A model generated the notes under the pieces. The model did no database searches and was not told where the DNA came from. It was given only the letters and a program-made list of their open reading frames with translations. From NCBI GenBank assembly GCA_032718475.1, contig JAUCBJ010009140.1:52488-116487 (forward strand): DNA of 64,000 bases, in the 5' to 3' direction. The translations under genes were made by a program, and so were the position numbers. Shown here in pieces: positions 1-64,000 of this stretch (its first letter is position 1; every line of letters begins with the position of its first letter). The stretch is from Nemertoderma westbladi (taxonomy: Eukaryota; Animalia; Xenacoelomorpha).

Positions 1-3000
1 ATCCAACCAATCTTATATCCAACCAATCTTATATCCAACCAATCTTATATCCAACCAATCTTATATCCAACCAATCTTATATCCAACCAATCTTATATCC
101 AACCAATCTTATATCCAACCAATCTTATATCCAACCAATCTTACTGTATCCAACCAATCTTATATCCAACCAATCTTATATCCAACCAATCTTATATCCA
201 ACCAATCTTACTGTATCCAACCAATCTTATATCCAACCAATCTTATATCCAACCAATCTTATATCCAACCAATCTTATATCCAACCAATCTTACTGTATC
301 CAACCAATCTTATATCCAACCAATCTTATATCCAACCAATCTTATATCCAACCAATCTTACTGTATCCAACCAATCTTATATCCAACCAATCTTACTGTA
401 TCCAACCAATCTTATATCCAACCAATCTTATATCCAACCAATCTTATATCCAACCAATCTTATATCCAACCAATCTTACTGTATCCAACCAATCTTATAT
501 CCAACCAATCTTATATCCAACCAATCTTATATCCAACCAATCTTCTTACTTCATCCAACCAATCTTACTGTATCCAACCAATCTTACTGTATCCAACCAA
601 TCTTACTGTATCCAACTAATCTTATATCCAACCAATCATATATCCAACCAATCTTATATCCAACCAATCTTACTGTATCCAACCAATCTTACTTCATCCA
701 ACCAATCTTATATCCAACCAATCTTATATCCAACCAATCTTACTGTATCCAACCAATCTTTACTGTATCCAACCAATCTTACTGTATCCAACCAATCTTA
801 TATCCAACCAATCTTATATCCAACCAATCTTATATCCAACCAATCTTACTGTATCCAACCAATCTTATATCCAACCAATCTTATATCCAACCAATCTTAT
901 ATCCAACCAATCTTATATCCAACCAATCTTACTGTATCCAACCAATCTTATATCCAACCAATCTTATATCCAACCAATCTTATATCCAACCAATCTTATA
1001 TCCAACCAATCTTACTGTATCCAACCAATCTTATATCCAACCAATCTTATATCCAACCAATCTTACTGTATCCAACCAATCTTATATCCAACCAATCTTA
1101 TATCCAACCAATCTTATATCCAACCAATCTTCTTACTTCATCCAACCAATCTTACTGTATCCAACCAATCTTACTGTATCCAACTAATCTTATATCCAAC
1201 CAATCATATCCAACCAATCTTATATCCAACCAATCTTACTGTATCCAACCAATCTTACTGTATCCAACCAATCTTACTGTATCCAACCAATCTTACTGTA
1301 TCCAACCAATCTTACTGTATCCAACCAATCTTATATCCAACCAATCTTATATCCAACCAATCTTATATCCAACCAATCTTACTGTATCCAACCAATCTTA
1401 CTTCATCCAACCAATCTTATATCCAACCAATCTTATATCCAACCAATCTTACTGTATCCAACCAATCTTACTGTATCCAACCAATCTTACTTCATCCAAC
1501 CAATCTTATATCCAACCAATCTTATATCCAACCAATCTTACTGTATCCAACCAATCTTACTTCATCCAACCAATCTTATATCCAACCAATCTTATATCCA
1601 ACCAATCTTATATCCAACCAATCTTACTGTATCCAACCAATCTTACTGTATCCAACCAATCTTTACTGTATCCAACCAATCTTACTGTATCCAACCAATC
1701 TTATATCCAACCAATCTTATATCCAACCAATCTTACTGCATCCAACCAATCTTACTGTATCCAACCAATCTTACTGTATCCAACCAATCTTACTGTATCC
1801 AACCAATCTTACTGTATCCAACCAATCTTATATCCAACCAATCTTACTGTATCCAACCAATCTTATATCCAACCAATCTTATATCCAACCATTATTATAT
1901 CCAACCAATGTTACTGTATCCAACCAATCTTACTGTATCCAACTAATCTTACTGTATCCAACCAATCTTACTGTATCCAACCAATCTTACCGTATCCAAC
2001 CAATCTTATATCCAACCAATCTTATATCCAACCAATCTTATATCCAACCAATCTTACTGTATCCAACTAATCTTTACTGTATCCAACCAATCGTACTGTA
2101 TCCAACAAATCTTATATCCAACCAATCATATATCCAACCAATCATATATCCAACCAATCTTACTGTATCCAACCAATCTTATATCCAACCAATCTTATAT
2201 CCAACCAATATTACTGTATCCAACTAATCTTTACTGTATCCAACCAATCTTACTGTATCCAACAAATCTTATATCCAACCAATCATATATCCAACCAATC
2301 ATATATCCAACCAATCTTACTGTATCCAACCAATCTTATATCCAACCAATCTTATATCCAACCAATCTTACTGTATCCAACCAATCTTATATCCAACCAA
2401 TCTTACTGTATCCAACCAATCATATATCCAACCATTATTATATCCAACCAATCTTACTGTATCCAACCAATCTTACTGTATCCAACCAATCTTACTGTAT
2501 CCAACCAATCTTACCGTATCCAACCAATCTTATATCCAACCAATCTTACTGTATCCAACCAATCTTATATCCAACCAATCTTACTGTATCCAACCAATCA
2601 TATATCCAACCATTATTATATCCAACCAATCTTACTGTATCCAACCAATCTTACTTCATCCAACCAATCTTACTGTATCCAACCAATCTTATATCCAACC
2701 AATCTTATATCCAACCAATCTTACTGTATCCAACCAATCTTATATCCAACCAATCTTACTGTATCCAACCAATCTTACTGTATCCAACCAATCTTACTGT
2801 ATCCAACCAATCTTACTGTATCCAACCAATCTTACTGTATCCAACCAATCATATATCCAACCATTATTATATCCAACCAATCTTACTGTATCCAACCAAT
2901 CTTATATCCAACCAATCTTACTGTATCCAACCAATCATATATCCAACCATTATTATATCCAACCAATCTTACTGTATCCAACCAATCTTACTGTATCCAA

Positions 3001-6000
3001 CCAATCTTACTTCATCCAACCAATCTTACTGTATCCAACCAATCTTACTGTATCCAACCAATCTTACTGTATCCAACCAATCTTACTTCATCTAACCAAT
3101 CTTACTGTATCCAACCAATCTTACTTCATCCAACCAATCTTATATCCAACCAATCTTATATCCAACCAATCTTACTGTATCCAACCAATCTTACTGTATC
3201 CAACCAATCTTATATCCAACCAATCTTACTGTATCCAACCAATCTTATATCCAACCAATCTTACTGTATCCAACCAATCTTATATCCAACCAATCTTACT
3301 GTATCCAACCAATCTTACTGTATCCAACCAATCTTACTGTATCCAACCAATCTTACTGTATACAACCAATCTTACTGTATCCAACCAATCTTACTGTATC
3401 CAACCAATCATATATCCAACCAATCTTACTGTATCCAACCAATCTTACTGTATCCAACCAATCATATATCCAACCAATCTTACTGTATCCAACCAATCTT
3501 ATATCCAACCAATCTTACTGTATCCAACCAATCATATATCCAACCATTATTATATCCAACCAATCTTACTGTATCCAACCAATCTTACTGTATCCAACCA
3601 ATCTTACTTCATCCAATCAATCTTACTGTATCCAACCAATCTTACTGTATCCAACCAATCTTACTGTATCCAACCAATCTTACTGTATCCAACCAATCTT
3701 ACTTCATCCAACCAATCTTACTGTATCCAACCAATCTTACTTCATCCAACCAATCTTATATCCAACCAATCTTATATCCAACCAATCTTACTGTATCCAA
3801 CCAATCTTATATCCAACCAATCTTATATCCAACCAATCTTATATCCAACCAATCTTACTGTATCCAACCAATCTTATATCCAACCAATCTTATATCCAAC
3901 CAATCATATATCCAACCAATCTTATATCCAACCAATCTTACTGTATCCAACCAATCTTACTTCATCCAACCAATCTTATATCCAACCAATCTTATATCCA
4001 ACCAATCTTATATCCAACCAATCTTATATCCAACCAATCTTACTGTATCCAACCAATCTTACTTCATCCAACCAATCTTATATCCAACCAATCTTATATC
4101 CAACCAATCTTACTGTATCCAACCAATCTTACTGTTTCCAACCAATCTTACTGTATCCAACCAATCTTACTGTATCCAACCAATCTTATATCCAACCAAT
4201 CTTACTGTATCCAACCAATCATATATCCAACCATTATTATATCCAACCAATCTTACTGTATCCAACCAATCTTACTGTATCCAACCAATCTTACTGTATC
4301 CAACCAATCTTACTGTATCCAACCAATCTTACTGTATCCAACCAATCTTATATCCAACCAATCTTACTGTATCCAACCAATCTTACTGTATCCAACCAAT
4401 CTTACCGTATCCAACCAATCTTATATCCAACCAATCTTACTGTATCCAACCAATCTTATATCCAACCAATCTTACTGTATCCAACTAATCTTACTTCATC
4501 CAACCAATCTTACCGTATCCAACCAATCTTATATCCAACCAATCTTATATCCAACCAATCTTATATCCAACCAATCTTATATCCAACCAATCTTACTGTA
4601 TCCAACCAATCTTACTGTATCCAACCAATCTTACCGTATCCAACCAATCTTATATCCAACCAATCTTATATCCAACCAATCTTACTGTATCCAACCAATC
4701 TTTACTGTATCCAACCAATCTTACTGTATCCAACCAATCTTATATCCAACCAATCTTATATCCAACCAATCATATATCCAACCATTATTATATCCAGCCA
4801 ATCTTACTGTATCCAACCAATCTTACTGTATCCAACCAATCTTACTGTATCCAACCAATCTTATATCCAACCAATCTTACTGTATCCAACCAATCTTACT
4901 GTATCCAACCAATCTTACTGTATCCAACCAATCTTTACTGTATCCATCCAATCTTACTGTATCCAACCAATCTTTACTGTATCCAACCAATCTTACTGCA
5001 TCCAACCAATCTTATATCCAACCAATCTTATATCCAACCAATCTTATATCCAACCAATCTTATACCCAACCAATCTTATATCCAACCAATCTTACTGTAT
5101 CCAACCAATCTTACTGTATCCAACCAATCTTATATCCAACCAATCTTACTGTATCCAACCAATCTTATATCCAACCAATCTTACTGTATCCAACCAATCT
5201 TACTGTATCCAACCAATCTTACTGTATCCAACCAATCTTACTGTATCCAACCAATCTTATATCCAACCAATCTTATATCCAACCAATCTTATATCCAACC
5301 AATCTTATATCCAACCAATCATATATCCAACCATTATTATATCCAACCAATCTTATATCCAACCAATCATATATCCAACCAATCTTATATCCAACCAATC
5401 TTACTGTATCCAACCAATCTTATATCCAACCAATCTTATATCCAACCAATCATATATCCAACCAATCTTATATCCAACCAATCTTACTGTATCCAACCAA
5501 TCTTACTGTATCCAACCAATCTTACTGTATCCAACCAATCTTACTGTATCCAACCAATCTTATATCCAACCAATCTTATATCCAACCAATCTTATATCCA
5601 ACCAATCTTACTGTATCCAACAAATCTTACTGTATCCAACCAATCTTATATCCAACCAATCATATATCCAACCAATCATATATCCAACCATTATTATATC
5701 CAACCAATCATATATCCAACCATTATTATATCCAACCAATCTTATATCCAACCAATCTTACTGTATCCAACCAATCTTACTGTATCCAACCAATCTTACT
5801 GTATCCAACCAATCTTATATCCAACCAATCATATATCCAACCATTATTATATCCAACCAATCTTACTGTATCCAACCAATCTTACTGTATCCAACCAATC
5901 TTACTGTATCCAACCAATCTTATATCCAACCAATCTTACTGTATCCAACCAATCTTACTGTATCCAACCAATCTTACTGTATCCAACCAATCTTATATCC

Positions 6001-6848
6001 AACCAATCTTATATCCAACCAATCTTATATCCAACCAATCATATATCCAACCAATCATATATCCAACCATTATTATATCCAACCAATCTTACTGTATCCA
6101 ACCAATCTTACTGTATCCAACCAATCTTATATCCAACCAATCTTATATCCAACCAATCTTACTGTATCCAACCAATCTTACTGTATCCAACCAATCTTAC
6201 TGTATCCAACCAATCTTACTGTATCCAACCAATCTTACTGTATCCAACCAATCTTACTGTATCCAACCAATCTTACTGTATCCAACCAATCTTACTGTAT
6301 CCAACCAATCTTACTGTATCCAACCAATCTTACTGTATCCAACCAATCTTATATCAAACCAATCTTACTGTATCCAACCAATCTTACTGTATCCAACCAA
6401 TCTTACTGTATCCAACCAATCTTACTGTATCCAACCAATCTTACCGTATCCAACCAATCTTATATCCAACCAATCTTACTGTATCCAACCAATCTTTACT
6501 GTATCCAACCAATCTTACTGTATCCAACCAATCTTATATCCATCCAATCTTACTGTATCCAACCAATCTTTACTGTATCCAACCAATCTTATATCCAACC
6601 AATCTTATACCCGACCAATCTTATATCCAACCAATCTTATACCCAACCAATCTTATATCCAACCAATCTTACTGTATCCAACCAATCTTACTGTATCCAA
6701 CCAATCTTATATCCAACCAATCTTATATCCAACCAATCTTACTGTATCCAACCAATCTTACTGTATCCAACCAATCTTACTATATCCAACCAATCTTACT
6801 GTATCCTACCAATCTTACTATATCCAACCAATCTTACTGTATCTTACT
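1..6848. repeat. 16/19-bp minisatellite (ATCCAACCAATCTTAT / ATCCAACCAATCTTACTGT), roughly 390 units, runs off the window start
   Basis: Direct inspection: interspersed 16-bp and 19-bp units with minor variants (CATAT, ATTATTAT, CTTC). Ends immediately next to the TAA at 6849-6851 of the minus-strand ORF. Confidence 0.97.
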
Positions 6849-7531
6849 TTACTGCATCTCGCCAATCCCAATATATCGAACTGCATCCCACCAATATCTC
6901 GCCTGGTCAGTCGAAATAAATTTAAATTTGCTATCAGATTGACAAATTCTCCTGAGGTTATCTGCTGCTGCAAAAAGCTCAACTCTAACCATCTCTCTGT
7001 CAGTATTGAACAAATTGGTTTGGTTAGGGTTTGTACATAGTTCAGCCGATAGTTCTGCAGAGATCTCGGTAGGTAGTTCGGCCGATATTTCGGTAGGTAG
7101 TTCGATCTCATCTGATGTAGTGTTAACCTCGATCTCATGGCTGAAAGGTTCAAGACAATTGTTCCACGGTACTAGAAGATCTTCTGTTGCATTGCCGGGG
7201 GAACCAACTTCGTCATCACCATCCAATTCCTCTGAGCTTTCAAATAAACATTCATTGACATTATGGTTACCGCTACCGGTATCGACACTGGTAGTTTTGT
7301 GTTGTTGCACTGGAGTTCCTAGTTCCAAACATGTCCCTAGTTCCAAACATGTTCCAAGTTCCAAACAATTACCACGATCGGCGCAGGTTTCCAGTTCCAA
7401 GCAGTTATATTGTTTCGATTGTTTCAGCTTTGATCGTTTCGATAAACACGAACGGCTTTTGCTCTTGACATGTTTATTTGTTTTATTTAATAAAAAATCT
7501 CTTCGCTTCAATTTTCTTCTAGTCTTTATAT
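6849..7531 (-). CDS. Exon 9 (post-HTH linker B3 plus acidic low-complexity C-terminal region)
   Basis: Acceptor TTATTTTCAG|AT; reads DIKTRRKLKRRDFLLNK, homologous to DLKKRVKLEGTNYIFNK and DLKARMKLKGTDFIFNQ. Contains CLELGT and ELPTEISA repeats. 3' end is either the TAA at 6851-6849 or a donor (CA|GTAAAG at 6852). Confidence 0.7.
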
Positions 7532-10500
7532 CTGAAAATAAGTTAATATTGTATTAATAAATAAAAACTAGTTAAACTAGTTAGCGGTGCTTGCGCACTG
7601 CGGAAGAAGCTCTCTAGCTTCAGACGACTGTTCAACTGTCCACCTCTTCGTTCAAGTTACACTCAAAATAATGTATATACATCAATGTATATATATCACA
7701 TCTAAATGACCTTTATTATGTTCTTTAAGAGTTAAAGAACAGAAGGCGGCGCATAATTATTGACCTTTCAATAAGTTTACTATATTATTATTAGAAGTTC
7801 GTTAGGACTTCTTACTGTTAAAGTATTCACTATCTATCTATGTGTATGTATGTATGTATGTATCTGTGTATGTATGTATGTATGTATGTATGTATGTATG
7901 TATGTGTATCGGGTGAACTGTTCCGAAGCTATAGTTTCTCCGTCAATGAAAGTTATATCAATCGACCCAACTCAACCCCAGGATGTGGAAAAATGTTTCG
8001 GAAAAAATTATTAAAGCGTCTTTTTTTTATTTCGAAAAATAGCTCCAAAACACGAAATTTGCCATAGACTCAATGATAGAAACACCAGCTGCTGGTGATC
8101 ATGAAGGCCTAGTAAATTACTAACTATTGATTGAATGGATAGGCCCAAACTGCACAGAAGTATATTACTTGCCAAGTTTATTACTCTCTCACTCTATCCC
8201 AGACAAGTAATCAAATATTAACTGGTTGTTTGTAAGGTATTATCCCGCCAGCTGAATAGCCCTTCCCTGTGTGCCAACTAATAGTGTATTATTATTGTAG
8301 TATACTAGGCCTACACAAGTTTGTAATGTATTATCCCGCCAGCTGAATAGCTCTTCCCAGTGTGCCAACTAATAAAGGCCTACACAAGTTTGTAATGTAT
8401 TATCCCGCCAGCTGCATAGCTCTTCCCAGTGTACCAACTAATAGTATATATATTATTATAGCATACTAGGCCTACACAAGTTTGTAATGTATTATCCCGC
8501 CAGCTGAATAGCTCTAGTAGGTCTATATACATGATATTGTAGCTCTAGCCAATCAGAGAGCTAAATTCCACAACACGTTTTTTTTCTTCATCATGTCCAA
8601 AAATCAGCGGAAGAATGGAGACAGGAAAGAAGCTAAGAGTTTCTTAATTAAAAAATATATCAGTTGTCTGACATGGATGAACAATAGTGAATAATAAACT
8701 GAACACTATACCTGGATGGTCTGTTGGGAAATAAACTATACCTGGATGGTCTGTTGGGAAATAAACTATAGCTGGATGGTCTGTTGGGAAATAAACTATA
8801 CCTGGATGGTCTGTTGGGAAATAAACTATACCTGGATGGTTTGTTGGGAAATAAACTATACCTGGATGGTTTGTTGGGTAATAAACTATACCTGGATGGT
8901 CTGTTGGGAAATAAACTATACCTGGATGGTTTGTTGGTAAATAAACTATACCTGGATGGTCTGTTGGGAAATAAACTATACCTGGATGGTTTGTTGGGAA
9001 ATAAACTATACCTGGATGGTCTGTTGGGAAATAAACTATACCTGGATGGTCTGTTGGGAAATAAACTATACCTGGATGGTTTGTTGGGAAATAAACTATA
9101 CCTGGATGGTCTGTTTTCTTAACGAATTTTCTCATCGTCTCATAAGGAACACCATTTTTGGAACACGAGTGCTTCAAACTGGATCCCTTTAGGTAGTCGC
9201 TGAAAGTGGCTTCTACTTGTTTAGGAGTGTATTTGCGAGAAGAGAAATTCAAACGACCTAAATTGAAAATGGTTTAATAACAATTTATCAAAACAATTCA
9301 AATTGATAAAATTATATAGACTTTAAAGAGCGTGGATTCTAGTGGGTAGTAGAAGGAAGCAGATCTCGGCTACCGGTATTACGTACAGGTACTGCGTCAA
9401 TACAACTACCAATACGCTTGTGCAGGCAGAATAATGGCTACGCTCACAAGTAATTAAAAGCCAGATCATATCAAATCAAGAAGAAAAACATAAACGGGAA
9501 TAAACATTATTTAGTAACATAAACCGCCCCCAAATTGGAAATCTTAAACTGAAACACTAGGCTCTTATTCAAGTATAGATAAGGAATTTAACGGAATATA
9601 TAAAAGTAGAAGTAGACGTAGTAAAAGTAGAATATAACAGAAGACAGAGAAGAAAGAAGAACCAACCTGTTGAAATGTAAAAAGACACTAAAGATTGCTA
9701 CAATGAACGCATGCACGCTGAAAGCACTTACCAAACATAGTGACATGGTCGCTCTGGCAATGGAATATAACATCGACATCATCTGCATCCAAGAACATCG
9801 GATTTGTCATGAAGACACTGCCATGAAGTACAATGACATTGGAAATGGATGAACGCTAGTGACAAGTTCAGCAGTAAGAAACTCGGCCAATGCATCAATT
9901 GGTGGAGTAGGAATTCTGCTAAGCCCATTTGCACTTAAGACCCTAAACAACATCGAATCTATAAATTCCAGGGTTATGATCGCAACATTTGATGGGAATC
10001 CCAAGGCAACAGTTATATGTTGCTACAGTCCAACCAATGCCTCAGAGCCAGAACAAGCAGTCAAGTTTTATGAAGATCTGACTATTCTATTCTATATAGG
10101 ATTAGGCCTCACATAGAGAAACTACTGCGTAAGAGCCAAAACGGATTTCGACCAAGTAGATCAACGATAGCTCAAATACTTGCACTACGGAGACTTATTG
10201 AAGGAATTAAGTCAAAGAATCTCCCCGCAGTCATGACTTTTGTGGACTTCAAGAAGGCATTCGACTCCATCCATAGAGGTAAAATGCTTGAAATCCTAAG
10301 AGCTTATGGAATACCAGAAGTAATTGTTGCTGGCATTGGATTGTTATATTGTGACACAGAAGCGCAGGTACTCTCACCAGATGGTGAAACTGAGTTTTTT
10401 TTCTCAATCCTGGCTGGCGTACTGCAAGGTGACACATTAGCACCATTACTATTTGTAATTGTGCTGGATTACGCAATGAGGACGGCCACAAAGGGTGAAG

Positions 10501-13500
10501 ATCTGGGATTCACACTTCAAGAACTCAGAAGTAGTAGATATCCGGCAACTACAGTCACAGACACCGACCGTACTGCCAGGTGACTGGGATTGCATACCAG
10601 GACCAGGATTGCATATAAATGCTACCAAGACCGAATTCATGACCTTGTTGATGGAAACTTGACAACCATTGATAATAATCAACAAAGGAAGGTCGATGAC
10701 TTCCAGTACCTTGGATCATGGATAGAGAGTAGCTAAAAGGACATAGAAGTTAGGAAAGCAAAGGCTTGGGTAGCTCTATCAAAAATGGATACCATCTGGA
10801 AATCAGATCTCTCCAGGCACCTGAAGACTAAGTTCTTTCGAGCCACAGTGGAAAGTGTATTTTTATACGGGGGTGAAACCCAGACACTGACTAAATCACT
10901 TGAACAACGAATTGATGGTTGCTACACAAGACTACTAAGGGCAGCCCTAAACATCAGCTGGAGACAACACATGACAAACGCCGAGCTTTATGGTACAATA
11001 TCACCTGTATCAACCACCCTCCGTGAACGCAGATTAAGATTCAGTGGGCACTGCTGGCGAAGTAAAGACGAGGTCATACCAGATCTACTTCTCTGGCAAC
11101 CAACTCATGGAAAACGTAGTCGTGGACGACCGGCCATAACATATATAGATCAACTTGAAAGGGATACTGAACTTGGGAGAAACGAAATTGCGACAACTAT
11201 GGAGAATCGGGAAGCCTGGAAGGATCTCATTTCTACTTTCCCAGTTCACTCGACCTAGTAATAGTAGTATATAAAAGTAAGTTCTTGTATATCAAACGGA
11301 TTTTAGAAAATTAAATTTATATTTCGGTAAATTCAAAGTAGTTTTCAGTATTCGGTTTAATGAAGTTTTATAAACGTTTCCGTTTAATGTTCAGAATATT
11401 CTGATCGATTTAAGATATTCCTTTTGAATACCAGATTTTTCATTTTATTCAGAAAGAAAGCAATTCTGTGCTGTACCTATTGTACAAAAAACAACATATT
11501 GGCAACAACCAACAAATAATGTGTTAATTCTATTGAATTTTACACAAGGCTAACTGTATATAAACGGCCGACTAATTTATTGATTACTCCATTTGGTTTT
11601 CAGAAATCCAAAAAAAATTTATATCAAAATGGAAATGGAAATGGAAATTTTAGAATCGAAATGAATTTAAGGAAATTTATTTTGAACGTTTTGTAATCAA
11701 AATAACAAAATTTAAATTCAATTACAACTTTCTGAAATTTAAACGACCGGGGTTTATGAAACTCAATTACAATATTCTGAAATCCAAGGGAAAGATTATA
11801 TAATTCAATTGTAGTTTCTGAAATACATGTGGAAAAGGTGTAGTTACGTCACGAGTTCGGATTGCAAATTATAAAACTTCAAATGCAGCGCGAAGGCCTT
11901 GCAGAAACTCTGCAGTTAAAGTTGCGGATCATATACTAGGTTTCAAGTTTTACCAGCGAGTTTCTCGGAATCCTAGCTTCTGGTAAAGTTGCGGATCATA
12001 TACTGTACTAGGTTTCAAGTCTTACCAGCGAGTTTCTCGGAATCCTAGTTTCTGGGAAAGTTGCGGATCATATACTAGGTTTAAAGTTTTACCAGCGAGT
12101 TTCTGGGAATCCTAGTTTCTGGTAAAGTTGCGGATCATATACTAGGTTTAAAGTTTTACCGGCGAGTTTCTGGGAATCCTAGTTTCTGGTAAAGCTGCGG
12201 ATCATATACTAGGTTTAAAGTTTTACCAGCGAGTTTCTGGGAATCCTAAAGTTGCGGATCATATACTAGGTTTAAGGTTTTACCAGCGAGTTTTTGGGAA
12301 TCCTAGTTTCTGGTAAAGTTGCGGATAATATTTAGGTTTAAGGTTTTACCAGCGAGTTTCTGGGAATCCTAGTTTCTGGTATTGTTGCGGATCATATACT
12401 AGGTTTAAGGTTTTACCAGCGAGTTTCTGGGAATCATAGTTTCTGGTAAAGTTGCGGATCATATACTAGGTTTAAAGTGTTACCAGCGAGTTTCTGGGAA
12501 TCCTAGTTTCTGGTAAAGTTGCGGATCATATACTAGGTTTAAAGTTTTACCAGCGTGTTTCTGGGAATCCTAGTTTCTGGTAAAGTTGCGGATCATATAC
12601 TAGGTTTAAGGTTTTACCAGCGAGTTTCTGGGAATCCTAGTTTCTGGTAAAGTTGCGGATCATATACGAGGTTTAAAGTTTTACCAGCGAGTTTCTGGGA
12701 ATCCTAGTTTCTGGTAAAGTTGCGGATCATATACTAGGTTTAAGGTTTTACCAGCGAGTTTCTGGGAATCCTAGTTTCTGGTAAAGTTGCGGATCATATA
12801 TACGAGGTTTAAAGTTTTACCAGCGTGTTTCTGGGAATCCCAGTTTCTGGTAAAGTTGCGGATCATATACTAGGTTTAAGGTTTTACCAGAGAGTTTCTG
12901 GGAATCCTAGTTTCTGGTAAAGTTGCGGATCATATACTAGGTTTAAGGTTTTACCAGCGAGTTTCTGGGAATCCTAGTTTCTGGTAAAGTTGCGGATCAT
13001 ATACTGGGTTTAAAGTTTTACCAGCGAGTTTCTGGGAATCATAGTTTCTGGTAAAGTTGCGGATCATATACTAGGTTTAAGGTTTTACCAGCGAATTTCT
13101 GGGAATCCTAGTTTCTGGTAAAGTTGCGGATCATATACTAGGTTTAAGGTTTTACCAGCGAGTTTCTGGGAATCCTAGTTTCTGGTAAAGTTGCGGATCA
13201 TATTCGAGGTCTAAAGTTTTACCAGCGAGTTTCTGGGAATCCTAGTTTCTGGTAAAGTTGCGGATCATATACTGGGTTTAAAGTTTTACCAGCGAGTTTC
13301 TGGGAATCCTAGTTTCTGGTAAAGTTGCGGATCATATACTAGGTTTAAGGTTTTACCAGCGAATTTCTGGGAATCCTAGTTTCTGGTAAAGTTGCGGATC
13401 ATATACTAGGTTTAAGGTTTTACCAGCGAGTTTCTGGGAATCCTAGTTTCTGGTAAAGTTGCGGATCATATTCGAGGTTTAAAGTTTTACCAGCGAGTTT

Positions 13501-16500
13501 CTGGGAATCCTAGTCTCTGGTAAAGTTGCGGATCATATACTAGGTTTAAGGTTTTACCAGCGAGTTTCTGGGAATCCTAAAGTTGCGGATCATATACTAG
13601 GTTTAAGGTTTTACCAGCGAGTTTCTGGGAATCCTAGTTTCTGGTAAAGTTGCGGATCATATGCTAGGTTTAAAGTTTTACCGGCGAGTTTCTGGGAATC
13701 CTAGTTTCTGTTAAAGTTGCGGATCATATACTAGGTTTAAGGTTTTACCAGCGAGTTTCTGGGAATCCTAGTTTCTGGTAAAGTTGCGGATCATATACTA
13801 GGTTTAAGGTTTTACCAGAGAGTTTCTGGGAATCCTAGTTTCTGGTAAAGTTGCGGATCATATACTAGGTTTAAGGTTTTACCAGCGAGTTTCTGGGAAT
13901 CCTAGTTTCTGGTAAAGTTGCGGATCATATACTAGGTTTAAGGTTTTACCATCGAGTTTCTGGGAATCCTAGTTTCTGGTAAAGTTGCGGATCATATACT
14001 AGGTTTAAGGTTTTACCAGCGAGTTTCTGGGAATCATAGTTTCTGGTAAAGTTGCGGATCATATACTAGGTTTAAGGTTTTACCGGCGAGTTTCTGGGAA
14101 TCCTAGTTTCTGGTAAAGTTGCGGATGATATACTAGGTTTACGGTTTTACCAGCGAGTTTCTGGGAATCATAGTTTCTGGTAAAGTTGCGGATCATATAC
14201 TAGGTTTAAGGTTTTACCGGCGAGTTTCTGGGAATCCTAAAGTTGCGGATCATATACTAGGTTTAAGGTTTTACCAGCGAGTTTCTGGGAATCCTAGTTT
14301 CTGGTAAAGTTGCGGATCATATACTAGGTTTAAGGTTTTACCAGCGAGCTTCTGGGAATCCTAGTTTCTGGTAAAGTTGCGGATCATATACTAGGTTTAA
14401 GGTTTTACCAGCGAGTTTCTGGGAATCCTAGTTTCTGGTAAAGTTGCGGATCATATACTAGGTTTAAGGTTTTACCAGCGAGTTTCTGGGAATCCTAGTT
14501 TCTGGTAAAGTTGCGGATCATATACTAGGTTTAAAGTCTTACCAACGAGTTTCTGGGAATCCTAGTTTCTGGTAAATTTGTACAAAATAATAAATTGAGT
14601 GAGTAGTACAGTAGACCTACGCCATGAGGAGTCTATTGAGTAAACATGGGCCACGTATTCCAAGGGTGTTAAGAAATAAATATAAAAATTTATACAAAAC
14701 TTTCCAAAAGTATGACCTATAAAATATTAGCAACCAACCCAGCGCTATTCTATGTCAGATTTCAGATTCATAGGATTCCGTTAGGATTTGGCATACAATT
14801 AGTTTCGTTTACGCAATAAAGACGCCTTGATAAGAAAAGTAAAATAAATCCCAGACTTACAAGATTCTTCAAACAACTCTCCTTTAGTTGCACCAGTATT
14901 GTCGCAACAAACTATTTTTCTGGATCGTTGTCTCTTTCTGCGTCTTCCAATGTCCCCCTTGTTGACTTCGTTCTCATTCACGACATCGTCGTCCACAACC
15001 TCTGTGGTTCTGAAACTCTCGCTATTATCAACTATTTCCGATACATCGATTTTCTTCTTATCCAGAATTTTATTAAAGATATAATTTGTTCCTTCTAACT
15101 TCACTCTCTTCTTTAAATCTACGATTGAAGAGAATAACAATTTTATTATATGTTTTTATTCATTTCAACTGTAGGAAATTAGTGAGGAAATAAACTATAC
15201 CTGGATGGTCTGTTGGGAAATAAACTATACCTAGATGGTTTGTTGGGAAATAAACTATACCTGGATGGTTTGTTGGGAAATAAACTATACCTGGATGGTT
15301 TGTTGGGAAATAAACTATACCTGGATGGTCTGTTGGGAAATAAACTATACCTGGATGGTTTGTTGGGAAATAAACTATACCTGGATGGTTTGTTGGGTAA
15401 TAAACTATACCTGGATGGTTTGTTGGGTAATAAACTATACCTGGATGGTTTGTTGGGAAATAAACTATACCTGGATGGTTTGTTGGGAAATAAACTATAC
15501 CTAGATGGTTTGTTGGGAAATAAACTATACCTGGATGGTTTGTTGGGTAATAAACTATACCTGGATGGTTTGTTGGGAAATAAACTATACCTGGATGGTT
15601 TGTTGGGAAATAAACTATACCTGGATGGTCTGTTGGGAAATAAACTATACCTGGATGGTTTGTTGGGAAATAAACTATACCTGGATGGTATGTTGGGAAA
15701 TAAACTATACCTGGATGGTTTGTTGGGTAATAAACTATACCTGGATGGTCTGTTGGGTAATAAACTATACCTGGATGGTTTGTTGGGAAATAAACTATAC
15801 CTGGATGGTTTGTTGGGAAATAAACTATACCTGGATGGTCTGTTGGGTAATAAACTATACCTGGATGGTTTGTTGGGAAATAAACTATACCTGGATGGTT
15901 TGTTGGGAAATAAACTATACCTGGATGGTCTGTTGGGAAATAAACTATACCTGGATGGTCTGTTGGGAAATAAACTATACTTGGATGGTTTGTTGGGAAA
16001 TAAACTATACCTGGATGGTTTGTTGGGAAATAAACTATACCTGGATGGTATGTTGGGAAATAAACTATACCTGGATGGTCTGTTGGGAAATAAACTATAC
16101 CTGGATGGTTTGTTGGGAAATAAACTATACCTGGATGGTATGTTGGGAAATAAACTATACCTGGATGGTTTGTTGGGTAATAAACTATACCTGGATGGTC
16201 TGTTGGGTAATAAACTATACCTGGATGGTTTGTTGGGAAATAAACTATACCTGGATGGTATGTTGGGAAATAAACTATACCTGGATGGTTTGTTGGGTAA
16301 TAAACTATACCTGGATGGTCTGTTGGGTAATAAACTTTACCTGGATGGTTTGTTGGGAAATAAACTATACCTGGATGGTTTGTTGGGAAATAAACTATAC
16401 CTGGATGGTTTGTTGGGAAATAAACTATACCTGGATGGTATGTTGGGAAATAAACTATACCTGGATGGTTTGTTGGGTAATAAACTATACCTGGATGGTT

Positions 16501-19500
16501 TGTTGGGAAATAAAATATACCTGGATGGTATGTTGGGAAATAAACTATACCTGGATGGTTTGTTGGGTAATAAACTATACCTGGATGGTCTGTTGGGTAA
16601 TAAACTATACCTGGATGGTTTGTTGGGAAATAAACTATACCTGGATGGTTTGTTGGGAAATAAACTATACCTGGATGGTCTGTTGGGTAATAAACTATAC
16701 CTGGATGGTTTGTTGGGAAATAAACTATACCTGGATGGTTTGTTGGGAAATAAACTATACCTGGATGGTCTGTTGGGAAATAAAATATACCTGGATGGTT
16801 TGTTGGGTAATAAACTATACCTGGATGGTTTGTTGGGTAATAAACTATACCTGGATGGTTTGTTGGGAAATAAACTATACCTGGATGGTTTGTTGGGTAA
16901 TAAACTATACCTGGATGGTTTGTTGGGAAATAAACTATACCTGGTTGGTTTGTTGGGAAATAAACTATACCTGGATGGTATGTTGGGAAATAAACTATAC
17001 CTGGATGGTCTGTTGGGAAATAAACTATACCTGGATGGTTTGTTGGGTAATAAACTATACCTGGATGGTTTGTTGGGTAATAAACTATACCTGGATGGTC
17101 TGTTGGGAAATAAACTATACCTGGATGGTTTGTTGGGAAATAAACTATACCTGGATGGTTTGTTGGGTAATAAACTATACCTGGATGGTCTGTTGGGAAA
17201 TAAACTATACCTGGATGGTCTGTTGGGAAATAAACTATACCTGGATGGTCTGTTGGGAAATAAACTATACCTGGATGGTTTGTTGGGTAATAAACTATAC
17301 CTGGATGGTCTGTTGGGTAATAAACTATACCTGGATGGTCTGTTGGGAAATAAACTATACCTGGATGGTTTGTTGGGAAATAAACTATACCTGGATGGTT
17401 TGTTGGGAAATAAACTATACCTGGAAGGTATGTTGGGAAATAAACTATACCTGGATGGTCTGTTGGGAAATAAACTATACCTGGATGGTCTGTTGGGAAA
17501 TAAACTATACCTGGATGGTTTGTTGGGAAATAAACTATACCTGGATGGTTTGTTGGGAAATAAACTATACCTGGATGGTATGTTGGGAAATAAACTATAC
17601 CTGGATGGTTTGTTGGGAAATAAACTATACCTGGATGGTTTGTTGGGTAATAAACTATACCTGGATGGTTTGTTGGGAAATAAACTATACCTGGATGGTT
17701 TGTGGGTAATAAACTATACCTGGATGGTTTGTTGGGAAATAAACTATACCTGGATGGTTTGTTGGGTAATAAACTATACCTGGATGGTTTGTTGGGAAAT
17801 AAACTATACCTGGAAGGTCTGTTGGGAAATAAACTATACCTGGATGGTCTGTTGGGAAATAAACTATACCTGGATGGTCTGTTGGGAAATAAACTATACC
17901 TGGATGGTTTGTTGGGTAATAAACTATACCTGGATGGTTTGTTGGGAAATAAACTATACCTGGAAGGTCTGTTGGGAAATAAACTATACCTGGATGGTCT
18001 GTTGGGAAATAAACTATACCTGGATGGTCTGTTGGGAAATAAACTATACCTGGATGGTTTGTTGGGAAATAAACTATACCTGGATGGTATGTTGGGAAAT
18101 AAACTATACCTGGATGGTTTGTTGGGAAATAAACTATACCTGGATGGTTTGTTGGGAAATAAACTATACCTGGATGGTTTGTTGGGTAATAAACTATACC
18201 TGGATGGTTTGTTGGGAAATAAACTATACCTGGATGGTCTATTGGGAAATAAACTGTACCTGGATGGTCTGTTGGGAAATAAACTATACCTGGAGCTGGA
18301 TGGTTTGTTGGGAAATAAACTATACCTTGATGGTGTGTTGGGAAATAAACTATACCTGGATGGTTTGTTGGGTAATAAACTATACCTGGATGGTTTGTTG
18401 GGAAATAAACTATACCTGGATGGTCTGTTGGGAAATAAACTATACCTGGATGGTTTGTTGGGAAATACACTATACCTGGATGGTTTGTTGGGTAATAAAC
18501 TATACCTGGATGGTTTGTTGGGAAATAAACTATACCTGGATGGTCTGTTGGGAAATAAACTATACCTGGATGGTCTGTTGGGAAATAAACTATACCTGGA
18601 TGGTTTGTTGGGAAATAAACTATACCTGGATGGTTTGTTGGGAAATAAACTATACCTGGATGGTCTGTATTCTTAATGAATGTTCTCATCGTCTCATAAG
18701 GAACACCATTTTTGGAACAAGACCTTTTCAAATTGCATCCATTTAGGTAGTCGTTTAAAGTGGCTTCTACTTGTTTATGAGTATATTTGCGACGATTCCA
18801 ACGACCTAAATATATAATAAATATGGTGTTTAATGATTTCCTTAGGAATAATCCTACACTCGGACTATGTTCAGTCAGACAAAACATTAATACCATTTAC
18901 GACTACTATTGCTACTACTCACGGCATGCTGCATTATTACATATACCGTATTTCTTCGAATAAGATCCCACCCCCCCCCTCAAATAAACATAAACTCGAA
19001 TTAACGCCCCCATTACCATAAAATTAGCAACTTAAACGCCTTCCCCGAATAAACGACCCGTCGTTTAATAATATTACTATGTGGGGCGAGCCACGATTAG
19101 TGACCGATGCCTCTAGCACACAATTGTCATTAATATATAAGCCAAATGTCATGTGACTGAAGGTAAATACTGTTGGGTGTTGTACCGCGGTAATAGGCTG
19201 TATGTGAATAAAGTTAATCCTAGTTTTATTTGAATTATTTCATTTGTTTAACTTGTTTTCTTGAATTCAACAACATTCTTTATTAGGGTATTTAGATTAA
19301 AAATTCTGAAAATCTAAAACATAAACTATTAAAAAAAAATTCAAGGCCAGTGTCCTTTAAGATGCGTCTCAAGAAAGTCATGGGCTGTCCACCATGCTTA
19401 TTCACTCCATGAGGCTGCCAAAGCGAAAGATTATGCTCTGGAAGTTCCTAACATCGAAAGCAATGTTCTGCAAACCATTAACGAAGCATATTAGGAAACA

Positions 19501-22500
19501 GATAATGCGCTCCTTGCAGTCGACCCGCTGCAAGAAGAAGATCGAGATCTTCTTACAGTCGGAATTCCGAGCGGGATTGACGGGATACAAAGCGATAATG
19601 TAACAAATAATTTCTATCTAAATGACTACATATTATTAATAACCAAGAAAGTCTGCTAATCACTGGGATATGCAAAGCTAAATACATGTTGGGGCTTTCC
19701 ATTGATATGGACTACTTAAACTATATGCTCTGGAGCTGGGGTAGCTCAGTGTAAGATCTCTCACACGGTTTGTGTTTGTGAGAGGTCCCTGGTTCGAATC
19801 CCGATCCCAGCGCTATTTTTTCAATGGTTGGTTCTATTAGAACATTAAAAGAGGGTGTCGGCCTTCAATATCTTTCTTTAATACATATTATTACTATTGA
19901 CACTTATATTATTATCACACATATTATATTATCACTAGGCCCCAAAGTCACCTTTACTTATCACTTCAATAGGTAGTTTTAGTTAGTCACGAGTTTCTGT
20001 TCGCTAAGGTAGAGATACGTTATAGTGACGTTTTCCTGTATGATCACGACCATATACACATTTTTTTCAAGCAGCTGTATGTGGCGAGCCAATAAGTAAG
20101 TGACGCTTTTTGCGTAGGGATGTATTTAGTGGGCCGTCTGTCGTCGCCGTTGGAAATATTGAAATGCAAATAAATCGGTAAAATGGAACCAAAAACCAGA
20201 CTTTATACACAGTCTATCAGAAATTATAGAAAATTATACACACATACAGATTTATATAGTTTTTCTGCTGGCCGCTAGGAGGAGTGACCGGGTCAACTAA
20301 TTGTACTGATACGGTGTGCGAAGTCCACTCCTACGTACGTGTTTCTTTTGATTATCGTAATGAAATTCTATCAATCTGGAACTTTTGTGGATTCCAGCCA
20401 TGGAATGTCTATATCAATAGGAAATATTTATACTATCCCCCCCATTACATTCTGTCTATGAGTTTAATGGCGACTCAACTACATGAAGTTATGATCAGTT
20501 AGCCAAGCCTCTAATTAAGACAACAAGTAAGTCATTAAAACTAATTGAGATGGTTATATAACAAAATTAGGATTCCTGGAATCCAGATACCAGGAAATAT
20601 GTTACGCAATGTTATATAATAAAGCCCATTGTCAAATGGGATTAAAAAAACATGTATGACTACATATTTCCAATTCCACAATTTACGACTGGTGCTCAAT
20701 TCTCTATAAAAACAAGTCCAACGAAGTTATTCTTGTATTACAGTTGTTTAATCGATTTATCTTTGAATACAAAATACTGTAACATTGAAAAACATTTGAT
20801 CAAAATGTCGCCCTCTGTGTTGCTTTCGGTAAGCATTGTTCTTGCCACTCTGTGCTGCCCTACTTTGGGTCTCGTGACCTGCCCCATGCAGACAGTCACC
20901 TGTCCTTTCGATATCGACGTATCTGACGTGGATGTTGTTGATTATTACGCGAAAGCTTCTTCATGCATCAACTTCAATGGAGGAACGGAATATACCTGCT
21001 CTACTGAGAACAGTTGTGTGTTCGACTACGAACTCGATATCCCTGATGGCGCTGAAGGTGAGACGTCGGTTGTGGCTGAAATCAGTTTCCGATGTCCCTA
21101 CGAGGATGAGACACCAAGACTGCTGGAAATGACGATGTCTGAGTTTCCCAATCTCTTGCAGCAACTGAGAATTTCCTTGATACCGAACAGCGAAGAAGAT
21201 GACGTCTTCACCATCGTTGATCAATTTAAAGCCCTGTTTCAAATGGACACCACGTGTCCCAAACAGACCTGCCGACGCGACTCCATTGACCACCAGTATG
21301 TCTGCGACACCAAGAATGAATCATGCGTCAGTACCCACGGATGTATCACCAATTTTGTGGGATATCTGACTAAGCGAACGGATTGTGCGACACACGATGT
21401 CTGTCCTCTGGGAATCTTTTCCACCCCGCTGATTAGACCAGGATTATCCCAGATTTGCGGGCTCCACTAATAACAAGAAGTTAAAGGACTCACTCGTCTA
21501 TACGTTACAGTAGTTGAAATAATAGTTGATGATATGAAAACTCCCACCTCATCTAGATTTGATATTTTACTCGGAAATAGTTATAGTTAGAGTTCTTAGT
21601 TGCATGTAATAGTAAACACTTTTCGCATAATTTAAAGAATTTTGACAATTATATATTATTTAATAAATTAAACGATAACTTTTATAAAAATCGCCATGGG
21701 TGAGGCCATCAAACGCGACACGATATTTTGGATACACGGGCAACAAATCCTTACGTGTTACAAATTTGTAACTTCTCGAAATATAAGTCAGAATCATATA
21801 CTATGTATTAAAGTTTTACCGTCATGATTTTTCTAGGAATCAAATTTTCTGGTAAATTTGTCTAAAATTTAATTGAATGAGTATTACGCCATCTAGAGCC
21901 TAATGAGTGAAAGTGGTCAACGTATTTTCATGAATGTTAAAGGAAAAATAAGAAAACTGATATAAAACTTCCAAAAAGCAAGGATTTTAAAATCCCCTGA
22001 CTCTGAATATTTCAATGAATCCCTAAATTGAAGGGCTCATTGAGAAAAGATCCCAAGTGAAAAAATAGTAATTCCGAGGCTACACTGGTTTTCAGGGTAG
22101 CTGATAACAATTCAACTCGTTAAAAAATCTTTCATGTTACAACTATCGATTTTGATGTAGAATAAATATATATGGCCACTACACTTGTCTGCATGTCTGG
22201 TGTGACGAAAAATAAGTAGCATCAAAATTCATACTGCTAAAAATTGAATTAGGTTGGATAATTTTGAAGCTATAGGGTTTTCGAGGTCGCTGATCACGAT
22301 AGAACTTGTTAAAAATATTTTATGGAAGTGTAACCATCAAATTTATTATCAAATTGCGAAACTTGTACTTTTTGTGCCACATTCGCACATATTCAAAAAT
22401 ACCATAATCATTCAGAAACAAAATTGTTGAGTGTCATATACGAAGAAAAGCCATACAGTAAGTAAGGCCATATAATTAGGTGGATTTGATAGTGATTTTT

Positions 22501-25500
22501 CATTATCATATTTACCCTACTTGTTTTTTTCGTGCTCCAGGACTCCAAGACGCATTCCAAATTACCAGAAATGTTCTCGAATGTTATACTTGAGTTCTAT
22601 AATCGTGATCAGCATCCAAAAAACCTCTAGGCCTATATACCGCAAATTATTTTAGCAATAAAAAATAGCAGTTTTAGAAAATGTTGAGCACTAAAAAAAT
22701 ATTGAAGGTGGGGACCACAGCACGAAAACTTAACATAATTATGAAATTGGCGCTTGCGAAGTTGGATAGCCTAATAAATTTTAGGAAAAGTCAAGAAATA
22801 TCGGTTTTTCCCAATAAAACTGGCTCAAAGAATGAATAACAAACAATTTCTAAAATGCGCCCACCCCCCGGACCAAATAGAGTTAATAAAAAGTATAACC
22901 CGATTGGGTAACAAACATATAGCGATCGATATATAGGTTTATAAATAATCCTAGTCAATCCTCAATATGTTGTACATTCAAAATATATTACAAAGACAAT
23001 ATTCGGTTAAATATAAATTTTTCTTGCTAAAGCTATACAAAATCCCACGTAGAAATGGTTAACTATGCGGGGCGAGACACGTAGTCGGCGAACCTTGGCA
23101 CACGGTTCATATATGGCAAATGGGGAATGTCCGTCTGTCTGTCTCGCTGGTAAATGTTTAAACGCGAATTTCTCGGCATCGCTGGTTCGGAATTGAACCA
23201 AACTTAGTAGGAAGAAGTAGAGGGAAAGTTTAGAAAATTTGTAAAGTTTGGTGAAAAAATCATGCAGTCTGACGTCAGCTACGACAGATTATGTGGTTTT
23301 TAGAAAATGTTAAATTTCTCGGGTACATAACGAAATTGAAAAGTTAAGACATTTAATTGGGGATCGGCTAGAGACTCCGAAGTAATGACATAGACCTACC
23401 GGTACGGTACTGATGTACTGTACAAGTACGAAATTGCAAAATAATAATTTGACACCACCTAGCGGATTAATGTATGATTGTATATCGAACGAATACATTT
23501 ATAGCATGGGGTATGGGGTCCGAGCCACGAAGTTGTCGGAGCCTTTTCGACCAGACGCTATCTCTTATGGGGGTAGCAGGTCAGATATGTGCTAGAACAC
23601 GTCCGGTGTGTTTGCCGGGCTATGAATATCAGTCCAACCAGTTCCACCTCACCACTATTCCAGCAAGGTGTAATTCTATAGGACATGCAATAGTGTTAGG
23701 CCCTAGAGTAATAAGACATCTTGCTTATTGTTTATCTCGCAAAATGATTGGCTGAGTATTTAATGGAGATTCTTTAGAATAAATATAGCTAAATAATTTG
23801 ATTGAGACATCCACATGGTAAATTAATATTTTAGTGTCAATACTAATACGGCATAAGGTAAGTTATAATATTTATTACAAATTGGGTCGCCTCCACGCCT
23901 AAAATATATTACTTTTAAAGCACCGATTTTTTGTTAATACCTGCCTGTCATCAATCCTCTGTGTGTCTTTGGGTTGGGGTGCAGATTAAGATGGGGTTGA
24001 AAGCGAGCAACTTTCCCCTCTATGATTTATTTGCGGTTTGGTTAAACTCTTAAATACCGATTTTGTGATAGAATTGCTCAATTTTAATTTGTATCTCATA
24101 ACTGAGGCTCGTGCTGCGCGAAAGCCCCACGAACGTGTGGTACATACATAAGACTTTTTATGTCAACGTCTATTCGATTTTTATCAAAATTACAGGAAAT
24201 GTCACATAGGACCTTTTCTCACTAAGCCCTTCAATTGTAAACTTACAGGAATCTACAAACAGACTTGCTAAAGATCTGTTACTCTCGCCATTGGGAACTA
24301 TTTCCGACACTTCAGCCAGTTTTTTTTGTTCCTGATCCAGAATTTGATTGAAGATAAAATCTGTTCCCTTTAACTTCATTCTCGCCTTTAAATCTGTGAT
24401 TGAAAAGAAAACAATTATACAATTAATTCTCACCACTCTTTCTTAACATCAATATATATTAAATCATTAAATTGTATTTGTGCATTCCGAATGATTAAAT
24501 AATGCATAACTAAATACTGTATAAGTTCATACTGGTGCATGCGGGACCATTTATAGTAAACATATTAATATCAAGGGAATTAATTGTGTAGTGGTTTAAC
24601 GGTTTAATTATATCGGAGCCTTGAACTCGGGTCTCTGACTCCATATGACGTGGGTTCGAGTCCGGGAATGTGGCCAGGGAAATTTGCATTCCGGTTTCGC
24701 ATAAATCTCCGTTAGGCCTATATATATAAAGACTGTTTCCGTGTTACATTACCATAATCAATAGTTTACTCTAGTTAAAAAACAATTTATTATTATAATT
24801 CAAATAAAAATAACAGTCACGCACACCACAGACCAATCGGGAATAACGGTGAGACTGTAATTCACCCAACACGCAACGCACCCCCCCCCCCCCCCCTCCC
24901 ATACATAAATAGAATACATAAATAAATAGACATTCAATGTCGCCATGTTATGTATGATAACTGGTGGACCAAATTGAAACTTTATTTAACATTATCCTAG
25001 AAAAAACGAATGCTCGACAATTAAAACACGTGCTTACTCCATGGCAAGAACTATGTGGCTAGTCAACTGTGACCCGCTGCTCAGAAGTTTGCCCAAAAGG
25101 CGATCCGATGTCATCTACCTATGCTGCCTCATCCACAACCGTGCCACGTCAATATACCATATGTAACCACCTTCGTCGTTAGCACTTAGCAATACCACTC
25201 AGTATACACACATTTGATTTGGGGACCATAGACACTAGACAGGCGGTGAAACATGACGCATAATTATCGCCTCAATGTTAAATTATCAATTAAGGGAGAG
25301 AAGCAGGTTACAGTGAAACTTTACTGTAACCAAAACAATAAATTAAATTCAATGAAAGGTTATTACAGTTATATGTTTGACAGTTTTTTTTTATTTTTTG
25401 TTAATTCAGTCAATTTTCCACTAATTTTGATTGCAACAAGAAAGCCTCATCTGCAACCCGAAGGGTCTCTTCCCTCTCTTGGCTGTTACCTGTAAGCGCA

Positions 25501-28500
25501 GGGAGGGCGAATACTGTCACTATCCATCAATATTCTTTATTTCTTATCATATACCAAGTTCACATTATAGCTGGATGGCCAAAGTTAGTTCCTCGGAGTC
25601 AACCGCTTAACGAAAACTGGGCTATTCCTTTTCTGGGGCTCGAACTCACGACCTTACGGGTGGAAGACTGAAGCTTTAACCACCTGGAGATGCAGAAAAT
25701 GACCTTGTATATGTACATAAATTTTGACAGACGATATATTAATTCGCCGAGATGGTATTTACACCCCCCCCCCCCCCCCCCCCCCCCCCTCCCCTACTCC
25801 TTAGTTTATAGTAGGTCATAGGGTCATCGGATTGTGATATTTTTCCAATATATCGTTACATTTGCTACTAATATCTACAATAAACATTCCTTATAACAGT
25901 CCCAACTAACGAACAAGCGTGCGCTACGCAATCTAAGATTAAAGTCCACATTCAACTTCACTTATTAAATATAATAAATTGTTGATTTATATTCACAGCT
26001 CGACGATGTATATGGAAAATATTTATTAAACAAAAAAAATGGATATTCAATCTTTAGTTGAATCGAGTAGGTCAGACGATGTTAAAACTTTATTCGCCAA
26101 AACACCTGAAACTAAAGTCTATAAACGCCGATGGTACATATTGGCGTTGTTCTGCTCGGTTGGATTTGTGGAGTTCATGAACTGGAATACCTGGGCGCCT
26201 ATCGAGGCTTCAGCAAAACTCGTTTATACATGGGAGAACAGCGACATAGCGCTTCTAGAGAACTGGGGGTTCATTACGCTTCTATTGGGAACAACCGTGA
26301 CCACTTGGCTACTAGATAGCAAGGGGATGCGGGTTACTATGGTAATAACGATCGCCTTGGTTACAGCCGGCGCCGGTCTGCGTTGCATTACCATGGAACC
26401 CACCGCGGCGACGTGGTTGATAAACATTGGCCAAATACTTAACGGATTCGCAGGTGTTCTACCAAACGCCGGGGCGCCCCTTCTATCGGTGTTGTGGTTC
26501 CCTAGCAACCAACGACGCACTGCTACGGCGGCGGCCACTACCAGCATGTACGGGGGGCTCGCGTTATCATTTGTGGTCGGCCCCGCCATCGTTAAGGAGT
26601 CTAAAACGCATATTGAGCCACCCAATTATCTCCATCCACTTACCCTGGGGATAACAAACCAATCGTATTCGAGTTACCAAGGAAACGAACAGGATACCCG
26701 AAACTCGAAATCTGATTCGACACATTTATTTGGAAATCAAACTGACCCCATAACGGAACAACGACGACAGATACAGACTCTTGTCTACTTGGAGTTCGGT
26801 ATTTCCGCGTTGCTGTTGATACTCGTGTTAATTTACTTCCCGGAAAAGCCACCTATACCACCTACAGCCTCAGCCTCATCCATAAGAACAGATTTCAAAA
26901 AGGGAAGTGTTACCATTCTTAGAGACAGAAACTTTTGGTTTTTAGCTTTGGTTTACGCGGTTTTCTCAGGTTTAGTAATCTCTTATCTTTCTGTTCTAAG
27001 CGTTGATTTGGAGACTTTTGGTATAAGTCAGGAGACCGCAGGCTGGGTTGGTTTCTATGCGACATTGGCCGGCGCTTTAGGGAGCATACTATTTGCTAGG
27101 ATCACAGATGTTATGGATATTGGAATGCAAACTGTAGTATTGTTAGCTTGCGTTGTCGGTACAGTAATGTTTTACGCGTTCACCATGGTAGCTAAAGGTT
27201 ACTTCCCTATGACAGTAGCGTCGGTGTACGCTACTATTATAGCCACGGGATTATGCGCTAACGGAATAGTTCCGCTACTGTTTGAAATGGCGGCAGAGTT
27301 GTTCTATCCAGTGAGTGAGGAGTTAATAGCTGGGATGATGATGGTAGTTCAGAATGGAGTGGCAATGTTGTTGTTACTGGTCATGATGATACCTAATATC
27401 GGGGTTTCTTGGTTGGACTGGACAGTACTAGCCGGTATCACCATGTCGGTCCCCGTAATCGCTGCAGTGAACGCGACTAATAAACGAAGCAACTTCGATA
27501 AATTAAAGAGTCAAAAATCACTCAATTATATTCCTTAGTTAACAAAATCTTATTATTTTATGGGCAAAAAGGCCAAACTTCTATAAGAAGAATTGTAATA
27601 AAGCACCTAACCATTCGTTATTATATAATCTAACAATTTTTATCTGATAAGCGTTTCAAATCACTGTGATAAATAATCTTCAAAAAGTATGAGAACGATT
27701 TTTGAGGGGGGTAAACCGTCCCTTAGGATATATTGACTGACCGCCTTGCAAGATGCTACTTTTACTATCGGTTTTAGCATTACGTAGCAGGGCCCTCACA
27801 CAATCAACTTTTGTTGCGAGAAGTTTGTTTACAGATATTTTTCTAAAGAAAATGTTGATAAACCAAGTTTCAATACAAAAGTTGTTAGGGTCAGCCTGTT
27901 AGATGTTGCTGAAACTTACACCACCTGAGGTCATCCAATAGGCAATAGCATAGAGTTCACATGCAAACAAAATTAAATTGGTAAATCAGTGGTTTCTAAT
28001 TAATATAACTTTCGTTGGGCATAGCTTAGCTAATTCGGTCACCAGTTCGATCCCACCTGGGTGTCATTTGCTAAGCAGTGCCAAAATAAAATTATAAAAA
28101 ATTACAAAAATACCTAATTGTGATAACAATATAATTATCAGAAACTCCAGGGTGTCTATGGGAAACTTCCGTTGCTAAGCACTTTATAGTAAATTAAAAT
28201 ATAATTTTGCAATTTTGTTAACTTTATGTTTTTAAATACTGAAATGTACGTACATATTATATCAATTGGTGTTCGCCGTTTACTTTCAGTTGACATAACA
28301 GGTCGGGGTTTCCGTGAAGCAGAACAGCAAGACGTCAGGGATCAGCTGCCACCATACCGACCTGGACTGCCTTCCAAAAGTCGAGACATAGGGGGAGGGG
28401 GGGGGGGGGGGGGGTCTCTTGACGTAAATCCCATTATTAGTATTTAGCTGATTAGCAGTAATTAGCTGATATTTGAGTCGATTTCCCCTTGAGAGGCACA

Positions 28501-31500
28501 CATCGGCCCTCAAAGAATTATAGTCATTCCATTCACTTCACAGTTATAACTTGTGCCACAACTTCTTTCATTCGATTTTTATACGATAGCAGCAGTGCAC
28601 GAAAAAAGTATGTGGATGGAAGAAAGGAGTTTCCTAATTCCTGAACGGTTTCAGGTTTATCTAATAATAAAGGATTACCTCTATATGCATTCTAAGGCCT
28701 AGCCTAGCACTAAGTAAGCTATAGGTCAGACTCGAAATTTCAATGCATAACTGCATCGCTTATTTACGGTATTTCTTAGTAAATGTTAAAAGTAATTTAG
28801 TAATTTAGCCTATAAGTAGTAATTTAGGTAATTCCGGATTTCCGGTAACTATGGTAACTAAGGACAATTAAAGTTTGACAAAACAAATTCATGAATGAAT
28901 GTGAGAATCTTTTAGGCTGTTAAGCCAAGGAATGCCCGTTCAGCACCATGGGTGATCTTCCACAGTAAACCCTTCCACTCTGTTTCCTAAAGGAGTGCCT
29001 GTTCACCACCATGGGTGATCTTCCACAGTAAACCCTTCCACTCTGTTTCCTAAAGGAATGCCCGTTCACCACCATTGGAGATCTTCCACAGTAAACCCTT
29101 CCACTCTGTTTCCTAAAGGAATGCCTGTTCACCACCATGGGTGATCTTCCACAGCAAACCCTTCCACTCTGTTTCCTAAAGGAATGCCTGTTCACCACCA
29201 TGGGTGATGTGATCTACCAAAGTAAAGCCTTCCATTCTGTTCTCCTAAAGGAATGCCTGTTCACCACCATGGGTGATCTTCCACAGTAAACCCTTCCACT
29301 CTGTTTCCTAAAGGAATGCCTGTTCACCACCATGGGTGATCTTCCACAGTAAACCCTTCCACTCTGTTTCCTAAAGGAGTGCCTGTTCACCACCATGGGT
29401 GATCTTCCACAGTAAACCCTTCCACTCTGTTTCCTAAAGGAATGCCTGTTCACCACCATGGGTGATCTTCCACAGTAAACCCTTCCACTCTGTTTCCTAA
29501 AGGAATGCTTGTTCACCACCATGGTTGATCTTCCACAGTAAACCCTTCCACTCTGTTTCCTAAAGGAATGCCTGTTCACCACCATGGTTGATCTTCCACA
29601 GTAAACCCTTCCACTCTGTTTCCTAAAGGAATGCCTGTTCACCACCATGGTTGATCTTCTACAGTAAACCCTTCCAATCTGTTTCCTAAAGGAGTGCCTG
29701 TTCAGCACCATGGGTGATCTTCCACAGTAAACCCTTCCACTCTGTTTCCTAAAGGAATACCTGTTCACCACCATGGGTGATCTTCCACAGTAAACCCTTC
29801 CACTCTGTTTCCTAAAGGAGTGCCTGTTCAGCACCATGGGTGATCTTCCACAGTAAACCCTTCCACTCTGTTTCCTAAAGGAATGCCTGTTCTCCACCAT
29901 GGGTGATCTTCCACAGTAAACCCTTCCACTCTGTTTCCTAAAGGAATGCCTGTTAACCACCATGGGTGATCTTCCATAGTAAACCCTTCCACTCTGTTAC
30001 CTAAAGGAATGCCTGTTCTCCACCATGGGTGATCTTCCACAGTAAACCCTTCCACTCTGTTTGCTAAATGAATGCCTGTTCACCACCATGGTTGATCTTC
30101 CACAGTAAACCCTTCCACTCTGTTTTCTAAAGGAATGCCTGTTCTCCACCATGGTTGATCTTCCACAGTAAACCCTTCCACTCTGTTTCCTAAAGGAATG
30201 CTTGTTCACCACCATGGTTGATCTTCCACAGTAAACCCTTCCACTCTGTTTCCTAAAGGAATGCCTGTTCACCACCATGGTTGATCTTCTACAGTAAACC
30301 CTTCCAATCTGTTTCCTAAAGGAGTGCCTGTTCAGCACCATGGGTGATCTTCCACAGTAAACCCTTCCACTCTGTTTCCTAAAGGAATACCTGTTCACCA
30401 CCATGGGTGATCTTCCACAGTAAACCCTTCCACTCTGTTTCCTAAAGGAGTGCCTGTTCAGCACCATGGGTGATCTTCCACAGTAAACCCTTCCACTCTG
30501 TTCTCCACCATGGGTGATCTTCCACAGTAAACCCTTCCACTCTGTTTCCTAAAGGAATGCCTGTTCACCACCATCAGTGATCTTCCACAGTAAACCCTTC
30601 CACTCTGTTTCCTAAAGGAATACCTGTTCACCACCATGGGTGATTACTGATCTTCCACAGTAATCCCTTCCACTCTGTTTCCTAAAGGAGTTCCTGTTCA
30701 GCACCATGGGTGATCTTCCACAGTAAACCTTCCACTCTGTTTCCTAAAGGAATACCTGTTCACCACCATGGGTGATCTTCCACAGTAAACCCTTCCACTC
30801 TGTTTCCTAAAGGAGTGCCTGTTCAGCACCATGGGTGATCTTCCACAGTAAACCCTTCCACTCTGTTTCCTAAAGGAATGCCTGTTCTCCACCATGGTTG
30901 ATCTTCCACAGTAAACCCTTCCACTCTGTTTGCTAAATGAATGCCTGTTCACCACCATGGGTGATCTTCCACAGTAAACCCTTCCACTCTGTTTCCTAAA
31001 GGAATGCTTGTTCACCACCATGGTTGATCTTCCACAGTAAACCCTTCCACTCTGTTTCCTAAAGGAATGCCTGTTCACCACCATGGTTGATCTTCTACAG
31101 TAAACCCTTCCAATCTGTTTCCTAAAGGAGTGCCTGTTCAGCACCATGGGTGATCTTCCACAGTAAACCCTTCCACTCTGTTTCCTAAAGGAATGCCTGT
31201 TCTCCACCATGGTTGATCTTCCACAGTAAACCCTTCCACTCTGTTTCCTAAAGGAATGCTTGTTCACCACCATGGTTGATCTTCCACAGTAAACCCTTCC
31301 ACTCTGTTTCCTAAAGGAATGCCTGTTCACCACCATGGTTGATCTTCTACAGTAAACCCTTCCAATCTGTTTCCTAAAGGAGTGCCTGTTCAGCACCATG
31401 GGTGATCTTCCACAGTAAACCCTTCCACTCTGTTTGCTAAATGAATGCCTGTTCACCACCATGGTTGATCTTCCACAGTAAACCCTTCCACTCTGTTTCC

Positions 31501-34500
31501 TAAAGGAATGCTTGTTCACCACCATGGTTGATCTTCCACAGTAAACCCTTCCACTCTGTTTCCTAAAGGAATACCTATTCACCACCATGGGTGATCTTCC
31601 ACAGTAAACCCTTCCACTCTGTTTCCTAAAGGAATGCCTGTTCTCCACCATGGGTGATCTTCCACAGTAAACCCTTCCACTCTGTTTGCTAAATGAATGC
31701 CTGTTCACTACCATGGTTGATCTTCCACAGTAAACCCTTCCACTCTGTTTCCTAAAGGAGTGCCTGTTCAGCAACATGGGTGATCTTCCACAGTAAACCC
31801 TTCCACTCTGTTTCCTAAAGGAATGCCTGTTCTCCACCATGGTTGATCTTCCACAGTAAACCCTTCCACTCTGTTTGCTAAATGAATGCCTGTTCACCAC
31901 CATGGGTGATCTTCCACAGTAAACCCTTCCACTCTGTTTCCTAAAGGAATGCTTGTTCACCACCATGGTTGATCTTCCACAGTAAACCCTTCCACTCTGT
32001 TTCCTAAAGGAATGCCTGTTCACCACCATGGTTGATCTTCTACAGTAAACCCTTCCAATCTGTTTCCTAAAGGAGTGCCTGTTCAGCACCATGGGTGATC
32101 TTCCACAGTAAACCCTTCCACTCTGTTTCCTAAAGGAATGCCTGTTCTCCACCATGGTTGATCTTCCACAGTAAACCCTTCCACTCTGTTTCCTAAAGGA
32201 ATGCTTGTTCACCACCATGGTTGATCTTCCACAGTAAACCCTTCCACTCTGTTTGCTAAATGAATGCCTGTTCACCACCATGGTTGATCTTCCACAGTAA
32301 ACCCTTCCACTCTGTTTCCTAAAGGAATGCTTGTTCACCACCATGGTTGATCTTCCACAGTAAACCCTTCCACTCTGTTTCCTAAAGGAATACCTATTCA
32401 CCACCATGGGTGATCTTCCACAGTAAACCCTTCCACTCTGTTTCCTAAAGGAATGCCTGTTCTCCACCATGGGTGATCTTCCACAGTAAACCCTTCCACT
32501 CTGTTTCCTAAAGGAATGCCTGTTAACCACCATGGGTGATCTTCCATAGTAAACCCTTCCACTCTGTTACCTAAAGGAATGCCTGTTCTCCACCATGGGT
32601 GATCTTCCACAGTAAACCCTTCCACTCGGTTTGCTAAATGAATGCCTGTTCTCCACCATGGTTGATCTTCCACAGTAAACCCTTCCACTCTGTTTTCTAA
32701 AGGAATGCCTGTTCACCACCATGGTTGATCTTCCACAGTAAACCCTTCCACTCTGTTTCCTAAAGGAATGCTTGTTCACCACCATGGTTGATCTTCCACA
32801 GTAAACCCTTCCACTCTGTTTCCTAAAGGAATGCCTGTTCACCACCATGGTTGATCTTCTACAGTAAACCCTTCCAATCTGTTTCCTAAAGGAGTGCCTG
32901 TTCAGCACCATGGGTGATCTTCCACAGTAAACCCTTCCACTCTGTTTCCTAAAGGAATACCTGTTCACCACCATGGGTGATCTTCCACAGTAAACCCTTC
33001 CACTCTGTTTCCTAAAGGAGTGCCTGTTCAGCACCATGGGTGATCTTCCACAGTAAACCCTTCCACTCTGTTCTCCACCATGGGTGATCTTCCACAGTAA
33101 ACCCTTCCACTCTGTTTCCTAAAGGAATGCCTGTTCACCACCATCAGTGATCTTCCACAGTAAACCCTTCCACTCTGTTTCCTAAAGGAATACCTGTTCA
33201 CCACCATGGGTGATTACTGATCTTCCACAGTAATCCCTTCCACTCTGTTTCCTAAAGGAGTTCCTGTTCAGCACCATGGGTGATCTTCCACAGTAAACCT
33301 TCCACTCTGTTTCCTAAAGGAATACCTGTTCACCACCATGGGTGATCTTCCACAGTAAACCCTTCCACTCTGTTTCCTAAAGGAGTGCCTGTTCAGCACC
33401 ATGGGTGATCTTCCACAGTAAACCCTTCCACTCTGTTTCCTAAAGGAATGCCTGTTCTCCACCATGGTTGATCTTCCACAGTAAACCCTTCCACTCTGTT
33501 TGCTAAATAAATGCCTGTTCACCACCATGGGTGATCTTCCACAGTAAACCCTTCCACTCTGTTTCCTAAAGGAATGCTTGTTCACCACCATGGTTGATCT
33601 TCCACAGTAAACCCTTCCACTCTGTTTCCTAAAGGAATGCCTGTTCACCACCATGGTTGATCTTCTACAGTAAACCCTTCCAATCTGTTTCCTAAAGGAA
33701 TGCCTGTTCACCACCATGGTTGATCTTCTACAGTAAACCCTTCCAATCTGTTTCCTAAAGGAGTGCCTGTTCAGCACCATGGGTGATCTTCCACAGTAAA
33801 CCCTTCCACTCTGTTTCCTAAAGGAATGCCTGTTCTCCACCATGGTTGATCTTCCACAGTAAACCCTTCCACTCTGTTTCCTAAAGGAATGCTTGTTCAC
33901 CACCATGGTTGATCTTCCACAGTAAACCCTTCCACTCTGTTTCCTAAAGGAATGCCTGTTCACCACCATGGTTGATCTTCTACAGTAAACCCTTCCAATC
34001 TGTTTCCTAAAGGAGTGCCTGTTCAGCACCATGGGTGATCTTCCACAGTAAACCCTTCCACTCTGTTTGCTAAATGAATGCCTGTTCACCACCATGGTTG
34101 ATCTTCCACAGTAAACCCTTCCACTCTGTTTCCTAAAGGAATGCTTGTTCACCACCATGGTTGATCTTCCACAGTAAACCCTTCCACTCTGTTTCCTAAA
34201 GGAATACCTGTTCACCACCATAGTTGATCTTCCACAGTAAACCCTTCCACTCTGTTTCCTAAAGGAATACCTATTCACCACCATGGGTGATCTTCCACAG
34301 TAAACCCTTCCACTCTGTTTCCTAAAGGAATGCCTGTTCTCCACCATGGGTGATCTTCCACAGTAAACCCTTCCACTCTGTTTCCTAAAGGAATGCCTGT
34401 TAACCACCATGGGTGATCTTCCATAGTAAACCCTTCCACTCTGTTACCTAAAGGAATGCCTGTTCTCCACCATGGGTGATCTTCCACAGTAAACCCTTCC

Positions 34501-37500
34501 ACTCTGTTTGCTAAATGAATGCCTGTTCTCCACCATGGGTGATCCTCCACAGTAAACCCTTCCACTCTGTTTTCTAAAGGAATGCCTGTTCTCCACCATG
34601 GTTGATCTTCCACAGTAAACCCTTCCACTCTGTTTCCTAAAGGAATGCCTGTTCAGCACCATGGTTGATCTTCTACAGTAAACCCTTCCAATCTGTTTCC
34701 TAAAGGAGTGCCTGTTCAGCACCATGGGTGATCTTCCACAGTAAACCCTTCCACTCTGTTTCCTAAAGGAATACCTGTTCACCACCATGGGTGATCTTCC
34801 ACAGTAAACCCTTCCACTCTGTTTGCTAAATGAATGCCTGTTCTCCACCATGGGTGATCCTCCACAGTAAACCCTTCCACTCTGTTTTCTAAAGGAATGC
34901 CTGTTCTCCACCATGGTTGATCTTCCACAGTAAACCCTTCCACTCTGTTTCCTAAAGGAATGCCTGTTCAGCACCATGGTTGATCTTCTACAGTAAACCC
35001 TTCCAATCTGTTTCCTAAAGGAGTGCCTGTTCAGCACCATGGGTGATCTTCCACAGTAAACCCTTCCACTCTGTTTCCTAAAGGAATGCCTGTTCACTCC
35101 ACCATGGGTGATCTTCCACAGTAAACCCTTCCACTCTGTTTCCTAAAGGAATGCCTGTTCACCACCATGGTTGATCTTCCACAGTAAACCCTTCCACTCT
35201 GTTTCCTAAAGGAATGCCTGTTCACCACCATGGTTGATCTTCTACAGTAAACCCTTCCAATCTGTTTCCTAAAGGAGTGCCTGTTCAGCACCATGGGTGA
35301 TCTTCCACAGTAAACCCTTCCACTCTGTTTCCTAAAGGAATGCCTGTTCACTACCATGGTTGATCTTCCACAGTAAACCCTTCCACTCTGTTTCCTAAAG
35401 GAATGCTTGTTCACCACCATGGTTGATCTTCCACAGTAAACCCTTCCACTCTGTTTCCTAAAGGAATGCCTGTTCACCACCATGGTTGATCTTCTACAGT
35501 AAACCCTTCCAATCTGTTTCCTAAAGGAGTGCCTGTTCAGCACCATGGGTGATCTTCCACAGTAAACCCTTCCACTCTGTTTCCTAAAGGAATACCTGTT
35601 CACCACCATGGGTGATCTTCCACAGTAAACCCTTCCACTCTGTTTCCTAAAGGAGTGCCTGTTCAGCACCATGGGTGATCTTCCACAGTAAACCCTTCCA
35701 CTCTGTTCTCCACCATGGGTGATCTTCCACAGTAAACCCTTCCACTCTGTTTCCTAAAGGAATGCCTGTTCACCACCATCAGTGATCTTCCACAGTAAAC
35801 CCTTCCACTCTGTTTCCTAAAGGAATACCTGTTCACCACCATGGGTGATTACTGATCTTCCACAGTAATCCCTTCCACTCTGTTTCCTAAAGGAGTTCCT
35901 GTTCAGCACCATGGGTGATCTTCCACAGTAAACCTTCCACTCTGTTTCCTAAAGGAATACCTGTTCACCACCATGGGTGATCTTCCACAGTAAACCCTTC
36001 CACTCTGTTTCCTAAAGGAGTGCCTGTTCAGCACCATGGGTGATCTTCCACAGTAAACCCTTCCACTCTGTTTCCTAAAGGAATGCCTGTTCTCCACCAT
36101 GGTTGATCTTCCACAGTAAACCCTTCCACTCTGTTTGCTAAATGAATGCCTGTTCACCACCATGGGTGATCTTCCACAGTAAACCCTTCCACTCTGTTTC
36201 CTAAAGGAATGCTTGTTCACCACCATGGTTGATCTTCCACAGTAAACCCTTCCACTCTGTTTCCTAAAGGAATGCCTGTTCACCACCATGGTTGATCTTC
36301 TACAGTAAACCCTTCCAATCTGTTTCCTAAAGGAGTGCCTGTTCAGCACCATGGGTGATCTTCCACAGTAAACCCTTCCACTCTGTTTCCTAAAGGAATG
36401 CCTGTTCTCCACCATGGTTGATCTTCCACAGTAAACCCTTCCACTCTGTTTCCTAAAGGAATGCTTGTTCACCACCATGGTTGATCTTCCACAGTAAACC
36501 CTTCCACTCTGTTTCCTAAAGGAATGCCTGTTCACCACCATGGTTGATCTTCTACAGTAAACCCTTCCAATCTGTTTCCTAAAGGAGTGCCTGTTCAGCA
36601 CCATGGGTGATCTTCCACAGTAAACCCTTCCACTCTGTTTGCTAAATGAATGCCTGTTCACCACCATGGTTGATCTTCCACAGTAAACCCTTCCACTCTG
36701 TTTCCTAAAGGAATGCTTGTTCACCACCATGGTTGATCTTCCACAGTAAACCCTTCCACTCTGTTTCCTAAAGGAATACCTATTCACCACCATGGGTGAT
36801 CTTCCACAGTAAACCCTTCCACTCTGTTTCCTAAAGGAATGCCTGTTCTCCACCATGGGTGATCTTCCACAGTAAACCCTTCCACTCTGTTTGCTAAATG
36901 AATGCCTGTTCACTACCATGGTTGATCTTCCACAGTAAACCCTTCCACTCTGTTTCCTAAAGGAGTGCCTGTTCAGCAACATGGGTGATCTTCCACAGTA
37001 AACCCTTCCACTCTGTTTCCTAAAGGAATGCCTGTTCTCCACCATGGTTGATCTTCCACAGTAAACCCTTCCACTCTGTTTGCTAAATGAATGCCTGTTC
37101 ACCACCATGGGTGATCTTCCACAGTAAACCCTTCCACTCTGTTTCCTAAAGGAATGCTTGTTCACCACCATGGTTGATCTTCCACAGTAAACCCTTCCAC
37201 TCTGTTTCCTAAAGGAATGCCTGTTCACCACCATGGTTGATCTTCTACAGTAAACCCTTCCAATCTGTTTCCTAAAGGAGTGCCTGTTCAGCACCATGGG
37301 TGATCTTCCACAGTAAACCCTTCCACTCTGTTTCCTAAAGGAATGCCTGTTCTCCACCATGGTTGATCTTCCACAGTAAACCCTTCCACTCTGTTTCCTA
37401 AAGGAATGCTTGTTCACCACCATGGTTGATCTTCCACAGTAAACCCTTCCACTCTGTTTGCTAAATGAATGCCTGTTCACCACCATGGTTGATCTTCCAC

Positions 37501-40500
37501 AGTAAACCCTTCCACTCTGTTTCCTAAAGGAATGCTTGTTCACCACCATGGTTGATCTTCCACAGTAAACCCTTCCACTCTGTTTCCTAAAGGAATACCT
37601 ATTCACCACCATGGGTGATCTTCCACAGTAAACCCTTCCACTCTGTTTCCTAAAGGAATGCCTGTTCTCCACCATGGGTGATCTTCCACAGTAAACCCTT
37701 CCACTCTGTTTCCTAAAGGAATGCCTGTTAACCACCATGGGTGATCTTCCATAGTAAACCCTTCCACTCTGTTACCTAAAGGAATGCCTGTTCTCCACCA
37801 TGGGTGATCTTCCACAGTAAACCCTTCCACTCGGTTTGCTAAATGAATGCCTGTTCTCCACCATGGTTGATCTTCCACAGTAAACCCTTCCACTCTGTTT
37901 TCTAAAGGAATGCCTGTTCACCACCATGGTTGATCTTCCACAGTAAACCCTTCCACTCTGTTTCCTAAAGGAATGCTTGTTCACCACCATGGTTGATCTT
38001 CCACAGTAAACCCTTCCACTCTGTTTCCTAAAGGAATGCCTGTTCACCACCATGGTTGATCTTCTACAGTAAACCCTTCCAATCTGTTTCCTAAAGGAGT
38101 GCCTGTTCAGCACCATGGGTGATCTTCCACAGTAAACCCTTCCACTCTGTTTCCTAAAGGAATACCTGTTCACCACCATGGGTGATCTTCCACAGTAAAC
38201 CCTTCCACTCTGTTTCCTAAAGGAGTGCCTGTTCAGCACCATGGGTGATCTTCCACAGTAAACCCTTCCACTCTGTTCTCCACCATGGGTGATCTTCCAC
38301 AGTAAACCCTTCCACTCTGTTTCCTAAAGGAATGCCTGTTCACCACCATCAGTGATCTTCCACAGTAAACCCTTCCACTCTGTTTCCTAAAGGAATACCT
38401 GTTCACCACCATGGGTGATTACTGATCTTCCACAGTAATCCCTTCCACTCTGTTTCCTAAAGGAGTTCCTGTTCAGCACCATGGGTGATCTTCCACAGTA
38501 AACCTTCCACTCTGTTTCCTAAAGGAATACCTGTTCACCACCATGGGTGATCTTCCACAGTAAACCCTTCCACTCTGTTTCCTAAAGGAGTGCCTGTTCA
38601 GCACCATGGGTGATCTTCCACAGTAAACCCTTCCACTCTGTTTCCTAAAGGAATGCCTGTTCTCCACCATGGTTGATCTTCCACAGTAAACCCTTCCACT
38701 CTGTTTGCTAAATAAATGCCTGTTCACCACCATGGGTGATCTTCCACAGTAAACCCTTCCACTCTGTTTCCTAAAGGAATGCTTGTTCACCACCATGGTT
38801 GATCTTCCACAGTAAACCCTTCCACTCTGTTTCCTAAAGGAATGCCTGTTCACCACCATGGTTGATCTTCTACAGTAAACCCTTCCAATCTGTTTCCTAA
38901 AGGAATGCCTGTTCACCACCATGGTTGATCTTCTACAGTAAACCCTTCCAATCTGTTTCCTAAAGGAGTGCCTGTTCAGCACCATGGGTGATCTTCCACA
39001 GTAAACCCTTCCACTCTGTTTCCTAAAGGAATGCCTGTTCTCCACCATGGTTGATCTTCCACAGTAAACCCTTCCACTCTGTTTCCTAAAGGAATGCTTG
39101 TTCACCACCATGGTTGATCTTCCACAGTAAACCCTTCCACTCTGTTTCCTAAAGGAATGCCTGTTCACCACCATGGTTGATCTTCTACAGTAAACCCTTC
39201 CAATCTGTTTCCTAAAGGAGTGCCTGTTCAGCACCATGGGTGATCTTCCACAGTAAACCCTTCCACTCTGTTTGCTAAATGAATGCCTGTTCACCACCAT
39301 GGTTGATCTTCCACAGTAAACCCTTCCACTCTGTTTCCTAAAGGAATGCTTGTTCACCACCATGGTTGATCTTCCACAGTAAACCCTTCCACTCTGTTTC
39401 CTAAAGGAATACCTGTTCACCACCATAGTTGATCTTCCACAGTAAACCCTTCCACTCTGTTTCCTAAAGGAATACCTATTCACCACCATGGGTGATCTTC
39501 CACAGTAAACCCTTCCACTCTGTTTCCTAAAGGAATGCCTGTTCTCCACCATGGGTGATCTTCCACAGTAAACCCTTCCACTCTGTTTCCTAAAGGAATG
39601 CCTGTTAACCACCATGGGTGATCTTCCATAGTAAACCCTTCCACTCTGTTACCTAAAGGAATGCCTGTTCTCCACCATGGGTGATCTTCCACAGTAAACC
39701 CTTCCACTCTGTTTGCTAAATGAATGCCTGTTCTCCACCATGGGTGATCCTCCACAGTAAACCCTTCCACTCTGTTTTCTAAAGGAATGCCTGTTCTCCA
39801 CCATGGTTGATCTTCCACAGTAAACCCTTCCACTCTGTTTCCTAAAGGAATGCCTGTTCAGCACCATGGTTGATCTTCTACAGTAAACCCTTCCAATCTG
39901 TTTCCTAAAGGAGTGCCTGTTCAGCACCATGGGTGATCTTCCACAGTAAACCCTTCCACTCTGTTTCCTAAAGGAATACCTGTTCACCACCATGGGTGAT
40001 CTTCCACAGTAAACCCTTCCACTCTGTTTGCTAAATGAATGCCTGTTCTCCACCATGGGTGATCCTCCACAGTAAACCCTTCCACTCTGTTTTCTAAAGG
40101 AATGCCTGTTCTCCACCATGGTTGATCTTCCACAGTAAACCCTTCCACTCTGTTTCCTAAAGGAATGCCTGTTCAGCACCATGGTTGATCTTCTACAGTA
40201 AACCCTTCCAATCTGTTTCCTAAAGGAGTGCCTGTTCAGCACCATGGGTGATCTTCCACAGTAAACCCTTCCACTCTGTTTCCTAAAGGAATGCCTGTTC
40301 ACTACCATGGTTGATCTTCCACAGTAAACCCTTCCACTCTGTTTCCTAAAGGAATGCTTGTTCACCACCATGGTTGATCTTCCACAGTAAACCCTTCCAC
40401 TCTGTTTCCTAAAGGAATGCCTGTTCACCACCATGGTTGATCTTCTACAGTAAACCCTTCCAATCTGTTTCCTAAAGGAGTGCCTGTTCAGCACCATGGG

Positions 40501-43500
40501 TGATCTTCCACAGTAAACCCTTCCACTCTGTTTCCTAAAGGAATACCTGTTCACCACCATGGGTGATCTTCCACAGTAAACCCTTCCACTCTGTTTCCTA
40601 AAGGAGTGCCTGTTCAGCACCATGGGTGATCTTCCACAGTAAACCCTTCCACTCTGTTCTCCACCATGGGTGATCTTCCACAGTAAACCCTTCCACTCTG
40701 TTTCCTAAAGGAATGCCTGTTCACCACCATCAGTGATCTTCCACAGTAAACCCTTCCACTCTGTTTCCTAAAGGAATACCTGTTCACCACCATGGGTGAT
40801 TACTGATCTTCCACAGTAATCCNNNNNNNNNNNNNNNNNNNNNNNNNNNNNNNNNNNNNNNNNNNNNNNNNNNNNNNNNNNNNNNNNNNNNNNNNNNNNN
40901 NNNNNNNNNNNNNNNNNNNNNNATAGTAAACCCTTCCACTCTGTTACCTAAAGGAATGCCTGTTCTCCACCATGGGTGATCTTCCACAGTAAACCCTTCC
41001 ACTCTGGTTTGCTAAATGAATGCCTGTTCACCACCATGGTTGATCTTCCACAGTAAACCCTTCCACTCTGTTTTCTAAAGGAATGCCTGTTCTCCACCAT
41101 GGTTGATCTTCCACAGTAAACCCTTCCACTCTGTTTCCTAAAGGAATGCTTGTTCACCACCATGGTTGATCTTCCACAGTAAACCCTTCCACTCTGTTTC
41201 CTAAAGGAATGCCTGTTCACCACCATGGTTGATCTTCTACAGTAAACCCTTCCAATCTGTTTCCTAAAGGAGTGCCTGTTCAGCACCATGGGTGATCTTC
41301 CACAGTAAACCCTTCCACTCTGTTTCCTAAAGGAATACCTGTTCACCACCATGGGTGATCTTCCACAGTAAACCCTTCCACTCTGTTTCCTAAAGGAGTG
41401 CCTGTTCAGCACCATGGGTGATCTTCCACAGTAAACCCTTCCACTCTGTTCTCCACCATGGGTGATCTTCCACAGTAAACCCTTCCACTCTGTTTCCTAA
41501 AGGAATGCCTGTTCACCACCATCAGTGATCTTCCACAGTAAACCCTTCCACTCTGTTTCCTAAAGGAATACCTGTTCACCACCATGGGTGATTACTGATC
41601 TTCCACAGTAATCCCTTCCACTCTGTTTCCTAAAGGAGTTCCTGTTCAGCACCATGGGTGATCTTCCACAGTAAACCTTCCACTCTGTTTCCTAAAGGAA
41701 TACCTGTTCACCACCATGGGTGTGATCTTCCACAGTAAACCCTTCCACTCTGTTTCCTAAAGGAGTGCCTGTTCAGCACCATGGGTGATCTTCCACAGTA
41801 AACCCTTCCACTCTGTTTCCTAAAGGAATGCCTGTTCTCCACCATGGTTGATCTTCCACAGTAAACCCTTCCACTCTGTTTGCTAAATGAATGCCTGTTC
41901 ACCACCATGGGTGATCTTCCACAGTAAACCCTTCCACTCTGTTTCCTAAAGGAATGCTTGTTCACCACCATGGTTGATCTTCCACAGTAAACCCTTCCAC
42001 TCTGTTTCCTAAAGAAATGCCTGTTCACCACCATGGTTGATCTTCTACAGTAAACCCTTCCAATCTGTTTCCTAAAGGAATGCCTGTTCACCACCATGGT
42101 TGATCTTCTACAGTAAACCCTTCCAATCTGTTTCCTAAAGGAGTGCCTGTTCAGCACCATGGGTGATCTTCCACAGTAAACCCTTCCACTCTGTTTCCTA
42201 AAGGAATGCCTGTTCTCCACCATGGTTGATCTTCCACAGTAAACCCTTCCACTCTGTTTCCTAAAGGAATGCTTGTTCACCACCATGGTTGATCTTCCAC
42301 AGTAAACCCTTCCACTCTGTTTCCTAAAGGAATGCCTGTTCACCACCATGGTTGATCTTCTACAGTAAACCCTTCCAATCTGTTTCCTAAAGGAGTGCCT
42401 GTTCAGCACCATGGGTGATCTTCCACAGTAAACCCTTCCACTCTGTTTGCTAAATGAATGCCTGTTCACCACCATGGGTGATCTTCCACAGTAAACCCTT
42501 CCACTCTGTTTCCTAAAGGAATGCTTGTTCACCACCATGGTTGATCTTCCACAGTAAACCCTTCCACTCTGTTTCCTAAAGGAATGCCTGTTCACCACCA
42601 TGGTTGATCTTCTACAGTAAACCCTTCCAATCTGTTTCCTAAAGGAGTGCCTGTTCAGCACCATGGGTGATCTTCCACAGTAAACCCTTCCACTCTGTTT
42701 CCTAAAGGAATGCCTGTTCTCCACCATGGTTGATCTTCCACAGTAAACCCTTCCACTCTGTTTCCTAAAGGAATGCTTGTTCACCACCATGGTTGATCTT
42801 CCACAGTAAACCCTTCCACTCTGTTTGCTAAATGAATGCCTGTTCACCACCATGGTTGATCTTCCACAGTAAACCCTTCCACTCTGTTTCCTAAAGGAAT
42901 GCTTGTTCACCACCATGGTTGATCTTCCACAGTAAACCCTTCCACTCTGTTTCCTAAAGGAATACCTATTCACCACCATGGGTGATCTTCCACAGTAAAC
43001 CCTTCCACTCTGTTTCCTAAAGGAATGCCTGTTCTCCACCATGGGTGATCTTCCACAGTAAACCCTTCCACTCTGTTTCCTAAAGGAATGCCTGTTCACT
43101 ACCATGGTTGATCTTCCACAGTAAACCCTTCCACTCTGTTTCCTAAAGGAGTGCCTGTTCAGCACCATGGGTGATCTTCCACAGTAAACCCTTCCACTCT
43201 GTTTCCTAAAGGAATGCCTGTTCTCCACCATGGTTGATCTTCCACAGTAAACCCTTCCACTCTGTTTGCTAAATGAATGCCTGTTCACCACCATGGTTGA
43301 TCTTCCACAGTAAACCCTTCCACTCTGTTTCCTAAAGGAATGCTTGTTCACCACCATGGTTGATCTTCCACAGTAAACCCTTCCACTCTGTTTCCTAAAG
43401 GAATACCTATTCACCACCATGGGTGATCTTCCACAGTAAACCCTTCCACTCTGTTTCCTAAAGGAATGCCTGTTCTCCACCATGGGTGATCTTCCACAGT

Positions 43501-46500
43501 AAACCCTTCCACTCTGTTTCCTAAAGGAATGCCTGTTAACCACCATGGGTGATCTTCCATAGTAAACCCTTCCACTCTGTTACCTAAAGGAATGCCTGTT
43601 CTCCACCATGGGTGATCTTCCACAGTAAACCCTTCCACTCGGTTTGCTAAATGAATGCCTGTTCTCCACCATGGTTGATCTTCCACAGTAAACCCTTCCA
43701 CTCTGTTTCCTAAAGGAATACCTGTTCACCACCATGGGTGATCTTCCACAGTAAACCCTTCCACTCTGTTTCCTAAAGGAGTGCCTATTCAGCACCATGG
43801 GTGATGAACCACAGTAAACCCTTCCACTCTGTTCTCCACCATGGGTGATCTTCCACAGTAAACCCTTCCACTCTGTTTCCTAAAGGAATGCCTGTTCACC
43901 ACCATCAGTGATCTTCCACAGTAAACCCTTCCACTCTGTTTCCTAAAGGAATACCTGTTCACCACCATGGGTGATTACTGATCTTCCCAGTAATCCCTTC
44001 CACTCTGTTTCCTAAAGGAGTTCCTGTTCAGCACCATGGGTGATCTTCCACAGTAAACCTTCCACTCTGTTTCCTAAAGGAATACCTGTTCACCACCATG
44101 GGTGTGATCTTCCACAGTAAACCCTTCCACTCTGTTTCCTAAAGGAGTGCCTGTTCAGCACCATGGGTGATCTTCCACAGTAAACCCTTCCACTCTGTTT
44201 CCTAAAGGAATGCCTGTTCTCCACCATGGTTGATCTTCCACAGTAAACCCTTCCACTCTGTTTGCTAAATGAATGCCAGTTCACCACCATGGGTGATCTT
44301 CCACAGTAAACCCTTCCACTCTGTTTCCTAAAGGAATGCTTGTTCACCACCATGGTTGATCTTCCACAGTAAACCCTTCCACTCTGTTTCCTAAAGGAAT
44401 GCCTGTTCACCACCATGGTTGATCTTCTACAGTAAACCCTTCCAATCTCTTTCCTAAAGGAGTGCCTGTTCAGCACCATGGGTGATCTTCCACAGTAAAC
44501 CCTTCCACTCTGTTTCCTAAAGGAATGCCTGTTCTCCACCATGGTTGATCTTCCACAGTAAACCCTTCCACTCTGTTTCCTAAAGGAATGCTTGTTCACC
44601 ACCATGGTTGATCTTCCACAGTAAACCCTTCCACTCTGTTTGCTAAATGAATGCCTGTTCACCACCATGGTTGATCTTCCACAGTAAACCCTTCCACTCT
44701 GTTTCCTAAAGGAATGCTTGTTCACCACCATGGTTGATCTTCCACAGTAAACCCTTCCACTCTGTTTCCTAAAGGAATACCTATTCACCACCATGGGTGA
44801 TCTTCCACAGTAAACCCTTCCACTCTGTTTCCTAAAGGAATGCCTGTTCTCCACCATGGGTGATCTTCCACAGTAAACCCTTCCACTCTGTTTCCTAAAG
44901 GAATGCCTGTTAACCACCATGGGTGATCTTCCATAGTAAACCCTTCCACTCTGTTACCTAAAGGAATGCCTGTTCTCCACCATGGGTGATCTTCCACAGT
45001 AAACCCTTCCACTCGGTTTGCTAAATGAATGCCTGTTCTCCACCATGGTTGATCTTCCACAGTAAACCCTTCCACTCTGTTTTCTAAAGGAATGCCTGTT
45101 CTCCACCATGGTTGATCTTCCACAGTAAACCCTTCCACTCAGTTTCCTAAAGGAATGCTTGTTCACCACCATGGTTGATCTTCCACAGTAAACCCTTCCA
45201 CTCTGTTTCCTAAAGGAATGCCTGTTCACCACCATGGTTGATCTTCTACAGTAAACCCTTCCAATCTGTTTCCTAAAGGAGTGCCTGTTCAGCACCATGG
45301 GTGATCTTCCACAGTAAACCCTTCCACTCTGTTTCCTAAAGGAATGCCTGTTCTCCACCATGGGTGATCTTCCACAGTAAACCCTTCCACTCTGTTTGCT
45401 AAATGAATGCCTGTTCACTACTATGGTTGATCTTCCACAGTAAACCCTTCCACTCTGTTTCCTAAAGGAGTGCCTGTTCAGCACCATGGGTGATCTTCCA
45501 CAGTAAACCCTTCCACTCTGTTCTCCACCATGGGTGATCTTCCACAGTAAACCCTTCCACTCTGTTTCCTAAAGGAATGCCTGTTCACCACCATCAGTGA
45601 TCTTCCACAGTAAACCCTTCCACTCTGTTTCCTAAAGGAATACCTGTTCACCACCATGGGTGATTACTGATCTTCCACAGTAATCCCTTCCACTCTGTTT
45701 CCTAAAGGAGTTCCTGTTCAGCACCATGGGTGATCTTCCACAGTAAACCTTCCACTCTGTTTCCTAAAGGAATACCTGTTCACCACCATGGGTGATCTTC
45801 CACAGTAAACCCTTCCACTCTGTTTCCTAAAGGAGTGCCTGTTCAGCACCATGGGTGATCTTCCACAGTAAACCCTTCCACTCTGTTTCCTAAAGGAATG
45901 CCTGTTCTCCACCATGGTTGATCTTCCACAGTAAACCCTTCCACTCTGTTTGCTAAATAAATGCCTGTTCACCACCATGGGTGATCTTCCACAGTAAACC
46001 CTTCCACTCTGTTTCCTAAAGGAATGCTTGTTCACCACCATGGTTGATCTTCCACAGTAAACCCTTCCACTCTGTTTCCTAAAGGAATGCCTGTTCACCA
46101 CCATGGTTGATCTTCTACAGTAAACCCTTCCAATCTGTTTCCTAAAGGAATGCCTGTTCACCACCATGATTGATCTTCTACAGTAAACCCTTCCACTCTG
46201 TTTCCTAAAGGAGTGCCTGTTCAGCACCATGGGTGATCTTCCACAGTAAACCCTTCCACTCTGTTTCCTAAAGGAATGCCTGTTCTCCACCATGGTTGAT
46301 CTTCCACAGTAAACCCTTCCACTCTGTTTCCTAAAGGAATGCTTGTTCACCACCATGGTTGATCTTCCACAGTAAACCCTTCCACTCTGTTTCCTAAAGG
46401 AATGCCTGTTCACCACCATGGTTGATCTTCTACAGTAAACCCTTCCAATCTGTTTCCTAAAGGAGTGCCTGTTCAGCACCATGGGTGATCTTCCACAGTA

Positions 46501-49500
46501 AACCCTTCCACTCTGTTTGCTAAATGAATGCCTGTTCACCACCATGGTTGATCTTCCACAGTAAACCCTTCCACTCTGTTTCCTAAAGGAATGCTTGTTC
46601 ACCACCATGGTTGATCTTCCACAGTAAACCCTTCCACTCTGTTTCCTAAAGGAATACCTGTTCACCACCATGGTTGATCTTCCACAGTAAACCCTTCCAC
46701 TCTGTTTGCTAAATGAATGCCTGTTCACCACCATGGTTGATCTTCCACAGTAAACCCTTCCACTCTGTTTCCTAAAGGAATGCTTGTTCACCACCATGGT
46801 TGATCTTCCACAGTAAACCCTTCCACTCTGTTTCCTAAAGGAATACCTATTCACCACCATGGGTGATCTTCCACAGTAAACCCTTCCACTCTGTTTCCTA
46901 AAGGAATGCCTGTTCTCCACCATGGGTGATCTTCCACAGTAAACCCTTCCACTCTGTTTCCTAAAGGAATGCTTGTTCACCACCATGGTTGATCTTCCAC
47001 AGTAAACCCTTCCACTCTGTTTGCTAAATGAATGCCTGTTCACCACCATGGTTGATCTTCCACAGTAAACCCTTCCACTCTGTTTCCTAAAGGAATGCTT
47101 GTTCACCACCATGGTTGATCTTCCACAGTAAACCCTTCCACTCTGTTTCCTAAAGGAATACCTATTCACCACCATGGGTGATCTTCCACAGTAAACCCTT
47201 CCACTCTGTTACCTAAAGGAATGCCTGTTCTCCACCATGGGTGATCTTCCACAGTAAACCCTTCCACTCTGTTTGCTAAATGAATGCCTGTTCACCACCA
47301 TGGTTGATCTTCCACAGTAAACCCTTCCACTCTGTTTTCTAAAGGAATGCCTGTTCTCCACCATGGTTGATCTTCCACAGTAAACCCTTCCACTCTGTTT
47401 CCTAAAGGAATGCTTGTTCACCACCATGGTTGATCTTCCACAGTAAACCCTTCCACTCTGTTTCCTAAAGGAATGCCTGTTCACCACCATGGTTGATCTT
47501 CTACAGTAAACCCTTCCAATCCGTTTCCTAAAGGAGTGCCTGTTCAGCACCATGGGTGATCTTCCACAGTAAACCCTTCCACTCTGTTTCCTAAAGGAAT
47601 ACCTGTTCACCACCATGGGTGATCTTCCACACTAAACCCTTCCACTCTGTTTCCTAAAGGAGTGCCTGTTCAGCACCATGGGTGATCTTCCACAGTAAAC
47701 CCTTCCACTCTGTTCTCCACCATGGGTGATCTTCCACAGTAAACCCTCCCACTCTGTTTCCTAAAGGAATGCCTGTTCACCACCATCAGTGATCTTCCAC
47801 AGTAAACCCTTCCACTCTGTTTCCTAAAGGAATACCTGTTCACCACCATGGGTGATTACTGATCTTCCACAGTAATCCCTTCCACTCTGTTTCCTAAAGG
47901 AGTTCCTGTTCAGCACCATGGGTGATCTTCCACAGTAAACCTTCCACTCTGTTTCCTAAAGGAATACCTGTTCACCACCATGGGTGTGATCTTCCACAGT
48001 AAACCCTTCCACTCTGTTTCCTAAAGGAGTGCCTGTTCAGCACCATGGGTGATCTTCCACAGTAAACCCTTCCACTATGTTTCCTAAAGGAATGCCTGTT
48101 CTCCACCATGGTTGATCTTCCACAGTAAACCCTTCCACTCTGTTTGCTAAATGAATGCCTGTTCACCACCATGGGTGATCTTCCACAGTAAACCCTTCCA
48201 CTCTGTTTCCTAAAGGAATGCTTGTTCACCACCATGGTTGATCTTCCACAGTAAACCCTTCCACTCTGTTTCCTAAAGGAATGCCTGTTCACCACCATGG
48301 TTGATCTTCTACAGTAAACCCTTCCAATCTGTTTCCTAAAGGAATGCCTGTTCACCACCATGGTTGATCTTCTACAGTAAACCCTTCCAATCTGTTTCCT
48401 AAAGGAGTGCCTGTTCAGCACCATGGGTGATCTTCCACAGTAAACCCTTCCACTCTGTTTCCTAAAGGAATGCCTGTTCTCCACCATGGTTGATCTTCCA
48501 CAGTAAACCCTTCCACTCTGTTTCCTAAAGGAATGCTTGTTCACCACCATGGTTGATCTTCCACAGTAAACCCTTCCACTCTGTTTCCTAAAGGAATGCC
48601 TGTTCACCACCATGGTTGATCTTCTACAGTAAACCCTTCCAATCTGTTTCCTAAAGGAGTGCCTGTTCAGCACCATGGGTGATCTTCCACAGTAAACCCT
48701 TCCACTCTGTTTGCTAAATGAATGCCTGTTCACCACCATGGTTGATCTTCCACAGTAAACCCTTCCACTCTGTTTCCTAAAGGAATGCTTGTTCACCACC
48801 ATGGTTGATCTTCCACAGTAAACCCTTCCACTCTGTTTCCTAAAGGAATACCTGTTCACCACCATAGTTGATCTTCCACAGTAAACCCTTCCACTCTGTT
48901 TCCTAAAGGAATGCCTGTTCAACACCATGGGTGATCTTCCACAGTAAACCATTCCACTCTGTGTTTCCTAAAGGAATGCCTGTTCACCACCATGGGTGAT
49001 CTTCCACAGTAAACCCTTCCACTCTGTTTCCTAAAGGAATACCTGTTCACCACCATAGTTGATCTTCCACAGTAAACCCTTCCACTCTGTTTCCTAAAGG
49101 AATGCCTGTTCACCACCATGGGTGATCTTCCACAGTAAACCATTCCACTCTGTGTTTCCTAAAGGAATGCCTGTTCACCACCATGGGTGATCTTCCACAG
49201 TAAACCCTTCCACTCTGTTTCCCAAGTGCAGTCAAGGATCAAAGCCAAGGTTGGTCTAGGCTGAAGAATTTAAAGCACTGTGCCCAAATAGCGCTGCCCC
49301 ATCTAGGGATCGAACCAGGGCTTCCTAATTGGAAGCCCAGGCATGTCATCCATCACTAGACTAAGCTGCAAATTCGTCACTATATGCAACTGAATAAGAT
49401 TTATTTAATTGATAATTAAATTTGAAATCAACTAACCGATTCCAACATTGAAATTAATTTCTAAACTTACGTAACACGTTTGTAAACTAAGATTAATTGA

Positions 49501-52500
49501 CATTGACACTAACGTGTTTTGTTCATCGCACTCACCTGATCTCTTCTGTCCCTTTTCTAGCCATAATGGTTTAAAGCAGTCAGCAATAATTATCTTAACA
49601 TTGTGTTTGTGTTGGAGTTTGCGTCCGTGTTGGTTCGCTGTTTTGCCTGATCCCGTGGTGTACTTAGTCCATTTCCTGAAATTAACAACATTTAATCTGA
49701 TTAGGTTAACAAATGTGTGGTTTTTTTTTTCAATATAGTATTTTATAAATGAACAGCCCTGTTTAATTTTTTCTTGTTGATTTAGATCCCGAGTTTATCA
49801 AGGAACCCATGAATGACCCGAGCTGTTTTTTGCATCTCTTATTTAATTCTCAAAATATAAGTAGTCGGAAATTATTTTAAATTATAGATCCAGCCAATAT
49901 ATTTGTGCAATATCATAACTACCAAAATTCAAATTCTTAAAAACGAAGACTGCAGCCGTTGTTCCCAAACAATAACATACATAAATAACTGCCATATATT
50001 CACTTTTACTGTTTTCAGAATTTTACATTATTTAAAGAAAATAAATGAAGTAAAATTCAATAAAATTTTTTTTTTAATTTTAATAAAAATAACAAACAGG
50101 TGATTTAAAGAGGAGTGGGTGTTGACATAAACCCACCTTTTGTTAACTGCATAATTTGTTGATTTCTTCTCTCGGCCCAGACTGCAGGTGGAATTCCTAT
50201 CCTTCAAAGCTGCCGAAATATAAACATTATGTGAGTGAATGATATATTTTAAGATTTTTCATCCCCCACCCCCTCACTGCTTAAAATACACTTAGTAGTT
50301 TACGCTACTCCCTTTCTAGGCGAAAATTAACTACATTACTGCGGGGGGAGGGGGTAGTATACCATGCGCTGGTTATTAACTGGAGAGGGATGGATTTTGA
50401 TACGTCCACTGCTTGGGAAATAAACCATACGTCTGCATTGTCTTTTGGGAAATAAACTATACCTGGATGGTTTGTTGGGTAATAAACTATACCTGGATGG
50501 TTTGTTGGTAAATAAACTATACCTGGATGGTTTGTTGGGAAATAAACTATACCTGGAGCTGGATGGTTTGTTGGGAAATAAACTATACCTGGATGGTTTG
50601 TTGGGAAATAAACTATACCTGGATGGTTTGCTGGGAAATAAACTATACCTGGAGCTGGATGGTTTGTTGGGAAATAAACTATACCTGGATGGTTTGTTGG
50701 GAAATAAACTATACCTGGATGGTTTGTTGGTAAATAAACTATACCTGGATGGTTTGTTGGGAAATAAACTATACCTGGATGGTTTGTTGGGAAATAAACT
50801 ATACCTGGAGCTGGATGGTTTGTTGGGAAATAAACTATACCTGGATGGTTTGTTGGGAAATAAACTATACCTGGATGGTTTGTTGGGAAATAAACTATAC
50901 CTGGATGGTTTGTTGGGTAATAAACTATACCTGGATGGTCTGTTGGGTAATAAACTATACCTGGATGGTTTGTTGGGAAATAAACTATACCTGGATGGTT
51001 TGTTGGGAAATAAACTATACCTGGATGGTTTGTTGGGTAATAAACTATACCTGGATGGTATGTTGGGAAATAAACTATACCTGGATGGTCTGTTGGGAAA
51101 TAAACTATACCTGGATGGTCTGTTGGGAAATAAACTATACCTGGATGGTATGTTGGGAAATAAACTATACCTGGATGGTTTGTTGGGAAATAAACTATAC
51201 CTGGATGGTTTGTTGGGAAATAAACTATACCTGGATGGTTTGTTGGGAAATAAACTATACCTGGATGGTCTGTTGGGAAATAAACTATACCTGGATGGTA
51301 TGTTGGGAAATAAACTATACCTGGATGGTTTGTTGGGAAATAAACTATACCTGGATGGTTTGTTGGGAAATAAACTATACCTGGATGGTTTGTTGGGAAA
51401 TAAACTATACCTGGATGGTATGTTGGGAAATAAACTATACCTGGATGGTTTGTTGGGAAATAAACTATACCTGGATGGTCTGTTGGGAAATAAACTATAC
51501 CTGGATGGTCTGTTGGGAAATAAACTATACCTGGATGGTATGTTGGGAAATAAACTATACCTGGATGGTTTGTTGGGAAATAAACTATACCTGGATGGTT
51601 TGTTGGGAAATAAACTATACCTGGATGGTTTGTTGGGAAATAAACTATACCTGGAACGTCTGTTGGGAAATAAACCATACCTGGATGGTTTGTTGGGAAA
51701 TAAACTATACCTGGATGCGGATGGTTTGTTGGGAAATAAACTATACCTAGATGGTTTGTTGGGAAATAAACTATACCTGGATGGTTTGTTGGGAAATAAA
51801 CTATACCTGGATGGTTTGTTGGGAAATAAACTATACCTGGATGGTTTGTTGGTAAATAAACTATACCTGGATGGTCTGCTGGGAAATAAACTATACCTGG
51901 ATGGTTTGTTGGGTAATAAACTATACCTGGATGGTTTGTTGGGTAATAAACTATACCTGGATGGTTTGTTTTCTTAACGAATTTTCTCATCGTCTCATAA
52001 GGAACACCATTTTTGAAACACGAGTGCTTCAAACTGGATCCCTTTAGGTAGTCGCGGAAAGTGGCTTCTACTTGTTCGATACTATAATTCCTTTTCATAA
52101 ATATACATCCTGTTCCTGCACGGACACATAAAGACAATTAAAAAAGTCGGATCCCTACCTATACAAACAAAAACCTACACAAATGTACTATATAAACGGA
52201 ATACGCTCATAACAGGTGCTTAGATCTTGGCTCTTCCAGTAACCAATTTATCAAATTCGTACAAAACAAGTGATGTGATGGGCACTATTCTTTCCAATGC
52301 ATGGTAGGCTACTGTAGTTTGTGGGGCGAGTCACGAAGTCCAGGTGATCATTTGCGGACCGGTATAATTAGTGGACTGTCTGTCTTCGTCGCCTTCACCA
52401 AGGAAACAATAATGGGGAAACTTAAAAGTATAGGAATGTCATTTATGAGATAAGAGATATTCAACAACCCCTGCGTTATCGAGACACAAAAAAAACCATA

Positions 52501-53214
52501 GAGAAACGACAGCGACACTAAACCATTCCCCTGTAAAGCAATTGATTGAACTTTTAAACTAGAGGGTACTCAAAATTATATTGCCTGAGGCATTACAAAA
52601 TAATATAATATGATGGAAAATTAGAAAATAATATATCGTCGTTGTTAATGTTTCCTGTATTTACTGTATTAATATTAAATGGATTAATCCATGACTATAC
52701 AGTAACACTAAACACTTTTATTAATATCTGGTTACAAATTTGGAATAAGGATAACCTGTTGTTTGAGTTACATATATTCCATTCTAGATTCTACATTAAC
52801 TCAGTGTTAAATAAGATCTGGAATAATAGTAACCTCAATTTTCGAGTTACCAATATTACATTTTCATTGACTCTGTGTTGAATATGAATAATGATAGATA
52901 ATGTGACTTGTTGCTACTTAGTAGCAATGTCTTCAAAAACGTCTCTTGTTTTCTACAAAATGGAATATTGGTTACTGGAAAAGCCACAATCTAAGCACCA
53001 TTCACAGTCTTCACACTCATATAACAAACATTTATAACATCATCCATTAACATAGCAATACTCAAATTAAGATGGGTAGCACAGCACAGGCTGACAGCCA
53101 GGCCAGACCTCGTATTATCTATTTCATACTAACCCTGTAACCCAGCTTACCTGTTTGCTTAGATTTTGATCCTGCCCGCGTCCGGATATTGTTCTTCGTA
53201 TTGATATCGGTCAT
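6849..53214 (-). CDS. Predicted 9-exon gene encoding a ~609-aa protein with three HTH_psq-like DNA-binding modules
   Basis: Exons 53214-53151, 52115-51957, 50209-50137, 49675-49536, 24393-24247, 18805-18656, 15118-14861, 9257-9102, 7531-6849. All have AG/GT boundaries and matching phases (1,1,2,1,1,1,1,1), and the lengths sum to 1830 nt with no internal stop. Motif RKY..QVEA...Y..G.SL..SC.KNGVPYETMR.FVK resembles the pipsqueak HTH (YS.E.L..A...V..G.MS...AA..YGVP.STL). No transcript evidence. Confidence 0.75.
7785..8060 (+). mobile_element. (TATG)n microsatellite within a probable non-autonomous Helentron/DINE-like element end
   Basis: TTATTATT, then hairpin AGAAGT..ACTTCT, then (TATC)/(TATG)n at about 7830-7908. 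This layout is typical of HINE/DINE-1-like elements; boundaries uncertain. Confidence 0.4.
8230..8515. repeat. Four-copy 69/91-bp tandem repeat (TATTATCCCGCCAGCTGAATAGC...GGCCTACACAAGTTTGTAATG)
   Basis: Core recurs at about 8238, 8329, 8398 and 8489. Confidence 0.85.
8705..9115 (-). repeat. 30-bp splice-junction array #3 (about 14 units)
   Basis: Minus-strand unit GTATAGTTTATTTCCCAACAAACCATCCAG; begins at the donor of the HTH exon 9257-9102. Confidence 0.97.
9102..9257 (-). CDS. Exon 8: HTH_psq-like module 3
   Basis: TTTCAATTTAG|GT CGT TTG...; RKYTPKQVEATFSDYLKGSSLKHSCSKNGVPYETMRKFVKKTDHP; donor CCAG|GTATAG; 156 nt, phase 1-1. Confidence 0.85.
9609..11267 (+). mobile_element. Degenerate, internally deleted RTE-like non-LTR retrotransposon (APE endonuclease fragment plus RT and C-terminal fragments)
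   Basis: IATMN..., DIICIQEHR, CYSPT (EN); VDFKKAFDSIHR, GVLQGDTLAP (RT); RGRPAITYIDQL; (TAG)n-like tail at about 11256-11267; candidate 12-bp TSD TATATAAAAGTA at 9597-9608 and 11268-11279; contains stops and frameshifts. Confidence 0.9.
11915..14576. repeat. 67-bp tandem array (about 40 units)
   Basis: Unit AAAGTTGCGGATCATATACTAGGTTTAAGGTTTTACCAGCGAGTTTCTGGGAATCCTAGTTTCTGGT; period 67 (e.g. 13981 to 14048); a few units carry a 12-bp deletion. Confidence 0.97.
14861..15118 (-). CDS. Exon 7: linker B2 with basic NLS-like stretch (RRRKRQRSRK)
   Basis: Acceptor TTCTCTTCAATCGTAG|AT, donor TCTT|GTAAGT, 258 nt, phase 1-1; paralogous to exon 24393-24247. Confidence 0.85.
15186..18668 (-). repeat. 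30-bp splice-junction array #2 (about 116 units)
   Basis: Same unit as arrays #1 and #3; one 1-bp deletion near 17702 and one 6-bp insertion near 18295; fills all but about 65 nt of the intron. Confidence 0.98.
18656..18805 (-). CDS. Exon 6: HTH_psq-like module 2
   Basis: TATATTTAG|GT CGT TGG...; RRKYTHKQVEATLNDYLNGCNLKRSCSKNGVPYETMRTFIKNTDHP; donor CCAG|GTATAG; 150 nt. Confidence 0.85.
18943..19060 (+). mobile_element. Possible end fragment of a Tc1/pogo-type MITE
   Basis: TA-CCGTATTTCTTCGAATAAGA followed by repeated CGAAT(A/T)AACG motifs; no partner end found. Confidence 0.3.
19735..19821 (+). pseudogene. tRNA-like pseudogene or SINE head followed by T6
   Basis: Acceptor stem GCTGGGG/TCCCAGC, A box TAGCTCAGTG, B box GGTTCGAATCC. 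The anticodon loop is enlarged (13 nt) and the T stem is mispaired. Confidence 0.6.
20570..20745 (+). promoter_or_regulatory. Candidate core promoter of the secreted-protein gene: GAS/STAT palindrome, C/EBP-like site, TATA box, Inr-like
   Basis: GGATTCCTGGAATCC (20570-20584, contains TTCCTGGAA), GTTACGCAAT (20601-20610), TATAAAA (20705-20711), CAGTT about 30 nt downstream. Confidence 0.5.
20805..21470 (+). CDS. Intronless secreted, acidic, cysteine-rich protein (221 aa), family not recognised
   Basis: ATG at 20805 in AAAATG context; signal-peptide-like MSPSVLLSVSIVLATLCCPTLG; 14 Cys in the mature part; GC content higher than the flanks; AATAAA at 21662. Confidence 0.8.
   Translation: MSPSVLLSVSIVLATLCCPTLGLVTCPMQTVTCPFDIDVSDVDVVDYYAKASSCINFNGGTEYTCSTENSCVFDYELDIPDGAEGETSVVAEISFRCPYEDETPRLLEMTMSEFPNLLQQLRISLIPNSEEDDVFTIVDQFKALFQMDTTCPKQTCRRDSIDHQYVCDTKNESCVSTHGCITNFVGYLTKRTDCATHDVCPLGIFSTPLIRPGLSQICGLH
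21780..21980 (+). mobile_element. Dispersed repeat carrying one diverged monomer of the 67-bp satellite plus its 3' flank
   Basis: ATCATATACTATGTATTAAAGTTTTACC...TTCTAGGAATC...TTTCTGGTAAATTTGT..AAAAT...TACGCCAT...ACGTATT...TGTTAA...AAAACTTCCAAAA is collinear with 14510-14710. Confidence 0.75.
23063..24140 (+). mobile_element. Non-autonomous repeat family (Helentron/DINE-like), with related ends near 19078, 20080, 52318 and 58255-58350
   Basis: Recurring 5' motif TG(T/C)GGGGCGAG.CACG, a GTCCGTCTGTCTGTC microsatellite, and a 3' block TTGTATCTCATAACTG..TCGTGCTGCGCGAA.GCCCCACGAACGTGT shared by 24050-24140 and 58255-58350. Confidence 0.5.
24247..24393 (-). CDS. Exon 5: linker B1
   Basis: Acceptor TTTTCTTTTCAATCACAG|AT, donor TCCT|GTAAGT, 147 nt, phase 1-1; DLKARMKLKGTDFIFNQILD...VSEIV...LFVDS parallels exon 7. 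Confidence 0.85.
25440..25690 (-). mobile_element. Probable tRNA-derived SINE
   Basis: Minus strand reads AGGTGGTTAAAGC...AAGGTCGTGAGTTCGAGCCCC (A and B boxes) followed by a unique body. Similar degraded heads occur at about 24586-24675 and 28017-28070. Confidence 0.5.
26039..27538 (+). CDS. SLC49A4: MFS transporter of the SLC49/FLVCR family, SLC49A4 (DIRC2)-like, 499 aa, intronless CDS
   Basis: N-terminal signature KVYKRRWYIL...NWNTWAPI, WFP..R.TATA, YFPEKPP.PP, PL.FEM.AE..YPV.E; about 12 hydrophobic segments; acceptor TTCACAG just upstream (5' UTR intron); AATAAA at 27597. Confidence 0.9.
   Translation: MDIQSLVESSRSDDVKTLFAKTPETKVYKRRWYILALFCSVGFVEFMNWNTWAPIEASAKLVYTWENSDIALLENWGFITLLLGTTVTTWLLDSKGMRVTMVITIALVTAGAGLRCITMEPTAATWLINIGQILNGFAGVLPNAGAPLLSVLWFPSNQRRTATAAATTSMYGGLALSFVVGPAIVKESKTHIEPPNYLHPLTLGITNQSYSSYQGNEQDTRNSKSDSTHLFGNQTDPITEQRRQIQTLVYLEFGISALLLILVLIYFPEKPPIPPTASASSIRTDFKKGSVTILRDRNFWFLALVYAVFSGLVISYLSVLSVDLETFGISQETAGWVGFYATLAGALGSILFARITDVMDIGMQTVVLLACVVGTVMFYAFTMVAKGYFPMTVASVYATIIATGLCANGIVPLLFEMAAELFYPVSEELIAGMMMVVQNGVAMLLLLVMMIPNIGVSWLDWTVLAGITMSVPVIAAVNATNKRSNFDKLKSQKSLNYIP
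28928..49222. repeat. 63-bp satellite, about 320 units as assembled, with higher-order repeat structure
   Basis: Unit TGTTCACCACCATGGGTGATCTTCCACAGTAAACCCTTCCACTCTGTTTCCTAAAGGAATGCC; variant blocks recur. Confidence 0.98.
40823..40922. other. Assembly gap (100 N)
   Basis: Run of exactly 100 N inside the satellite; true array length unknown. Confidence 0.99.
49536..49675 (-). CDS. Exon 4 (predicted)
   Basis: TTAATTTCAG|G AAA TGG... TCA G|GTGAGT; 140 nt. Only the phase-2 frame is open, matching the exon 3 donor, and it ends in phase 1, matching exon 5. Confidence 0.6.
50137..50209 (-). CDS. Exon 3 (predicted)
   Basis: TATATTTCGGCAG|CT TTG AAG GAT AGG ... AAA AG|GTGGGT; 73 nt, phase 1-2. Confidence 0.55.
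50446..51970 (-). repeat. 30-bp splice-junction array #1 (about 50 units)
   Basis: Same unit; four 6-bp insertions, all frame-preserving; a degenerate unit at about 50410-50430. Confidence 0.98.
51957..52115 (-). CDS. Exon 2: HTH_psq-like module 1
   Basis: GTGTCCGTGCAG|GA ACA...; KRNYSIEQVEATFRDYLKGSSLKHSCFKNGVPYETMRKFVKKTNHP; donor CCAG|GTATAG; 159 nt. Confidence 0.85.
53151..53214 (-). CDS. Exon 1 (predicted first coding exon, MTDINTKNNIRTRAGSKSKQT)
   Basis: ATG at 53214 with an upstream in-frame TAG; strong donor ACAG|GTAAGC in phase 1, compatible with exon 2. Confidence 0.6.
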
Positions 53215-54229
53215 TACGACACAATCCTACTGCCCTAAAGCCTTTCTGCCTTATATGAATGCGGCCCTCCAAACAAAGATTCAGCATAGCATAGTATTTA
53301 TTATAATTACAGTTGAGATATAGGTCTAGTGAGGTTAAATTCGCGTTGGTTCTGAGAGGATATTGCAGTATTCTTGCATTTGTTTTAAACTACTAACAAC
53401 TACTACTAAAAGAAAGCTATGCACTAAAAATTGTTAGAAGTTATTCCATTACAACAGGTCTAGTCTACCGACCTACCGGTATCTATGTCAGTATGTTAGC
53501 TGGTTAGTTAGTACGCCTACGACACCTACCTACATGTCTGTTGTAGGATTGTAGATACCGTAATGATAATATGTACAATCGCGAAATTGGTAGATTGTTA
53601 AACTAACACTGTGACCTGTTTGCAGCACCATACAGACATAAAATGCTGTAATACCAGAATGATGTATGCCTGGATGTGGACCTAGTACCAAGAACTGAAG
53701 AAACTTAGTACAGAAGTGCCGTCCCCGCGTCCCGATTCAGCAGGCCTGGTACTGTGTTAAGTAAGTTCCGTACCGCTGTACCGGTAGGTCTCTTTAAAGT
53801 ACAGAAGCAGGATAAAACAGCTGATAATCAGCTGACTAGGTTAGAGATGATTGGGTGAGTGGGTGTGAGTGATCACAAGTCCCTAAAGGCAGTGATTTTT
53901 TATGTCCTTTTATTTGACCTTTTTTGTCCTTTTTTTTTACGAATTGTGCATAATGACTTTTGTTGTCCTTTTAATGACTTTTGTTGTCCTTTTTATGTAT
54001 GTATTTCTTCAAACTGTCAGACTGCTGATTTCTGGACTGTCAGACAGTTGATTTCAACATGCCTATGCCAAAACATTCGAAATTTGTTGATTTCTGGTCT
54101 GTCGGACAGTTGGTTTCACTATGCCTGTGCCAAAACATTCCAAATTCCATGATTTATAAACTATGAGATAGATTTCCATATGCGCCTGTGGTAAAAGACC
54201 ACATGATGTATCAAAACACTCATTTTATA

Positions 54230-54840
54230 GCCAAAAACAATTACCAATTGATGGAAAGGAGCAGGTTAAGGCCGGATTTTCTAACCAAAACAATAAACAG
54301 TCACTTTACCAAATGAAGGAAAGGAGCAGGTTACAGAGGCGGGCCTTTCTAACCAAAACAATAAACGATCATTCAACTAATTGAGGGAAAGGAGCGGGTT
54401 ATAGAGGCGGGATTTTCTAACCAAAACAATAAACAGTCACTTTACCAAATCAGGGAAAGGAGCAGGTTACAGAGGCGGGCCTTTCTAACCAAAACAATAA
54501 AGGATCATTCAACTAATTGAGGGAAAGGAGCGGGTTACAGAGGCGGGATTTTCTAACCAAAATAATAAACAGTCACTTTACCAAATCAGGGAAAGGAGCA
54601 CGTTACAGAGACGGGATTTTCTAACCAAAACAATAAACGATAACATTACCAATTGAGAGAAAGGAGCAGGTTACAGAGGCGAGATTTTCTAACAAAAACA
54701 ATAAACAGTCACTTTACCAAATCAGGGAAAGGAGCAGGTTGCAGAGGCGGGCCTTTCTAACCAAAACAATAAACGGTCACTTTACCAAATTAGGGAAAGG
54801 AGCATGTTACAGAGGCAGGGTTTTCTAACCAAAACAATAA
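54230..54840. repeat. 68-bp tandem repeat (about 9 units, alternating A/B variants); degenerate units at 55620-55850
   Basis: CTAACCAAAACAATAAAC...GGAAAGGAGCAGGTTACAGAGGCGGG at 54281, 54349, 54417 and onward. Confidence 0.9.
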
Positions 54841-56550
54841 ATGTCATGAACATAACAATAAACTATGTAAAACCGGTACCGGTACTAAAATTCTGAAATT
54901 ACCGTAATTAATAAATTACCTTTACCATTATTATTATTATATTATGTGGGTGGAGACACCGCTGTCATAGAAGCGTATAAACAAAACTGCACATAATAAA
55001 CAGGAGAAAGTTGAACAGTGAATAAAACAAAATGACTTATACTATGGACTACTTTATCACAATTCAGCAATTAGGCCTATCATATTTACAACTGTACATA
55101 TCACAGAATCAGTGAGTCAATACCTAATGCTGTAATGTAGTATAATACAGTCAGACAGTATAATTATTTCTAAGGCATATGCTTTATAGTTTATACCAAC
55201 ATACAATGCAATACTGCAAAATAGTGCTCTATATATACTAATACCGGTACTTACAGCCTAAGAGAACAGCAGTAGAGAAACCGGTAGCAAGGAACCCAAC
55301 GGTAGATTTGTGGAGGACATAAAAAGTAAAAAAAAAGGACATAAAAAGTAAAAAAAAAGGACAAAAAAAGGATTTAAACGGACAAGAAAAATTATTGCGC
55401 AACTGTACTGTACAATAGTACATAGTGTATTGTACAGTGTACATGTACGTACAGTGTACAAGTACAACTGCGACTGTAGTTTTGCACTCTCAGACTGTGT
55501 CATATTATGAAAGCTTTGAAAGGAGCTAGGCCAGGCCAGTAGGCTTCATACGGTAAAAATAATATATTACAGAATACAGTATGTACCGCACCATCTTACT
55601 GTAGTCCGTCAATGCCAATTGATGCGAAAGCTTTTACAGAGGCTTGTTTTTTTTTATAACCAAAACAATAAAACGACCTCGATACCAATTGCTGGAAAGG
55701 AACAGGTTGCATAGCCAGTCATTTCTAACCAAAACAATAAATGATCTTGTTAAAAATACAAAGAGTAAAGCAGCAGTTTACAGAGGGGGCTTTTCTAACC
55801 AAAATAATAATATACGATATTGTTACCTATTTAAGGAAAGGAGCTGATTACTGAATGCTGTTGAAAATTTATGCTACAACTAAGACCATAACTTTACGAC
55901 TGTACATCTGACATGGACATCATAATATAATTACGTATCGCAGTACTGCCGTATAATTATTTTTAGTTTAGGTTTTTAATACTGTATAAATAAAATAAAT
56001 TGTTCTTCATTATATACTGATACCAACTACTGTTCCTGATGGCCTAGAATACAGCAGTAGACCTAGACATAGGGCGGATCCCTGGAACCAAAATATAATA
56101 ATAATATTAATAAAGTATAACATTATATTCGTAAATATACGCCTATAGTAAAAATCTCCAAACCCGTCTTTCCAATAAATAATCGAAAGCCTACACCGTA
56201 AGTCTTACAACTCTAATAATCCTTCTGATATTATTTATTACGGCAACAATAATTATAGAATAAATATCTTTAATATTACAGAATAACAAATAAATGTACA
56301 TCCAGCTGCTGCATCGAATTTGGTTCGATCTAGACTTCCCTGCTCCTTTCTTCCCCCGACTATTCCATCTTTTTTTAAATTTTCTTCCCTTTCCTCTATA
56401 ATCCTACTATCTTTTTCTAATAATCCTACTGTAGTTTTATGTTTATATACTTAATTTGGTGTGTTCTGCGAGTTCTACCGTGTGAATTTTATATCAATGG
56501 GGGGAGGTTGAGACTGAACTATTATCGAATGACCGAGAGAAAATTTTAGT

Positions 56551-56623
56551 TGCCAATATTTCAGCCACTATATTATAGATTGCAAAACAAACAATAATAT
56601 AAATACAGGCCTTCATCAGGGCA
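56551..56623 (-). ncRNA. Minimal type I hammerhead ribozyme of the Penelope-like element
   Basis: Minus strand: TGCC-CTGATGA-A-GGCC[loop]GGCT-GAAA-TATT-GGCA. Stem I (TGCC/GGCA), stem II and both core boxes are present, just 3' of the PLE ORF. Confidence 0.7.
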
Positions 56624-58109
56624 TACGGAGATTACTCACAAATACATATGTAAAAACTAGACTACTGTCAACCAGCTACCGGTACTACGAGCGAACGAAG
56701 AGCACTGAACTACAGTATAACGCAAACATACAGTATGACAAAACGGGATATAATGTAATTTTGAAGCCGAAGAAATTTAAATATTACTAAATTTGCGTCC
56801 GAAAAATTAAAATGCGTGCAAAATCAGAAAAGTGTTATATTTTACCGGCACTACCTACCAGCCAGTGTTATGTGGTTGCACGTACTGTGTATTGAGTGTG
56901 GGGTGTAATTGCTGGATGAAATGTTTCTTTGCATGTGCGAACTATACGAATTGTGAATGGCTGTGCGATACTATGTTGTCCAGGGTGTTCATCGCGAAAA
57001 TGCTCACCAATGGCTTCCTTGCGATTTCTGCAGCGAACGGAGCTGCGATGCTGCATCATTCTGTTCCTGAGGCGCCCGGACGTCTCCCCTATGTCATTCT
57101 CTACCCGCTGAAGGCACAAAGTGCAGGTTATTTCGTAGATTACGTTGCGTACAGTACAGGGTTTCACCCCGCAGGTGATGCATGTGTAACATTCTGTGTT
57201 AGTTGGTGCTGGGCAAGTGGCACCTGTGAGACTGGCTCTGACCAGCTGTTTCTTTAATTTGGGACCTGGGGTGTGTACTACTCTTATGTCTCCTCTGAGG
57301 TTAGACGTACTAACTATGCGTTGCACCTTTCTACGTAAACCCTCGTTGATGAAAGGTAATACTAGAGGTACTGGGGAACCATTTCGTGGGGTGTTCATGC
57401 GTGTGGGGTGCGGGGGTGCTCCACTGAGTTCGTTATGTATTAATTTGTGGATCATTGAAACAGGGTAGTCATTGTCCGTGAGAATTGTATTAATTTTGTC
57501 AAGGCTACGCTCACTTCCTTCCAACGTGTTGCTGTTGCGTATGGCTCGCTTGATGGCAGACCTAGCAGTATTGGTTATTATGTTACGGGGGTGGCAGCTA
57601 AAAAAGTTGAGAAATATACCTTTATTGGATGGTTTGATATACAGTTCGAAATTGATTTGTCCTGCGTTATTAATTGTTGTGGTTACGTCTAAAAAAGGGA
57701 TACTGGTGTAAGATTGTTCCATAGTGTACTTAAGGGTCGGGTGGCAGCCATTGAGGTAATCGAGAAACTTACTAAGTTCCTCTTCCCCATGTTGCCAGAC
57801 GGCCCACCCATCGTCATAGAATCGAAACCAACATGCAACCGATAAGCTATAATTATTTAAAAATTCGGATTCCTTAACATGAATATATATTACCGCGAAA
57901 TGCGCGGCTAAACGTACACCCATTCCCATCCCATCCTTCTGTTGGTAAAATTTACCATTGAACCAGAAAAAAGTGAATTCTAGGCTAATTTTGAGAAGTC
58001 CGTAAAACTCAGGCATCTCCATACCGAACATATTGATATTGTGTCTATGTTTATTAACAAAGTCCGAAACTAGGTTAATTCCCTCTTGTACGGGAATATT
58101 GGAATCGGG
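56551..58109 (-). mobile_element. 5'-truncated Penelope-like retroelement (RT plus GIY-YIG endonuclease)
   Basis: FYQQKDGMGMG, WFRFYDD, IPFLDV, YIKPSN..SCHP (PLE RT and thumb); C..C..C, NVIYEITC..C, IGETSGRLRNRMMQH (GIY-YIG). Confidence 0.92.
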
Positions 58110-58255
58110 AAACCATCCAATAAAGGTATATTTCTCAACTTTTTTAGCTGCCACCCCCGTAACATAATAACCAAGACTGCTAGGTCTACCATCAAGCAAG
58201 CCATAAGCAACAGAAACACGTTGGAAGGAAGTGAGCGTAGCCTTGACAAAATTAA
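58110..58255 (+). repeat. 146-bp inverted copy of PLE segment 57490-57635
   Basis: Plus-strand translation KPSNKGIFLNFFSCHPRNIIT...EGSERSLDKI matches the minus-strand PLE ORF with about 5 substitutions. Confidence 0.95.
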
Positions 58256-59734
58256 ATTTCTCAAATACTGATTTTGTGATACAGTCGCTCAATTTTAATT
58301 TGTATCTCATAACTGGGCATCGTGCTGCGCGAAGGCCCCACGAACGTGTTACGCCCTGGGGGCTCTCTCATTTACCTGATATCAGACATACAGGCGCACC
58401 GCACACAAAGCTTTTGTCGGTCCCAGCAAGTTAGCCTCCTGCTGTGTGATCTAGAAGATAACTCGCCATAACCTGCCAATCAGATGACTTGAACAAATGT
58501 GTTCACATGTGATCACATTGGATGAAATCTGCTTTTTCTGGTGGCCTGTACTGTATAATGGAATGGGTAATGGGGAATACAGTTATATAATTTTGAAGAT
58601 CTGTATAATTATTTATATCTTATACTAGAAAATAATTAATATACTTTAAGAGGCAGGTTAAAATTGCTAATTATACCCTAATCAACTTAATTAACTAATT
58701 AACTGCTATTATCTTAGCTTCGCGAAGGCCACACGGAAATTCGACTTGGAAAATTTCAAAACTTTGGCCAGACTACATGTGTACCTTGTTTGGTTAAATT
58801 TCATTAACATTTGACTGAGTTATTAGTAGTAATGGTTACCCCATTTCTGCGACAGTTGGACCAACTTCACACCTTTGGTGTTAAGTAGGTCATTAATTAA
58901 TAAATAAATTAATTAATTGGTGGATTAAACAATTAATTAATTACTTAATCGATTGATTTGTATCAAATAATGTTGCCAAAAGCAATTTAATTTGACGCAA
59001 GTCAATCAGATAGGGAACGCGCGATGAATAGATAGTATTACAGTAGGTACAGTAGATAAAATATACAATACAATAGGTACCATACAGTACAATATACAGT
59101 ACATTTGTATTATTTTTGTCATACAGTAGTAGGTAATGGTAGAATGAAATAAAACGACGCGGCGGGGCTCAACACATAATTTACCCTCACAGGAAAATAC
59201 GTGGGCCAGTTTGGCCCTGACTCAGTCCCCCAATAATCTGAGGCTGTTGGGCTCTTATTAGACGTAGCAATATTAATCCCACTGAATCCTACGTTGAGTT
59301 ATACTGTATGTCAACGCGTTGGTGGGTGTTGCACGAATTGTAAATTATTTAAACCTCCAGCTTCGTTATCATGTAAGAGTGGAAACCATAGGTTTACGAC
59401 TTACGCGCCAGCATTAACCCCGAATCGCACATAGGCCATTTCCGTTTCTTCAATATGTTTGGATATGATGTACTGTAGTAACTTTTATTGAGCATTTAAA
59501 TGAAATAACTAGTTTCTATAGCAACAGAAAAACTTATTATTTTGGCTTCAATTATAGGGTTGCTCGTTATTCGAAAACTTCCCTGACCTGGGGACCTGGG
59601 TAACCATATCAGACACTACAACTGCTCTACTACAACATTATTTAAATATTTGTGGATCTTGCCTTAAGCCAATTTCACTTACTAATTTAGTATCAAATGA
59701 ATATATTTCTTTCAATGATTCTACTTTTGGTCCA

Positions 59735-60515
59735 GGAGAAATACCGGCTCGGTCGTCGCCCGGGTCAACAAGGACTGCGTCCCTCAGTGGTACACCAGGC
59801 TGGGGTCGATAAATTGGCTACTGGAACAGAAGACAGAGAAGAAAGAAGAACCAACCTGTTGAAATGTAAAAAGACACTAAAGATTGCTACAATGAACGCA
59901 CGCACGCTGAAAGCACATCTCAAACAGGGTGACATGGTCGCTCTGGCAATGGAATATAACATCGACATCATCTGCATCCAAGAACATCGGATTTGTCATG
60001 AAGACACTGCCATGAAGTACAGTGACATTGGAAATGGATGGACGTTAGTAACAAGCTCAGCAGTAAGAAACTCGGCCAATGCTTCAATTGGTGAAGTAGG
60101 AATTCTGCTAAGCCCATTTGCACTTAAGACCCTAAACAACATCGAATCTATAAATTCCAGGGTTATGATCGCAACATTTGATGGGGATCCCAAGGCAACA
60201 GTTATATGTTGCTACAGTCCAACCAATGCCTCAGAGCCAGAACAAGCAGTCAAGTTTTATGAAGAACTGACTGGACTTATAAAGGACATTCCGAAACACA
60301 ATGTTAAACTCATTGCTGGTGACCTGAATGCGCAAATTGGCCCAGAAGACATCAAGGGTTATACCTATAACACCAGTTCTAACAGAAATGGGTACTTACT
60401 TTTAGACCTAATGGAAGAATGTGAATTGATACCAACAAACAACACATTCGAAAAGAGTAAGGGGAAGCTATGGACCTTTCAATACCCTAATGGAACCAAA
60501 GCACAACTGGAGCAA
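59735..60515 (+). mobile_element. RTE-like LINE endonuclease fragment, same family as 9609-11267
   Basis: Near-identical to 9633-10082 and extends further (IAGDLNAQIG, NRNG, WTFQYPNG). Confidence 0.9.
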
Positions 60516-62354
60516 TAGGCTGCCACTGGAGAGCCAAAGGCTCGACAGAGTCTTATTAGGAATAAATAATGCAGCCTTTTTAACGGAACATGAGAACCAA
60601 CATAAACACCAAAGTAAAACCTAATACGACAACCACTATCTAGCAGTGGTCAGAAGTAGGCACTCTCCTTTGATCTTTTTTAGGTCGATTTTTAAAGGAT
60701 TTTTCCAGGAGAACGGCGAAAGCTAGAACGATTCTGTTTGCGCGATCTGGTAGATGGCCCTAGCGCGATAGCTAGGAGTTTTTGTGGAAAAAATCTGTTA
60801 ATTAATTAATTAGTAATTAGCGATTAAAGATTTCTAATTGATTTTTCTCGAAAAGTATTTGGTTTTTCCCCTAGCAACGGTGTTTTTTTTTGTTCATCTC
60901 GGTAAGATCTAAAAAAAGTTCAGTCATCGCTATGGCCCTCCTATTACTGTTAATTAGTACTAATTAGCCGAAAACTAATTAGCGTCGTAACTCGAAAACA
61001 CTAAGAGCTATGAAAAAACGTAACATCACAAAGTTGTTCGGAATTTTATTCTACACAAAAAAGTCTCTGGCGCCGATGCCGTATCTCCTACCGTTAATTA
61101 GTAATTAACTAATTACTTAATTACCTAATTGGCGGGGGGGCTTTGCCCCCCCGTCCCCCAAATCCTTATTCACAAGGTGTATCAAAGCGGTTTACTATTT
61201 TACAAATGATAATTATTCTAAAATCTTTTGAATCGAACTAATTAACGATTTTACTAATTAGTAAAGTTTCCCAAATTAATTAATAATTTATCCAATCCGG
61301 CTGCAATTAATTAAACAGCTGAGTCGTCAGCCTGGTTTGATGAACTTGATGAAATCATAAAGTCAGTAGTTGCTGTATGCCATCTGACTGACTAAAACTA
61401 TATACCAAACACCTCTTGCCGGTAGCTATCTCCACAGTCTGTAGTGAGCACCGGTGCAGGTATGGTAGGCCTACATGTATGAGTCATATATAGTGGAGGT
61501 TCTTTTGGCAGATAGGCCTAGTCAAAACGTTACATCAGATGCCGTATTTTAGTCAAAACGTACCCTATCTTCATAGTGAGTTGAGTATTGTCAATACAGG
61601 AATATCCAAGTACCGGGTACTCCTGTACTTAGTATACCCATCTGCCCATGTACAGTAACTGGCTGACAGTTACCCTTAGTTTGTAGGCTATAGATGATTG
61701 ACGTTTCTAGCAATGTTCTTAACGTTGGGATTTTACTGGAAGTTATTAATACCATAGTTTACCCCAAAAAAACTAAAATTACCCAAATCGCACCAAATCA
61801 AAATAAATCTTATAACAGCAACACGGGCTATCTGACGATATGGATTAGATCAATGTAGCGGATAGTGACCATTGAAGGGCTTCTTATGCATGCAAAGGAA
61901 AATATGATCAGACCCAAATCACACAGTCAGACCTGATCTTTTGCTGATCAAATACCGGTAGGTGACTTTGCTGATATGCAGTAACATTTTACGGTACAAT
62001 TTGATGCGAAAATGTTTTGGCCAGTACTCTGAACCTTCCATTGGGGTCTCAGGTCACGCGCCTACCGTGGTCACTGTATCTGGCACCTGATTGGCTCAAA
62101 TATTCAAACGCTGAAAACTTACCTAGGCCTTGACAATTAGTGATAAGATTTTATGCGAATATGTTTTGGATGGTGTTCTGAATCTCGCGTTGAGGTCCCA
62201 AGTCACCCCACATACCGTGGTCATCAGATACGGCGCCTGATTGGCTAATTCTTTGAACGACGATAACTCGAGTTTGCTTCACTTTGGGATGAAGTTTGAA
62301 GGCTAGGAATATTCTCTGGATGATGCCCCAACTCACTGATGATGTTTCATAGCT

Positions 62355-63060
62355 GTGACGATGAGTTTAACTGGTGCATCGACTCTGCATACGAATTATC
62401 GAGCATGGCAATGAGTTTAACCACTGCGTCAACTCAGCGTACGAATTATCCTCCGTGTCAATGTGTTTAACCGCTGCATCGATGCCGCGTACGAATTATC
62501 CTCCGTGAAAATGAGTTTAACCACTGCGATCGACGCCGCGTACGAACTATCCTCCGCGACAATGAGTTTAACCGCTGCGTCGACGCCGCGTTCGAATTAT
62601 CGCTCCGTGGCAATGAGTTTAACCACTGCGATCGACGCCGCGTACGAATTATCGCTCCGTGGAAATGAGTTTAACCGCTGCATCGACGCCGCGTACGAAT
62701 TATCCTCCGTGGAAATGAGTTTAACCGCTGCGTCGATGCCGCGTACGAATTATCCTCCGTGAAAATGAGTTTAACCACTGCGACGACACCGCGTACAAAT
62801 ATCCTCCGCGACAATGAGTTTAACCGCTGCGACGACGCCGCGTTTGAATTATTGATCGTGGCAATGAGTTTAACCACTGCGACGACGCCGCATACGAATT
62901 ATTGATCGTGGAAATGAGTTTAACCGCTGCGACGACGCCGCATACGAATTATTGATCGTGGAAATGAGTTTAACCGCTGCGACGACGCCGCGTACGAATT
63001 ATTGATCGTGGAAATGAGTTTAACCACTGCATCGACTACACGACACGTACAAATTATTGA
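62355..63060. repeat. CpG-rich ~50-bp tandem repeat (about 14 units)
   Basis: GAGTTTAACCGCTGCG.CGACGCCGCGTACGAATTAT...GTGGAAAT; period 50 (62821, 62871, 62921, 62971, 63021). Confidence 0.93.
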
Positions 63061-63589
63061 CTGCGCCTACGAATTTTATTGCTGGGACAACTTTACGAAT
63101 GAAATATTATCCTCGGCCACTAATGCAATAAATTAATATATAGTAATAATTTTTGCAATTTACGTAATTTACGTTTTGTAATTTTCAACAAATTTAAATT
63201 AAATTTATAGTACTGTAATGTTTTTGTTTTGTAATAATTTATTGTAATAAATGCCAATTAATCTCAATTTACTTCTTAGTTCAACCTCTTCCCTAGATAT
63301 AACTACTAAAGTTAAATAAGAAACACAATTATGTGCTTATCAAACCCCGCGGGATATATGTATTGGTTTTTTTTATTGGTATTATTGGTATTGTTTACAC
63401 AAATATTTTTTGGTAATTTTTTATTACCGGTATATATATAATTGTTCATTTAATTTTGTGTGTAAACGCTACGCCGACAACCACTGCTAACAATGGGAAG
63501 TATGAAAATGTATCCTGAGTTCGCGACTCTTGTTTATTGTTTTGGTTAGAATAACCTTCCACTGTAACCCGATCCGATTAATTTGTTTT

Positions 63590-63729
63590 AACAATGGTTG
63601 TCGGCGTTGGTTGTCGGTTGTCGGCATTTTTACACCCTTTAATTTTGCAGTTGTGTATTAACAATGGTTGTCGGCGTTGGTTGTCAATTGTCGGCGTTTT
63701 TACACCCTTTAATTTTGCAGTTGTGTATA
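63590..63729. repeat. 70-bp direct duplication
   Basis: AACAATGGTTGTCGGCGTTGGTTGTC...TTTTGCAGTTGTGTAT occurs twice. Confidence 0.85.
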
Positions 63730-64000
63730 TTACAACAGGGCGATATCCATTCATTTTAATTTTTTTGTTATAAAACAGTTTTAATTAATGCAAAGTAGCA
63801 AATGCCACGCTGTTATCCAACAACCACAGCTGAATTTGAAACTGAAACCTGTGCTAATGACTCTCGTTTATTGTTTTGGTTAAAATGACCTTCCGCTGTA
63901 ACCTGTTCATTTACACTCATTTATAATTACCATTAATTAGTGCTAATTGGTTTTCAGCCTAGCGTTTACACCTTTGTAACGCCTGCATTTGTATTTAAGT

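Follow-up and report, generated by a model that had tools for sequence, protein, structure and literature searches.

The locus studied here raises the question of whether about 46 kb of repeat-filled DNA hide a single gene and, if so, what that gene encodes. It lies in a window of 64,000 nucleotides from Nemertoderma westbladi, which is the whole stretch of DNA that we analysed. The original prediction proposed a nine-exon gene with an open frame of 1830 nt, and we rebuilt the exon chain independently, by a splice-site scan followed by joining by coordinates. The same frame emerged. Joined on the minus strand from 53214 to 6849, the nine predicted exons form 1830 nt (609 codons) with no internal stop, all eight predicted introns are GT-AG, and the other two frames of the join hold 38 and 53 stops. 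Because the nine stretches join into an unbroken frame with three predicted HTHs, they are likely part of a genuine gene regulator of an animal, one that is changing fast and is of a known general type. On balance, and with moderate confidence, we read them as likely making up the front of a single host gene, which would encode a nuclear DNA-binding protein with three paralogous predicted HTHs and probably continues left of the window. The modelled exons are as follows.

53151..53214, minus strand: E1, 64 nt, 21 codons; candidate first coding exon, with an ATG at 53214
51957..52115, minus strand: A1, 159 nt; predicted HTH exon, phase 1-1
50137..50209, minus strand: X1, 73 nt; phase 1-2
49536..49675, minus strand: X2, 140 nt; phase 2-1; carries the strongest GT donor of the model
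24247..24393, minus strand: B1, 147 nt; phase 1-1; basic, helix-like start, then spacer
18656..18805, minus strand: A2, 150 nt; predicted HTH exon, phase 1-1
14861..15118, minus strand: B2, 258 nt; phase 1-1; acidic and basic stretches
9102..9257, minus strand: A3, 156 nt; predicted HTH exon, phase 1-1
6849..7531, minus strand: B3 as first modelled, 683 nt, up to the first stop

The least certain exon of the model is E1. Its donor is the sole strong GT donor in 53300-51970 (score 8.1) and an in-frame stop lies just upstream, but the frame of an out-of-frame upstream ATG overlaps it, and A1 carries an in-frame Met of its own. Outside the array that follows A1, the only GT donors scoring at least 5 in 53300-49230 are those of E1, X1 and X2. 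The A-exon donors are weak (1.6). In shuffled sequence scored, like the A donors, with a home-made weight matrix based on a general splice-site consensus, exons as good as X1 appeared once in 300 trials and exons as good as X2 in none of 300, with thresholds set at the rounded observed scores, so that the column of observed counts misses X1 and X2 themselves. The 209 codons of B3 stayed open in 0 of 20,000 shuffles. The chain is not unique, because a direct in-frame junction of A1 to B1 would work as well.

A pair of an A exon and a B exon had been predicted to occur three times. The three A exons are indeed paralogous, but A and B are adjacent in two of the three modules: A1 is followed by X1 and X2, with B1 coming later, and B3 matches B1 over 16 residues only (E 0.09 within the window). 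The first 18 nt of X1 are weakly B-like; an equally good fit to B starts is seen at 6 of the 1027 other AG sites. Several further candidates were discarded. A search of the non-repeat sequence of the window led us to reject a fourth A or B exon, X2 has no similarity to A that would make it a decayed A exon, the long repeat ORFs are translations of arrays, and the big arrays, where the longest rare run is 54 nt, hold no unique islands that could hide exons.

The nine-exon span crosses an assembly gap in the intron between X2 and B1, most of which is filled by one repeat.

28927..49222, unstranded: 63-bp satellite, containing a 100-N assembly gap (40823-40922) and an exact duplication of 4951 nt

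The gap and the duplication would fit a different arrangement, in which two separate paralogous genes (E1-A1-X1-X2 and B1-A2-B2-A3-B3) were joined across the satellite and their missing ends lie in the gap. The A1 acceptor is non-homologous, X1 rather than a clear B follows A1, and two opposite-strand genes lie in or adjoin this intron. However, the end of X2 and the start of B1 are both in phase 1, the missing end of neither block occurs in the visible sequence, and the 63-bp satellite is the same on both sides of the gap. We therefore consider two genes quite unlikely.

The modules appear to have arisen by duplication of symmetric exons. A1 and A3 are 97.6% identical over 126 nt, A2 and A3 85.7% over 168 nt, and B1 and B2 76.7% over 146 nt. 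Splice sites are homologous for all A donors, for the A2 and A3 acceptors, and for both the acceptors and donors of B1 and B2. A1, A2, A3, B1 and B2 are all phase 1-1, each with a length divisible by 3. The frame is likewise kept by the differences between copies, which comprise internal indels of 6 and 9 nt and a length difference of 111 nt. Judged from the sequence, A1-A3, B1 and B2 thus have the paralogy, equal phase and homologous splice sites expected of duplicated symmetric exons. Sequence exchange seems to have followed, as A3 is a mosaic whose 5′ end is A2-like and whose last 120 nt are A1-like (sites 8:0 versus 3:13; Fisher p 2e-4, with a breakpoint picked after inspection). The upstream-similarity score was reached in 7 of 200 shuffles for A2/A3 and in none of 200 for B1/B2. 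We rejected the absence of intron similarity as proof of selection, because the ancestral introns may have been short and filled later.

Amino acids change fast, and constraint on residues is weak. Over A2/A3 and B1/B2 together, 29.7 non-synonymous differences stand against 12.3 synonymous ones, a pN/pS of about 0.6; an omega of 0.2 is rejected (P 0.0004) and an omega of 1 is not (P 0.12). The A copies have pN/pS values of 0.75-1.07, for which neutrality is likewise not rejected, and their weak donors are each followed by many competing donors, as might be expected if the locus were a decaying pseudogene or a set of silent duplicated exons. Against such decay, 592 codons lack a stop or frameshift (the chance of staying open is 0.24-0.46 per comparison), every length difference keeps the frame, and all 16 splice dinucleotides are intact. 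We regard decay as very unlikely.

The competing donors come from repeats. All three A exons share one 30-bp minisatellite, whose first unit in each case is the A donor itself, and this unit consists of the last 15 nt of the A exon and the first 15 nt of the intron.

50413..51970, minus strand: A1 minisatellite, 51 copies; 48 spare donors, 48 of 48 in frame and open
15186..18668, minus strand: A2 minisatellite, 116 copies; 107 spare donors, 29 of 107 in frame and open
8705..9115, minus strand: A3 minisatellite, 14 copies; 12 spare donors, 12 of 12 in frame and open

Eight unit variants are common to different arrays, and after the A2 minisatellite merely 68 nt of other intron sequence remain. 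A related arrangement has been described for the VNTR in intron 7 of the human F7 gene, where the first minisatellite unit spans the exon-intron border and identical spare donors follow the true donor (PMC1557585), just as they follow each A donor here. The F7 unit measures 37 bp, whereas here three paralogous arrays have 14-116 units of 30 bp that are in frame. Spare donors could thus add 10-residue units to the protein, while F7 is described as using the first donor only (PMC1557585). It is conceivable, but we think very improbable, that the arrays are a working device: choice among 12-48 in-frame donors would set the spacer after each head in 10-residue steps, and exchange between arrays would shuffle heads. 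The outcome would be a fast-evolving protein with several HTHs and a tunable length that reads repeated DNA and was independently domesticated in the style of CENP-B.

As for the domain itself, the predicted model of A3 has three helices (11-22, 27-34 and 38-47; mean pLDDT 82.7), and the start of the third helix is identical in the three HTHs. Modelling therefore bore out the expected three-helix HTH, and the HTH of human LCoR (2COB) was the top match among 319 Foldseek matches both by probability (0.96) and by TM-score (0.71). However, none of the 319 reached E 0.001; LCoR has E 0.46, and a myb domain comes first by E. The original prediction had also suggested a comparison with Pfam HTH_psq (PF05225, cut-off 20.4 bits), which none of the three A exons matches at E<=10. 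Their sole Pfam match is HTH_Tnp_1, at a sub-threshold 13.6-19.3 bits against a cut-off of 24.1 (E 0.0013 for A2).

A HMMER search against 1.84 billion proteins gave nine distant matches at E<=0.001, of which not one reached 1e-10. The first- and third-ranked are multi-HTH_psq proteins that lack a catalytic Pfam domain and align to A without gaps; of the nine, five belong to other HTH types or are unrelated repeats, and a further one is mixed in character. A aligns gaplessly to 10 psq-type segments, but a profile of the non-psq matches scores 39-44 bits on A and a psq profile 30-40 bits, both having been built from matches selected with A. Because the two score A alike, psq is not separated from other HTHs, and "psq-like" is as far as a label derived from the sequence goes. 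The idea of a lineage-specific multi-psq protein thus survives in part: the searches found no close relative and the HTHs are paralogous, but HTH_psq itself is not matched and the profiles do not discriminate. A lineage-specific multi-HTH DNA-binding protein of a generally known kind is the likely reading of these sequences.

Other searches were less informative. A word-index search with the A alignment against longer proteins matched 0 of 1125 candidates, which is weak evidence. PDB sequence searches gave chance nanobody matches only, NCBIfam and PHROGs gave only sub-threshold HTH-type matches, and Rfam gave none. An exact look-up of five window ORFs in a protein collection found none of them, and tblastn of the ORF at 56871-58367 against phages found no match.

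Among known systems, the predicted HTH resembles that of the Pipsqueak superfamily (Psq, Dan, E93, LCoR), with some 45 residues in three helices and a basic R-x-Y arm. An HTH with a low-complexity remainder is Dan-like as described in PMC11178893, and we found no orthologue, as is reported for the species-specific HTH-Psq sets of Hydra, Aplysia, Biomphalaria and Octopus (PMC10027918). The gene differs from this superfamily in having no Pfam HTH_psq match and no BTB in the window, and in its layout, as a separate phase 1-1 exon encodes each HTH and carries a minisatellite across its donor. The multi-HTH_psq proteins P0013 (508 aa) and P0015 (449 aa) are similar in build, with at least four spaced psq domains, low-complexity linkers and no catalytic Pfam domain, but they are distant (single domains score 9-13 bits against the A profile) and probably of independent origin.

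As predicted, neither DDE nor BTB is visible: none of the 144 non-repeat ORFs of at least 52 aa in the window contains one. For BTB this includes the 10.8 kb upstream of E1, the scope being exons of at least 52 codons up to the edge of the window. HTH_Tnp_Tc5 is also absent from the window. No terminal inverted repeats bracket the modules, either among the five longest pairs listed per region or in self-BLAST, within a window that excludes the left end of the gene.

A rival reading takes the exons as the N-terminal portion of a transposase rich in introns, or of a gene derived from one, with the catalytic domain encoded left of the window. The HTH class of A is N-terminal in pogo/Fot transposases and in the domesticated CENPB, TIGD, JRK, POGK and POGZ. 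According to PMC7386202, HTH_psq is one of the domains at the N-terminus of Fot/pogo transposases, and the DDE is retained in most pogo genes that were domesticated, which would favour a transposase. So would HTH_Tnp_1 as the only Pfam match of A. One of the two best single-stretch matches, P0019, presumably resembles a transposase N-terminus, which also speaks for this origin. In addition, the modelled helix at the end of B3 could open a new domain, in a single-sequence model of pLDDT 38 that is informative only for two late helices. [quoted passage not shown] To our knowledge, three spaced HTHs with a 130-residue acidic tract are no usual front of a transposase. As weak evidence, a word-index search with B3 residues 150-226 found no relative of greater length (0 of 54 candidates). 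A transposase front is thus unlikely, while descent of a host gene from a transposase by domestication is plausible.

What, then, happens at the left end? The following features meet there.

6903..7531, minus strand: B3 up to the probable GC donor, 209 codons with a basic start, a long acidic low-complexity part and a late helix
6849..6902, minus strand: stretch read through as far as the first stop; the 19-bp satellite's first units in decayed form, probably intronic
1..6843, unstranded: 19-bp satellite, reaching beyond the window edge; probably the next intron

Likeness to the 19-bp unit begins at 6900 (14-15 of 19 matches, compared with at most 13 across 610 windows upstream), and a strong GC donor, one of three such sites in 18,851 nt, lies at 6903, where that likeness begins. 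Because the last 18 codons are a decayed satellite edge with a strong GC donor there, the gene probably extends leftward, the B3 stop at 6849 is probably not its end, and its C-terminus probably lies beyond the window. The 609-aa frame could alternatively be the complete protein, with B3 as the last exon. It closes at 6849 without a non-canonical splice site, and GC donors are rare, at about 1% of human introns (PMC3167603). However, its last 54 nt are decayed satellite with the GC donor at the border, and in the 6849 nt past the stop on the minus strand there is no AATAAA or ATTAAA, nor any unique island. The original prediction of a complete 609-aa protein is probably wrong, and we give that reading a small but real chance. 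As the gene probably leaves the window, its lack of a catalytic domain holds for the window alone.

If one host gene is the correct reading, an ancestral HTH exon of psq or transposase type would have been duplicated in tandem together with the exon downstream of it, without a frameshift because the two are phase-symmetric (1-1). The 30-bp unit across the A donor would have expanded in all three copies, exchange between arrays would have carried adjoining exon sequence from copy to copy, and introns would have grown large as satellites, retroelements and nested genes filled them. Splicing would use each array's first donor, as in human F7, and would link B3, through its GC donor at 6903, to exons outside the window. 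In the protein, the three HTHs may bind a single short DNA site that is present in repeated copies, and the acidic part of B3 may act on chromatin or transcription.

If confirmed, the gene would be a clear and recent example of how symmetric-exon duplication can build a DNA-binding protein specific to a lineage, of a kind already known by dozens in invertebrates; PMC10027918 counts 136 HTH-Psq factors in invertebrate genomes. It would illustrate how genes of this sort escape annotation. With 12-107 identical donors behind each of three paralogous exons, many of them in frame, the locus is also a natural test of splice-site choice in an invertebrate, and the "first donor wins" rule of human F7 could be read here straight from junction reads. 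In B2, the basic stretch is, from its composition, a possible nuclear-localisation signal.

The observation that nine predicted exons join into one ORF was confirmed. Exons were located on the non-repeat minus strand by a splice-site scan and boundary checks, with a home-made weight matrix based on the splice-site consensus. They total exactly 1830 nt (609 codons) without an internal stop, and all eight introns are GT-AG; the two alternative frames of the joined sequence have 38 and 53 stops. B3, the last exon, contributes 209 codons and was open in 0 of 20000 shuffles. X1 (phases 1-2) and X2 (phases 2-1), the two internal exons without repeated copies, are complementary, and an exon of X1's grade arose in 1 of 300 shuffles, one of X2's grade in none of 300. 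Between 53300 and 49230, array excluded, only E1, X1 and X2 have GT donors scoring at least 5. The window DNA is AT-rich and eukaryotic, and tandem arrays occupy 28,412 of the 46,366 bases across the gene span. This is a gene that looks real, is well hidden and is probably incomplete in the window.

The exon order is A1-X1-X2-B1-A2-B2-A3-B3. The HTH exon A1 is 97.6% identical to A3 over 126 nt, and A2 is 85.7% identical to A3 over 168 nt. B1 and B2 share 76.7% identity across 146 nt, of which some 26 nt belong to the acceptor, and their donors are also homologous. The likeness of B3 to B1 is limited to 16 residues. A1, A2, A3, B1 and B2 are all phase 1-1, with lengths that are multiples of three, and no further A or B copies were found in the non-repeat sequence of the window. 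An A+B pair had been expected three times. A and B are neighbours twice, but X1 and X2 follow A1. Given that the first 18 nt of X1 bear a weak likeness to B (matched equally well at 6 of 1027 other AG sites), A1 may have a truncated B as its partner, and B1 may lack its former A. Direct splicing of A1 to B1 would also keep the frame.

All three A donors lie in the first unit of one common 30-bp repeat, which consists of the final 15 exon bases and the initial 15 intron bases. At A1, A2 and A3 the repeat has 51, 116 and 14 copies and provides 48, 107 and 12 spare donors, respectively; all 48 at A1, 29 at A2 and all 12 at A3 keep the frame without a stop. Because about 2/9 of 30-bp units would be in frame and open by chance, these spare donors require no function. 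A precedent is the VNTR in intron 7 of human F7, where splicing is reported to be confined to the most upstream donor (PMC1557585). Eight unit variants are common to arrays as far as 43 kb apart. Moreover, the first 18 compared bases of A3 side with A2 (8:0), and the last 120 with A1 (13:3; Fisher p 2e-4, for a breakpoint picked after inspection). The shared variants and this mosaic suggest gene conversion, which the 30-bp arrays might promote. A literature search of partial coverage returned nothing that describes this gene, or arrays spanning the donors of duplicated HTH exons.

The original prediction described the A exons as HTH_psq-like. A three-helix HTH is indeed predicted (AlphaFold2, three-row alignment, mean pLDDT 82.7). 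Among 319 Foldseek matches at E≤10, none of which reached E 0.001, the human LCoR HTH (2COB), which is of psq type, had the top probability (0.96) and the top TM-score (0.71), at E 0.46. However, Pfam HTH_psq matched none of the three A exons, which hit HTH_Tnp_1 alone, under its cut-off. An exhaustive HMMER search of 1.84 billion proteins returned nine matches at E≤0.001, with none reaching 1e-10; several of the nine rank high through summed repeats. Two of these distant proteins (P0013 and P0015) carry multiple HTH_psq domains and lack a catalytic Pfam domain, one (P0019) has HTH_psq alone, sub-threshold, and in two (P0016 and P0020) several HTH families pass, including HTH_psq; P0014, P0017, P0018 and P0021 are repeat proteins or HTH proteins of other types. 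A aligns without gaps to ten psq-type segments. It scores 30-40 bits with a profile of these and 39-44 bits with a profile of 13 other HTH segments, both sets having been picked by A itself, and at most 8 bits in 3000 shuffles. Since both profiles score A, it appears to be an HTH from the psq/transposase neighbourhood, and membership in HTH_psq is not established.

As predicted, no DDE or BTB domain is visible in the window, where all 144 non-repeat ORFs of at least 52 codons lack both. The gene probably continues further. From 6900 onward, 14-15 of every 19 bases in the frame agree with the unit of a 19-bp satellite; the 610 windows compared upstream reach 13 at most. A GC donor at 6903, on the satellite border, scores 7.2 apart from its GC and is one of three such sites in 18,851 nt; no GT donor in B3 scores above 2.6. 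Neither AATAAA nor ATTAAA occurs in the 6849 nt beyond the stop. From the satellite edge, the donor and the lack of a poly(A) signal, we infer a phase-0 end of B3 at 6903, giving 592 codons so far, and an extension of the gene to the left of the window. The lack of a catalytic domain therefore holds for the window only.

The product is likely a lineage-specific multi-HTH protein, putatively binding repeated DNA sites and possibly of transposon origin. Pipsqueak has psq motifs in tandem. Species-specific, transposon-derived HTH-Psq factors are common among invertebrates, with 136 counted (PMC10027918), and in Dan a psq domain is combined with a remainder that is disordered (PMC11178893). Fot/pogo transposases carry HTH_psq as an N-terminal domain, and the DDE is retained by most of their domesticated copies in vertebrates (PMC7386202).

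pN/pS is 0.75-1.07 between A copies and 0.5 for B1/B2. Pooling A2/A3 and B1/B2 (12.3 synonymous versus 29.7 non-synonymous differences), an omega of 0.2 is rejected (P 0.0004), while 0.5 and 1 are not. Reading frame and splice sites are preserved, residues far less. This pattern fits a gene that evolves fast, with a small chance that it is a pseudogene.

The predicted 46-kb length is uncertain. The X2-B1 intron holds a satellite, a gap and an exact duplication:

28927-49222: 63-bp satellite, 20 kb, nearly CpG-free, including a 100-N gap
30148 / 35353: exact 4951-nt duplication inside this satellite

The duplication and gap are possibly an assembly artefact. The X2 block is linked to the B1 block by scaffolding and agreeing phase.

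The window contains further elements:

26039-27538, plus strand: intronless MFS transporter gene, 499 codons, nested antisense in intron X2-B1
20805-21470, plus strand: intronless cysteine-rich ORF, 221 codons, nested antisense within intron B1-A2, with a start resembling a signal peptide
22026-22060 / 24202-24236: 35-nt inverted pair, 86%, 2.1 kb apart, starting right after the B1 donor
52215-52999: inverted arms of 62 nt (82%) within intron E1-A1
53897-55401: 68-bp tandem array (54241-54841) flanked by inverted arms (53897-53999 / 55314-55401)
11917-14580: 67-bp tandem array, 40 copies
62361-63036: 50-bp tandem array, 13.5 copies
9630-11258 and 59691-60518, plus strand: two broken copies of one LINE, with endonuclease and RVT_1 matches
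56868-58367, minus strand: 499-codon ORF

In 12 matches, the transporter shares 33-39% identity with SLC49A4 homologues from molluscs, a nemertean and a hydrozoan, which suggests that the DNA comes from an animal, probably an invertebrate whose lineage is sparsely sampled. This SLC49A4-like gene is a possible retrocopy. The cysteine-rich ORF had no Pfam match, and exact look-up in the protein collection found no identical protein. The 35-nt pair possibly marks the ends of an insertion, 52215-52999 is a possible MITE, and 53897-55401 appears to be a MITE-like element carrying a tandem repeat. The LINE copies are 96.7% identical over 448 nt, and that at 9630-11258 lies directly upstream of A3. 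The ORF at 56868-58367 had no Pfam match and, judging by its motifs, is presumably a Penelope-type retroelement (RT, then a GIY-YIG-like end). It contains a 146-nt internal inverted duplication (57490-57635/58110-58255).

Follow-up and report, generated by a model that had tools for sequence, protein, structure and literature searches.

An intronic tRNA-type SINE copy of Nemertoderma westbladi holding at least 320 tandem copies of an internal 63-bp segment

The window analyzed here is a stretch of 64,000 nucleotides from Nemertoderma westbladi (GenBank assembly GCA_032718475.1, contig JAUCBJ010009140.1, positions 52,488 to 116,487 of the forward strand), and all coordinates below refer to it. 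On its minus strand we found a tRNA-type SINE copy made up of a head, 320 units of ca. 63 bp and a (CATT)n tail, with a 7-bp direct repeat on both sides, inserted in the sense orientation within an intron of a host gene. Other copies of the family were sought in four contig sets (X1 to X4), of which X1 is possibly the window's own source and hence not independent. The features of the locus, in the direction of transcription of the host gene, are the following:

49536 to 49675, minus strand: upstream host exon, both of whose ends are joined in X4 contigs
24394 to 49535, minus strand: host intron, 25,142 bp, GT..AG; in an X4 contig, 49536 adjoins sequence that occurs nowhere but at 24364-24393
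49369 to 49375, minus strand: 5' TSD copy, 7 bp, whose final base doubles as the first base of the element; beyond it, the heads of other copies enter unrelated sequence
49290 to 49369, minus strand: tRNA-like SINE head, with an A-box-like motif (49363-49353) and a B box (49316-49306); for the family comparison and the fold, see below
49223 to 49289, minus strand: SINE body upstream of the first unit, without ca. 22 bp found in other copies
40923 to 49222, minus strand: array, head-side contig, with 131 whole units of 45 types
40823 to 40922, no strand: scaffold gap of 100 N, its size a placeholder
28927 to 40822, minus strand: array, tail-side contig, with 189 whole units of 39 types and a near-exact 5205-bp block duplication
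28891 to 28926, minus strand: SINE tail, a small stem-loop and then (CATT)2CAT, with one loop base missing
28884 to 28890, minus strand: 3' TSD copy, directly followed by the first sense-strand T run; X1 record 5 spans the flank-tail junction
24248 to 24393, minus strand: host exon downstream of the intron, from the X4 splice join, its 3' end approximate

Head and body together measure 147 bp (49369-49223), and the array (49222-28927) was parsed into 320 units and one gap-containing segment, with a length of 63 bp in 285 of the 321 segments. Identity of these segments to their consensus is 96.4%, and pairwise identity among units is 94.3%. The tail (28926-28891) terminates in (CATT)2CAT. Collapsed to one unit, the copy would be 244 bp long, close to the ca. 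250 bp proposed by an earlier reading of the sequence alone, whose order of parts, coordinates and unit count we could reproduce. As that reading also had it, CTTGG bounds the amplified segment, being found both upstream of the first unit and downstream of the last, and CAAATTC stands at both ends (28884-28890 and 49369-49375). Among 200,000 random flank pairs, a 7-mer repeat at most three bases from both ends arose by chance in 0.4%, which supports the assignment of CAAATTC as a TSD; this assignment draws on the direct repeat and the (CATT)2CAT tail and not on an empty allele, which did not appear among the loose ends listed, a weak test. The intronic position proposed earlier was borne out by one spliced X4 contig end, with GT..AG borders and the frame kept. 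The X4 contigs are listed as guessed DNA, but their exon-exon joins suggest RNA; they give neither level nor strand. The named best matches of the neighboring gene are invertebrate proteins (33 to 36% identity). The element is likely neutral intron baggage, with no sign of function.

The B box matches the consensus pattern exactly (three such matches in the window versus 0.12 expected), and the A-box-like motif lies 35 nt upstream of it. Against the family majority, this motif has one substitution and a net insertion of 4 nt, so that the A box of this copy appears damaged. A Pol III promoter pointing into the array had been proposed before: the orientation of the putative promoter is indeed into the array, and the sense strand has no run of four T over the 20.5 kb of the element, but the A box differs from that of the family. 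Another B-box element, at 19740-19819, can be aligned with the head (none of 500 shuffles as good). The predicted fold of the head is a long rod (z, -4.27), while the 63-bp unit and the tail are predicted to fold no better than shuffles. ARAGORN and Rfam found no tRNA match for the head; Rfam gave only two matches, both at chance level. The element may resemble the V domain of V-SINEs. A 14-nt motif of the family matches 13 of 14 positions at the 5' end of an RTE element (59804), but 39 of 100 shuffles also give a match, and 30 of 500 shuffles score as well as the alignment of the SINE body with the RTE. We rejected this RTE as the tail donor, its 3' end being unrelated (347 of 500 shuffles score as well), and no LINE partner was found in the window.

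Joints between head, unit, tail and flanks were called in the contigs at 80% likeness, with a short side of 28 to 35 letters and the letters between unspecified. Depth refers to summed contig depth, not to copy number, and the divergence of this copy's head and tail from the family would lead to an undercount of both and to inflated depth ratios. Heads entering unrelated flanks were found in at least 84 of 4876, 102 of 25179 and 73 of 6314 contigs (X1 to X3), and a tail directly after a unit in at least 39, 46 and 46. The tails of other contigs stop near 28894, with unrelated flanks beyond, and five unit-to-head joints in other contigs were among the joints listed. Contigs from three studies thus place head and tail in a dispersed SINE family and show them next to the same 63-bp unit at other sites, in agreement with the SINE origin proposed for head, unit and tail. 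A scan of metagenomes with an 18-nt tail motif returned 13 loci, all 13 without similarity beyond about the motif. A motif search of papers and their supplements, figure alignments lying outside it, found no description of the family, which does not establish its absence from print.

The ends of this copy have drifted from the family, a point that the earlier reading missed. At four positions of the head, 95 to 99% of the contig depth differs from it; loose ends behind 49227 in 55, 91, 48 and 7 contigs (X1 to X4) reveal the loss of ca. 22 bp of body; and the loop base absent from its tail is present in 94 to 98% of the depth. The first unit, in contrast, agrees with the commonest contig sequence, whereas the head departs from its contig counterparts at several fixed positions. 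An allele that marks 51% of 285 units in this array accounts for only 4.3, 4.4, 2.2 and 1.8% of the depth in X1 to X4, which puts the share of the family's units held by this array at 4 to 9% at the upper end; hence, most units would lie outside it. Conversely, five alleles present at 1 to 13% in at least three runs reach only 0 to 0.4% here. The depth of unit-unit junctions is 13 to 31 times that of the tail, a ratio that an undercount of tails would inflate. Judging from these contigs, the array is likely one of many such arrays in the genome. Other arrays make up 37% of the remaining window.

The junctions between units hold a record of how the repeat arose. Within the array, 311 of 320 are of a derived type, which differs from a clean CTTGG join by two changes, and 9 are deletion joins; neither the clean join nor the one-step intermediate occurs among the 320, edge units included. 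Both occur in other contigs: the clean 62-bp CTTGG join in four contigs of X1 and one of X2, and an intermediate with one additional T in 12, 14 and 7 contigs (X1 to X3), next to 42, 109 and 44 loose ends with the derived join, which makes up 91 to 96% of the depth at 49160 in X1 to X3. Since the clean join exists, CTTGG was likely the seed of the family's first duplication. With the array two changes away from the clean join, and the clean and intermediate joins in other contigs, the first duplication is therefore likely older than this insertion, and the expansion alone is local. The earlier reading had placed the birth of the satellite at this locus, with a single-unit SINE of ca. 250 to 270 bp inserted, duplicated here for the first time at CTTGG and grown to 320 units. 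The presence of both ends and of the 7-bp repeat would fit such a history, and the clean join in five contigs implies that duplication at the site bounding the unit is possible, perhaps repeatedly. We nevertheless consider it quite unlikely, given the lack of clean or intermediate joins in the whole array and a derived join that appears dominant outside it.

Two features overlooked by the earlier reading bear on the growth of the array. The first is the higher-order repeat structure: a block recurs at a distance of 5205 bp, with 7 mismatches over 5020 bp, and five of the last six units at the tail edge are singletons. This pattern supports the earlier claim of expansion in place, but the ca. 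80-fold figure attached to it hangs on the second feature, the 100-N gap at 40823-40922, because of which 20 kb is not a measured length. The ends flanking the gap have at least 500 bp in common; a false gap between overlapping ends was rejected, since the ends diverge and the last 100 bp before the gap are absent after it. That the locus is an assembly artifact, in which the gap unites a head-bearing array with a separate tail-bearing one or the length is badly wrong, agrees with a gap spanned by no contig, and the near-exact 5.2-kb duplication could be over-assembly. Such an artifact is highly improbable in view of the identical 7-mers at both ends (chance, 0.4%), of the units whose exact type is found across the gap (84 and 86% per side) and of the spliced X4 contig that links exons on either side of it in frame. 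A wrong array length is possible.

The reading that we prefer, with a probability of roughly 0.65, is that this copy of a dispersed tRNA-type SINE family, in which an internal 63-bp segment now recurs at least 320 times, likely brought at least two units with it on insertion and likely expanded at this site afterwards. The CTTGG-bounded segment would have been duplicated in an ancestral copy, and the join would first have acquired a T and then a substitution; each of the three junction states is present in the contigs, and their order is the one that we infer. Multi-unit copies may still have been copied by a LINE, spreading the derived join, as the repeat has the promoter on one side and the 3' stem-loop tail on the other and lacks a Pol III stop signal. 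One copy would then have entered the sense strand of the intron, duplicating 7 bp, and have grown by duplications of 3 units, ca. 40 units and 5.2-kb blocks, likely through unequal exchange between repeats, with odd units remaining at the tail edge and both ends of the element decaying meanwhile. Against this explanation, gene conversion could account for the spread of the derived join, or the join could be confined to a few large blocks.

Under spread at the DNA level, a single-unit copy inserted here would have acquired its repeats, through ectopic recombination or gene conversion, from an array already established elsewhere, and the satellite would pass between SINE copies with no multi-unit copy being retrotransposed. 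This would account for a shared derived join with intact ends, and for a head and tail more decayed than the units; however, homogenization within the array likewise keeps units near the consensus. Moreover, X2 records 9 and 11 contain two units with at least 300 other letters on each side (the nature of these flanks being unspecified), which is what mobility of short multi-unit copies would predict, and we regard spread of this kind as unlikely. Neither a full-length multi-unit copy with its own TSD at another locus nor a single-unit copy from end to end was found among the X1 to X4 contigs. No contig of these sets covers 49378-49521 so as to span the 5' flank side, a hole that proves nothing. 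At the tail, X2 records 11 and 12 and X3 record 18 hold two flank alleles running into it, which suggests a shared insertion, with a reach of 21 to 28 letters past the junction that is below the 31-letter rule.

The closest known counterparts are the SINE-derived satellites sSat1-3 of squamates (Vassetzky, Kosushkin and Ryskov 2023, PMC10702118). In the part of that work considered here, the tandem unit is also an internal part of a tRNA SINE (67 nt in snakes versus 63 bp here), loci hold up to 320 and almost 950 units, at 94% similarity in the former (94.3% pairwise here), subvariants alternate, and an uncommon variant retains both SINE termini. The array shares the structure of that class: the unit is part of the SINE and shorter than it, at least four monomers lie in the middle, and the terminal monomers reach the SINE termini. 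Unlike sSat, it belongs to an invertebrate host and another SINE, its unit is located close to the 3' end and not over the B box, and it has both ends with a TSD, which the sections of that paper considered here do not describe; its site is intronic, unlike the subtelomeric tendency of sSat3. sSat1-3 proper (Squam1-3 SINEs) were rejected, the named best matches of the neighboring gene being invertebrate proteins. In the blood clam Scapharca broughtonii (PMC11481361, in part), TSD1-(SINE)n-TSD1 arrays, also found in introns, have a complete head first, truncated repeats in the middle and a complete tail last, with one TSD around all, but they comprise 4 to 15 units with matches of 150 bp or more, whereas the present array has at least 320 units of 63 bp and a higher-order repeat structure. 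PcH-sat of the limpet Patella, from Nin-SINE, is another invertebrate satellite whose monomer holds a SINE segment; unlike this array, it is mature, pericentromeric and up to 10% of the genome, and no intact parent element is described around it in the part of the source considered (PMC11121367). The SINE route to satellite DNA is thus already known from snakes and clams, and this locus is a further case.

The SVA/LAVA elements (PMC4432496, in part) are likewise non-autonomous retroelements whose internal variable tandem repeat undergoes microhomology-mediated expansion at the DNA level. They are hominoid specific and have Alu-like and SINE-R or L1 parts with GC-rich units of 30 to 50 bp, against a tRNA-type head and a 63-bp unit here; none of those domains is present, the units being flanked by no more than a head and body of 147 bp and a tail of 36 bp. 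Unlike in SVA/LAVA, multi-unit copies are here only presumed to be mobile, the contigs showing a shared derived join and two-unit candidates. A tentative extension of our reading, at somewhat less than even odds, is that this is an SVA-like Pol III SINE that carries a variable tandem repeat as part of its design and whose multi-unit copies would retrotranspose and seed satellite at hundreds of sites, with tens of units per copy on average.

In the squamate study, as far as it was considered, direct links between SINE and satellite are few and copies with both ends uncommon (PMC10702118). Here, both ends, the TSD and three junction states survive in one species, and therefore the order of events could be tested by one long-read assembly. 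If the SVA-like reading is true, the genome would hold every stage of the series, starting with a clean microhomology join, continuing with short mobile arrays and ending in 20-kb blocks of higher-order repeats, each array being pinned by its own TSD, so that satellite birth rate and growth would be measurable per locus. Mobile elements that disperse short internal arrays able to grow into satellites have been described, with stress, in the part of that work considered, on Helitrons and LTR elements (3' UTRs) as vehicles (PMC12692304); here, the vehicle would be a SINE. If the family spreads with the repeat inside, the SINE would act as a seeder of satellites, for which mostly Helitrons and LTR elements have been considered.

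The element on the minus strand begins and ends as a SINE copy and holds a tandem array between its ends. The order proposed by the sequence-only reading (head, body, array, tail, flanking 7-mer) is borne out by the following features:

49375-49369, minus: 7-mer direct repeat, 5' copy (sequence read)
between 49369 and the array, minus: SINE head and body, 147 bp (sequence read)
49222 to 28927, minus: array of 63-bp units (unit parsing)
40823-40922: 100-N scaffold gap inside the array
between the array and the 3' 7-mer, minus: SINE tail, 36 bp, ending in (CATT)2CAT (sequence read)
28890-28884, minus: 7-mer direct repeat, 3' copy, identical to the 5' copy (sequence read)

Among 200,000 random flank pairs, 0.4% had a repeated 7-mer no more than 3 bases from each end. 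The B box is an exact match, with 0.12 expected across the window, and neither ARAGORN nor Rfam called a tRNA in the element. The array was parsed into 320 units and one gap-containing segment, with a segment length of 63 bp in 285 of 321 cases and an identity of 96.4% to the consensus (94.3% pairwise). Hence, the roughly 320 units claimed earlier were recovered, but not the 20-kb length, since the scaffold gap had been overlooked and the array length is therefore not a measured value.

Contigs of four sequencing runs (X1 to X4, from three samples and three studies, X1 possibly being the source of the window) were aligned to both element ends. SINE heads enter unrelated sequence at one common point in at least 84 of 4876 (X1), 102 of 25179 (X2), and 73 of 6314 (X3) contigs, and a unit is followed by the tail in at least 39, 46, and 46, respectively. 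At least 5 unit-to-head joints occur in other contigs among the matches listed, and the tails of other copies stop near 28894, with unrelated flanks beyond. By these flanks and joints, head, unit, and tail are parts of one dispersed family; no single-unit copy was found end to end among the contig matches listed (X1 to X4). Compared with its relatives, the window's copy has decayed at the head (four positions where 95 to 99% of contig depth differs), the A box (changed relative to the family), the body edge (about 22 bp missing directly before the first unit), and the tail (a loop without one base carried by 94 to 98% of contig depth).

Most units appear to lie elsewhere. A C-to-A variant is present in 51% of the array's 63-bp units versus 4.3, 4.4, 2.2, and 1.8% of contig depth (X1 to X4), so the array holds at most about 4 to 9% of all units. 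Several contig alleles of the unit are missing from this array, and two X2 contigs carry two units each with at least 300 other letters on either side. Junction-crossing depth is 13 to 31 times tail depth, these being summed contig depths rather than copy numbers, with decayed heads and tails possibly undercounted; the allele-share argument is less sensitive to such undercounting. Variant share and depth ratio both speak against a one-off satellite birth at this locus.

The junctions between units form a series at CTTGG. The clean join, with a 62-bp period, was found in at least 4 contigs of X1 and at least 1 of X2 (none in X3 or X4 among the joints listed), the join with an added T (63 bp) in at least 12, 14, and 7 (X1, X2, X3), and a join with the T and a further substitution is the commonest type in contigs. 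For contig joints the calling threshold was 80% likeness and the sides are short, so that they count as moderate evidence. Of this array's 320 junctions, 311 belong to the derived type and the remaining 9 are deletion joins; the older types are absent, also from the edges. In the simplest reading, the first duplication would be earlier than the insertion of the window's copy. On this reading, the CTTGG microhomology noticed from the sequence would be right for the family, but with 0 of 320 older joins the first duplication would not be placed here.

Expansion in place, another earlier proposal, agrees with the block repeats and singleton edge units. Besides a repeated trimer at the head edge and singletons at the tail edge, the array shows a 5205-bp block repeat (7 mismatches over 5020 bp) and smaller blocks, one of about 2570 bp and one of about 2635 bp. 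Repeated unequal exchange is the established model for such array growth, and the pattern fits it, recent relative to the decay of head and tail. Eight tandem arrays of at least 400 bp make up 57% of the window; with the SINE array set aside, the others fill 37% of what is left of it, and the genome is for this reason called prone to array growth.

One X4 contig end links 49536 to sequence occurring only at 24364-24393, and another X4 contig links 49677 to 50139; both joins (one contig each) are at GT-AG sites and keep a single open frame. The first join defines a host intron of 25,142 bp, within which lie the scaffold gap and the element, the latter in the sense direction. Because X4 bears the label of guessed DNA, the joins may come from a processed copy. 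We argue for one array on both sides of the gap because of the matching 7-mers, the X4 splice join, and the exact unit types common to both sides (84% and 86% of units). The contig ends at the gap have at least 500 bp in common and then diverge, ruling out a simple overlap. An intronless MFS transporter gene (26042-27538, plus, PF07690), possibly a retrogene, lies antisense within the same 25-kb intron, with 33 to 37% identity to its best matches, several named SLC49A4 homologues. For a neighbouring gene, the named matches are all proteins of invertebrates (33 to 36% identity).

Similar exons recur in the host gene (52110-6850, minus) at 24393 and near 15119 and 7535; with three similar helix-turn-helix-like exons besides, the gene seems to be made of repeated modules. 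After each helix-turn-helix-like exon stands an array of one and the same 30-bp unit:

50413-51970, minus: 51 copies
15186-18668, minus: 116 copies
8705-9115, minus: 14 copies

Pfam HTH_Tnp_1 matches weakly in two of the three exons (E 0.002 and 0.04). The 30-bp unit takes in the end of the exon together with a donor-like GT, and it reads as an open 10-codon repeat; the arrays may supply many in-frame alternative donors. Unrelated tandem arrays occupy 1-6843, 11917-14580, 54241-54841, and 62361-63036 (units of 19/35, 67, 68, and 50 bp). A 274-codon open frame (20646-21470, plus) has a signal-peptide-like stretch and many cysteines, and no Pfam match.

The Pol III promoter points into the array, as first described, but its A box is altered. 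The first T4 run on the sense strand lies just beyond the 3' direct repeat, and read-through of the array would be possible on paper. Other tRNA-like or B-box elements, with no tRNA called by ARAGORN among the four, are:

19735-19822, plus: paired acceptor-like stem and long central hairpin; aligns with the studied SINE head
25560-25710, minus
24590-24670, plus
28010-28090, plus

A reverse-transcriptase-like open frame (56868-58367, minus), without Pfam match and with a GIY-YIG-like stretch at its end, resembles by eye what we take to be a Penelope element; it includes an inverted partial copy (57490-57635 and 58110-58255). Two broken LINE copies (59745-60518 and 9636-11267, plus), 96.7% alike over 448 bp, presumably belong to the RTE clade. 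The 5' end of one matches a SINE-family body motif at 13 of 14 positions, which is not beyond chance; such a match is expected if the SINE body derived from an RTE 5' end, going by the available part of PMC5786205.

In the portions of the literature available, snake sSat3 has a 67-nt unit with subvariants that alternate; its loci reach 320 and nearly 950 units, and both SINE termini are kept in a form that is uncommon (PMC10702118). Clam TSD-(SINE)n-TSD arrays have a complete head first and a complete tail last, and tandem arrays are also present in clam introns (PMC11481361). SVA/LAVA elements carry an internal VNTR altered by microhomology at the DNA level (PMC4432496), a limpet satellite includes a Nin-SINE segment (PMC11121367), and a review counts SINEs among satellite sources (PMC12692304). 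Background on SINE body domains is given in PMC5804259 and PMC5786205; the supplements of PMC6887750 and PMC4758252 were searched, and figures and one supplement file beyond the text covered may carry relevant consensus sequences. SINE-derived satellites and SINE arrays within one TSD are thus already known from snakes and a clam. The window's element is like the form of sSat, the SINE-derived satellites of squamates, that has both SINE ends, and we put at about two in three the probability that the locus works in this way, probably fed by a repeat-carrying SINE. More tentatively, and at slightly less than even weight, a mobile VNTR-bearing SINE may seed one satellite genome-wide.
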